This document shows positions 1 to 64,000 of a DNA stretch of 64,000 nt, piece after piece; the first letter of the stretch is position 1, and every line of letters starts with the position of its first letter. A program made the translations under genes and the position numbers. The notes beneath the pieces are model-generated. The model was given only the letters and a program-made list of their open reading frames with translations. It searched no databases and was not told where the DNA came from. Source of the stretch: Octopus vulgaris (lineage: Eukaryota). The stretch covers positions 76,260,001 through 76,324,000 of the forward strand of contig OX597828.1 of NCBI GenBank assembly GCA_951406725.2, written 5' to 3'.

Positions 1-249
1 CTCCTCTTCAATCCCATTTTCGCAATATCTGTAGGATAGAAGTCCCTACTAATTACATCTCATTCTAATTAATTAATGCTGAAACCACTACGCTCTTATC
101 AATATAGCAAATGGAGGAAAATGTATTATGTATTAGAAGCACGACATCCATATTATGTAACTAGAACACATACTCACAGATGCGTATATATTTATACATA
201 CCTACACACGTTTACCAACAGAAACACTCAAACACACACACACACACAC

Positions 250-314
<65 letters not shown>

Positions 315-544
315 ATATATATAGAATACTGAGAGCATTGCTCAGGGATATCTCTGCTAGTTATTTAAAATTTGAATACCTGCTATCAATCCATACTTTT
401 ATATGTACATATACATACATACACACACACACAGATATATATATATATATATATTACATACAATATATATAATACATATATATACATAGATACATACATA
501 CATATATTTACTAACCAACGTAATCACTTATGTTTATATATATT

Positions 545-588
<44 letters not shown>

Positions 589-598
589 CCTATATAAT

Positions 599-649
<51 letters not shown>

Positions 650-1212
650 TAACGTGGATATTTACGCATTTACATAATTATATCAATATACAGAGGCTCA
701 CTGCTTCATGACTACATAACTACACTATTGCCTAACCCTTACGAAAAATGTACAAACCTAGATACCTATATAATTAGATACTTATACAGACAGACACACA
801 CACGCGTTGGAGTGAGTGAATGTATTATTGCGTATATGTATATGTACGTATGTACGCATGCAGACATAAATTAATTAGAACAGGCGTGCAATATTCACTT
901 AAACCCACATATAATGCTTCTTGAAACTCTATGAGCAGAATCTGTAGCGACAACAGATTAATGAAAGACATTGATGATGATAGTAAGAGACAACATGGCC
1001 GACACCAAAGCAATATATATGTATGACTTTCTCTCTTCGTTGCTTGTCGGAACGTTATGCAAATTATATATGCAAGAATGGTATTTATTAGTGGTGGCGA
1101 CGTGAGAGCAATCTAAAGCAGTATTAAGTTACCTGCAGAATATCAATTAAAACAATGAGGATTACCAACGAATCGTGTGTATAAGGTACGGCATTATATA
1201 TTCAGAATTATC

Positions 1213-1264
<52 letters not shown>

Positions 1265-1812
1265 GCACGAACACAAACGAGCAGATACACATACATAGAG
1301 AGACTCACACACCCCTACACAAACACATATACACACACAAACTTAATGTCAAGGGTACATGTATATATATATATATATATAAACACATACATATATATAT
1401 ATATATATACATATATAAATACATATACATATACATATACAAATATATATATATATATATATACATATACATGTATATATATATATATATATATACATAT
1501 ACATACATATATATACATATATATACATATATATATGTATGCATGTATAAATACATAACATACAAACATACATGCATATCCGTAAAGTAAGTGAATTTTT
1601 ATATACAATACATTCTATAATTTACAGACACACAAACACACACACACAGGCATCTTCAATAATTTTCACATCTTTAAAGTTTATCTGTAAACTCACTATT
1701 AACGTTTACAATTAACGTCACTATGAACGTTTACAAAAATAGACACACAAATATAATTGTCGATATGCTTACGTACATGCAGAAAGTCACATGAGCCAAA
1801 GCATGTGAGCTT

Positions 1813-2304
1813 ATACATACATACATACATACATGAACACATACATACATACGTACATACATACATACATACATGAATACATACGTACATACATACATAC
1901 ATACATACATACATACATACATGAATACATACGTACATACATACATACATACATACATGAATACATACATACATACATACATACATACATACATACATAC
2001 ATACATACATACATACATGAATACATACGTACATACATACATACATACATACATACATGAATACATACGTACATACATACATACATACATACATGAATAC
2101 ATACGTACATACATACATGCATGCATACATACATACATACATACATACATACATACATACATGCATGCATACATACATACATACATACATGCATACATAC
2201 ATACGTACATACATATATACATACATACATACATACATACATGCATACACACACACATACATACATACGTACATACATATATAGATACATACATACATAC
2301 ATAC
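1813..2304. repeat. (TACA)n tetranucleotide microsatellite array
   Basis: Near-continuous ATAC units with ATGA/ACGT/ATGC variants. Confidence 0.97.
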
Positions 2305-2446
2305 GCTCCCAATAGCGCATCCTTCCATCCGTACATATCGCGCACGCACACTTCTTGTCTCTGCGTGTATGCGTACAAGTATGAATACATACGTACACAC
2401 ACATACACACACACACACATAAGTGCACATATATATATATATATGC

Positions 2447-2544
<98 letters not shown>

Positions 2545-2817
2545 GTATGTATGTATATATAAATAGACATATATATGAATACAGGTAATTCGTTGTGACA
2601 TTTCAGAGATTGGCGTAAGATTACCATTCCAAATTTTACATTAGAATGGTTATCTTTGTGTAGCTGGAAAGGTTTCCATTTGTGCCGTAAGTGTACAACA
2701 TGCAAATTGTGAAGATGTTTTCGTACAAAGAAAAACATTGTGCAAAATGATGAAGTATGACAAGTGTAATATAGCAAATTTAGACTTCGAGGCATTATAG
2801 TAACGCTCTTTATACCA

Positions 2818-2876
<59 letters not shown>

Positions 2877-2932
2877 TACATATAAATACACACATATATA
2901 TATGTGTATCTACATACATATACATATATATG

Positions 2933-3006
<74 letters not shown>

Positions 3007-3169
3007 CGTATGTATGCATTGTGTGGCGCATTCACGGAGGTGTTGAGTTTCTAGGTTAGTCACAATGAATTGGAATTCGCTACTTATGCTATGCCAAAAG
3101 AATGAGGAATATATCACATTTTGTCTGAAAACTGTGACAGGTTTAGGTAGACAAATTGCATCTAATGTA

Positions 3170-3177
3170 ACGTAGTT

Positions 3178-3219
<42 letters not shown>

Positions 3220-3437
3220 ACTGTAATTGTGTTGTTTGTGATTACATGACTTGTAGTGGTGGTGAAGCCGGTGAGGATCTTCGTATTAGCAGTAGTAGTC
3301 GCTACAGCAGAAGTAGAAGTAGTTGTAGTATTAGTAGTGCGAGAGGTATTATTATTATTATTAGTAGTAGTAGTAGTAGTAGTATTTGTAGTAGTAGTAG
3401 CAGTATTAGTCGTAGTAGTATTCGTAGTAGCAGTAGC

Positions 3438-3500
<63 letters not shown>

Positions 3501-3545
3501 TGTTGTAGTAGTAGTAGTAGTGGTGGTGGTGGTGGTGGTGGTGGT
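3170..3545. repeat. (TAG)n/(TGG)n trinucleotide microsatellite
   Basis: gtagtagta runs ending in ggtggt; source of the poly-T/S/V/L ORFs. Confidence 0.95.
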
Positions 3546-3877
3546 ATTGAGCCAATGACAGTAACGCGACTTGCTATTGGCCAAGCCATTCTGTACAGTC
3601 TCATTATGAATTACTACTAAACAAATGAAAAGGAGACTCTACTGAGGGCGGGGGGCGTTTGACACAAGAGGCATCATATAAAATGGCCGATGCTTATTTC
3701 TTTCTTCTTGACAACCTGACAATAAGGAACGGATTCTTGTTCTGTCTTTACGAAACGTTTGCAGTGATGTCAAGAAGTGAGCTCAAATATTAAAGACTTA
3801 CGGGCCGCATATAAGCGACGTATACAAAGTTAAGGAATGTAACTATTGTGTAACTATACAAAGCCAGCAAGATAGCA

Positions 3878-3907
3878 ATAATAATAGTGATAACAATAAT
3901 AATAATG

Positions 3908-3980
<73 letters not shown>

Positions 3981-4075
3981 TAATAACAATAATAACAATA
4001 ATAATTATAATAAATAATAATAGTGATGATGATGATGATGATGATGATAAAAATAATAATATCAATAATAATAAT
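3878..4075. repeat. (TAA)n microsatellite, left flank of R4/Dong fragment
   Basis: aataataat tract with interspersed aac/gat units. Confidence 0.95.
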
Positions 4076-4076
4076 T

Positions 4077-5057
4077 TCAGTCTTTAAGGAAGCTGACAAA
4101 TACAAAAAAGAAGTCATCTTATCTAACAACTGTGAAGAGAAAGAAGGAACAAAGAAGGTTGTAAAGCAAATGAAATCCAAACTAAAACTGGAACAGCGAT
4201 GAATCATGATGAAACGATGGCAAGAAAAGCCCCTTGGTGGCAAATATTGGGTTAGACTAAACAGAAAAGAAATAGACAATGCAATGTTCAAACAATGGCT
4301 GAGAAGCTCAGGACTCAAAGCAGAGACTGAAAGATTTTTAATTGCAACACAAGATCAAAGCCTTCCCACCAGAAATTACCAAAACATGCAATGAAAAGAG
4401 ATACAAGTAACTGCAGAATATGTGGAGATGGAGAAGGGACAATAAATCATATCGTCTCTGGCCGCCCAGTCCTGGCTAAGAAGGAATATTCTGACACGGC
4501 TGAGTTGGGACCTATATACACTGGAAGCTATGCCGACACTATGGAATGACAACAGAAAAAAGATGGTATTATAGGCACACGCCAGAAAAGGTCAAAGAAA
4601 ATGCGAAAGCAACCATACTCTGGGATATGCCAATACACACAGATAGAGAAATTAAGACCAAAAGGCCTAATATAGTTGTCGGATATAGTTGCTTTCTAAT
4701 CGATGTATCAATACCAACAGATGACAATGTTTGTCGAAAAGAAAGGGAAAAGTTTCAAAATACACAGATTTCGAAATAGAGGCAACGCGATTATGGAGCC
4801 CAGAAACAGAAACAATTCCTATCACAATAGGCGCATTAGGCATGATAAAAAATATTCAGACAAATACACAACAAAAACACCAGGACTAACAAGTATATAT
4901 AACATACAGAAAATAGCACTACTAATCGCCCACATCCTACGTAAAAGACTTTTTAAAATAAAAAAATAAGAGCATCACAACAGACCACAGCACATACCCA
5001 AGGCACACAGAGCTGTGCTCGGTAGTGCAGTGAAAGCACGTGATAAAAATAAGACTA

Positions 5058-5060
<3 letters not shown>
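4077..5060 (+). mobile_element. 5'-truncated R4/Dong-clade non-LTR retrotransposon (C-terminal zinc knuckle + restriction-like endonuclease), decayed
   Basis: Translation across stops and frameshifts: WQEKPLGGKY...WLRSSGLKAETERFLIATQDQSLPTRNY...CRICGDGEGTINHIVSG (CCHC-like)...ILWDMPIHTDREIKTKRPNIVV...LIDVSIP...ETIPITIGALG. A short 3' UTR and (AAT)n follow at 5061. Confidence 0.88.
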
Positions 5061-5110
<50 letters not shown>

Positions 5111-5726
5111 CAACAACAACAACAACAATACTAATGATAATAATGATAACAACAATATTATGATTCAGTAGGAGGCAGTAGCTCTCGTGGCTTTTGGTCT
5201 TAACTGATTGGAAGTGTTATCATGTACATTGTTTTGTCTTGGTATAAAATGACGGCCTACGGCAAATATTCAGCTCAATGCCACACACATGCTTGTCAGT
5301 TGCTTGACCTTAACAACTTGAGGATGTCCCTTAGTGGCTGACGATCTGTGCATCTCGAGCAGAAGTTGTGGGAGAGCATCATAACCATGTGTTCATAATT
5401 CTAGATAATTCAGGAAACAAAATTTATTTCGAAAAATACTGAACAAGAAATGCAGAGAAAAACCGCTCCACGACCAACACCTTAGAAGGCTGGATAGAAA
5501 AAAGAATAAGTCTGTGAAAGCCAGCAACAGCTTAAAGCTCCGGACTATAAGTTGTAGTATCGATCGACCCCTTTCGATCGACCCCTTTCGATTAACCCCT
5601 TTCCCTCAAAATTAAACCAGAAAAAAATCTCCAAAATGTGATTCCTCTATAATAACAACCATTCAAATAACGTAGAGTCTTGATATCCTAATCCAGTTTA
5701 ATGCAGTTACTGGATAAACGATAAAT

Positions 5727-6036
5727 GTGGAGGCACATGGCCTAGTGGTTAGAGCAGCGGACTCGCGGTCGAGGGACCGCGGGTTCGAATCTCAGACCGG
5801 GCGATGTGTGTGTTTATGAGCGAAACACCTAAGCTCCACGCGGCTCCGGCAGAAGGTAATCGCGAACTTCTGCTGACTCTTTCACCACAACTTTCTCTCA
5901 CCCTTTTCTCCTGCATCTTGCAGCTTACCTGCGACGGACCGGCGTCCCGTCCAGGTGGGGATCCTATACGCCAAGGAAACCGAGAAAGCGGCCCTTATGA
6001 GCCAGGCATGGCTCGAGAAGGAACAAACAAACCAAC
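5727..6036 (+). mobile_element. Full-length tRNA-derived SINE with 13-bp TSD
   Basis: A box TGGCCTAGTGG, B box GGTTCGAATC, body with CTGCGACGGACCGGCGTCCCGTCCAGG, (CAAA)-type tail. Exact TSD ATAAACGATAAAT at 5714-5726 and 6037-6049. Confidence 0.9.
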
Positions 6037-7084
6037 ATAAACGATAAATATCTTAGTAGATTATAAGTATGAACCTGTTATAAGGTCAAACACCCTCTAC
6101 GTATGGCATCCTATTTCTGCTGTCAAAAGCAAAATGACATTCTCACGACTGTTTCTACCAAGGCTTTGCAGATTATTCGATGAGGAAATGAATTAAAGAA
6201 TTCGTGAATCTCGGATGGTTACACTAAAATGCAGGAAGCCATTGAAATGATTTCAAAGCAGAATAATCCTATTTCAAATTCTTGCAACAAAGAGGATTCT
6301 ACTAAATGAACCTAAGAGCCCCAAATGTTAAGAAATGAATATTTTGGCAGGGTTTAAGCGGGGCAACAGATGATGTTTTACGCCGGTGATTCAACAATGA
6401 CATTACTTAAGTTGCGATCAACAGTCAGGCAGACGTGCAAGAAGAGACGTGCCATTGAGTTAGCACGAACGGTTGGAGTTCATATCTTGATGTTTCCAAA
6501 AAAATGATGTTTCTGAAAAAAAAACACATGAAATATATTCACATCTTCCTCATAGCGTCCTTGTCTCTCCTCTATTTCGTTCGCTCTATCTCTCTTTCTA
6601 TTTCTCCCTATCTTTCTGTCGTCTTGTCATCGCTAGATTCTTGTCAGTCTGTCATGTTGCGTGTATGTTTCTACTGGAAAATCAGCAAAAAAAAAAAAAA
6701 AAATTAAATAACAATCACATTAAATCCAAAGAAAATGACGAAGAGTTTAGGAAAAGCTGAAAATATTTTACTGTCAAGAAATGGTATTTGTGTGTATTTT
6801 AGTGTCCGTGTTTCTGTCAATAGTCAACTGGTTGCAACCAGACAGTAGCACGAGCACCACCTGAAATTACTTGCTGACACCAAAGAATCAGTGAAATTCA
6901 CAGACACACACATACACACACGCGTGCACACGTACATACATACACAGAATCACACATAAACACACATTCACGAATATATATATATATACGCACACACTTA
7001 CATTTTATATATACATAGATGTATATGTGTGTGCGAGTATGTGTACAAATATGTGTGTACATATTTATACATACACACACATAA

Positions 7085-7115
<31 letters not shown>

Positions 7116-7682
7116 CATATGTATATATATATATTATATATACGTATATTTATATGTATATATATGTGTGTGTGTGTGTGTGTGTCTGGAGAGAGCGATG
7201 CATACAAGCACTATCTCTCTCTCTCACACACACATATTTATATATATATATATACAGCCATATATATATTCATGCATACATATATATATATATATATATA
7301 TACATATACCAAAAAAAAAATGTTTGTGTGCACACACAATGATTTGACAGAATAATGTACAAACGTCATCAAAATCCCTAAGAAAAAATTTTCTTTGGAA
7401 TAATGATATCATTTTTTCAGAATTTCCAACTTTGGAAAATGTAAAAAAAAAAAAAATAAAGAAAACCAAATTTAACCCTCTCTCTTGATGGGATGGAAAC
7501 GGTTTTCACAACTGAGACTACTGTGGCATAGAATACAATATGTGAAGGAACTATGGCCTTTGTTTCAATTCTTCCAACTATGTTTGGAACAAGTTATATA
7601 AATCAAGTTTCTTTACAGTATCCACAAGTAAGAAATACTCAAGAGAACTGAACGGCAAAAGGTTTTCAAAAAAGAGCTATCG

Positions 7683-7729
<47 letters not shown>

Positions 7730-7751
7730 AATCTCTCTCTCTCTCTCTCTC

Positions 7752-7810
<59 letters not shown>

Positions 7811-7845
7811 GTCTGTCTATCTATCTATCACGATATATATATATA

Positions 7846-7886
<41 letters not shown>

Positions 7887-7931
7887 GTCTGTCTATCTAT
7901 CTATCTATCTATCTATCACGATATATATATA

Positions 7932-7971
<40 letters not shown>

Positions 7972-7974
<3 letters not shown>

Positions 7975-8150
7975 CGGGAAGCTTTATGAAAATAAACAAA
8001 AGACGAAGGCAGGTGGAGTACAAACAAACAATTGTATTAATATGGCGCTCAGGAATATAAATAAAACAAGTCTTTTACGTTTCGAGCCTACGCTCTTCAA
8101 CAGAAAGATACACAGAAAAGAAACACGGAGAGAAACAAGGAGGAAAAAAA
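7972..8150 (-). mobile_element. (TA)n-associated non-autonomous repeat with hammerhead-like motif (Penelope pLTR-like)
   Basis: Related segments at about 23850-23990 (-), 29470-29597 (+) and 50211-50300 (+, motif absent). All abut TA-rich or microsatellite sequence. Confidence 0.6.
8071..8108 (-). ncRNA. Minimal type-I hammerhead ribozyme-like motif, A6U core variant
   Basis: Minus strand reads TCTTT-CTGTTGA-A-GAGC-GTAG-GCTC-GAAA-CG-TA-AAAGA: 5-bp stem I, 4-bp stem II, palindromic minimal stem III (ACGT). Confidence 0.6.
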
Positions 8151-8289
8151 AAATATATATACATACATATATAACAATTGCAACGTGAAATGTGTTTATA
8201 AGCCATTTAAAACACACAAAAACAGATTCAATTCAACATTTAAATTTAATTTGCCAAAATATTTTCGTCGCTTTATATTTATATATGTA

Positions 8290-9387
8290 CCGTATATACA
8301 ATTGTAAACCAATTTTTTAGATAATTTTTTTTAATATCAAATTTATGGGTTCGACTGATATATGGCTATTTCTTTTGACAGGCTGAAATTCAAGATAGAA
8401 TCCGAAGTTCCGTATCAGCAGCAGAAACACAACTGATCTCTAAGCGAATAAAATGTAAACAGAGTGAATAACAGTAATATTACAAATTCTACACATGTCC
8501 TAGTAAATAACAAAAACCGTAAACCAGACCGCGTAGCTCTTATAAAAGAGAGCCAGAGGATGTCATGCGCAGTACAAGTAAATGTCCAGAATATGGTGCA
8601 GAGTTGTTGATCTGGAGTAGTGAATTCCCAAAGTGAGTTCTACAAGACCCCCAGGGTTCCCTGAAAGTTATCAGGTGTTCCATGTTTTTAAAAGAAATGT
8701 CGAAGAATTCCGCGCCAAAAAAGTTTGGGAACCATTGATCTAGCAATTAATTTACCGAAGTCATGCCTCTACGAATTCATACAGAGGTGTTGTTCACCGA
8801 TCGTGGTGTTTGTGGAACACGTTTCTCATCATGTATTCAGACGAGCGTATAACAGATGTGTGTATTGTATTTGGAGATGAGGAAAATATAAAGGTCGCAC
8901 GAGAACCACTGATCTAGCGATTAACTGTATGTTTTTAGTCTTATCAAAGTCATGCCTTCGTACGAATTCAGACAGTGGCGTTTGCTAGATCGTGCTGTCT
9001 GTGAAAAAAACCTTTCTCACCATGTATACAACGAGTATATGACGCATGTGTCTATTGTACTTGAAGATGAATGCAGGCTTGCAGTATATCCTGTGCATAC
9101 ATTTTAGTAATGGTGATGGCGCACCCATCAACATATGTGTAGTGCTCGCAATTAGATGGTGTTTTACTATAAGCACCAAGCATTCCACCTATAGAGCAGG
9201 CTACAGTAAGGTAGCCACGAAATTTTGTAACAGTGTTATTTATACGTACAGAATGATACGGTACATTGACCCACAAATATTGTTCTGTTGTTCGTGAAAT
9301 ACTAGGGTCGACTTTTATACGGGGTCTGTAGAAAATTCCCAATTTTTTGGCCAAAAATGAGGGCGACTATTACTCAAGTATATAAGG
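8290..9387. mobile_element. Degenerate pogo/Tigger-like non-autonomous DNA transposon with a nested MITE
   Basis: Left end TA|CCGTATATAC, right end GGCGACTATTACTCAAGTATATAAGG, plus subterminal GGGTCGAC/GGTTCGAC motifs. Confidence 0.45.
8618..8737. mobile_element. hAT (Charlie-like) MITE
   Basis: Imperfect TIRs TAGTGAATTCCCAAA / TTTGGGAACCATTG; flanks ATCTGGAG / ATCTAGCA resemble a decayed 8-bp TSD. Confidence 0.5.
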
Positions 9388-9938
9388 TGTATATTTTCAC
9401 ACAAACACACACGCACATACATACACACACACACATATATATATATATACATACATACATAATACATATTTATATAAATATATATATCGAGAGAGAGAGA
9501 GAGAGAGAGAGAAATGAAGAGAGTGAGAGAGAGAGAGAGAGCAATGCATTTAGCACTAAGCTGAAGCTAATTGTTACAACTTTCTTCGTAATGTTTAATT
9601 CTTTGTTCATAATTTCCTTCCGTTTCTTACTCTTTGAATTCCCATTAAAAACATCAACAATGTTGATGGCGTTGTCTCTGGTCACTTTCTCCTTTCCCTT
9701 GTAACAAAGAGTCCGTCAGTTTCTAATTTATCTTCCATTCCTTGTTATTAATTTGGCTCTTAAAATGGTAGCTAACAGATGTCCAAACGTCAGCGCATTA
9801 CTTCTCTCTTAAAACAATTTACAGCAGTCTTTAGACTGAAAAAATTTGAACTAAATTGATACGTGTGTTGTAAAGTTTGTGACATAACATTATTGAATAA
9901 TATAATTCAAAATATAATATAATATGGGAATATTCTAA

Positions 9939-10345
9939 GGAGGCGACTTGGTAGAAACGTTAGCACGCGCGGCGAAATGCTTAGCGGTATTTCGTCTGCC
10001 GTTACGTACTGAGTTCAAATTCCGCTGAGGTCGACTTTGCCTTTCATCCTTTCGGGGACGATAAATTAAGTACCAGTTACGTACTGGGGCCCATATAATC
10101 GACTTAATCCGTCTGTATGTCCTTGTTTGTCTCCTCTGTGTTTAGCCCCTTGTGGGTAGTAAAGAAATAGGTATTTCGTCTGCCGCTACGTTCTGAGTTC
10201 AAATTCCGCTGAGGTCGACTTTGCCTTTCATCCTTTCGGGGGTCGATGAATTAAGTACCAGTTACGCATTGGAGTTGATGTAATCGACTCATCCTCTACC
10301 CCCACCCAAATTTCCAAGGCCTTGTACTTAGAGTAAAAATAATTA
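9939..10345 (+). mobile_element. Dimeric tRNA-derived SINE (GAGTTCAAATTCCGC-GAGGTCGACTTTGCC family)
   Basis: A-box-like head, B-box-like GAGTTCAAATTCC, internal module duplicated. Many copies elsewhere in the window. Confidence 0.88.
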
Positions 10346-10554
10346 TTCGTAGTAGTATCGGTGATTGTTGTTTTCTGTTAATAACTTTATTTCCTCTCGG
10401 ATTTCAGTTCAGTACCGATCCCGATCCAGCACTAATTTTATACGATATTTTCCTCATTCTTTCGATAAGTGTTTATATTTATGCGTTGTTTCTCTTTACA
10501 CTTCACTCTTCTTGGTATAACAACTAATACTTTATTTTATACATAAAGGCAGCA

Positions 10555-10720
10555 GCAGTGGCCGGTAGAATCTTTAAGACACTCGCCAAATGACATATAC
10601 GGCATTTCGTCCATCTTTACATTCTGAGCTCAAATGTCACCGGGGCTGACTTTGCGTTTCATTCTAGTACCTCATCCCCACCGAAATTAGTGGACTTGTG
10701 CCAAAATTTGAAAGCAGTAT
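10555..10720 (+). mobile_element. Degenerate copy of the 9939 SINE family
   Basis: ggcatttcgtccatctttacattctgagctcaaatgtcacc...gactttgcgtttcat...cttgtgccaaaatttgaaa. Confidence 0.6.
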
Positions 10721-11120
10721 TGTATTCTTCTTCTTTTTTCTTTTTACCTAGTTACCACCCATCACCATACCTGCAGTTAATTATTTGACATTTAAACTCA
10801 ATCATTCAAACTTCGATGTCTGAACTAAAACAAACTCTACTTTGAACTTTTACTACAACCGGAGATATCTACATTACCATTCCTCATATTGAAACATATT
10901 ATCTTATTTTCCAGCAGCAGTAAACTTTAGAAAGAAATTCGTTCGCCACTGGTTGAACAAGCCGTCAAGCGAAAATCGAAGTCTTATTGACAATTGATGA
11001 CTTTCATTTTCCCCTTGGAAACAAATTTCCTTTCGGAAAAAGCTACATTCAAACCTCGATCGTGTTCCAGTTATGTTTTTTGCTTCTGCCTATACATATA
11101 TATATATATAAATGCATACG

Positions 11121-11198
<78 letters not shown>

Positions 11199-12207
11199 TA
11201 TATATATATATATATATATGTGTATATGTACGTATGTATTTATATACAAGAGAGAGAGAGAGAGGTGGGGAGAGACGTTTGTGAGTATGTATATCAAAGA
11301 ACTAAAGTAAAATTCAATTAACTTTAAATGTTTCAAATACAAACAATCTGTACAAACAACTTGTTTTCTTTGAACGTTTAAATTAATTTTGAAAATATCT
11401 ATCGTTACACAATCTACTTGTGCTCGCGCAGATTCACATACTTACAACACATATAAACACACAGACACGAAGGCGTACGCGCACTCGCAAGAAGCAGCGC
11501 AGCCGCTAATCGCTTTGTACATCTGCTGGAAAGACCAACTAAATCAGCTTCAACTAAGTCTACAGTACCTCCAGAAAGTGAAGGGATATATTGGGTAAAG
11601 CGGTGCATGACATACGAAAAGGCACAACTGTAATTTGTGGTCGTATATCTTAACCAATGCAAGTTTGTGTCTAAAGATCAAAGGCAGCAAACCCAAGCAC
11701 ACAATCACTTAGTCTTTGCAAATATCTATATGCATGCTTGGTTTATGTGTGTATAGTAAGGAAAGTTAATAATACGCCCATACAAACACTCATATATATG
11801 TGTGTCTCTGTGTTAATTTAATTATGCTTGCAAAATAATCATTTTCATTCTTAATTACCAATTTCTGTCAGTTGATTAAAAATGAGAAAAAAAAATTTAC
11901 AATTATTTTCAGGGAATGACGCAATCTTGTGAAGTGTTTTGCGGAAAGGAAGCCGTAAAAATATTTTCCAAACTACGGTTATATTCGTATCATTTGAGAT
12001 TCTTTTCAAATGTTTCGTTTTGCATAAAATTCATGGACTTCTCTTATTATTTTCTCTTTCTGTCTTCCGTTTATTACAACGCAACATATTCACCGTGTCA
12101 CTTTTAAAAACACACGGAAACATCCCTTTTTAAGCACGACGTTGCAGCAGTCGTGATGCTGTAAATAGACTCAGAAAACGTCGCCGTAAATTGCTTGTAC
12201 GTCAAGG

Positions 12208-12842
12208 TACATACATACATACATACATACATGCATACATACATACATACATACATACATACATACATACATACATACATGCATACATACATACATACAT
12301 ACGTACATACATACATACATACATACTTACATACATGCATGCATGCATACACACATACATACATACATACATGCATGCATACATACATACATACATACAT
12401 GCATACATACATACATACATACGTACATACATACATACATACATACTTACATACATGCATGCATGCATACACACATACATACATACATACATGCATGCAT
12501 ACATACATACATACATACATGGATACATACATACATACATACATACATACATACGTACATACGTACATACATACATACTTACATGCATGCATACATACAT
12601 ACATACATACATACATGCATACATGCATGCATGCATACACACATACATACATACATACATGCATGCATACATACATACATACATATATACATACATACAT
12701 ACATACCTATATACATTCATACATACATACATACCTATATACATACATACATACATGCATACATACATACATATATACATACATACATACATATATACAT
12801 ACATAAATACATACATACATGCATGCATACATACATACATAC

Positions 12843-12877
<35 letters not shown>

Positions 12878-12994
12878 CATACATACATATATACATACAT
12901 ACATATATATATACATAAATACATACATACATGCATACATACATACATACATACATAAATACATACATACATGCATGCATACATACATACATAC

Positions 12995-13037
<43 letters not shown>

Positions 13038-13152
13038 CATACATACATATATACATACATACATAAATATATACATACATGCATACATACATACATACAT
13101 GCATACATACATACATACATGCATACATACATACTTACATACATACATACAT
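12208..13152. repeat. About 950-bp (TACA)n array with internal 120-bp higher-order duplication
   Basis: 12301-12420 and 12421-12540 are nearly identical. Confidence 0.96.
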
Positions 13153-13195
13153 ATGCGTGTGTGAGCGTGTGCATGTATGTATATCTTTTAGCTTT

Positions 13196-13400
13196 CGTCT
13201 TTTCCTCTTTTCAGTTACTGGACTACGGCCATACTGGAGCACCACCGTAAAGTAATTTAGCTGAAAAAAATTGATCCAAGTATTTATTCTTTTAAAGCCG
13301 CGTACATATGTCCATGGGTCTTTTCTATCGAACCACTAAGTTACGGTGACGTAATCATACCAACGGTAGTTGTCAAGCGATGCTGAGGCACAAACACACA
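13196..13400 (-). mobile_element. 3' half of the 15515 SINE family
   Basis: Reverse complement similar to 15770-15960 (ggccatactggagcaccaccg, aaccactaagttacgg, ttgtcaagcga). Confidence 0.7.
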
Positions 13401-13472
13401 CACACACTATATATATATGTATATATGATTATGTATATGTATATGTATATATAAATATACATATATACACAC

Positions 13473-13504
<32 letters not shown>

Positions 13505-13552
13505 GCATTCATATATATATACATATACATATATATTTACATATATATATAT

Positions 13553-14207
13553 AAGCAATAATAACTCTTAGAGCGAGTTATAAACAGTAGCTGCAACACA
13601 TCGTGACGTATACTTGCCATTTAAATAGGGCTAACCCCTAAAGGCGGATGCTACTGTAGTTTTTATCCCCAGGAAGACACCTCCTCCAGCTGGCTATAGA
13701 CACTCTTTCTGTGCCTTATCAGTATTTGCAAAGGGAAGCCATCCTTCCCGTCTTCAACTTATGATACACACGGACTCAAGTTTCTGAGTATTGACCCGTC
13801 ATCGGCGTGTGACAATCACAGTTGTCGATGAAAAGTAGGTTCCCTTCACAAATACATATACTTTTTCCAGTATCGTAAAGACACTGATATCGAAAAAGTG
13901 TAAAGAAGCAATAATAACTCTTAGAGCGAGTTATAAACAGTAGCTGCAACACATTGTGACGTATATTTGCCATTTAAATATGCCTAACCCCTAAGGGTGG
14001 ATGCTACTGTAGATTTTAGCCCAAGGAGCCTCGAGTCCGTATGTATCATAAGTTGGAGACGGGAAGAATGGCTTTCCTTTGCAAATACTGATAGGGCACA
14101 GAAGGTGTGTCTATAGCCAGCTGGAGGAGGTGTCCTCCTGGGGCTAAAAACTACAATAGCATCCACCCTTACGGGTTAACTATGTTTAAATGGCAAATAT
14201 ACGTCAC
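13553..14207 (-). mobile_element. Hammerhead-bearing non-coding element: 353-bp unit in partial tandem plus inverted segment (retrozyme/PLE-like)
   Basis: Direct repeat starts at 13553 and 13906. 14030-14207 is the reverse complement of 13603-13780. TA-rich microsatellite on both flanks. Confidence 0.75.
13767..13811 (-). ncRNA. Type-I hammerhead ribozyme-like motif, U4C core variant
   Basis: Minus strand reads CACACG-CCGATGA-C-GGGT-CAAT-ACTC-A-GAAA-CTTGAG-TC-CGTGTG: 6-bp stem I, 4-bp stem II, GUC cleavage triplet. Stem III is the perfect palindrome CTCGAG in the inverted copy at 14030. Confidence 0.72.
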
Positions 14208-14472
14208 CATATATATATGCATACATATTCACACATGCATACATACACACATATATGTATATATATATATATATATGTTTGTATATCTAGGGCAGGTAAA
14301 ATTTCTGAGATCCATGGATGTGTTCTCTCCTGCGATCTTTCTCCCTCCCCGTCTACCAAGTCCAATCAGAAGTCTTTTGTCGGCGTGGGGCAACTACATA
14401 ATTCCATAAGTTAGAACGAGCGTTACTCTCTGTTAGGCGGTGACCTTTAACAATTGGTGCTTATTAAAACGA

Positions 14473-14672
14473 TGAGCTGGAAGAAACCCGGTTAAAATGC
14501 TTCGCGGCATATCTTCCAGTTTTACGTTATCAGTTGAAATTCAATCGATGTTAACTTCGAATTCTACCTTTCGGTGTCGATAAAATAGTTACCTGCCATG
14601 CTCTGGGGTCGAATTAATCCATTTACCGACCTTACCTAAAATTTCATGTCTTGTTCCAGTAGTAGAAACATT
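14473..14672 (+). mobile_element. Degenerate copy of the 9939 SINE family
   Basis: gagctggaagaaac...aaatgcttcgcggcat...cctttcggtgtcgataaaatag...ggggtcga. Confidence 0.6.
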
Positions 14673-14717
14673 TTAATTTTATCATTTTAAACATATCTAT
14701 TTATTTTGAATCGTGGA

Positions 14718-15045
14718 AAGTGTTTGTAAGCCATTTAAAAAAAAGTATACAAAAACCGCCAGAGTCACTACATCATTTAAATTTAATTTTTCGTCGCTTT
14801 GACACTGCGACCTGTTCACTGACAAGATTCACTGACAAGATTCACTGACAAAATTTCCTGACAAAATTCAGTGACAAAATTCCGAATAGCGAAGAAAATA
14901 TTTTGACAAATTAAATTGAAATGTTCAAGTGAATCTAACGGCTTCTGTGTTTTTAAATGGCTTATATACACCATCTACGCTGCAATTGTTTGTTTCAGCA
15001 CACGATCTCAAATCATGTTACTTGCTATGCAAGTACATCTCCATT
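14718..15045. mobile_element. Inverted-repeat element with central 13-bp tandem array and hammerhead-like half-motifs
   Basis: Left arm AAGCCATTTAAA...TTTTCGTCGCT; right arm AGCGAAGAAAATATTTTGACAAA...TTTAAATGGCTT; TTCACTGACAA(G/A)A x5 at about 14815-14879. Another arm copy at about 8175-8274. Confidence 0.7.
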
Positions 15046-15514
15046 TTGTTTTCCTAAAATCTAAAAAAGGTGAAGTCGCGTAGCTGAGTTGTTAATGTTG
15101 CACTCACGATCACAAAGTTGTGTTTCAATACCAGGACTGGATTATGCGTTGCGTTCTTGAAGAAAACATTTTAAAATTGCTCCAGTCCACCTACCTGTAA
15201 TTCAGTAACCATGGGAAGAGCTGTCATTCCGTTCACTGAAAATATTGTGATCCCGTCCGGTTATACACCTTGCAAAGTTTGTAAGCAGTGCTGTGATTTC
15301 GAGGTCTCGAGGTAGTAATGACCAAACGCATGTTGATGAAGAGGATGATGGAATATCCAAAATGCATTGTAGCAAAAGACAATGTGAAAAACTTTAATTG
15401 TGAATATGAAATACGAATATATAAAGGGAGAGATTTGAAACCAGAATATCAGTTGGTGCCTAGAATGGTGATGGATTACAATAGTTTGAAGTGATGTGAT
15501 TGAAAAGCTGATTA

Positions 15515-15644
15515 TCAACCACATGGTTCCAGGTTCAGTCCCACTGCGTGGCACCTTGGGCAACTGTCTTCTGCTAAAGCCTCGGGTCGACGAAAGTGGA
15601 TTTGGTAGATGGAAACTGAGAGAAGTCCGTCGTATATATGTATG

Positions 15645-15742
<98 letters not shown>

Positions 15743-15964
15743 TACGTGTGTGTATATATTTGCGTGTTTGTGTTTGTCCCCCAGTTTGTGTCCGATGCTG
15801 GTGTCTTTACGTCTCCGTAACTTAGCGGTTCGGCAAAAGCGACCGTTAGAACTAGTACTAGGCTTACATAGAATAGTTCTGGGGTCAATTTGCTCGACTA
15901 ATGGCGGTGCTCCAGTATGGCCACAGTCAAATGACTGAAACAAGTAAAAGAGTAAAAGAGAATA
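15515..15964 (+). mobile_element. tRNA-derived SINE with internal (TA)n and (GTAAAAGA)n tail
   Basis: GGTTCAGTCCCACTGCGTGGCACCTTGGGCAA head, internal microsatellite, 3' end ...GTCAAATGACTGAAACAAGTAAAAGAGTAAAAGAG. Confidence 0.85.
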
Positions 15965-17673
15965 GAGTCTACTTATTTGTGATTTACCGGGTTCCGACTG
16001 AAAGTTTACCATTATAGCGCCGTCTGGTTGTGAACGCAACTACAGTCGACACGGCTAGAATTGCTTGTTTTGAAACATGTCACGACGTAACTTCATTGTA
16101 ATGTCAAGAAAAAGAAATTACATCTTTTATCCGTCCAAAACGTTTTCATAAGTTTGTCTTAATCGTCCATGCTTGTTTAAAGACTTCTGGTTAATCTATC
16201 TTTCATACGTTCTGATTATATAAAGTTTTCCTGTCATAAATTGCAAGTTATTCCGGCGGTTGAAACAAATGTGGTGCATAGGTGTCAAGGAAATGCGTGT
16301 ATATCTTGTGTGTCGCATGCGATACACAGGACAAACAAAAGCTTAACTGAAAGTACACGGCTGGTGATAGTTTACAAGCGTTTCTCGAATAACATACAAA
16401 ACGACGTTCAATTTGTTTGGATTAGACCTTGGCCATGAAGTAATGCCTCAGGAATAATCATTGAATACATTTACCTGTGCGAAATTGATTAACAGTCGTT
16501 ATTTTGGCGGGTACACTCAACACATTTCGGGTTATTTCGTGCAGGTTACAGTGCTAGATGAGAAATGTGAATTTGACCATAATCTCTATAACAATTTCAG
16601 GTCACGTTTTAAGCTATTATAATACTGGGAATAGTCAGCGGATGGTATATTATAACCGATTAGATAAGGAAGAGTATAGTATAGCACCAAGACAACTGAA
16701 GCCTTCATTTGTAACCATGTGTGTTGAACCGCAAATCACCAAGAGAGATACAATAAAGAATATAAGAGCTTTCAAAGCTAATGTTGCTGCTACATAGGAA
16801 CACAGTTTCGATGTATTCATGATCGGAGTGATAAAATCATTTTGATTTGATTTTATGAGTTTGAGACAAAGAAACACATTAGCACCTAGCTAGTGTTCCT
16901 GATTAGTATTTGATAATTGGTCGTAAATTCGGTTGTCAGAAGGTGTGAAATTCTAAGTTTTAGGAGCAGATATTTTGAGAAAGTATAAAAGTGATGACCG
17001 TTCGAAAGTAAAAAAAACAAACAAAAAAAAACAAGACGTAAATAAGTTAAAAATGGAAATAGAACATCGGTGTGGTGGGGCGATTTTGCCAATAAAGGTG
17101 AGAGAAAAGAGAAAAGTTGAGAGAGAATGACAGGTGTTATGAGATATGATCTTATATCGGAGACACTGTTAGAGAGAAGTGGTTGGTGAGACACCTGGTG
17201 GATGGAAAGCTTGGTAATGTAGTGTGCTAAGAAACAATTTACAATTTGGAGCTTCAGAAGAGGTTGTGGAGACACCAAAGCAGAACCTGGCACCACACCT
17301 GTAGCGGATTGCACATGGTGATAGTTGAAGCAAGCTAAATACCAGGACCCGGTTGATGAGGCTATGGTCAAATGGGGACCTGTAGATTATTGCGCAATGG
17401 AGTTGGGTCATGACGGACTTTAGCAAGATTTGCCTATTATTGCCCAAACAATTAAAGAAATCAGTAGAAAGATTACCATGGTAGCAGAAATGATTTGCCG
17501 ATGGTTGCGGTTGACAACAGAACAAAAAATGGAACCTTTCTTTCGGTGAATTTAATCCTCGCTAATTCGATCCTCGCAGCTCTCTCAGGCGAATATTTAT
17601 GTATGTATTAGGGCTTCCAGCTACTTCAGTATTTACACCCACCCATACAGACACACACAAACACACACACACA

Positions 17674-17721
<48 letters not shown>

Positions 17722-18130
17722 TACGTCAGTAATGAACTGACAGAGCGAATACCTAAAACTGGTAGGGAGGCTACACAATTCATTTTAATAGAATTTATGT
17801 TAAATTCCAGGCATCTGAGGTCACGTGTTGACAAATTTGTGAACATGAAACCTGAGGCTGCTGAAATTTAGCATAAAAATCATTTAATACATATGTATGT
17901 ATGTGCGTGTCTATGTGTGTGTGTACGTATAGATATATGCAAATTTGTATGCGAGCGTCAGAGAAAATGTATGGGAGTGTGTTTGTGAAGAAATTTAGAT
18001 CTTCACAGACACACTGACATATATATATATGTATATATATATATGTGTGCATTTATATGCATATATATGTGCATTTATATGTATATATACATATAACTAT
18101 ATGCATATATAAATACGTAGATATGTATGA

Positions 18131-18161
<31 letters not shown>

Positions 18162-18873
18162 GCATTTATGTATAAATGTCTAAATATTGTATTTAATTAC
18201 AATTTGAATTCTATTTATTGTTCATTAATTTATAATCTTTATAGCTACTACGGAATTTACAATTTTTAATGTCGAAGTCATTTTCCTTAATTGCTTGAAT
18301 ATGTTTAAGCAATATATCAATACGTTTTACTATAAATCATAATTTTAAATTTGTATCTCAGTACAATAAATTAATATTCCTACATTTTAGATTACGTAAA
18401 TTTCTTCCGAGAAACAAAGTAATGTAGAAGTATTAATGAAATATAGATGCTAGTTATTAAAATAGTCTTGATCTAATGCTTATTAATCCATATTTTATTA
18501 AGCGCTAGTTCTCACTGTCTGATGCCTGTCTATCTGGAGTGCATAATTTCATTCGGTTTACATGTGTATTACGGTAGCCATCTTTCTCTGTTTGTGACGA
18601 TAACATACAGAAACACAGAACTATCAGAATATTGAATTTCTGAATAGCAAATCAAATATTACTGTCGTTGTCTGTGTATTTGTTTGCTAATATTGTAAGA
18701 AAACGAATGTGGAAGAGTCTACTGCTTGTTTCCAAGTTTCTACTAATGCTACATTAAGTTTATGCAACTATTCATACATTTCGTTCTGCTGTAAGAAAAA
18801 GATGCACACATTCTATGTAGGATTGGAACCAAAATTTTAAATAAACGGGCATCTATAAATAAAGGGTGTTTCT

Positions 18874-19260
18874 ATTCCAATCAGCCATGGAGTCTCTACT
18901 CAGGCCACTAAGTTAGCCTCCACTGTAGTCATTAAGACAATATTTACTCGAGCCAACAAGAGAGGCTATACTCACCCAGAAACCACTCAAGCTATTAAAA
19001 CAGGTTTAACACATGTAGTGTTGGCTCGAGCAAAGATAAAGTATTGTATTGTTGGTTACAAAGCAGTGAAGTCTGTATTGTAACCAACAATGAAGACTTC
19101 ACTCTAGCTAACAACACAGTTTACATTCAATATAGCCAATAACACATATTCCACTCGAGCTAAAAGTACAACCTCAATTCTAGCCATCAAGACGGGAGTT
19201 ACTCCTCCAGCCAACAATACAGCATTCACTCACGCCAATAAAATGGTCAGCCCTCACTCA
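18874..19260. repeat. Degenerate ~24-bp minisatellite with internal inversion
   Basis: Recurring ACTC(G/T)AGC(C/T)AA motif at about 24-bp spacing; about 19016-19078 is inverted (TTGGCTCGAG, ATTGTTGGTTACAA, AGTGAAGTCT). Confidence 0.55.
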
Positions 19261-21460
19261 ATCAAGCTAGTCTTCTATGCTCAAACCTTACACGACCTTA
19301 ACCTGAATTGTTTAACTCATATCATCTCTCATCGCGTACAAATATACAACAAAATGCAGTTTTGACAGACTGAATTTTCGTAGAAAAGAAACAGAGTTAA
19401 ACTCTGTTATCACTTTTTGTCTTCTTCTGTGGAATGGAATGTTACATGTTTTTGTGTTTATTCATATTTCATAATTTAAATATTTTAATTTACTACAATA
19501 AAATCATACATGATTAATTTTCATGCCGGATTGATATGTTAATAATTTCTTAATTGTTATCAAACTGACGGCAATATGTAAATTGATATTTCGCCATAAG
19601 TAGAGGCAGCCAGGTGAAACCACATACGTGGGATTTTGGAAAATGCCTTCTTCTGTAGGTCGATATATTCTTCTGAGTAAAAATAGTTGCCTGACGATCT
19701 GTGAATATTCCAAAATTAGGTGGCACCGGTTAAAACCTCGTAGAAAATGATTTTAAAAGATAACTGGAAGATGCATCTTGCTACCGAAAAATTTGTGTCA
19801 CCTTTTGGAAAAGATGAAAGCGTCAAAGAAGCTGGTCGACGAGCTGTACTTACTTGAATGACGATGGATATTGTCTGAATCGTATCATAACAAACGGCAG
19901 TGCCTCACCATGGCCACAACTCTCCAGCTGAAAGTGGTTAAATAGTTAAAGGGTATAAGGGGCAGCAGCATTAACGTGTACGACCATAATAGGGATTCAA
20001 ATAGTTACTCATTACAGTATTTCGATCGGTGGTTTCGCGATAAAGAAAACGCCTCAGAGTCGCTGAAATGTAAAGGTGATGCAGACAATCCATTCTGGAG
20101 TGGGATAGCATTAAATATACGTTTGTAGTAGATGAAGGTCAGAAACGTTCCAACCTTGGCCTTCCTGCTGTGTTTTGTATTATTTTTCTAGATATATTCC
20201 ATATAGAAAACATCATCCAACGATTCATTCCCTTTTTAAGATAATGGCATATGACTGAAGATGCATTTGGATGCTATTTCTAGTGATAGTGTGAACACAG
20301 AGAGGCCACGTTGATTTAATTAAAAACTATCCCGTTATTTAAGGCAACTGTGGGTATTTCCATTACTTAAAAATCTTTGATGCGGTTTGATAGAGATTCA
20401 GCGTCTACTTTTTGTAGGTCGTATGACCAAGTAGCGATTTCCTCCTTCGCATGACTGTCCAACTCCTCATGTTTAATGCAGTTAAATGTAGGTGACTTGT
20501 CTAACAAAGGCAACTACTGTATATTAAAACGAGTGTGTCAAAAACTTGTTATAAATGTGCCCACTTTGAAATATATAAGAGTCTGCTCAGACCTCTAAGA
20601 ATTTTATCACGAGTAGATCTGTTACGGAGTTTTGGCGAAACATAAAACGGCACTTGGTTTGGCGTTTAAGTCAGATTTAAGTGTAAATTCTTTATTTCCT
20701 GTTTCAACCTTCGGCATCTGATAGCTGTCAGCTAATATACTCATTCTAATGTTTCTGGAGAGCTAACTGAATCACATCGAATTCTTACTCAGATATTTCA
20801 CTTGCGAGTCGTTAATTAACAGATTTCAGTTGGTGACGTTAGACGTAATATTTACAAACTTCACATCGTCAATGCATGGATTCTTTACAACCTTTATTGG
20901 TATTGTTGTTTATTGTTGCCGGGTACGGTGTTCTCCAAATATATTGGAGTTTCCATGGTGTTTGGCATAGCATCATTCTGCTCTAGGAGTTGTGGCGGAA
21001 ATCTCTTTCTTCTTAAGTTCATACTGACTGACCAGATCAATGCCATAGAGAGAGAGAAGTGGGTATCGAATGTCTGTAAATAATAAAACAACCTTATCTT
21101 TCAAACCTAAATAGGGGACAGCGACGTGGCTCTTCAATCTGCCCAAATACCAGTCAAATCTCCTTCAAAGCATACGCTATTATCTGAGAATAGAACATAC
21201 CGGACAACGTGATACAAGGAATAATAAGGAGGCATAACTGCTGGAGAACACTGGACTCTCTTCATTTACATCGTTAACCTAGGTTTGAGCAAGAACAATC
21301 AGCATGTCACTTACGAGTGGCGGATCTTACTGTGATACACATTTATGTATCGTGTTGCTACTGTAGTAGGAGTGCTGAGTGTGGTTGTAGTTGTTGATGA
21401 TGATGATGGCGATGAGAAGAAAAGAAAAGGAATAGGAGGATAGTTTTGGTTATTATAATA

Positions 21461-21663
21461 TTAATGGACTGGCAGAATAGTTGGAACCCCGGGCAAAAAG
21501 TGCTTAGCAGAATTTCCTCTGTCTTTACGTTCCGAATTTAAGTTCCACCGAGGCCAACTTTGCCCTTGACCCTTTTGAAGTCGAGAAAATATGTACCATC
21601 TAATTACTGAGGACGATGTAACCGACGTACTCCAATGCTGGCCTTGTGCCAAAACTTGAAACT
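21461..21663 (+). mobile_element. Degenerate copy of the 9939 SINE family
   Basis: ctggcagaatagttgg...gcttagc...ccgaggccaactttgcc...ggccttgtgccaaaacttgaaac. Confidence 0.7.
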
Positions 21664-22915
21664 GAAGTTTACTACAACTGTGTTGTAGCGGTCGTCAGGT
21701 GACTCTGGAAGAATTCTTCAGAGTTTGGTCATATCGTAATTTTAGTGGCAGCGGCTGTTGAAGAATAGATTATTACTGCAATAAACTGGACCAGCTGGCA
21801 TTTAAGAAGTTTTGAACGAAGCATTGATAAGTTTCACAACAGAACTGCTGTATTTGCTGTGAAATATTCTGCTGTGTGGTAGCTGCAGGTCAAATATGAC
21901 TAACATTTCTGCTTTTAATTTCATTTGGAAACTTCAAGTTTGTTTTAGTTTTCTAGTTTATTGTAGATGTCCGAGAAAAACGATACAAAAGAACATGCTT
22001 CAAAATGGGTTATAATGTTATATTGACGTGGATGATACTGTTTAAGAGGTCGCTGTCTCCTTCAGTGACAGAATCGTTTCCTCTCGTTAAATATGAACGG
22101 CTGAGTTTCGATTGGCTGTTTGGTTTATTATCGATTAGCTAGACTTTTATATCTCATAGTGAAATATAAGCTAAAGCAATGCGAACAAAAAACATTGTAA
22201 AACTATCTTGAATTTTGATCTGCTAAAACAACGATGAGATATAGTGTCTTATCTTTATCTTTGATCTACTCCTCCGATCCCACAATGGATTTGATCTATA
22301 AGGGGTCGATCTCATCAGGGGCTTATGCTGCTACGTAAAAGGCATTGTATATTCACCAGTTCTAACCGACTACTGGTTCCTATTCTTCGTAAGGTCATCA
22401 ACATCGTAAAATTTCATATTCCATCAGGACAGGTCATAATGTATTTATGCCTTCCTTTAATGCCCATCAATCAAAATAAATGGTTCTCTACATGGTATTC
22501 AATTGTGGCTTCTTGTGCATTTAGCCTCATTAAATTGAGTCTGATCAGAACTAATCTTTTTGAACGTAAAACATTTTGAGCTGAGCGTCTCTGGACTTTT
22601 GCGTTTCCCTGTTTAGTATTTTGTTTGGAAAATAAACACCAGAAGCAAATGGCGAAAGAGTGCGGCAGGCAGTATTTATATCTTCTGCTAGAGTTTCCTC
22701 TTATTGTTCCAGCTTTGCTTCTACACAACAGAACTGTTTCGATGCAAGATTTGGTAAAGTAACATTGAAATTCTATCATTGACTGATTCCAAATAAAATA
22801 TTGTCTGCTTCTATTCACGCTAATTGCTGTCTTTGTCTAGAATTATTTCTATTGGCTGTCGTGTCGTCACACAGAACACAAATCTGTAACAATAACAGTT
22901 TGCGATGCTGTGATA

Positions 22916-22960
<45 letters not shown>

Positions 22961-23413
22961 AGTGAGTGAGTGAGTGAGTGTGTGTGTGTGTCACTTTGGA
23001 GTTGAGGTCACCAAGAAACATTGTTTTGGTTTTTAATTCATTGATTCTTTGTCCCACTTTTAAAGATGTGCAGCAAAATGATATTAGTGTACAGAATAAG
23101 AGAGCGGAGAGAGAGAGAGAGAGAGAGAGTTCTGGAGAGAAACAAAGAATGAAAATGAGATACAGAGTGAGGGAGAGTGTGAGTGAGAAAAAGATTGAGA
23201 AAGAAATAGTGGTGGGAGAGAAAGAGAATTCGGCACAGAGAGATAGAAGTGTTGGAGAGCGCACGAGGAGGTAAATATGAGATGATGAGTGAAAGGTAAA
23301 GATGAGATCTAGAGAGAGAGGGGGGGGGAGAAAACTAAAGAGAGAATGATAAGAGAAATAGGTGAAGATTGCGAGAGATAAAGAGAAAAAATAGAATGAG
23401 GCAACGAGAGAGT

Positions 23414-23445
<32 letters not shown>

Positions 23446-24002
23446 ATGAAAGTGTGAGAGAGAAGTGAGGATGAACGGATTTAGGAGGAAAAGAGAAAAG
23501 TGAAAGGAATGAGTGAAACGGTGGTTGCTAAAAGGAATAAATATAAAAACTAAAATAAGTGAAAGAGATGAACGAGAATAAGAAAGAGAGGAATGAGCAG
23601 AAGACGGCGTGTTTATGTTTGTTTGTTTGTTTGTATAAGGGAGAGATGGATCGAAATCATATTAGCGTGACTGCCATAGAGATGAGGATGGAGAAGAATG
23701 AAAAGTGAAGAACTCAATAAAAGAGGATAAAGGGGCTAGAGAGAACTATGAATATATATATGTGTGTGTGTGTGTGTGTGTAAATATATGTATATATGTA
23801 TATATATTTATACACACATACACACATATACATATATATACACACACACAAATAGGGTTCAATTGTACACAAAACAGAAGAAAAAGACAGGTTAGGGAAC
23901 AAGTAACAAGTTTATTATTATTTTGACACTAAGGAAGAACGGAGAAGGTTTTGACGTTTCGACCTTCAGCTCTCCGACAGAATGGGATGAGAAGAAATAA
24001 AT

Positions 24003-24070
<68 letters not shown>

Positions 24071-24116
24071 AAAATGTGTCAGGATTAACGGTTTCACATA
24101 ATGAAATGACCGGGAG

Positions 24117-24206
<90 letters not shown>

Positions 24207-24208
24207 CT

Positions 24209-25234
24209 TATTCGCGTGGCATCCTGTCCTTGTTTCGTATACATTCGATCCTCTTTCCAAGAAATCTAATGCCCGTAGCTTAGTTTTTCCTTGGGGCTCG
24301 CCGTATCGGAGCGATATCAGGATTAATCAGCCGAAATTGCTAAGATGATCTGGTTCCCGACTGAAGATTAGAGGCTTCGAATGACCCATCTGTTTTTTTG
24401 TGTCGTCTCTGTGTGTTTTTGCGTTCTTGTCCCATTTTGTAATTTATATTTAATTTCTATACATATATTATTGCGGCGTAACGTTTCCCTATCTCCTATG
24501 TATGCACATTCCACCTTGTACGACGTCTTTACACACACTTTCTCTATAGTCTGTGTCTTTCTCTTTCCTTGCCTCTGATTCTTCCCCCACTCTATCACAT
24601 TTCTCCGTCTTTCTTACTTTGCACCATTATTTCTATTGCACCATTATTTCTATTCCTGTTTCTTCTCCCCTCTTTAATTCCTTCCTTCTCTCTCTCTCCC
24701 CCTTGGTGCCTTCGTCCCTTTCTTTCTCTCTTTCTTTGATTCCTTGCCCCCTGCTTTTCTTTCTCTCTCTTCCGTCCTCTCACGTGACTGCCTCCAAACT
24801 GGTCTTTCCGGTTTGACCGCTGACATGTTAACACTGTTGTCTTCGTTTGCCGCAAAGGCATTTTTCAAATACGCCAGCCAAGATAAGTTAAAAATTATCT
24901 GAAGTCGTAAGACACCCGCTGTTTTGTCCTGTTATTACTATTCTTGTTTTTTATTTCTATTTTTTGTTTCTTGTATTTATATTCATGTGGCATCCTGTCC
25001 TTGTTTCGTATACATTCGATCCTCTTTCCAAGAAATCTAAAGCCCGTAGCTTAGTTTTTTCTTTGGGGCTGGCCGTATCGGAGCGATATCAGGATTAATC
25101 AGCCGAAATTGCTAAGATGATCCGGTTCCCGACTGAAGATTAGAGGCTTCGAATGACCCGTCTGTTTTTTTGTGTCGTCTCTTTGTGTGTTTTTGCGTTC
25201 TTGTCCCATTTTGTAATTTATATTTAATTTCTAT

Positions 25235-25237
<3 letters not shown>
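24209..25237 (+). mobile_element. Non-coding element with ~255-bp direct terminal repeats (partial tandem, pLTR-like) embedded in microsatellite
   Basis: Near-identical repeats at 24209-24463 and 24980-25237 flank a pyrimidine-rich interior; (TA)n on the left, (CA)n(TA)n on the right. Confidence 0.8.
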
Positions 25238-25301
<64 letters not shown>

Positions 25302-25443
25302 TTATCTTTGACTGAAGAGGAAAACTCAGCTGCAAATATTCTGTTCCGTGCATCTTGTCGTTGTCTAATTTCCCGTCCGTTTTTTTTCCGTTTACTCTGC
25401 TTTCATCTAAATTTCTCCTTGTATTCATTCTGTTCAACCCATG

Positions 25444-25525
<82 letters not shown>

Positions 25526-26256
25526 TTTTAAATGGTTGAGGAAACGTTTTGAACATGCAAATAAAACTCCTATTCCATTATTCCGACCACAGCCTAACGA
25601 TGCTGACTGCTGAACTAGTTTTTCAGGGTTGCATCAAGCCGTACCGATATGTATTAGAATTTGTATTAGAATGATAACAATAATCCTTGGATAAAATTTA
25701 ACTCGCTTAACCTCCATACAAGTAAAAAAGGGATAAACATCCTTCTGTCATACATCCATTAATGTTATATCGCCTGAAGAAGAGAATCCATGATGATCTT
25801 CAGCCCGATGCTCACGGATAATACTGACTGCATTTCAATCATCTTAGGAACACGGACTGTGATCTTAAGAGGCGTGTGATTTGTGAAAAAGAGCGTAGCG
25901 GTGCATTAAATGTTTATACATTCCATCCAAGGATTACATATATATATATAATGACGGGTAGCACTTGTGAAACATATGATTTAATGTGGGAATCTAATAA
26001 AACTGAAGCACTGACAAGATCGACAAAAATTAAAACTTTCATTGCAGTTCTGTGACATTTTGTATGAAGTAACTCAGAGTATTAGTTCAAATGAATCTTG
26101 ATGAGGTCTCAGGAGTGTGAAAGAAATATTCTGACCTTTTACAATGGGTTCAACTTTCAAAAAAATATATGAAAAGTGAAGAAGACAGTTTTGCTTTCTT
26201 AAACAGTCTTTTTCCAATGTAATCCCCAGGATCCGATAACACACACAAATACACAT

Positions 26257-26292
<36 letters not shown>

Positions 26293-26380
26293 GGTGCCGG
26301 GTTCAGTCTTACTGCGTGGCACATTGGGCACAAGGCCTTGTGAGTGGATTTGGTTGATGGAAACAGAAAGAACCCCGTCG
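26293..26380 (+). mobile_element. 5' fragment of the 15515 SINE family
   Basis: gggttcagtcttactgcgtggcacattgggc...gccttgtgagtggatttggttgatggaaac. Confidence 0.75.
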
Positions 26381-27159
26381 TATATATATATATATATATA
26401 TATATAAACACACATAAATATATTATATATACAGACACACATATATACATGTATACAGTATGTATATACGTTATGTACATTCATGTTTAAGCACAAACGC
26501 GCGCGCGTATACACATGCGCATATATTTGTCTGCATGCGTATGTACATGTATGTGTGTGTGTGTGTGTGTGTGTTTATACGTCACCTTATTTCTTGCGTT
26601 TCTCAAGAAATGTGTTGAGAAGGAAGGCAGACGTTTTCGGAAATCTCCTTCAACGTGATTCTATGAACAGATATGAAACTATTGATAACGTTTGTAAAAC
26701 ACTCAACAGCAGTAACATTAACAACAACAACAATTATTATAGCAATAACAACCACAACAGCCACAGTGACACGATCTGCAATAATCACAACAATATAAAC
26801 AAAATCTAAAACCCGAACAACAATAACAACAACTATTATTATTATAGACCCCCAAAACAAGATGAGATGAAGAAAATCGACAACAACAACAAGGAGAGAA
26901 GCGACAGCAACAGGAGATGGAAGCATCTTGTAAATTGAGTTATGTTAAACAAGTTCGCTTGTATATATTGTATATAATGGAGAGGAGAGCGAAAAACACA
27001 CACATCGATGTGCCTAGCTTCAAATATTAGCATTAGAAACGTGTCTTGTGTTTATAATTTCTGCAGAAAATATGAACAAGTTCGATCTGGAATTTTATAG
27101 TTCTGGCCAATGTTGGATATTACTCGAGTTTTTAAGTTCAGCCAATAACAGAGACCCTG

Positions 27160-27465
27160 TGTCTGGTCAACAGAGCTGCAAGAAATAACAACTAAATCTA
27201 TCTGCAATAACTCCAGCATTTGCAGGCTATGTTTGGTTGTCCTGAAGTTTTCAAGAGTTGCTGTTCAGCCGATGGGAGCTTGCAGATGGGCAACAGAGAT
27301 GCTAGAAATAGCAATTATATCAATCTTAAATCATGTGTGGGCAATGATTGTTTTTATTCATGTTTTATTCATGTTTTCAGATTGCTATTCAGTTAACGAC
27401 AGAGGCTGCATATGGTTAATAGAGATGCTAGAAATAGCAGCCAAATCTATTTAGAATCACTCTCA
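27160..27465 (+). repeat. Three reiterated fragments of an interspersed repeat (GCTAGAAATAGCAGCCAAATC motif)
   Basis: Motif recurs near 27170, 27295 and 27420; weaker related copies near 20270 (-), 21130 and 31870. Confidence 0.5.
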
Positions 27466-27782
27466 TTCTCTTTACATATTAAGAGAATGCTTACATGAAA
27501 TATGTTTGCTGTTATTATAGGGTATGTATGCATTTGTCCTGTGTCTGTATCATTCTGTGTGTCGGTATTAGCATCTCTTTTTATGTTTACAACGGTTTAA
27601 AGGTAATTTTTGTATATATCCTGATATTTTACGTGTCGAAATCAAGCTGTTCGAAAAATAAATATAAAAAAAACTGGTACCAGACTGAAATAAATAATGG
27701 GGCCAATATGAACTTATAAAGGAATCGACGCTTCAGCATGTCTACAACTGTTAATATAATAATTTATGTGAGTGTGCTTATT

Positions 27783-27981
27783 CGAGGGTGTACTGAGAAT
27801 TTTCTGGTTCTAGGGTACCGCTAAAAGCCTGGCTGGAAGCATTTTACAGGCCTTAGATAAATTAAAGGACCGCTACAATGTGTGTGGATCTGAGAGAGGA
27901 ATTTTCTAAATAATATCATAATCAACTGACGCTCCCGTATTTCCTTTACCCAAATTCAAGAACTTCTTCCTCAGCCCCTCG
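27783..27981 (+). mobile_element. Internally deleted mariner-type element
   Basis: Imperfect TIRs CGAGGGTGTACTGAGAATTTTCT / AGAACTTCTTCCTCAGCCCCTCG|TA; remnant GLDKLKDRYN resembles a mariner C-terminus. Confidence 0.6.
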
Positions 27982-28754
27982 TATTCACTTATTTAGATGC
28001 GAAACCAAATGATTTTAATATCATATGTGTAGAATACAAAAAAGTAAAACTGGTGTTTATGTAAGACTTACATTATATTAAATTTTGTGACGGAACAAAA
28101 TGCTGGAGACTTGCAAATTTGCTAAAACGCATGAGCTGTTAATTAATGCTTTGTTTAATTATTTCCGTCTCTAATTAGTTGCACCGATGACTTCCTTCAC
28201 AGATGAGTAACCTTGCCGCTCGCGTATAAGTACTGCGTCTATATCTGGCAACAAGAAAGTGCACACCTTAAAATTGGCATCAAATCAGTACTTAGTAAAC
28301 ACAGAATTTTGAATATTTTCTTGGCTCTAACTCAACAATTATATGCACTTAAAGACATATATTTACTGGTATGTTATTATTCTTCCCGCACCCTCGCATG
28401 CTCATTCTCCCAAAACTCTCTCTCACACACTCCTATATACACACATACACTCGTACATAATAGCAAATAAATAGTTGGCGATTACATCTTTATCAGAAAA
28501 AAAGACATATTTAGTTTGTTGTAATATTATATCTATATTACGATCCATAAAAAATAAACTACAGAATGGAAGAGAGGCTGATTTCTCTTGACTTCTAGAC
28601 TTCCTACCCTCCTATTAGTTTCTCTGTAATCAATAGTAAATGGTTTCCGGGCAGACTGCGTATGGTCTCTCCCTCTCTCTCTCTCTTCCTTTCTCTCTCT
28701 CCTTCTCCCTCTCTTCCTTTCTTTCTCCCTTACTCTCTCTCTCTCTTCATTTCA

Positions 28755-28814
<60 letters not shown>

Positions 28815-28865
28815 GTCTGTCTGTCTGTCTGTCTCTCTGACTGTCTGTACGTGTGTGTGTGTGTG

Positions 28866-28929
<64 letters not shown>

Positions 28930-28994
28930 CATACATATATATATGTATGTGTGTGCGTGTGTGTGTATGTGTGTATGCATTATAGAGGTTTGTA

Positions 28995-29205
28995 TCTTTG
29001 TGGTAAGTGTGTTGTGCTCATGATAGTAAGATTATAGTTTCGATTCCCAGACCAAGCCATGCGTTGTTCTCATGAGCAAAACACTGAGTTTCCCGTTGCT
29101 CCAGTATAGTCAGTTGGCAAAACTGCGTAACCCTGCAACGAGAAGGGCATCCCACCCAGGAAGAGAATATATATAAGGCACAGTTTCGAAGAACATACAA
29201 CTCGG
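28995..29205 (+). mobile_element. Degenerate tRNA-derived SINE related to 63148-63400
   Basis: gtttcgattcccagacc...gttctcatgagcaaaacact...gttgctccagt...ccctgcaacg. Confidence 0.6.
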
Positions 29206-29261
29206 GAAGGATGTGTCTGTCTGTTTGCCTCTCCGTTTCTCTGTCTCTGTCACTCACATTC

Positions 29262-29390
29262 CACTCACAAAGGCTTTGATCATCCCCATGCTATAGTAGA
29301 AGATGCTCGCCAAACGTGCCACGCAGTGGGACTGAACCCGGAAACATGCGTTTAGAAAAGCAAGCTTCTTACCACGCAGCACTCCTGAGC
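29262..29390 (-). mobile_element. 5' part of the 15515 SINE family
   Basis: gtgccacgcagtgggactgaacccggaa...cttaccacgcagc is the reverse complement of the SINE head. Confidence 0.75.
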
Positions 29391-29594
29391 TATATATGAT
29401 ATATCAAATATTATAAATGTATTTCATATATGATATGTTTGTCTGGATGTGTGTGTGTTGTTTCTTTCTCTGTTTGTTTCTGTTGAAGTGGGTAGGCTCG
29501 AAACGTTGAAGACGTTTCACTTCCCGAGCGTTAAACTAATGCATCTGCTTGTAGTCTACACTACCTGTCTTCGTCTTTTGTTTTTGTGAATTCT

Positions 29595-29651
<57 letters not shown>

Positions 29652-30208
29652 GGAGAATTCACAAAAACAATATATATATACTACCGCAGAGTATTTCTTT
29701 CAACGATATGTGTGTGCGCGCGTGTTCGAGTATGTCTATGTCTAACGATCAATTTAATATACACGCAAAATGGGTTATGATTTCCCCTGTCCCCTGCTCT
29801 TCTATCTTCTCCATTTCTTTGAAGTATATGTTGTCATAATCATCTTCAGAAACAAACGATGAAAAAACATTAGCAAAGTTTTATTTTTTTTCTTGAATAA
29901 GAGTTTTAGCCATCATTATGTGAATGTCTCCCAGTTTTTTTTTCTTCTCGAATTCTCACCGGAGAGATAGAAATGGATTTCCTGACTAGGAACGAGGTGT
30001 TTCACTGAAAATTAGCCACAAACAGGGTAATCCTGTATGTATGTATGCATGTATGTATGTATGTATGTTTTGCTTTAAGTATGTGTTCTCATGCATCTAG
30101 TGGCCTATGTAGACATGCTCATATATATTTAAATGATAAGGTTTTACAGATTTTTACAGTTCCAGTGATGTATCGGATGTATGTACGTATGTGTGCGTGT
30201 ATGTATGT

Positions 30209-30810
30209 AAGGGTCCTTGAACGCTTTCATCAGAGATGTCTCAGAAACATTCTAAATGTTGGCTGCACCTTAAAAACTCCAGACACACAGGCCCTGAGGA
30301 CAGCTGATAACTTGAGTTTTGAGGCGATGGTGCACAAATACCGATTACGTTGGACTGGACCCATTATTAGAATGAAGGATAGCAGGATCCCTAAGCTGAT
30401 GCTATATGGGGAACTTGTGAATGGAAAGAGAACCCGGCAGAAACCAAGGCTGCGATTTAAAGTCTGTGTCAAGTCCTCATTAAAGGCCTGTGATATGCAG
30501 GAGGCCGACTGGGAAAGCAATGCTTATCATCGCCACAAACAGAGCAAACAGGTTAAGGAGGGGGTTGACACTTTTGAGAGAGCACATATTCAGCATGAAG
30601 AACTTAAGCATGCTACTCAAAAGCGCACGGCTGGTTGAGTGAATGGGAAAATCTTGGTCTGCAATGTTTGCAGTCGTGTATGCTTGTCAAGAGCAGGGAT
30701 CATTAGCCAACAACGGAGCCGCAAATGCAAAATATAAGTTAGTCCTAGAGCGCACAAAGTTCCTGAAGATTAGCAATGGTCTTACTCGGTCACGAGTGGA
30801 CAGCCATCAT
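30209..30810 (+). mobile_element. 3' fragment of an RTE-clade LINE inserted in (TATG)n
   Basis: LERFHQRCLRNIL...RLRWTGPIIRMKDSRIPKLMLYGELVNGKRTRQKPRLRFK...WE, followed after a stop by the C-terminal motif CNVCSRVCLSRAG. Confidence 0.9.
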
Positions 30811-31468
30811 GTATGTATGTGTATGTATGTATGTGTATGTGTTTTTGTATGTATGTATTTTTGTATGTATTTAGATAGGTAGGTACGTACGTACGTACGA
30901 AGATAGGCTTATACGTGAGTAAATAGTTAGGTACGTTGGTAGATAGTTTGGTAGACATGATGGTGAGATTGGATGAAGCACCCATATAAGCTGTGCCATA
31001 GACTGCCCGAAGTGTTTCAAAAACACCTCACATTATTTGTTTCTTGAGCCGTTTTGGAAGTGCAATCACATGAGCTTTGTCTGTTAGTCTGGGGTAACAC
31101 TGATTAACGGATTTTTGGCTTGAAGGCGTGTCTGGAATCACATCCTAACTATCTTCATCTTAATGAACATGACTGGGCGGTCTGTGACAAATAATTCAAC
31201 AGAATGGGCCATCTTTGTCACAAAAGAGCATAAATGAGCAATCCTCTTTCGTTTAATTCTTTCTTTCTTTCTTTCATACATTCCATATTTAATGATATAA
31301 TCTATTTACTTTTCTGCTGCAAGAATATCGACAGATAAATATGACGGAGAAACTATATTTACGTGTTTGTATATCCATACGTAAATACACAAAAGTGTTG
31401 TGTGTATGTACATGCGCATCTGTATGTGTGTATGTATACGTATGTATGTATGTATGTATGTATGTATG

Positions 31469-31499
<31 letters not shown>

Positions 31500-32643
31500 G
31501 TACGTGCGTATACACACATATTCATGTTTTCGATCAAGAGATGTCAAGTAGGTAAACAACAATTATGTAATATAATAAATGTTGAATATAAGATATTGTA
31601 TTGAAGACAGAGTCAATTGTTGATAAGGACCCAGCTACTTCATGAATCGTCTGCAATTATAATGTCGTCGCCATTTTCATGTAACTGTAGATTTGACAAT
31701 TGTGAATGGCGGCTCATCTCATCTAACAGCTAGTATAAACCAAGAAGGAGAACTGTTTATAGAGGTGATAAATAATAGAAATTTAAAGCCGATGGAATGT
31801 TGATTTCACAAACGACTGCAGTTATGACAGTGAATTACGAGCTGAGAACGACATCTCTGTGTGATCGGTAGACTTGCAGGGTATGACAACCGATATTCCC
31901 TCAAATCGCACACTACTCTCTGAAATAAAAAAGCATTCATTGCGCAATGTGGAACCTAATACACAAGAATGACAGATGATCACGCCTGGGACATTTTTTT
32001 AGTACAGTTGCACAGAATAACCACTCCTGCAACTAAACTACGACAGCAAAATCGAATTGCGTTTGAGAATTACGTATGTCGATGTGGGAAAGACTCCTGA
32101 ATCATGGCCACCGAATACAACATCTCACTCGTACAATTGAGGGACACATGAATATGATTGTAGTGCAAGCTACACTATGTCAAAGTAAAGTAAGAAGGTT
32201 CAGTGTCAGCTGGCCTTACTTCGACGTTTTCATGCAAAATGACTCAAACAAGAATTTTAATTTGGATGAATGGCCGAATATTCCACTGTGAACATTCCAT
32301 AGGGAATTCTTGACTTTTATAAACAGTGGACAGACCGACGGAGAGAATGTTTTGTGATATATATTTCAGCTCTGTTAGGGTTCAAAACGTGAAGTCATAC
32401 ACTGGAACGGTAAATTGGTGCAACTGTTGAGCCGAACGAAATGTGTTGTAACGTGCTTTCCGGGTCTGTGTATTCTCTCTCATAATTCTGCGTAGGGATT
32501 CATAATCCTTTCGATGATCATATCATTTCCCTTTCACAGCCGGCAGGTATCAAGGTGGAGCATGGCACACTAAGGAACCAGTATCCTCGTGGACTATATA
32601 GAACTTCCATGGTCCAAAACAACGTTGTGCCATGAAATCCGTT

Positions 32644-32914
32644 GGCGGAATTTGAACTCAGAACGTAAAGACAGACGAAATACTTATTTCTTTACTACCC
32701 ACAAAGGGCTAAACATAGAGGGGACAAACATGGGCAGACAAAGGGATTAAGTCGATTATATCGACCCCAGTGCGTAACTGCTGCTTATTCAGTCGACTCC
32801 GAAAGGATGAAAGGCAAAGTCGACCTCGGCGGAATTTGAATTCAGAACGTAACCGCAGACGAGATACCGCTAAGCATTTCACTCGGCGTGTCAACGTTAG
32901 TGCCAGTTCGCTGC
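32644..32914 (-). mobile_element. Copy of the 9939 SINE family
   Basis: Reverse complement closely matches 9939-10210. Confidence 0.88.
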
Positions 32915-33221
32915 GTTATATAATAATCTTGACCACGACAGCTTCTTGCATGGAATCTTACAGGAGTTTTAAGGCTCCCATGAAGCTATTGCAAACATTT
33001 TAGATCGAAAGTTTAAAGACGCAGCCAATGTTTCATAAGCATTTATCATTGAGGTATTTCTCTAATGGGAGCTGTCTTAACATTGCAGTTCGTTTCCCTA
33101 CTCCTGGGTCTCGATTTCAGTTTTTATGACCTAGAACACGTTGAAAGTGTCTTCTGTCACATACCTCCGATTTTGAGTTCAACTAAATTGACCGAAAATA
33201 CTCTTCTGCTAAGCGTTGTAA

Positions 33222-33536
33222 ATGGTGAACCTACCCAAAACCCGGCGGATCTACTGCAAAGGTAAAAAATACTGGTAACACTCTTCACGAGATTTCACAG
33301 TACAAAGCTGGTAAAGCCTCGTTATATGCCCAAGGCAAGAAACGTTATGATAGAAAGCAAAGAGGTTAAGTGATCAAGCCAAACCTATCTTTCACAAAAA
33401 GGCCAAGATCACCATGAAAATTGTCCTTCGAATTTAGTGTACAGAATGTAATTATAGGAAACGCCTGCCAATTAAACGGTGTAAGCACTTCGCGCTTGGG
33501 GGTGACAAGAAGATGGGACAGATGATTCAGTTTTAA
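33222..33536 (+). pseudogene. RPL36A: Processed pseudogene of 60S ribosomal protein L36a (eL42/L44)
   Basis: [16 protein letters not shown]...[23 protein letters not shown]...[49 protein letters not shown] with stops and frameshifts. Intronless; pyrimidine start CTCTTC at 33201; AATAAA at 33550; A-rich tail; TSD 13/15 identical. Confidence 0.95.
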
Positions 33537-33662
33537 AGTGCTTCTTAGGAATAAATGTGAAAGAGAGAAAAAAATAACTTGACGGAAAAGGTGTAGAAAC
33601 CAATCGAAGGCACATTCCTATACTGAAATGCCACACTTTAAACTGTTGCCATGCTTGACACT

Positions 33663-33838
33663 AGTCCGTAACAAGGTCTTTAGAAGTCTGTAACAAGGTC
33701 TTTAGAAGTCCGTAACAAGGTCTTTAGAAGTCCGTAACAAGGTCTTTAGAAGTCCGTAACAAGGTCTTTAGAAGTCTGTAACAAGGTCTTTAGAAGTCCG
33801 TAACAAGGTCTTTAGAAGTCCGTAACAAGGTCTTTAGA
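33663..33838. repeat. 22-bp minisatellite x8 (AGTCYGTAACAAGGTCTTTAGA)
   Basis: Eight head-to-tail copies with no spacers; T variant in copies 2 and 6. Confidence 0.97.
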
Positions 33839-35149
33839 AGGGCCTATCCTACTGCGAAGACTTGTAAGATACTGGAAGATGTTTGCTTTTTTGCTGACGC
33901 TATCAGAACCAATAAAATATCGTTAGCATTTATCATCTCCTCCAGAGATTCTTGGTTGATTAGAAATTGTGGACCATCCACCAAATTCCTGTGAAGATTA
34001 AACAAATGAAGTGCCAGGACTTAAAGAATTATGAAACATCTAAAGAGTTGACCAACCTGCAAAAAGAGTGGTGGACTCTTGAATCTCCTTTGAATTGTAT
34101 CTTAACAGAAGAACAGATTATAATGTAGCCCCAGAGACAATATTACTGAATGAAAAAAAAAAGTTAGTGTGCCTTTGATCTATGATGCTCGATAGGGTTT
34201 GACCTGGGGTTAAAGAACAACGATATATAAAGATTATGAGATTTTGAAATAATTATAAAAGGAAGAGAGACGCGGGAAACGAAGAGGGGACAGTTGAAAG
34301 TAAAAGGGTTTCTGTCACGTGTTACATACACCCACACATTTACGTAATAATAAAAAAAACAGAAATCACTTATACACACACACACACCAAGAGACACGCA
34401 CGCATTTATACACACCGGTGCGTAGACACACTTATACACTCATGTACACACGAACACACGTAGTCTTGGGTTCACTGACACACTCATTCATTCACACAAA
34501 TACACCGCATACGCAAACACACAAGCGCTCATTTTCACATTCACTCAACCTGTTCAAACTCACATACACGCACAAACACACGCACACACATACAGTGACG
34601 CATATGTACACACTCGTTCACAAACCCACACAAATTTATACACACATTCATTCACATTCACACTCATTCACATACACGCATCCATACATATATAAATATA
34701 TACAGATATATATACATATATAAATACATACATACATACGTACACGCACACACACACATATATATATATATGCATACATACATACACATATAACCACTCA
34801 TTTTCCCATTCAGTCATATGTTCACGCACTCTGTTATACATATACATACACAAACATTCACACACACCCACGCACACGCGCACACGCACCCTTCTGACCT
34901 GCCGCCATTTATTCCGCTCCCCATTGCCACCAACGCTGTTGTCTCTGCAACAAAAACGACGACCAACGAATTCATTGCCGATGCAAACAATGATACAAAA
35001 GGAACATCCCTGTTATTAGTGACGATTAACGATGGTGAGGCCCTCTAGTGGCTGGTTTGGACGTCGTGGGGGTTAGGACGGTGGCTACAGTGATGGCGCT
35101 GGTGCTGCTTGTGTTACAGCTATCGTGGTAGTATTACAAATATCGATGT

Positions 35150-35355
35150 GGCAGTTGTGGTGGTAGTGGCGGTTGTAGGCTCGATGGTTCCTGGTGGTGA
35201 TAGTGGTGACTGTTTTTGGTGGTGGTGGTCATGGTAGTGTTGATGCTGATGTGTGTGGGAGGAGAATTGGCGATGATAGCGGCACAGGTGGTGGCGGCGG
35301 CAGCAGTGGTGGTGGTGGTGGTGGTGGTGGTAGTGTTAATGATTGTGCTGCTAGC

Positions 35356-35388
<33 letters not shown>

Positions 35389-35585
35389 AATGGCTGTGCT
35401 GGTACTAATAATGGTGGTTGTGATGGTGAAGACGACTGTGGTGATCGTTGTGAAGCTTTAGTGTTGCTGATGTGGTGGTGGTGGTGGTGGTGGAGGTTGT
35501 GGTGGTGGTGGTGGTGGTGTTGGTGGTGGAGGTGATGGTATTGGCGGTGTCGGTGGTGGAGGTGGTGGTGTTTTGTGGTGGGTTC
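35150..35585. repeat. (GGT)n-rich low-complexity tract
   Basis: ggtggt/gtt/gat runs. Confidence 0.85.
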
Positions 35586-35779
35586 ATTAGCCAGTGTAAT
35601 GGTGTCAATCGCGTGATGTCGTCCATCGAAGCTAATCCTGTTAATGTGATCATAAATACAACTTTAAAATTGTTTCCCCCAACGCTTTCATACCAACACA
35701 CACACACGTGATATAGGAGGGGGTGTAGCGAAAACAATATAGTGAGAGGGAAAGAGGGAAAAGGGGAGGAGGGGGGAGA

Positions 35780-35815
<36 letters not shown>

Positions 35816-35989
35816 GGAATTAAAAGAACAAGGGACATTAAAAGTAAAAGACTGTCCTGGAATCGCACACAAACCCCTACCATCGGATCCCTCACTCACG
35901 GTCTCAAACACATGCATACAGGCACACCCATAACATAATGTTACTCACACACACACGCACACACATACACACACGTACATATACGCATA

Positions 35990-36400
35990 CACACACATTA
36001 ACGCACTGAAAAATAAACGACATATATACATACTCACAAGAACTCACACACGCATACGCAATGGCATTCTTACACACACTCATCCAAACGCTCACAAAAC
36101 ACACACACAAACACACACGCACAGATACACACGCATACATACACACTCTGATAATTAAACAATATATACATACAAGAACTAACACAAGCATACGCAATGG
36201 GATTCTTACACACACACCCAAACGCTCACAAAATCACACACATTAACACGCACACACACACACGCACATATACACACGCATACAAACACATACATACACA
36301 CTCTGATAATTAAACAACATATATACATACTCACAAGAATTCACACACGCATGCGCAATGGCATTCTTAGACACACACCTAAATGCTCGGAGAACACACC
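35990..36400. repeat. Degenerate tandem triplication within CA-rich DNA
   Basis: CAAGAA(C/T)T...CGCAATGG(C/G)ATTCTTA recurs near 36035, 36172 and 36333. Confidence 0.7.
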
Positions 36401-37382
36401 TACAAACAAACAAAGAAACAAACATACACTTATATAACGAGATAGAGTGAATGAATTTATGAAGCGAACGGATTTGGATCTTGGAAGAGAAGGAGACAGA
36501 GGGAAGGAAGGTGGAAGTGAAAGAGAGAAAAAGGAAGGAAGATAGAGCGAAAGGCAAGAAGGGTAAGCATGGAAGAGAAAGAGAGAGAGTGAAAGAGGGA
36601 GATGTAGAATGGGCAGGCGTAGGAAGAGATTAAAATGAAAGAAATAGAAAGAGAGAAAGAAGGAAGGAAAGGGAGTGGGGTAGGAAGAGGAAGAATGAGA
36701 GATTCAAAAGACACGGAAGAAATATGAAAGAGATAATGAAGGATTTGCGACTAGGGGAAAGGATGTTTATAGAATGTCTTAATCGATAGAAGACTGGCCT
36801 TGGATGGTCAGCGAAGGAATCGACCAGACACTTGGTTACAGATCTGATCGATGTGGGCCGACCTGGGGCTAAACTGCCTCAACAACCACAGCAACACCAA
36901 GAAGAAGAAGAGGAACAGCAACAACGACAAAGGAAGCGCTTAGGGCATATAGGAAATAGTTAGACAAATCTGAGAAGATACTGAACAGGGAATTGAGTGC
37001 GTGAGAGTGAGAGTGAGTGAGGGTGTGAGTGAGGGTGTGAGTGCATGTGGGTGGGTGTGAGTGTGGATGTGAGTAAGGGTGTGTGTGTGTGAGGGCGTGA
37101 GTGAATGTTGGTGTGAGTGAGTGTGGTGTGATTGAGTAAAGGGGTGACCGAGGATGTGTGTGAGTCTGGTTGCTCCCTACATCAGCCAGAAAGAAACACC
37201 GAATCACCATCAAATGGCACCACACCACCATAAAAGCCGAAGGACATATTAGATATTGTAGTCTAGCAAACACTTTAAAAGGACGCTTCAATTATGGTCA
37301 GAATGCCATTGATCAAATTCTTGGGCTGCAACAGCAAGAACAGCAACACTTCTGTTACACACATAAATATTTAGTAGACTCA

Positions 37383-37783
37383 GACGGTGAGCTGGCAGAA
37401 ACGGTAGCACGCCGGGCGAAATGCTTTGCGGTATTTCGTCAGCCGTTATGTTCTGAGTTCAAATTCCGCCGAGGTCGACTTTACTTTTCATCCTTTCGGG
37501 GTCGATTAAATAAGTACCAGTTACGCACTGGGGTCGATGTAATCGACTTAATCCGTGTGACTGTCCTTGTTTGTCCCCTCTGTGTTTAGCTCCTTGTGGG
37601 TAGTAAAGAAATAGGTATTTGGTTTGTCATTACGTTCTGAGTTCAAATTCCTCCGAGGTCGACTTTGCCTTTCATCCTTTTCAGATCGGTTAATCAAGTA
37701 CCACTTGCGTACTGTGTTCGATCGAATCGCCTGGCGCCCTCCCCCAAAATTTCGGGCCTTGTGCCTAGAGTAGAAAAGAACAT
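37383..37783 (+). mobile_element. Dimeric SINE, copy of the 9939 family
   Basis: GGTGAGCTGGCAGAAACGGTAGCACGCCGGGCGAAATGC head and duplicated GAGTTCAAATTCC module. Confidence 0.9.
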
Positions 37784-38439
37784 TTAAGAGACTCAAAATT
37801 ATGTTTACAAGGTTGTTGCCCACGGCGATGCAGGAAGAATCGATCCAGGATCTATGGCATTGTGAAGCGACCTTTTGTAGCACGTGATTATGAAAAGGGA
37901 GAGAGAGAGAGAAAAACAGAGGGATAGAAACGAGAAGGTAAGAAAAGTAGGTTGATTGAATGGGAGAGGAATAGAGATAAGGATAGAAAAGAACGAACGG
38001 AATAAGAAAAGAAGAAAAATAAGGGAAGAATGAATGAAATTTTTGATGATAAGAAGAAGAAATACCGAAAAGAACGAATAAGCAAGGCTCAAACCATTTT
38101 CTTTCTAAAAATGGCGACCAACGTCCATAAACGTGTTCAGGTGAAACGATGATGAATAAAATATATTTGTATTTTTTAAATAGGGATTAAATAACTAAAC
38201 TGCAAATTATGAAATAACTCTAGCACTGCATTATAATTGATTTAAAGTGAATATCCAAATTATTATGTTCATCTTTTTTTCTTTGTATTTATTTACTGCA
38301 ATGAAGATTGGTAAAAAAGAAACAGAAAAATGTTTTTACGAGAATTTATGGAAATTTTTCTCTTTTAACGGAAAACGGCTATTTTGGGAAAATGAAATAT
38401 TAATTATTAAGATTAATGTTAACATTTTTATTGAGTGAA

Positions 38440-38994
38440 TTGCGGAATTGGTAGATCATCGGATAAAGCAGAATGTAATGCTTTATTGCAAGCAGCATGT
38501 TGTAAGTTCAAATTCTTTCAACGTTCCAGGGATTTTAAAAATAAGACACCAACCAAATAGGGAAACGAATTTATTCCACTATACAAACTCTGAGAGGAAA
38601 ACATCGTTAAGATGCCGGACAAATTGCTTAATGGCATTTCTTCCGGCTTTCAGTTCCAAATTCAAATGCTGCTGGGATCGACTTTGCTAGTCATACTTTA
38701 CGAGTACTGTAGATCGACTTACCCATCTCCTAAAGTGCTGGCCTTGTGCCAAAGCTTGAAAGCATTATTATCATAATTTGGGTGGTGAGCCTCCAGCATC
38801 GCAAGCAGGCCAGATAAATGCTTAGCAGCATTTCGTTCGTCTTTTGAGTTCTGAGATCAAATTCCGCCGAAGTCGACTTTTCCTTTTATACATTTAGGGT
38901 CGATAAAATAATAGTACCAGACGAGCACTGGGGTCGATGCAATCGACTTCACGCCTTACCACTAAATCGCTGGACTCGTGACAAATTTTGAAAA

Positions 38995-38998
<4 letters not shown>
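38440..38998 (+). mobile_element. Cluster of three degenerate copies of the 9939 SINE family ending in (TTA)n
   Basis: Repeated aaatgcttagc...caaattccgccgaagtcgacttt...gggtcgataaaata modules. Confidence 0.7.
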
Positions 38999-39070
<72 letters not shown>

Positions 39071-39071
<1 letters not shown>

Positions 39072-39352
39072 GTGAGTAAGAGAGCAGTGCATGCCATCAA
39101 AGGGAAACTGGGGTAAAATATACGAAGCCTAGTATACCCATCATGACTACCCGTCTGATAAGGGTAGACCAGGCAAGGTGATATTATATCAAGATAAACA
39201 GCACATGACCTTGGAGGTGGGAGCCAGATAGAATTTTCTTCTGGTCGAGTAACCCATCCCACTCAAAAAGCCCCTGAATAAGGGTTGTTTAAGGATGTTG
39301 AACGAAACACCCATGTTTCCATAGATGAATTATTCAAACCTCAAAGAATTCC
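39071..39352 (-). mobile_element. Unclassified element ending in a (TAA)n tail on the minus strand
   Basis: Complex sequence directly abutting (TTA)n; class inferred from the tail only. Confidence 0.4.
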
Positions 39353-39356
39353 CGTT

Positions 39357-39498
39357 TTCTTCAGTTTCCGTCAACCAAATCCACTCAAAAACTTCGGTCG
39401 GCCCGAAGCTACAGCAGAGGACACTTGCCCAAGATGCCACGCAGTGGGAATGAACTCGGAACCATGTGGTTAATAAGCAAGCTACTTACCACACAGCC
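39357..39498 (-). mobile_element. 5' part of the 15515 SINE family
   Basis: ttcagtttccgtcaaccaaatccactca...gccacgcagtgggaatgaactcggaaccatgtgg...ttaccacacagcc. Confidence 0.8.
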
Positions 39499-39921
39499 GA
39501 TTTAAACTGAATAATTACTTATGGAATGGTTAAAGTGCTTGTTTTTTTCTCCCTCAAGACTCAACTGGAGCGAAATGAAAACAGCAATGAAGGCTAATTA
39601 TGAATTGAGGTGAACTCATGAAATGAGGACACTGAGGCCGCTATGTTGAAATATTAACACTCGTCATTATTTTGTCAACTCACTTGAGATCCAACGCTTC
39701 CTCTTACTCCGCCCACCGCCTTAGTCGAAAAGCATTAAAGCAATTTTAAATACCTGACACCATATGAAACACGATCAGACAGGAGCGACAACTATACACA
39801 CATACATACATACATGCATACATACATACATACACACATACATACATACATGCATACATACATACATACATACATACATACATACATACATACATACATA
39901 CATACATACATACATACATAC

Positions 39922-40330
39922 TTACCGAGAGAAGAACAATAAACAAAAAATTTAACCGCAACCAGACAGCAGTATCCAGAGACATGAGAGGCGGAGCAGT
40001 AAATATCGCGGAAACTCCTTCACGAGAAGACAGAAACTCCTTCTGGATGAAAATCTGGAGTGAAGAGAAGGAATTTAACCAAGATGCTCTATGGCTGGAA
40101 GAAATCCGAAAAAGTTATTGCTCCCGCATTACATTCGAGAATACAACATTGATGGTGAAACTCTTGCAACTGTGATTCAGAAACTCCAGGATGGAAAAAG
40201 CATCTGGAAGAGACTTGACTGTTGGACATTTGTACAAGAAGCTAACATTCTACCAACCATATCTTATCAATCTATACCAGCAAGCTTTGATTAGGAACAG
40301 TAGCATACCACACTAGTTAGCTCTGGCAGA
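39922..40330 (+). mobile_element. Internal fragment of an R4/Dong-like LINE (region upstream of RT)
   Basis: FNRNQTAVSRDMRG...TPSREDRNSFWMKIWSEEKEFNQDALWLEEI resembles the FW..IW...N..A.W motif that precedes R4-type RT. Confidence 0.55.
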
Positions 40331-40485
40331 GACAAATTTTTTTATATTGAAAATATAAAAAAGTTCATTAAAATATTGGGCACAAAAAATTACAATACAT
40401 ATATACATTCTTTGATAATAATAATAAAATGTTAAAAACAGGTTACACAAAAACTTTTTTTGAGAAATTTTAACGAGTTTATAAA

Positions 40486-41140
40486 ATGCTACTGTTGTTT
40501 AGCCCCAGGAGACATCGTCTTAGCCGAAGAGTTATTCTATGCCGACGAAGTTATTCTATGCCGACGAAGAGAAATTGCCCTGAAACCGTACAGTCTACAA
40601 ATACTGCTTTGTGTTGGGTGAGGATGCTAACCTTCCCTGTTCTAAAATATAAGGACACAGATCGTGTGTGGTATAATCAGCTGGAGTCGATGTCTCCTGA
40701 CGCGAAGCAACAGGTGAATTTGTCTCAAACGATGTCTCCAGTAGCATTCGCCCCTAAACAGGACTGCCACATTAGGTTGGCAACAATTATTACTTTAAAG
40801 TGATGCTACAGAATATCTCTCGTTGAGATATTTAGGAATAGCATGTTTCTATTTTATTAGAGCAATGGCGGTGAGTCACTTAGAAAATTATATATGTTTT
40901 CGAATGGGTATTTAGCAGCGCCATCTCAGCCGTAGAGTTATTTTGTGCCGACGAAGGGAAATAACCCTGAAACTGTACGGTCCACGGATGCTGCTTTATG
41001 TTGTGCGGGGGTGCTAACATCGTCTGTTCGAAAATATAAGGAGACAGGTCGTGTGTCGTATAGTCAGCTGGAGACGATGTCCCATGGGGCTAAACAATAG
41101 TAGCATTCCCCCCAAAATGGGACTTCCGAATTAGGGTGGA
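40486..41140 (+). mobile_element. Second hammerhead-bearing partial tandem (~390-400-bp unit) with an inverted 5' segment
   Basis: Units start near 40520 and 40925. 40486-40520 is the reverse complement of the unit motif at about 41072-41106. The CAGCTGGAG...GGGGCTAAA...TAGCAT block is shared with 13553-14207. Confidence 0.7.
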
Positions 41141-41551
41141 AAAAATCGTTTTGTGTGTGAGTAAAATTGCATCGATATGCATATACTATATAAAAGTGGA
41201 TAGACAGGCATATACTGCACGCATTAGGTAAGGTTTGGCATAAAAAGAAGGGCTCAATATCATTTGAAGTGCATATAGTTCATTGCATAGGGTAAAATAT
41301 ACACACCTACTTATACATATATATAAATATATATATATATGTGTGTGTGTGCGTGTTTGTATGAATGTGTATGCGTGTGTATGTACGTGTGTATGTGCAC
41401 GCGTGTGTATGTGCACGCGTGTGTCTGCGAGTGTATATGTGCGTGTCTGTGAAGATAGGTCACTTGAAATGTGAACAAATCATTAGTTGTATATCTTCAG
41501 ATGGTGTTGCTCATTTTCACCGCTCTATACCACGATCACACTAAGAGATAG

Positions 41552-41582
<31 letters not shown>

Positions 41583-41710
41583 CACACAAATACGTACAGA
41601 CACACACGTGCATATATACACACCCACTCGTATACATATACATATAGGCGTATTAATACGTACGCATATAATTAACTATGCATCAAAATACCCATTTTTA
41701 TGTGTGCGTA

Positions 41711-41798
<88 letters not shown>

Positions 41799-41815
41799 CT
41801 ATATATATATATATG

Positions 41816-41871
41816 CATAAATATAGGCAACTATGTTTACGTTTGTATTTGTGTATATGCATATATGTATA

Positions 41872-41909
<38 letters not shown>

Positions 41910-41961
41910 CATATATGCACATACACACATACAAACGTAAACATAGTTGCCTATATTTATG
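41816..41961. repeat. Near-perfect 146-bp palindrome centred on (TA)n
   Basis: CATAAATATAGGCAACTATGTTTACGTTTGTAT... mirrored by ...ATACAAACGTAAACATAGTTGCCTATATTTATG; 2 mismatches in the arms. Confidence 0.92.
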
Positions 41962-42158
41962 TACAAAGGCGTGTGCATTGTTCTATTGATAACTTTAGAT
42001 TATTCATATCTTGCGGTTGGTTGCTTTGATGTTCATATGTTATTTAACGCCATTGACTACCTAACTGAGTATCAATATATATACATTTACTTACGTATAT
42101 ACACTCGCAACACACTCACACACGCATACACATGCATGTGCATATGTATGCTTGTAAG

Positions 42159-42218
<60 letters not shown>

Positions 42219-43189
42219 CTTATATGAATACATACATGAATTCCCACATATATATGGATATGTGCATAATTAAGTATGTTTTTCTGAGTTTATATGGTAA
42301 CTTAGTATGTATATATGCATATCTATAATTATGTATGTGTGCTTTTGTGTAACGCGGGGTGCGTTGAACATGACTCTTCAGGAAGCCAGGATGGAAACAT
42401 GATTACAACGATTTTTTTTTCAAAGCAGTACCTTTAAGCGTTTCAAGTTAATAGATCTTAAACCTATTATTGTACTCTTTTCCGATATTGCCTACGATTC
42501 CCATGCTGAATACTTATGCCCAGTCTACAGTTCAGATTCTTACGGCCCGTTTCTTGTGTCTACTTTGAATTTATACTTGGTAAACTTTCTCTTTCTTACA
42601 AATGAAAGCAACCTGTATGGCCAATTTAGAGTCAGCAGATCCCAGCAGACTTGGGAAGAGATATCTTCAAAGTACTATATCAATGCATCGTAGAAACTTT
42701 AAAAAATATATATATATATATATAACACTACTAGGAAATTATGACCAATTCCTACATAAACTACTTGGAATTGATTATTCTGATAAAAAATTCAAATAAT
42801 ATTCTTCCGCAGGAGAAGAGTAAAAACTTAGACTCATGCCTGACTAATACTTAGTTCACATGTAGAAGTGAACATTAGAGACGAGAAGATGTAATGTTAG
42901 TGATGCGCAGAATCTATGGATGTAACTCATTGCATTGTTTAGTAAGAAAAATAAACACTGCTGTGAGATAAATATTTTAGGAAATAGAAGAAACACTATC
43001 ATAAATAGGTGAAATATTCAATACGGAAACGATTTCGATTCAGAATAGGATGAGAGGTTGTTTCTACACTCCTGTGCGTGGGATGGAGTGTAAATATATC
43101 TATATCTATATATATATATATGCATATATGCATATATATATATATATATACAGAGAGAGTGGGGGGGGGGGAAGAATTATTTACTTGTT

Positions 43190-43520
43190 TCACTCACTAG
43201 ACCGCAACCAGGCACCGGCTTGAAAACTGTTTAGTGGAATGATTCGATCCTATACGGCTTTTGTGGAATCGCTAAGTTATGAGGACGAGGACGTACACAC
43301 AAGGGTTGTCAAGCGGTCGTTGTGGACAAATACAGACACAAAGACCCACAAGCATAGATATAAATATATACGATGAGATTCTTTCAGTTTCCGTTTACCA
43401 AATCCACACAACAAGTTTTTACACAGCCCGAGACTGTAGTAGAAGAGAATTACCCAAAGTGCCACGAAGTGGGACTAAACCCGAAAGCATTAGGTTGCGA
43501 GGCATCTGGATACTTTCATA
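43190..43520 (-). mobile_element. Degenerate copy of the 15515 SINE family
   Basis: tacttgtttca...ttgtcaagcg...tttcagtttccgtttaccaaatccac...gtgccacgaagtgggactaaaccc. Confidence 0.75.
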
Positions 43521-43585
43521 AAATACCGTCATGCCTTTAATCCCCCGTCAAGGCACTAACCACAGTAAAGCCTAATGGTTTAAAC

Positions 43586-44145
43586 CATGTGTTCTTAACC
43601 ATTTTTTTAATCTATAGACTCTTTTTATTACTAATTTATTCTGGAGGACCCCATAACCTTTCAGTTTTAAAAAAATTAGTGGAGCAAGAATACACACAAA
43701 AACGAAAAGTGTAGCTGAAGAGGTCACAGATGTGTGACGAAAGATTTCCGGACAATGGACATGAGTTAGAATAATAACAGTAATAAACGAGTGAAGAACA
43801 AATATATTGTGCGTGAGTTTATTTGGCAAAAAAAGAGAAGCAAGTGGCCATCCTGAAATACAACAATATTTTAAAAACTAGTTTTTAAGAAACTTTTTAT
43901 GAAATTCTGATTTTCTTTTTCTCCCATTAACTTGTGTGTTTAAAATTAACTTATGCTTGTAAAGTGTTACAAAAAGAAACTCAGTTGTTTCTTGTAAGAC
44001 ATACCAATTACATCAAAAGCAACAATTTTTTCAGGCGCCCTTAACATACTGTTGTGGATGCTCAATTTACTAAATTGTAGCGTGGAACCTACAAAATATC
44101 ATATGGAGCATCAGGGACCATATAGGACCTGGCTGAGAACTACCG
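43586..44145. mobile_element. hAT (Charlie-like) non-autonomous element
   Basis: Imperfect TIRs CATGTGTTCTTAACC / GGCTGAGAACTACCG; 8-bp TSD GTTTAAAC (43578-43585) / TTTTAAAC (44146-44153). Confidence 0.65.
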
Positions 44146-44551
44146 TTTTAAACCAACTCGAAAATTGAATGATGGCAGACAAATGTTGAACATAGTGAGG
44201 CAAAGTGAGATACAGAATAAGAAACGAGGTCATTTAATCTCCTTTAGCATTCAAATGAACCTGTCAAATGTAAAACTTATTTGTCCTCATATTTCGAATT
44301 AATCGTACATAATCTCGTAGCTCCGAGATTTTGATTATCCGATTGTTTATTTTTAACATGACACCGTAGGGAGGTGTGAGGGGCTGATTCTGGTTGGTTT
44401 CAAAATATAACGGGTAGAATATTTGAGCAGCATATGGGTGGTATACATGCTAACGGACTAAATTGAATTTACTAGAGAACATGTATGCATATTGATATGC
44501 ACTCGCAAGTGTCTATGTGTGTGCGTGCGTGTGTGTGTGCGTGCATGCATG

Positions 44552-44603
<52 letters not shown>

Positions 44604-44689
44604 TATACATATATATATATATTTATATATAAATATATGCATATATCTTGTTATATATAAATATGTATGAAGTATATATATATATATGC

Positions 44690-44747
<58 letters not shown>

Positions 44748-44759
44748 GTGTGTGTGATT

Positions 44760-46160
44760 GTGTATAGAAGAATATATTAATAAAAGGAATTCCAACCTTG
44801 TCTGATTTTCACGTTTTATTTACAATCTTATAATGATATATTATAAGATAATATATTATAATAGAATAAAATAAAATAGTAGAATATTAAATGTTCATTC
44901 TGATTGAACTAGTACTTTCATGCATTAAATTCTGCAATCTTAGGGTTCATGTAGTAGTGGTGACAGTCATGCTTCACAATTTTTGACTGTAGCAAGATTA
45001 TTGATTCTGTGCTATAAATACAGCTGGGTAGGCTCCAGAGTGCTAGGTTTTGCAAGCTGTATTCTGACCAATCAGTGTGTAGTATCACTCAATTACTTAG
45101 GCTGATTGGTTGGTTGAGCTGATTGGTTTAGGCGTCACGCTTTGTTGGACATGTCAAGAGTCCTGTATCTTGACCCTGGCCGAAGCAGCAATTGTTGGGT
45201 TATTTTTAGAAATGTTGTAAATAGCCTTTGTCAGAGATTTTTATATTTTTATATTTCAATTGTCATCATCATCATTGTCAGCACCTTAATTATTGTTGCT
45301 AGTGGTGATGGTGGTGGCAATAGAACTTTTAACCCTAAATAAGATAATTTTCCTGCTATCTTCATCTTGATCACCTTTAGTATTGTTGTTGTTGTTAGTG
45401 GTCATGGTCGTAGCAGTAGAAGTAGTACCTCTAAGTATTATTATTATTATTGCTTATTTAGCTTGGGTTCGAATTTATCAATAAAATTCTTTTCTCTGAT
45501 TTTCCTCTCGATTTCACTTGGGCTGTGTAATTTGTAGAACGGAAATATTATATACATTTTCCGGCCACATGTTGCTAGGTGGTTACTCAAAGGTATCTGA
45601 CGGACCTCTGGGTCTCTAATCTGTTGCCGGTGTACACATGAACGTTCTGATAGTGCGTTTCCCGTCTGACCTACATATATTTCTTCACAATTTGGGCATT
45701 TGATGCAGTAAATAAAATTTCTGCTTTTGCAGTTCATATTCGCGTTTGTGAATATTTTTCCGGTTTTTGTGTTTATATATTGGCCGGTATGTATGAATTG
45801 GCATGTGCCACACCGGCAATCATTGCATTTAGATACAGTGAATGTTTGGTCTTTGTTGCTAAGGTCAAATTTTGCCTTTGTTAGTAATTTTTTCAAGTTT
45901 TTAGGCTGTCTTTTACTAAGCACCATAGCTCGATCCGTGATTATGTCTTTTAATTCATTACTTTGGGCAATGATTGGTAGGTTTGCTTTGGCAATCTTGA
46001 AGATATTCTGGTGACATGGGTTGTGTGTCACTATGAATGGTATGACTTGTTCTTGTTTTCCTCTTCCTTGGGTTGTCCTAAGTTGTTGTATGGGTATTTT
46101 TATAGCCCGTTGTATGCCATTTTCTATAAGTAGAGATGGGTATTTTTGTTTGAGCAAAAA
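44760..46160 (-). mobile_element. 5'-truncated Penelope-like element (Neptune-type), ORF end plus 3' non-coding region
   Basis: GIY-YIG ORF followed by about 690 bp non-coding DNA with a hammerhead-like motif, ending at a (TG)/(TA)n tract. Confidence 0.8.
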
Positions 46161-46211
46161 CGTATCACCAGTATTAAAGCATAAAAAGCATTCTAAATGC
46201 CCTGAAATCAC
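45447..46211 (-). CDS. Penelope-like element polyprotein C-terminus: post-RT linker, Cys-rich motif and GIY-YIG endonuclease (partial)
   Basis: LLKQKYP...IPFIVTHNP...KRQPKNLKKLL...CNDCRCGTC...CKSRNFIYCIKCPNCEEIYVGQT...ER..H...H...RKIREKNFIDKFEPKLN. The first ~16 codons are antisense of the adjacent transposon. Confidence 0.88.
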   Translation of the reverse strand: MISGHLECFLCFNTGDTFLLKQKYPSLLIENGIQRAIKIPIQQLRTTQGRGKQEQVIPFIVTHNPCHQNIFKIAKANLPIIAQSNELKDIITDRAMVLSKRQPKNLKKLLTKAKFDLSNKDQTFTVSKCNDCRCGTCQFIHTGQYINTKTGKIFTNANMNCKSRNFIYCIKCPNCEEIYVGQTGNALSERSCVHRQQIRDPEVRQIPLSNHLATCGRKMYIIFPFYKLHSPSEIERKIREKNFIDKFEPKLNKQ

Positions 46212-47156
46212 GAGAAAAACTGAATTTATCCAACAAGTTCAACAGACCATTGATTACAATCCCAGAAAGTCCATGAGGTCAATTGCAAAAGATTTCCATT
46301 TGTCAGAAGGAGCAGTCAGAAATGTTGTCCACGAAGACATCAGATATAAGTCTTATATGATGAGAAAAAGTCAATTTGTTAGAAAAAGGAAAAGAAAATA
46401 ACTACATCAGATCTAAAAGGCTCTTAAACAAACAGAAAAATCCAGCAGAAGATGATTTGATTTGGTTTCTCTCAAACGAGAAAAACGTCGACCAAGTTCA
46501 AAAAGTTAACAGATGGTTATGTACAGACCCTTCTGAAAATCCAAGTGTTATGCATACAAAATTTCCAGCAATTCTCATGGTTTTAGGGGTTGTCAGCAAG
46601 GAAGGAAATGTGATGCTTCGTTTCTTCTTTCCACAGGGGCTTAGAGTTAACTCTACCGCCTACATTGAGGTCCAGGAAATAATTCTTAAGCCCTGGATAG
46701 ACACTGTATGGAATGGAAGGCCATGCGTATTTCAGTAAGACTCTGCACTATCACACATGGCTCTAGTAACACAGGAATGGATGGTTGAAAATTTTTATGA
46801 TCACATAATCCGTAACATTTGTCCTCCTAATTCCCCAGATCTCAGTACATGTGAAGCATTTTTGAGAGAGAGGTCAACGAACATACCCATAACACCAAAT
46901 ATTCTTTGAAAACTGCCATAGTCACAGCAATGTCCAAAATGAACCAGGACCACTTGATTCGAGCATGTAGATGATTTAGATCTCATGTAGAAGCAGTTGT
47001 TGAAGCTGAAGGTGATATTATTGAATACCATTAGAGAAAAGAAGGTTTATTTCTATCTTCATAGCACTTTTTGATAAATAAAGTTATTATCTGTTATTAT
47101 ATATCTGTATATTTTTTTATAAACATAAATCTGTCCTCAAATATCTTACGCACCTG
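46160..47156 (+). mobile_element. 5'-truncated Tc1/mariner DD37D (maT-like) transposon, decayed
   Basis: NPRKSMRSIAKDF...WFLSNEK...TKFPAILMVLGVVS...VFQ*DSALSH...PPNSPDL, with spacing matching DD37D; right end ...TTACGCACCTG|TA. Confidence 0.85.
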
Positions 47157-47161
47157 TATAT

Positions 47162-47168
47162 ATGTGCA

Positions 47169-47230
<62 letters not shown>

Positions 47231-47231
47231 T

Positions 47232-47305
<74 letters not shown>
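47162..47305. repeat. (TG)n microsatellite
   Basis: About 140 bp of gt dinucleotide. Confidence 0.97.
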
Positions 47306-47307
<2 letters not shown>

Positions 47308-48546
47308 CTTTATGTTTCTATTTATCCCTGATCTCTACAGGCTTGATTGTTTACTTCCTGGTTGCTAAGCGATTTTCTAAAAGATATGATAAAATAAGAG
47401 CCAGGGGAAAAGAAAAGAAAGAAATTATGTGTGACCGATATTTCTCGGCAGAATCCGGCTCCAAAACGACAGCATTCCAATGACTGAAACAAGTAAAAGA
47501 TAAAAGATATATGATGTACATCGTTAAGATGCAAAATGTTTGTTTAAACAGAAATATATGGGAAATAGGGAAACATTTTTAAAAGCTGTACGAAAACAAT
47601 GTCGAAATGCTGAAGAGAGTATTTTATGGTTTGCAAAAATATTTCAAATTTTACTGACCTTTGTTCATAAAATTTTGACTTGAAGCCAAAGAATTTTGCG
47701 CATCCCGACAGGATTGAGGTTAATAATCAGGAAAAGCAATTTCCAGAGGTCTGTTAATAACAGATGTGATGTGGCCAGAATCAATATTTTTATGATATTA
47801 TGGATAAAACAGACAGATCCCCTGTAATTACTTTTACTTTAACACTCGTTCAGCAAATCAAATCCCCTGACAAATAAATATACAGGGCAGAATCGCATGT
47901 CACAAGTCATTAGAAATCTACATATAAGGGGTCCCCTTCCCAAATGTACGCCCCAAAGTCATATCCACGCAGGTTTCTATAAAAAGTGATCTCTCTTCTA
48001 ACAAAACCGCTATTGCCAGTTTCAATGAAATCAAAAGCTGGGGGGAACATCTCAAAGGATTCCACGCAATTTGCTGTCACGAAAGCAGTTCGAACAGAGA
48101 ACAGCTGAATAAAATGTTTTCTTACGTGCGGCTCTGCAACCGAGAAGCCATCACGTCTGCCTTATTTCACGTGACAGAGGAATCGTATTAACGACCAACT
48201 CACAGAATTTCTTTTGTCTTCTTCTCTTCGCCATTCCTATTCATATGTTTGTCCTGCTTGCTATATGCCTCGTTTACTTATTTTCTTTACTATTTATACA
48301 AACTCTTAAATCTTACTTTCCCATAATCCTCCCATGTTTACTTTTTCTCTCGCCATCAAATGCCAAATGTCCTCACCAAAGCCTACTCAACATCGCTCAG
48401 AAAGACACGCATGCTGATCGCCATTAGGTTGTTTTTCACGTGAAAGAACACCTTATGAGAGTGTGTGCGCCTTTTTTATTATCCGTGTATTCCACACACA
48501 CACACACACATACACATACGCACACACATATACATATCAATGTATG

Positions 48547-48593
<47 letters not shown>

Positions 48594-49500
48594 ATATATT
48601 ATATATATATATATATGAATGTGTATATATATATATATGTGTTTATATATGTATATATATATATATATGTATATGTATATATGCGGATATATAAACATAT
48701 ATAATACAAATATAAGTATATATGAATATATATATATATGTATATAAAAATATGGTGGGGGGGTGTAAATACATATGTATGTGTGTATGTATATTTGCGT
48801 ATGTGTGAGTACTTGTATGACATTTAGAGTATATATATTGGTACAAGAATGAGTGTGTTTAAGTATATAGTGGTATGTGGATAGGTCTTTGGGTATGGAT
48901 ACGTAGGTACATTTGTGTATGTGTATAGGTGTGTGTGTGTGTGTGTGTATGTCTCTCCAGCCCAAGAGGTTCCATTTCATGTATATTTAGTCTAATCGCC
49001 TTCTGCCGTTAATGCATTTTAAAAGCATGGTTCTTCTTTTTGGATCGTTTCCATCCACCAAACCAGAGAATTCATTTCTACATAAATGTCCATCATTCGA
49101 GACATTAACTCCATATTTACTCACAAAGCTCACACTCACCCGCACACACACAAGACACACACATACAGAGAAACACACGTATAAACACAATCACGTATAT
49201 ATATATATATGTATGGGTGCGTGTGTCTGTGTGTAGGTATGTATATATACATATAAATATAAATACATATAAATATATAGGTGTATAGATATGTGTGTGT
49301 ATGTGCGTGCGTAGGTGTGTGTGTCTGTGTATAGATAGATACATACATACATCCATATTTATATATTTATACATATACATATGCACATTTATATGCATTT
49401 TCGTATCAGCGTATGTGTATACTTCTATATATATCTGCAGCATATATCAAGCCATAGTAAATATCATACCAAAACCTCGTCCAATATATATATATATATG

Positions 49501-49562
<62 letters not shown>

Positions 49563-49928
49563 TTATACGTAAACACTGTAGGATTGTTTCTATATGTAAT
49601 TCAATTAATACGTGAATTTGATAAGTGAACGAATTTATGTATGTAAATGGATTTTATCCTTAGACTCTTAATTTCCAACATGTCCACCTCATTGTCCAAA
49701 GATTTTTTTAGCAGCCGACATTCGGTCGTATTCAGCAATATCACTTCAGTTGGAAGAACATTAATGGCATTAATAGAAAGAAATTCACTCAAATAAACAG
49801 AACGTTTTACATGTTTCCACAAAATAAATTGGTGCCAATTATTATTAATTATCTTTTTTGATGTCGATTATCGAATAATTTCATGGTATATATGTATATA
49901 CAAATACGTATACACGCGCAGACAAATC

Positions 49929-49997
<69 letters not shown>

Positions 49998-50099
49998 TGT
50001 ATGTATATATAAACAAAAATATATATGTAAATGTATATATGTACAAATATTATATATATATATATATATATATGGTTGTATGTAAACATATAAAATCCC

Positions 50100-50158
<59 letters not shown>

Positions 50159-50392
50159 AAAGATGAAATATTCTGCAAGTATGCATTATTATAATGGGAT
50201 TTTATATATAGACTTTTTCACTTCCCGAGTGCTATACTAATACATCTGTTTATTGTCAACACCACCTGTCTTCGTCTTTTGTTTTTTTGTGAATTCTACC
50301 TATATATTTATTTATTTCTTTTATCTTGTTTCAGCTCACAAGCTGTGGGCATGCTGGGGCACCGCTATTTGTATATACATACATACATACAT

Positions 50393-50451
<59 letters not shown>

Positions 50452-51678
50452 CAGGGTGGAGAAGCAACATTTACAATGAACGTTAAGTTATTTTGAAACC
50501 TAGCATATATTGATGTCATAATCATACCTAATGCTATTATCCTTACCTTTTCAGAAAATTTTGCCCATATGAGTAATCAGGAAAGCAAAAGTCAAAGAGT
50601 GTGTAGTTTGCTGAATGCACTCGTCACACCAAAGGAGATTTCAAGAATAGTTGAAGTGTCCTTAAACCTGTTTATAATGTAAAGAATAGAATGACTATGA
50701 GCAAAATTATTACGAGGAAGTCTGGAAGTGGAGGAATCAACAAAAAATGTACCAAAGCTTTCATTAATGCTCTCAAATCCAAAATCCTAAAGGATCCAAC
50801 CAAATCCATGAGGAAAATGGCAATTGAACTTGAGGTGGACAACAAGACCATTAGAAATGCAGTAAAATACGATTTGAGGTTAAAATCGCACACAAGAACA
50901 CCAAAACACTTGTTGACAACAGCTATGAAGGAAAAGAGATTGGAAAGGTGCAAGAAAATTATAACATGTTTCAAGAAAAAGTCCTCCATTGTAACAATCT
51001 TTTTAGATGAAAAGATCTTCACTGCCGATGCTGTTCTGAACCGCAGAAATGACAGATTTATCGCAAAATCAACAGCTGAGGTTAAGAGGACATTCAAAAC
51101 AAAACATCCTGCTCAAGTTTTGGCTTTTGGTGTTTCCGATGGAAAGAAATGCCAATAAAATTCTACGAAGCTGATGAAAAGGTCAATATTAATATTTACT
51201 ACGAGACTCTGAGATACCAGGTATTGTCATGGCTTAAAGCAAACTACTCAGATGGTAATTGAATATGGACACAGGATGGTCCTCTAGCCCACAGAGCTAG
51301 AAGAATACAAGATTTCTGCAAATCCAACTTTAGCAATTTTTTGGAATCATGTTTATGGCCGCCTTCTAGCCCAGATCTAAATCCTCTGGATTATGCTATT
51401 TGGTGCGTTTTAGAACATGCTACCAATAGAACATCACACAGCAACGTCGACTCTCTTAAAGATACCATTAAAGAAGAATGGGAGAAGGTGTCACCCGAAT
51501 ATTTGAGGAACAGGTGCGCAAGTTTCAGGAAGCGTGTGAAGACAGTTATTGAGAAAGAAGGAGGACATATAGAATAAAAACATTTTCTATTATGTATATT
51601 CTTTCAATAAACAAATTGATCATATATTGTCTTTCAATCTCTGTTTCAAAATATTGTAAATTTTGCTTCCCCACACTG
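50452..51678 (+). mobile_element. Full-length DD37D (maT) Tc1/mariner transposon, 1227 bp
   Basis: 26-bp TIRs CAGGGTGGAGAAGCAACATTTACAAT / ATTGTAAATTTTGCTTCCCCACACTG (23/26 match); TA on the left, TA-rich flanks. Confidence 0.93.
50569..51577 (+). pseudogene. DD37D transposase pseudogene
   Basis: MSNQESK...KDPTKSMRKMA...IFLDEKIF...WTQDG-(37 residues counted)-SPDLNPLDY...EGGHIE*, with frameshifts and internal stops. Confidence 0.9.
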
Positions 51679-52256
51679 TGTATATATGTATATATATATA
51701 TATATATATACTTATGTATATACATATATATATACATACATATATATATGTATGTATATCTACATATGCATGTATGTATGTATATCTATGTATGCATGTA
51801 TGTAGAGATATATATAATATATATATATGTATATTTATAATATATATATATTTATATGTATAAGTACGTTTGTATGTATACATATATGTACACACATATA
51901 TGAGTGTGTGTGTGCACATTTACAATAAATACATTATATACATACATGTAAGTACAGGCTTATGAGTGCGTCTGTGTGTGTGCGTGTGTGTGTGGTTGTC
52001 ACCCTCTGGCGACGTAATACATCGAATTAAGTCGCAGGTCTCAGAAATCAATCCGTCTCCATGTTTTCCCACCTTAGTTACTCTTCGCCCCTTCTACGTC
52101 TTGAGCCATACACATTTTTTATTCTCTCTTCTATTTATAGATCTTAACACTTACGCCATCATAATCCTGACTCTGCCCACCGCCACACCGCCACACCTAC
52201 TGAACACCGGAGAAAGTGGCACGCATACTGAACACCATTAGCCTTCAAACAATATA

Positions 52257-52287
<31 letters not shown>

Positions 52288-52294
52288 GTAGACA

Positions 52295-52415
52295 TGTTGG
52301 AGTACCACCTTATTGGGTGTTACTCGAAGAAATTGACCCCAGGAATTATTTACATAAACACACCAGTATCAATTGTCAAGCGATGACAGGGGAACAAACA
52401 CAGACACAGATAAAG

Positions 52416-52453
<38 letters not shown>

Positions 52454-52582
52454 CTTCTTCTAGTTTCCACTCACAAGGCTTTCGTCGACCCGAGGCTATA
52501 CTAGAAGACACTTAACCTGGATGCCTCTCAGTGGGACTGAACCCGGAAGCAAACTACCTGACACACAGCCACGCCTCTGCCT
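52295..52582 (-). mobile_element. Degenerate copy of the 15515 SINE family
   Basis: ttgtcaagcgatgacaggggaacaaac...cactcacaaggc...cagtgggactgaacccggaa...cacagccacgcc. Confidence 0.75.
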
Positions 52583-52601
52583 ATATATATGCGTGTGTGT
52601 G

Positions 52602-52643
<42 letters not shown>

Positions 52644-52655
52644 TGTGTGTGTATG

Positions 52656-52710
<55 letters not shown>

Positions 52711-53828
52711 TTATGCCTTATTCAGTTTATTGTGCTTCAATACATGTAAAATTAATTAGGAAATTAGAATTAGTGATTAAAGATACTGTCATTTGGAACA
52801 TGATGTTGTATTTCTCAGATAAGCCATATTGATAAATATCTCTGATTAGTTTTACTGTTTCTTTTCTCACAAAGAGAACATTTCCTGATTTCATATAAAA
52901 TTAGCATTTTTTAATTTTCAATTCTAAATATATTTGTGTAAATGCGTATTTGATTTTTTTTTCTATATCGTATTAAATGTATATTTGCGTTGAACATACT
53001 TCAGTTGGAACTGTTACAAATATATAATTCTTCTTTTATCTTGGAATCATGGTTTTCAGAAACTTTTGTACGACACACGATGGAAAGAGCTGAAGAATTA
53101 CCATTTAAAGAGCATCTGATTGCACCAATGCCACCATAATCTGTAGTGCCGAGCGAAACTATTGAGGTTGTACAAGCTCTATTGCTGAGATGTGGTTTAA
53201 GATGTAATGAAATGACTATAATTTGCGTTTATGATATTCCTGTAAGTATATGTTTTACGAAAGGTATATCTATTAAGATCCATAAGCTTTATATAGGCAC
53301 TTTTAAAATAAGATAGCAGACCCACATCATTCATCAGTTATTCACAACTTCACTATAGCTCATCAATAATTAGATGTTCCTGTTTAAAATGGAAGATATT
53401 ACGCATGGAAATCCTCGCAAACAAACTCAGTGGATGAAATGACGCATGCACAGAAGATGGTAGACGTGCGAGGGATCGAACTGAATACGCTTCTCAGATT
53501 TACAAGTTTGAATGTATCTCAATTCAAATCTGTTTACGAACAAATATTCATCAAATTAAGATCATTTTAATTGTTCCACACACTCACTGGCCACTTTCGC
53601 ACTTTCTTCCCTCACAAAATTACTTTCTCTGTCTCTTTTCACTTCCAGTCTCTTCAACAATGTAACTACATACGTTCTGGTGGTGATTTTTTTAATTTGG
53701 ACTTTTCGCTTTCCCGTTATATGCTCGATACGTCAAATTCTCTTTCTTTTTACCGCGCGTCAAGCTAGAACCTTCTATGAATTCTGTTTGTTTATTATTG
53801 TAATCTTTACTGTTCGTTTATCGATTTG

Positions 53829-54029
<201 letters not shown>

Positions 54030-54312
54030 CATATATATCAGAAATGTAATGAAAATTTAAATATTCCAAATTCTGAATTATCCCTCTTTATCCCATCTTC
54101 TCTTATTCAAATCTTTTATATAAACTCAGCGGACATTTACAGATTTCTATATTTATATCCAATGTGATAGCATTTGGTTGCCGATACCCGTTGAGGAGCT
54201 TTGGCAATCACACTATGATGTTCTTGCCCATATAATATGTATTATTATTTCAGTGTAAATTTACTGCACTCTGAATCTGTGCACCTCGTTTATTCCATTT
54301 CGTTTACAACCC

Positions 54313-54600
54313 TGTTGTGGTGAAATCCTGACACACATGTGAGATAGCAATTCAACTGTCCTAAATTGTATAAAGACGCATGCGCACTGTCAGTGAGAGA
54401 CAGTGTGGTTGGTTCCGGTGCTTTATGAAGGCAGTAGTGTAAGTCGTGGAGAATAGATATTGTTTGTTACGTGTTGTTTCTGATTTATATTTGTATTGTT
54501 ATAACCTTGCTATAAGTGCACGTTATAAAGTGGCGTATACATTGTGTTCAAAAGAGGTCATAACTGTGGACGAGACACAAAAAAAACCAGCAAACATGTC
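54313..54600 (+). mobile_element. Possible decayed Gypsy-type LTR with PBS remnant
   Basis: Starts TGTTGT, contains TATAAA, then AAC-TGTGGACGAG (resembles a TGGCGACGAG PBS) and a nearby ATG. No second LTR seen. Confidence 0.3.
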
Positions 54601-54804
54601 CAGTAAAATCTGCATTTTACTTCGCTACCGTAAATAGCCAGCAAACGGTGGAGAGTATCTTCTCGCAAATTTGTATGAGAGCATTAAAGTGATAGGCACG
54701 GTCATGTGGTATGAGGTTCGCTTCTCATATACATGCCTGTAGTTCCATCTCACTGCACGGCACATTGGAGCAATGTATTTTGCCATAGTCAAGATTAAGG
54801 GGGT

Positions 54805-55000
54805 TAAATAACAGAATCGGTAGCGCTTTGGGCAAATTGCTGAGCGGCGTTTCGTCCGTTTTTATGTCCTGAGTTCAAAACCTGCTGGGTTCAACCTAAC
54901 CATTCATCCTTTCGGGATCGATAAAATAAAGTTTCTGTGAAGTATTGGGCTCTATATAATCGATTTGACCCTCTCCCCAAATTCTAGGTCCTGTGCCTAT
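54805..55000 (+). mobile_element. Degenerate copy of the 9939 SINE family
   Basis: cagaatcggtagc...ctgagttcaaaa...cattcatcctttcgggatcgataaaataaag. Confidence 0.7.
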
Positions 55001-55342
55001 TGCAACGGGTCAACGTCATTAGTGAATTTACTTCACAGGAGTATGTCTACTACATATACATGCGTGAGTATGTGCCTCGGGTTGGGTGTATGGGTCGGGT
55101 GGAGTGAACAAATGTACTGCATCGAATACAAAAGGTTTATGTTATTTGCTTCCGTTCGGGCTATTTCCCCTTTTATGCTAAGTTGATCTAGCGATTCATT
55201 TCTTAAGAGACTGACAAGATAATCACCAGACAAGTTACTGCTGTTCACATAATCAACAAATTCCCGTAAAATACAATGAAAAAAAGAGAAGACAAGTATT
55301 CTAGCAAGAGACGTGAGATGAACATAATTATTGGTTTGCAAT

Positions 55343-55533
55343 TACGGTAGAAGGCCAGAAATTTCGAGGGAGGTGATAATTCGATTACATCGATCCAAGT
55401 GCTTAACTAGTACTTGCTTTATCGACTCCGAATGAATGAAGGGCAAAGTCGACAGCGGCGGAATTTGAACTGAGATCCAAAGGGCGCTAAGCAATTTGCC
55501 CGGCGTGCTAACGAATCTGCCAGCGATCCGCCT
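55343..55533 (-). mobile_element. Copy of the 9939 SINE family
   Basis: ggcaaagtcgacagcggcggaatttgaactgag...cccggcgtgctaacgaatctgccagc. Confidence 0.8.
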
Positions 55534-55805
55534 TACATAATTATTGAAAATATTTATATTCCAAATCATTCAAATGCTTCTGTTGGCTTTCATCCCTCTG
55601 AAGTAACAGCTAAGCAGAGAGTTTTAATAATCTGTTAATACCGCTCCTATTCCAAAACTTGGAAACAGTATTCTTCATGATCACGTGCCTAGATTTAATT
55701 CCTGACAATCGATGGATTTCCATATATGTTTCTATGAATTCGATTATATGAAAAATAAAAAAAATATAAAAAATAGGAAGACTACTTCGCGCACTCGCAA
55801 TCATC

Positions 55806-55846
<41 letters not shown>

Positions 55847-55880
55847 TTTCTCCCCACATTTTCTGCATAATGGATTGTTT

Positions 55881-55956
55881 CTAATTAATTTACTCAATCC
55901 TAATTAATTCACTCAATCCTAATTAATTTTCTCGATCCTAATTAATTTAGGATTGA
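55881..55956. repeat. 19-bp tandem repeat (CTAATTAATTTACTCAATC) x~3.5 with terminal inversion
   Basis: Units start at 55881, 55900, 55919 and 55938; the array ends AGGATTGA, the reverse complement of TCAATCCT. Confidence 0.85.
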
Positions 55957-56949
55957 ATTCCTCTTCGTCATTTAGATTCCTTTTCTTTTCTCTTACTCTT
56001 CCATAGATTTACCCTCTTTTCTCTTACTCTTTCCTCTTACTCTCCCACTGCTTCACCCTCTCGATTTCCTCAGTCGACAAACCGCCATCTTAAAATCAGA
56101 TCGAGCTGGAGCAGGTCTGTTCTTCCGATCCTCTTGCAGCTCCTCAGCTGGAGCTTCATAGCAAAGTCAATTAATCATCGGTGGCTGAATTCCTTTATCT
56201 GCCAATAGGTACCTTAATTAGTCCTCAGCTACAGGTGTTATTTACAAAATGGCGATCTGGTTACTTTATTCTATTATTTCGCTTTACACACATTCCGCTT
56301 TAATAAATGAAAGTCGATAATCCACTTTAAGTCCACATGTTATCATGTTCTTGCTCTTACGGTTCACATGACAATGTTGGCTTTGTTATTGCTATTGTCA
56401 TTTTTATTGCCATAAAATTAGCTACCGATGCCGTGGCTGCTGCTTTTCTACAATTTTTCCTTCTGTTTTTCCCATTACATTTTCTAATTTCTTGTATAAT
56501 TATTAGACAGGTAACGGATTGACCGTAGAATCAATTAATCATCGGAAACTATTGCGCATTTTCACATTTAGTCACTTCTCTGTTCGGCCTGATTTCGGAT
56601 AACATACGGATCGACTCTTCATTTCTTGCTCCTGGGATCAATAAAATATCAGCTAAATTATTTCAACTTGTAATGCAGCATCAAGTGTACTTTTAATGCT
56701 TTTGATAAGTGAGCACGATTGGTTTTTGAGCCAGTTTACCGACGCAGAGTAGAAAGGTTGTACGTTCAACATCGAATTACAGGCTGTTTTTCTTCTTTTT
56801 TTTAGCTGTTTCTGATAATATTTTGAGTTTTGTTTGTTTGTTAAAGAGAATATGCACAAAATGGGTTGTATGTCCATATTGACGGGTGATTATACAGAAA
56901 TGCCCAGGGGTCAGCTAAGGTAATTTCGTTTATTCATTTCATCCTTTAT

Positions 56950-57144
56950 TCTTTTTCTTGTTTCATTCATTTGAGAGCGACCATGATGGGGCACCGGCTG
57001 GGAGGGGGGTGCAGTTGATTAAATCGAGGTCAGGATTTATTTTTTAATCCTAATACTTATTATATCGGTCACTTTTGCCGTAGCGCTAAAGTACGAGGAC
57101 GTTAACACACCAACACCAGTTGATATATAATACACACACACAGA

Positions 57145-57186
<42 letters not shown>

Positions 57187-57345
57187 ACCCATACGCCCAC
57201 ACACCGATACCTGCGCCTCCACACATGCCTGCTTCCCAGCTACATAGTTCTGCCTCCGGTCACACTGCGTGGCATCTTGGGCAAGCGTCTTCTAAAGCCT
57301 TGTGAGTGGATTTGGTAAACGGATACTGAAAGAAACTCATCGTAC
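56950..57345. mobile_element. Rearranged pieces of the 15515 SINE family (3' half on -, 5' body on +)
   Basis: ttcttgtttcattcatttga...aacacaccaacaccagtt (-); cactgcgtggcatcttgggcaag...gccttgtgagtggatttggtaaacgg (+). Confidence 0.65.
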
Positions 57346-57347
57346 AT

Positions 57348-57382
<35 letters not shown>

Positions 57383-57393
57383 GAGAGAGATAG

Positions 57394-57471
<78 letters not shown>

Positions 57472-57476
57472 CATAC

Positions 57477-57518
<42 letters not shown>

Positions 57519-57523
57519 GTATG

Positions 57524-57566
<43 letters not shown>

Positions 57567-58804
57567 ATATACGAAATGCGAAAACTACTTTCTGCATGTC
57601 AGTGTGTCACACTTCTTCAACTTTACTCCTAGAGGCCGTAGCCTAACATATCATACCATTTTGGAATCAGGCTGACTCCGTGAATAAATTGAAAATATTC
57701 CGGGCCGAAGCCGGACCCACATTCCGGGGACTTGGGATCCCCAGGATTTCATTCCTGTGATTGTTTTCGGCGAGTTTTTAAGTGACTTTTGCGACAATTT
57801 TTTTAGTACAATAACAATTTTTATAATCTAAAGCCTAACTTCGCGTGTAAATTAAAAACATTCAAGGCCGAACCCGGACCTCAAAACCTGAAATTGTGGA
57901 TTCCAACTGCGATTGTTTCCGGCGATTTTTTTACATGATTTTTTGCGATGATCGTCATTAGGATATGATTTTGGAGGAAACAAGTGCAACAAATTCACTA
58001 AAACAAGTCAGAGATCTGTTTTCAGATCTTCCCATTCGGGTACAGATGCTTAAAAGGTATCTATTAGCTTAAGCGAGTATATTTATACGTGGAACTATGT
58101 TGGGAAGCATGCTCCTTACAGCACTGTCACGCCTGCACCTCCAGAAAGTCACGTCCACGCCTGCACACAGCCATACCTGCGCCTCTACACAGCTACGCCT
58201 GCGCCTTTCTTTAACTTTTATTTTATGAGTGGGTTTTATAAAGCCGGAAAACCAGTGGTCATCATTTTTCTGTGTATCTTTCTTCAATAATCAACATTAT
58301 CCGGTTGTGCGAGTTGCCCGAGTCAAAGTGACCCTTCCGTGCCAAACGTCTACATAGAGCGATGCGGCAAAAATGTCTCGCCTAGTTTTTCTCACTGTAG
58401 GTCTTTCGCTATCAGAATTATCTGATTTGTGCGACTACAAATGAGCAGGTGTCATCTGACATAAGTTGTTGGTCGATTTTGGTAGAAAGCTTTGGTAGTA
58501 TGTCGTTGCTACACAAATTCCTTCGGTTTTCAGCTTTGAGAATTCAACTTCTCATATATAGTCGAGGTTTTACAATATCTACTTCTTCTATCGCTGTTAA
58601 ATATAACCGGAAGGCGGCCATCTTCAGTGCCTACACCTAACACCACCACCCCGGTTGTGTTTGCGTCTCAGCATCACGTTCCGTTATCTAATTTTTATTT
58701 TATATTATATCTTTTTTTATCTTATATTTCATTTATATAAGTTTTAGATTTTGTAATAATTTCTTACATTACTGACAATGTTCCATATCCGCGGCCATAA
58801 AATA

Positions 58805-58805
<1 letters not shown>

Positions 58806-58851
<46 letters not shown>

Positions 58852-58942
58852 GTAGTAGTAGTAGTAGTTGTAGTAGTAGTAGTAGTAGTAGTAGTAGCAG
58901 TAGTAGTAGTAGTAGTAGCAACAGTAGAAGTAGTAGTAGTAT
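58806..58942. repeat. (TTA)n-(TAG)n compound microsatellite
   Basis: Directly visible. Confidence 0.95.
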
Positions 58943-59209
58943 TGTTGCTGTTTGAGTTTTGTTTCTGTCGTATGTATTACTAGCAGTGTTTTAATACAGC
59001 AAACATAGACACTCAAACGTAGACATATTCACATACATATCCCTACATCTACACACACACACACACATATGTATGTATGTACGTATCTATTGTGCATATG
59101 TATATGTATGTATATATATATACATATTCATATATATATGTACACATACATATATGTATATACACTATGTACGTATATATGTGTGTGTGTGTATCTATCT
59201 ATCTATCTA

Positions 59210-59473
<264 letters not shown>

Positions 59474-59736
59474 GAGTGAACGAGACAGAGAGAGAAAGAG
59501 AGAAAGAAAGAGATTGACAAAGACGACAGAATGGGTGAAGGGTTAGAAATATCTGAGCAGAGACGGCAATAACCGCGAGACACGGACACAGACGAAATGG
59601 TAAGCTGCGAGACGGAGAGAATTAAAGGAATCTAAAAACTATGGCATTCCTTTGATTCCAATGCAAATACACTCTTTATTCGGATTCTTTTACGTCCGCT
59701 TCATATTTTTATTATTACCCCATATAAATGCCGCTG

Positions 59737-59787
<51 letters not shown>

Positions 59788-59967
59788 TTACTACTACTAC
59801 TACTACTATTACTACTACTACTTTGATTATATTCCATTATTATTACCAGAATATTTTTTTCACCCTCTCCACACTCGTCCATTTATTTATTCTAATTGTG
59901 GCAATTTTAATCAATTTCTTGCCTCTGATTCTGTTGTCAAAGAAATCGATATATATATATATATGTA

Positions 59968-60003
<36 letters not shown>

Positions 60004-60070
60004 TGTATGCATGCATATATATATATATACATACATATACATATGCAAATGTATATATATGTTTAAATAT

Positions 60071-60128
<58 letters not shown>

Positions 60129-60152
60129 ACAAATACATATATATAAATATGA

Positions 60153-60199
<47 letters not shown>

Positions 60200-60700
60200 C
60201 ATGTATATGTATATATATATATATACATATACATATAGTCACAAGCACACGGAAATGTATGTACATATATGTGTGTCTATACATACATAAGCACACACAC
60301 ACACATATATATACACATAGAACCGTGTGCGTGTGTGCATAGTGCTGGATGCGATGGCCAAATAGTCGTCTGTTAGAATTTTAATGGTCTTAGAAGAGCG
60401 CAACAGTGAATCAATATCAGTGAAATAAAGAAGTATTTGTAAAAATCCCGATCAACACCGCCGCCATATTTGATAATACATAAGAGGAGGAGTGGGAGCG
60501 GGAATGGGAGGAGGGAGGGGAGTAAAACTACTTCAATTGTTTTTTTTTTTAATTTTTGTTTCTCTTTAGTTTTGCTTTTCTAATTTCTTTCCACAGTTTT
60601 CTCTTCGCAAATCTCCTTCCGTCTTTCCTTCCCACATTTCTAACTCACTCGTCTTTATTAATTTCTCTCTTTCATTCGCTTCTCCCCTTCTTTCATTTTT

Positions 60701-60747
<47 letters not shown>

Positions 60748-61799
60748 ACTTATCTTCTTTTTCTTCTTCACCCCTTCTTCCGTCTTTCTTTCTTCACACT
60801 TATCTCCTCTCTTTCTCTCTCCCTTTCATTCTATATTTCTTCATTTCTCTCTCACTTCATTGTCGTTGATTTCCTTTTACTTCATTTTTATTCTTCTTCG
60901 TTCGGAACTCAATTTCATTCACCGGAATCTTTCATTCCTTTTGACCATCTTCACTTTTTCTTTTTAAACACCCCTTCACTCACTCACTCACTCCACCTTT
61001 CACTCTCTCCCCTCACTCCTTTCTACACGCTTCTTACACTCCCCCTACCATTTCCTCCTACCTTCTTCTCATCCATTCATACATTCACAGACCTTCACAC
61101 ACGTAACAGCGATGACGTAGTTTCCAAGCTTCTTCTCCTCACAAACGCTTCCCCAGTATTTATCTTCCTTCACTCTCTCTCCCTCTCCCCTCCCCCCTCT
61201 CTCTCTCTCTTGTCTTCTTTACTTTCTCTTGTTCACAGTTGATTACTATCACCTATGATGACAATTGCAATGCATTTGTGTCTTAGAATGGCTTTCCTTG
61301 TTGACATGCATCCACACCCCTGCACACACACACACACACACACACGCACACACATAATGAGTAGTATAAAGCAATGGATCCAGAGAATCTTGTGGCTATC
61401 ACAAAAAGCTCTTCTTTCGGAATCGGCTAACAGTCAACATTACATTCTATGACAAAGAAGTCCAATATGGATTGTTAATGTAATGTAAACGCCAGAAGAT
61501 CAGATCGATCGATGAAATTATATCATGAGTAGTATACAAAACCACAAAATCAGAGTTTATGGGCGGTGAACATATATTTTACCACGTGACATACGTAACT
61601 TCCATAGCGTTACGGCCGTTTCACAGCCGTCTTCGTACAGTATTGATGTCTTCCATGCTGACATTAATATTGAATGGATAGGGTTGCCAAAACAATTTGC
61701 AAGCTCTTTAAACAGAAAACCTTTGTGTTAATCTGGACAAAAATGCTGTAAACACTTATGGAATGCTTCGAAATCCTTAAAGATTTGCTTGTATGAACC

Positions 61800-62230
61800 G
61801 AGAATGTCTTTCCACCTGAACAAGAGGCCAGGAAATGTGAGTCCACCGGAAAGCTCGTGGTTATCCGGCTTTTTTTCTACAGACACGTCATCATATACCT
61901 CTATGGATTCCAGACGGCCAACAAAGAGTACGTTGTTGAGAGTTTCAATGTGCCAACGCATAAAGACGGTTTTCTTCTGCTCAGGTCCGTGGAACCCACA
62001 GCAGAACAGTGCACCAGTCCACAGTCCCATCCTGGTAACCAACTACCTGATCGATATGGGCATCAAAACTACCCCTCCTCCTTACTGACCTGTCGGTACT
62101 CCTTTTAACTTTTGTTCGTTCCCGAAGCTGAAGAAAATGAAAGAGGTTGTAACAAGGATAATGGCCACTCATTTAAAAATACTTCGATGGCACATTCACG
62201 AGGTGGCAGGAAAGCACCTTCAAGTATACT
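61800..62230 (+). mobile_element. Decayed mariner transposase, catalytic-domain fragment
   Basis: FF..VIIY...QTANKEYVVE...SGPWNPQQNSAPVHSPILVTNYLIDMGIKT.PPPY, matching the mariner HQDNAP...HPPYSPDL region. Confidence 0.75.
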
Positions 62231-62319
62231 AAAGTCAGCATTCTCTGTGGGATAAGCCCGCTGTAGATCAGGCTTACGCCGTTAGAAGCTACTTGATGCG
62301 ACCCTCAGGCATTAGTCTA

Positions 62320-62548
62320 CCGATTCCGTCGTCTATTGAGGTCGTACTGCCACGTGGTGCGACTTTGTTTTGCAGTGCTCCTCCCCTGTTCGTCGATTTT
62401 TGCGACGGATGAAACGAACGAACAACGTGCTTCTGTGAAATTCTGTGTCCTTCTGGGAAAAACGGCGGCCGAAAACGTTGTCATGCTTCAAACAGATTCA
62501 AAGGACGCTGCCATGAGCAAAACACAAGTTCACGAGTGATTTTTGTGC
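62320..62548 (+). mobile_element. 5' fragment of a mariner element (N-terminal HTH)
   Basis: EQRASVKFCVLLGKTAAENVVMLQTDSKDAAMSKTQVHE*F. Confidence 0.85.
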
Positions 62549-62555
62549 GTTAGGA

Positions 62556-62665
<110 letters not shown>

Positions 62666-63147
62666 TCAGTTAGAGGTTATGCCAGCTTCATGAATAGTTG
62701 ACGTCATCCCAGGAAATACTGGTTCAATACCTAATATTCTGGAGGAATTGATTTCCTTAAAACAATAGGTAAGTATATACACTAAAGTTTATATTGATGT
62801 AGAGGAAAAGAAGAAAATGAAGATTGTGAATTCGATAAGAGTTAATAAGGCATAATGATCGATTTGTTGTTAATAAACTTCACGGTCTCCATCTTCTTCT
62901 TCCTATATATTCATTCATTTATTTATTTATTCATTTATTTATATATTTACGACGAGTTTGAACAAAATTTCTGTCTACGAAATTCACTTACAAAATATTT
63001 GTTTACCTGGGGCTACAGTAGAAGGCAGCTGTCCAATGTGCTGTGCAGTGGGACTGAACCTGAAACAACACAGGTACAAATCGAGCTGCTTAAATATCAA
63101 CCTCTACTCGCATAAAGTTCATATTTTCTATCTTCAGTGAAGTATAA

Positions 63148-63400
63148 GCGTGGCATGGTGGTTAGGGTGTCAGCATCATGATCGTAAGATTGTGGTTTCG
63201 ATTCCTGGACGGGGCGACGTGTTGTGTTCTTGAGCAAAACACTTCATTTTACGTTACTCCAGTCCACTCAGCTGGCAAAAAGGAATAACGCTGCGATGGA
63301 CTGGCGTCCCGTCCAGCTGGGGAACACATACGCCATTGAAACCGGGAAACCGGGCCCATGAGCATGGCTAGGCTTTAAAAGGGCGCATTTATTTATTATA
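63148..63400 (+). mobile_element. tRNA-derived SINE related to 5727-6036, with 8-bp TSD
   Basis: TGGCATGGTGG A box, GTTTCGATTCC B box, CTGCGATGGACTGGCGTCCCGTCCAG core, (TTTA)n tail. AAGTATAA at 63140-63147 and 63401-63408. Confidence 0.85.
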
Positions 63401-63627
63401 AAGTATAATAAATTAAAAATCATTTAGGATCCTAGAATAACCTCATTCACATTTCATCTTTACAAATCTTATTTTATCATGACACAGTGGAATCTAACTG
63501 ATTCATCCTCACAAACTTTTATTTTCATTACTGATATGGTAACCTAAGTTTATTTGTGGAAAGCAGTTTTTAGATAAATCTATTTTTTTCTTTTTGCAAA
63601 CTCACCAAACTATTCCTGGTTTAGGTT

Positions 63628-63933
63628 TGGTCTCGTACTCTCTGTTACGACAACGACGGTTCCAGTTGATCCGATCAACGGAACAGACTGCTCGTGGAAT
63701 TAACGTGCATGTAACTGAGCACTCCACAGACACGTGTACCATTAACGTAATACTTATGGAAACTCAGCCTGACACAGAGTATGATAAGGGTGGCTCTTTG
63801 AAATACAGATGTTACTCATTTTTGCCAGCAGAGAGGACTGGAGCAACGTGTCTTGCCCAATGACACAACACGTCGCCGGGAATTGAACTCATGATTTTAC
63901 GATCGTGAACTGCATATATCGCAGCCACCAGGC
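63628..63933 (-). mobile_element. tRNA-derived SINE with a similar head but different 3' body
   Basis: Minus strand: GAGTTCAATTCCCGGCGACGTGTTGTGTCATTGGGCAAGACAC...TGCACGTTAATT...GTTGATCGGATCAACTGGAACC. Confidence 0.75.
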
Positions 63934-64000
63934 TGATCGAAACTACTAAAATAGTAACAGTGGGAGCCCAGAAAATGACGATAACATGAAAGAAAATGAC

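Follow-up and report, generated by a model that had tools for sequence, protein, structure and literature searches.

Four lineages account for all eight hammerhead motifs in the window, the 64,000-nt stretch of Octopus vulgaris DNA that was analysed. The motifs at 8071, 29476 and 23949 (family B), 14788 (family D) and 44905 (family E) lie in 3' ends, truncated on the 5' side, that come from three separate autonomous GIY-YIG Penelope-like elements (PLEs). Only those at 40561 and 40948 (A) and at 13767 (C) belong to non-coding repeats, which represent two subfamilies of one retrozyme-like superfamily with units of 350-390 nt. The features assigned are:

7972-8157, minus strand: B copy from the 3' end of a GIY-YIG PLE, truncated on the 5' side and running up to (TA)n
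8071-8108, minus strand: minimal B hammerhead, core CUGUUGA (A6U) at 8103-8097, predicted cut after 8076
8173-8272, minus strand: D fragment adjoining the B copy, truncated inside stem II and without core
13554-14028, minus strand: C retrozyme-like insertion that comprises one 353-nt unit and 121 nt from the preceding one and stops at (TA)n
13767-13811, minus strand: C hammerhead, core CCGAUGA (U4C) at 13805-13799, C.A at 10.1/11.1, cleavage predicted between 13773 and 13772
14030-14210, plus strand: inverted partial C copy on the 5' side of the C insertion
14706-14830, minus strand: D copy derived from the 3' end of a third PLE; its core is GUGAACA (G3-C8) at 14819-14813 and its stem II intact
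14815-15040, plus strand: five 13-nt repeats (14815-14882) and an inverted D copy (inversion 14905-14985) on the 5' side of D
23885-24005, minus strand: old, decayed B copy, core CUGUCGG (A6U plus a private A9G), stem II broken
29450-29596, plus strand: B copy up to (TA)n, with core CUGUUGA at 29480-29486 and a partly mismatched stem II
40485-40520, minus strand: inverted 36-nt segment flanking the A insertion on its 5' side
40541-41150, plus strand: A retrozyme-like partial tandem of a 387-nt unit with two CCGACGA (U4C) cores, at 40561 and 40948
44728-46160, minus strand: E, 5'-truncated copy of a 4,265-nt PLE, with an RT thumb and GIY-YIG frame up to 45447 followed by the pLTR
44905-44949, minus strand: E hammerhead, core CCUAAGA in the window copy, U.U at 10.1/11.1
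50216-50297, plus strand: 3' stub of family B sequence without ribozyme

All eight core strings listed in the initial annotation were found, at or within 40 nt of the places it gave. For minus-strand motifs its number marks the low end of the ribozyme, the cores starting at 8103, 13805, 14819, 23980 and 44944; the plus-strand cores start at 29480, 40561 and 40948. The three 5'-side inversions that it described were also present (14030-14210, 14905-14985 and 40485-40520). The type I fold with palindromic stem III that it assigned to the motifs is correct for their kind, Penelope or retrozyme, but not every window copy has the whole fold. In the D copy at 14788, a 13-nt deletion removed stem III and the 3' strand of stem I, and the A copy at 40561 has a damaged stem II; the second A hammerhead (40942-40988) is whole and its stem III near-palindromic. 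A repeat search of the window was swamped by microsatellites, and in the window alone the hammerhead descriptor did not beat shuffled sequence, so that the significance of the motifs rests on the genome-wide families. No hammerhead occurred among the 150 Rfam matches listed of 551 (E up to 10); those listed were microsatellite-driven miRNA and snoRNA matches, and the search does not constitute a test.

Families B, D and E have the organization of EN+ PLEs: RT is followed by a C-terminal GIY-YIG domain, and pLTRs or partial tandems with hammerhead, 5' truncation and inversions occur. Family E encodes RVT_1 and GIY-YIG above the Pfam cut-offs in a single frame of 748 aa, and its 4,265-nt unit is flanked by 801-nt pLTRs that are 99.75% alike. 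In longer B copies, RT and GIY-YIG frames lie about 735 nt upstream; these frames, which come from broken copies and give weak Pfam matches, show 29% identity to E (E-value 6e-30). Longer D copies have a GIY-YIG frame about 990 nt upstream, and the D protein comprises RT thumb and GIY-YIG just under the Pfam cut-off; the core RT of D was not recovered in this genome. Both B and D occur as truncated and inverted copies. A 3,455-nt D 'tandem' was rejected as a local duplication without ORF. The CX2-5CxxC motif of the linker before GIY-YIG, one of the traits of the Neptune/Nematis clades, is visible in the B, D and E proteins. The window copies of all three are PLE ends at (TA)n with the hammerhead 500-1,000 nt behind the GIY-YIG frame. 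Thus, the description of the elements as non-coding and retrozyme-like, with units of ~350-390 nt, applies to A and C, whereas longer copies of B, D and E enter RT/GIY-YIG ORFs, and B and D are the ends of autonomous PLEs.

Core frequencies were determined from pattern samples with free core positions (the first 30-100 matches listed, contigs C1-C2), since samples of top matches are biased to the window's own variant. The B pattern had 24,779 matches in the genome and its reversed version 0. Among the first 100 matches listed, position 6 was U in 94, A in 4 and C in 2; within the 94 U6 matches, position 7 was U in 37, A in 27, C in 21 and G in 9 (both hand counts). With positions 3-7 free, C3 and G5 were each found in 30/30 and U4 and U6 each in 29/30 matches, which came from subfamilies with divergent flanks. 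Position-7 states track subfamilies on the B tree; the few A6 copies do not form one clade, and the origin of U6 is therefore not polarised. An alternative register of B with canonical A6 (core UNGAAGA) was ruled out by inspection, as it breaks stems I and II. The B ribozyme was also seen in contig sets of three other organism labels, with a difference at position 7 and none listed at position 6, a weak hint from an incomplete table. The D pattern matched the genome 1,392 times and its reversed version 0 times; the first 100 matches listed comprised 84 GUGAACA cores, with G3 in 99, C8 in 95 and C3 in none (hand count). Loop II differs between D subfamilies and stem II is kept. In 3 of 14 D-related PLE loci from other collections, a hammerhead lies behind the ORF, with cores CUGACGA (C-G), UUGAAAA (U-A) and CGGACGA (C-G, with G4). 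Together with G-C in D itself, the 3-8 pair takes three Watson-Crick forms in the D clade. In family E, sampled from top matches only, the core is CCGAAGA (U4C) in 30/32 copies.

The family-wide core states are thus A6U in B, a swapped G3-C8 in D, and U4C in E, A and young C. G5, A9, GAAA and UH are retained across these families, and the consensus CUGANGA...GAAA...UH is departed from by A6U, G3-C8 or U4C. In the genome, hammerhead motifs with such family-wide changes occur in tens of thousands of PLE tails and small non-coding repeats. That variant cores are canonical hammerheads decaying in dead copies is true of two window motifs, CCUAAGA (1/32 E copies) and the G9 of CUGUCGG (2/23 related rows of a group that is otherwise family B); for these, the claim that the variants are more than decay did not hold. 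Canonical cores are moreover common, with 16,444 genome matches to CUGANGA...CGAAACGU versus 24,779 to the A6U-type pattern (~94% U6 in the sample) and 70 canonical cores among the first 100 A/C-type motifs listed. Yet A6U, G3-C8 and U4C are the majority state in B, D, E, A and young C, including copies 94-99% alike. Furthermore, of 40 family A rows, 8 have T in place of C4 and 7 have A in place of G5; this symmetric pattern is the mark of CpG deamination and indicates that in family A the canonical-looking copies are the decayed ones. The family counts refute decay for B, D, E, A and young C, and as a general explanation of the variant cores it is very improbable.

The initial annotation listed A and C as distinct families. 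We assigned both to one superfamily, in which the canonical core predominates in the sample given above. Units are closed, without ORF and joined head to tail (352-353 nt in C, 387 nt in A); these non-coding units with a type I hammerhead in tandem fall within the 150-450-nt range of non-LTR retrozymes. The A/C pattern matched the genome 1,164 times, its reversed version 0 times. In the A/C alignment, 88.3% of cells were paired versus 73.9% in shuffles, and both-side changes occurred in 11/11 stem I and 2/4 stem III pairs, stem II being fixed by the search pattern used for the alignment. Cells with both-side changes numbered 132, versus 40 in shuffled and 9-38 in slid alignments; the count of covarying pairs alone was not above shuffles (91 of 500). 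The type I fold is thus supported by covariation in the superfamily, although 30/42 rows lack the standard 10.1-11.1 pair. While stem covariation was strong in A/C, it was slight within B, D and E and almost absent in B and D, though the stems are present in family copies.

The insertions bear marks of the PLE type. More than one unit was present at 19/30 C loci and an inverted segment at 12/30, and two clusters of 3' ends about 45 nt apart hold 29/30 loci (hand counts). These insertion ends do not coincide with the predicted cut; the A/C 3' ends resemble the optional PLE 'tail' of PMC11167929. The Penelope ORF at 45447-46238 had been proposed to drive A and C. We found no case for this element in particular: the pLTR of E has no similarity to A/C (best E 0.1), and at least three other PLE families are present. 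No PLE pLTR homologous to A/C was found in comparisons with the B, D and E ends and around 95 A/C loci. A PLE protein match lies within 1.5 kb of 6/95 A/C loci, none joined to the unit; considered as linked genes, these proteins were rejected as separate insertions without shared linking sequence.

We propose that a tandem transcript would bring two hammerhead motifs together, whose palindromic stems III could then pair. Cleavage would then reduce the RNA to unit length, and in A/C the ends would be joined to give a self-paired circle. A PLE RT/endonuclease may begin at either of two internal sites that lie apart from the cut and would copy beyond one unit length into a (TA)n nick. PLE enzymes might instead move A/C from linear read-through tandem transcripts, without circular RNA; one 9-unit array with a 352-nt period exists, copies longer than a unit are equally expected from a linear multimer, and the insertion ends differ from the predicted cut. 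We consider this linear route unlikely, as the strong covariation of the whole hammerhead and the self-paired circular fold match mussel, coral and axolotl retrozymes with demonstrated circles (PMC7229834). For the C unit, circular folding gave z values of -7.8 and -4.9; the old A unit folded no better than shuffles (z -0.9). Four contig sets compared with the C locus were uninformative as to RNA starts, ends and circles, as contigs are by nature.

The variant motifs likely still cleave themselves, though slowly and as pairs, at predicted sites. When the CUGA region was mutated singly and pairwise in a published scan (PMC9901934), every mutant had low activity except the 3-8 swap, the sole rescuing one; this result speaks against activity of A6U and U4C. 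C3G/G8C partly restores cleavage in a PLE hammerhead that needs the PLE protein (PMC11167929), and since G3-C8 retains the 3-8 pair, the D motif should be active. U4C probably arose at least twice; it reduces activity, although it functions in a viroid in vivo (PMC3088659), and motifs with it should be slower. As to activity, A6U is the core change of which we are least sure. Conceivably, B and perhaps the U4C motifs no longer cut, the fold serving as a protein-binding or RT-positioning element or being a passenger in a successful PLE. Consistent with such a loss are the low activity of A6 and U4 mutants in the scan, the slowness of natural A6C, and the slight stem covariation in B. Cleavage is also dispensable for PLE insertion in vitro, and RNA-seq of a lizard PLE gave no reads starting at the cut site (both PMC11167929). 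Across B subfamilies, however, only the free position 7 varies, with C3, U4, G5 and stems I-III conserved, which is how a hammerhead core under constraint behaves, and swaps maintain 3-8 pairing in other PLE lineages here. We therefore regard loss of cutting as rather unlikely. Sameness among B or D copies may simply mirror few master copies. Elsewhere, Naiad PLEs thrive without canonical hammerheads, and 8/9 frog retrozyme dimers failed to cleave.

Taken together, we favour, at a probability of roughly 0.7, type I hammerheads of PLEs and of a retrozyme-like family likely moved by PLEs, in which A6U, G3-C8 and U4C are family-fixed and the motifs are likely slow, predicted dimer cutters, possibly protein-aided. 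A bolder reading, less likely than not, is that PLE protein and dimer pairing prop up the cores and so relax the usual rules, that A6U, although crippling in a free hammerhead, is active in nature and defines the most abundant hammerhead family sampled in this genome, and that PLE lineages within one genome settled on A6U, G3-C8, U3-A8 and U4C separately. If so, over half of the PLE hammerheads in genomes of this kind would escape CUGANGA censuses. As had been anticipated, a search for canonical CUGANGA misses the variant families. Because the A6U-type pattern outnumbers canonical motifs, standard descriptors undercount hammerheads in this genome, and claims that some PLEs are without hammerheads merit a second look with wider cores. 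Young high-copy families differ at single core positions beside canonical sister families, and these natural variants make it possible to test directly whether PLE spread requires cutting.

PLE hammerheads, retrozymes, U3-A8 and U4C are already published, as is the general model of retrozymes as non-autonomous PLE derivatives (bioRxiv 10.64898/2026.07.22.740005). In the literature available to us, we found no report of natural A6U or G3-C8 families, only engineered swaps and a twister 'A6U'; supplements and figures may show them. The minimal hammerheads that pLTRs of metazoan PLEs carry (Cervera and De la Pena 2014, PMC4209133) resemble B, D and E in their type I fold with an extra base between 9 and 10.1, their palindromic ACGU/AAUAUU-type stem III, and their position behind an RT-GIY-YIG ORF with many solo truncated copies. 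Cores in that study's alignment of representatives are CUGANGA, U3-A8 types, or U3 with G8, in contrast to A6U in B, G3-C8 in D, and the combination of U4C and a U.U at 10.1/11.1 in E. Tolerated core changes of this kind were described by Perreault et al. 2011 (PMC3088659), namely U3-A8, A6C, U10.1-U11.1 and viroid U4C; its main text calls core variants rare and names neither A6U nor natural G3-C8, whereas in the present genome they characterize whole families, each with 10^3 to 10^4 copies.

Anolis Poseidon PAc (Frangieh et al. 2024, PMC11167929) is similar in having two sites of RT initiation, from which an optional 3' tail results, in its AT-rich targets and in its pLTR hammerhead. Its core is canonical, unlike that of D, and C3G/G8C was engineered there but is natural in family D. 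Animal non-LTR retrozymes (Cervera and De la Pena 2020, PMC7229834; Li, Clavereau and Pollet, bioRxiv 10.64898/2026.07.22.740005) differ from A/C, for which circles are a prediction. In A/C, the youngest subfamily and several others have U4C, positions 10.1/11.1 are C.A, and the palindromic stem III is long, with 6-8 nt separating A15.1 from U16.1. The two share a non-coding 350-390-nt unit, as in mussel, a type I hammerhead whose stem I of 6 bp is followed by a bulge and an upper stem, a self-paired circular fold, tandem arrays with dispersed monomers, and co-occurrence with PLEs.

All eight hammerhead core strings claimed in the initial annotation were located in the window (8/8), as were the three inverted segments 5' of ribozymes. 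A hammerhead descriptor run on the window alone did not separate the motifs from chance, so the case is carried by the families genome-wide in the 2.8-Gb, microsatellite-rich assembly. Three window copies are damaged: the copy at 14788 has lost stem III and the 3' strand of stem I, and stem II is broken at 40561 and 23949. An intact type-I fold, proposed for every locus, is thus missing from these three but holds through their families. The variant-core loci are real, although some labels were wrong, as families B, D and E are ends of Penelope-like elements (PLEs). The main value of the analysis lies in the A6U and G3-C8 cores, which occur family-wide and at high copy number. Further repeats and frames of the window are as follows.

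9943-10339, 14469-14625, 21498-21626, 32644-32911, 37386-37776, 38784-38957, 54812-54978, 55347-55524: dispersed repeat family 1 (270-390 nt, internal 120-nt duplication, 68-90% identity), SINE-like in appearance
15509-15632, 26293-26380, 29236-29380, 39356-39497, 43370-43497, 52465-52551, 57242-57343, 63005-63066: dispersed repeat family 2, short, 68-88% identity
24209-24439 and 24980-25213: local duplication, 234 nt, 96%
30009-30638, +: frame, presumably from the C-terminal end of an RTE-type LINE protein; no Pfam match
33663-33840: tandem repeat, eight 22-nt units, 97%
46015-46738 and 50655-51158, +: ORF pieces resembling Tc1/mariner transposase, the first adjoining family E where that copy is truncated 5'; no Pfam match at E 0.001 (two frames scanned)

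Near copies of family B (8071, 29476) are 94-99% identical and terminate at (TA)n. Longer copies also contain, upstream, GIY-YIG and RT frames, and the core lies approximately 735 nt behind the endonuclease frame. Family B thus represents the 3' end of a PLE left by truncation and not the non-coding retrozyme-like element first proposed. A pattern search with positions 6, 7 and stem II unconstrained yielded 24,779 genome matches (control, 0). By hand count of the first 100 listed, position 6 was U in 94, A in 4 and C in 2, and the 94 U6 matches carried U (37), A (27), C (21) or G (9) at position 7. Thirty loci anchored on stem II had C3 (30/30), U4 (29/30), G5 (30/30) and U6 (29/30). In a phylogeny that masked positions 6-7, the position-7 states track subfamilies, but the A6 copies are not a single clade, so that the tree does not polarise the origin of U6. 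A related motif that has the stem II of family B but canonical A6 occurs frequently among the 16,444 canonical matches, suggesting that A6 is the ancestral state. The first 100 of these matches listed come mostly from at least two abundant families of minimal hammerheads with canonical cores; one of the families has stem II in common with family B and includes U4C copies. CUGUCGG (23949), annotated as a variant core, belongs to family B, but its G9 is decay (2/23 rows).

Copies of family D (14788) have UUUGUCA/UGACAAA as stem I, the core GUGAACA with an additional G, 5 bp in stem II, then GAAA and a stem III that is palindromic; an undamaged copy had a fold z of -3.0. With the core unconstrained, 1,392 genome matches were obtained, and the first 100 listed (hand count) contained GUGAACA in 84, G3 in 99, C8 in 95 and C3 in none. 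Longer copies have (CATA)n inside them and extend to a GIY-YIG frame approximately 990 nt upstream, which again argues against a non-coding element. The (CATA)n upstream of D ribozymes (loci L186-L215) belongs to the element's own 3' region, so the association with microsatellites is partly one of cargo, not target. Among 14 loci of D-related PLEs from metagenome contigs, three carry a hammerhead that follows the protein match at a distance of 260-280 nt; its 3-8 pair is C3-G8 in two (one also G4) and U3-A8 in one. Ten loci, several of them of insufficient length, yielded none, and the match at the remaining locus was poor and distant. Together with G3-C8 in family D, the 3-8 pair therefore covaries across this clade. 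Engineered C3G/G8C at least partly rescues hammerhead cleavage (PMC11167929; PMC9901934).

Family E is a PLE truncated 5' in the window; the full element spans 4,265 nt, has terminal repeats (pLTRs) of 801 nt and encodes RT and GIY-YIG in one frame. CCUAAGA, annotated as the core at 44905, is private to that copy, the family core being CCGAAGA (U4C) in 30/32 top-hit rows. The hammerhead has U.U at 10.1/11.1, a known natural variant (PMC3088659; PMC7229834). An upstream frame of 458 aa had no Pfam match (locus L151:3612-4988 and 1365-3611 (-) for the two frames). A stop separates it from the RT-EN frame, and two other copies have two additional bases just before that stop, so the element may have two ORFs or use a frameshift. 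A fourth PLE family (L229:1312, on contig C1 near 35,756,160; also L007) shares 38-41% protein identity with E; the hammerhead at its end has the U3-A8 core UUGAAAA and the palindrome CCGG.

Families A (387 nt) and C (352-353 nt) share 59% identity over 388 columns (E 7e-10), and their superfamily is larger still (1,164 pattern matches). The unit closes on itself and has no ORF. Locus L249 (C2:14086528-14089369) holds nine 352-nt C units head-to-tail, differing by 0-5 letters among the eight compared. Stem covariation, named as a check in the initial annotation, was borne out: 88.3% of cells were paired in 42 distinct rows versus 73.9% in shuffles and 19-53% in slid controls, with stem II preset by the search pattern, and 11/11 stem I pairs covaried; the number of covarying pairs taken alone was not above shuffles (42 rows). 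The standard 10.1-11.1 pair is absent in 30/42 rows. Circular folds gave z of -7.8 and -4.9 for young C units and -0.9 for an old A unit. U4C occurred in 34/38 top-hit C rows and 32/40 A rows, with 8 T4 and 7 A5 rows of A following the pattern of CpG decay. As a family trait, U4C stands for A and young C but not for the superfamily: 70 of its first 100 matches listed have canonical U4, and U4 subfamilies surround young C on the tree (starred branches require at least four changes, some CpG decay). U4C therefore recurs as a trait of subfamilies and does not mark the superfamily.

The family E Penelope ORF is not supported as the driver: the A/C unit resembled neither E nor the B and D ends (best E 0.1). 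PLE fragments near 6/95 A/C loci are separate insertions, one from the fourth, U3-A8 family. Element anatomy, family-wide cores, covariation and insertion marks are directly supported, and the insertion marks suggest mobilisation of A/C by PLE enzymes. Tandem transcripts would pair between motifs through palindromic stems III (predicted duplexes, kcal/mol: A -17.8, C -12.1, E -6.8, B -3.7, D -2.6) and be cleaved at the predicted sites, A/C RNAs may form circles, and RT would start at two internal sites before insertion into (TA)n. Several published results count against ribozyme activity: CUGA-region mutants are weak in a pairwise scan, except for the 3-8 swap (PMC9901934), cleavage is dispensable for PLE insertion in vitro (PMC11167929), and no cleavage was seen for 8/9 dimers of frog retrozymes (bioRxiv 10.64898/2026.07.22.740005).

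No natural A6U or G3-C8 hammerhead family appears in the text of the literature searched, and priority for these cores is tentative. Already published are minimal PLE hammerheads including U3-A8 (PMC4209133; review PMC6765202), and animal retrozymes and their PLE origin (PMC7229834; bioRxiv 10.64898/2026.07.22.740005). Of 30 family C loci counted by hand, 19 are longer than one unit and 12 include an inverted segment. The ends of 29 fall into two clusters, unit positions 299-309 in 18 loci and 349-353 in 11, both remote from the cleavage site predicted at 134/135. PLEs have two RT start sites and an optional tail (PMC11167929; PMC8557442), and the two end clusters of family C fit this arrangement.
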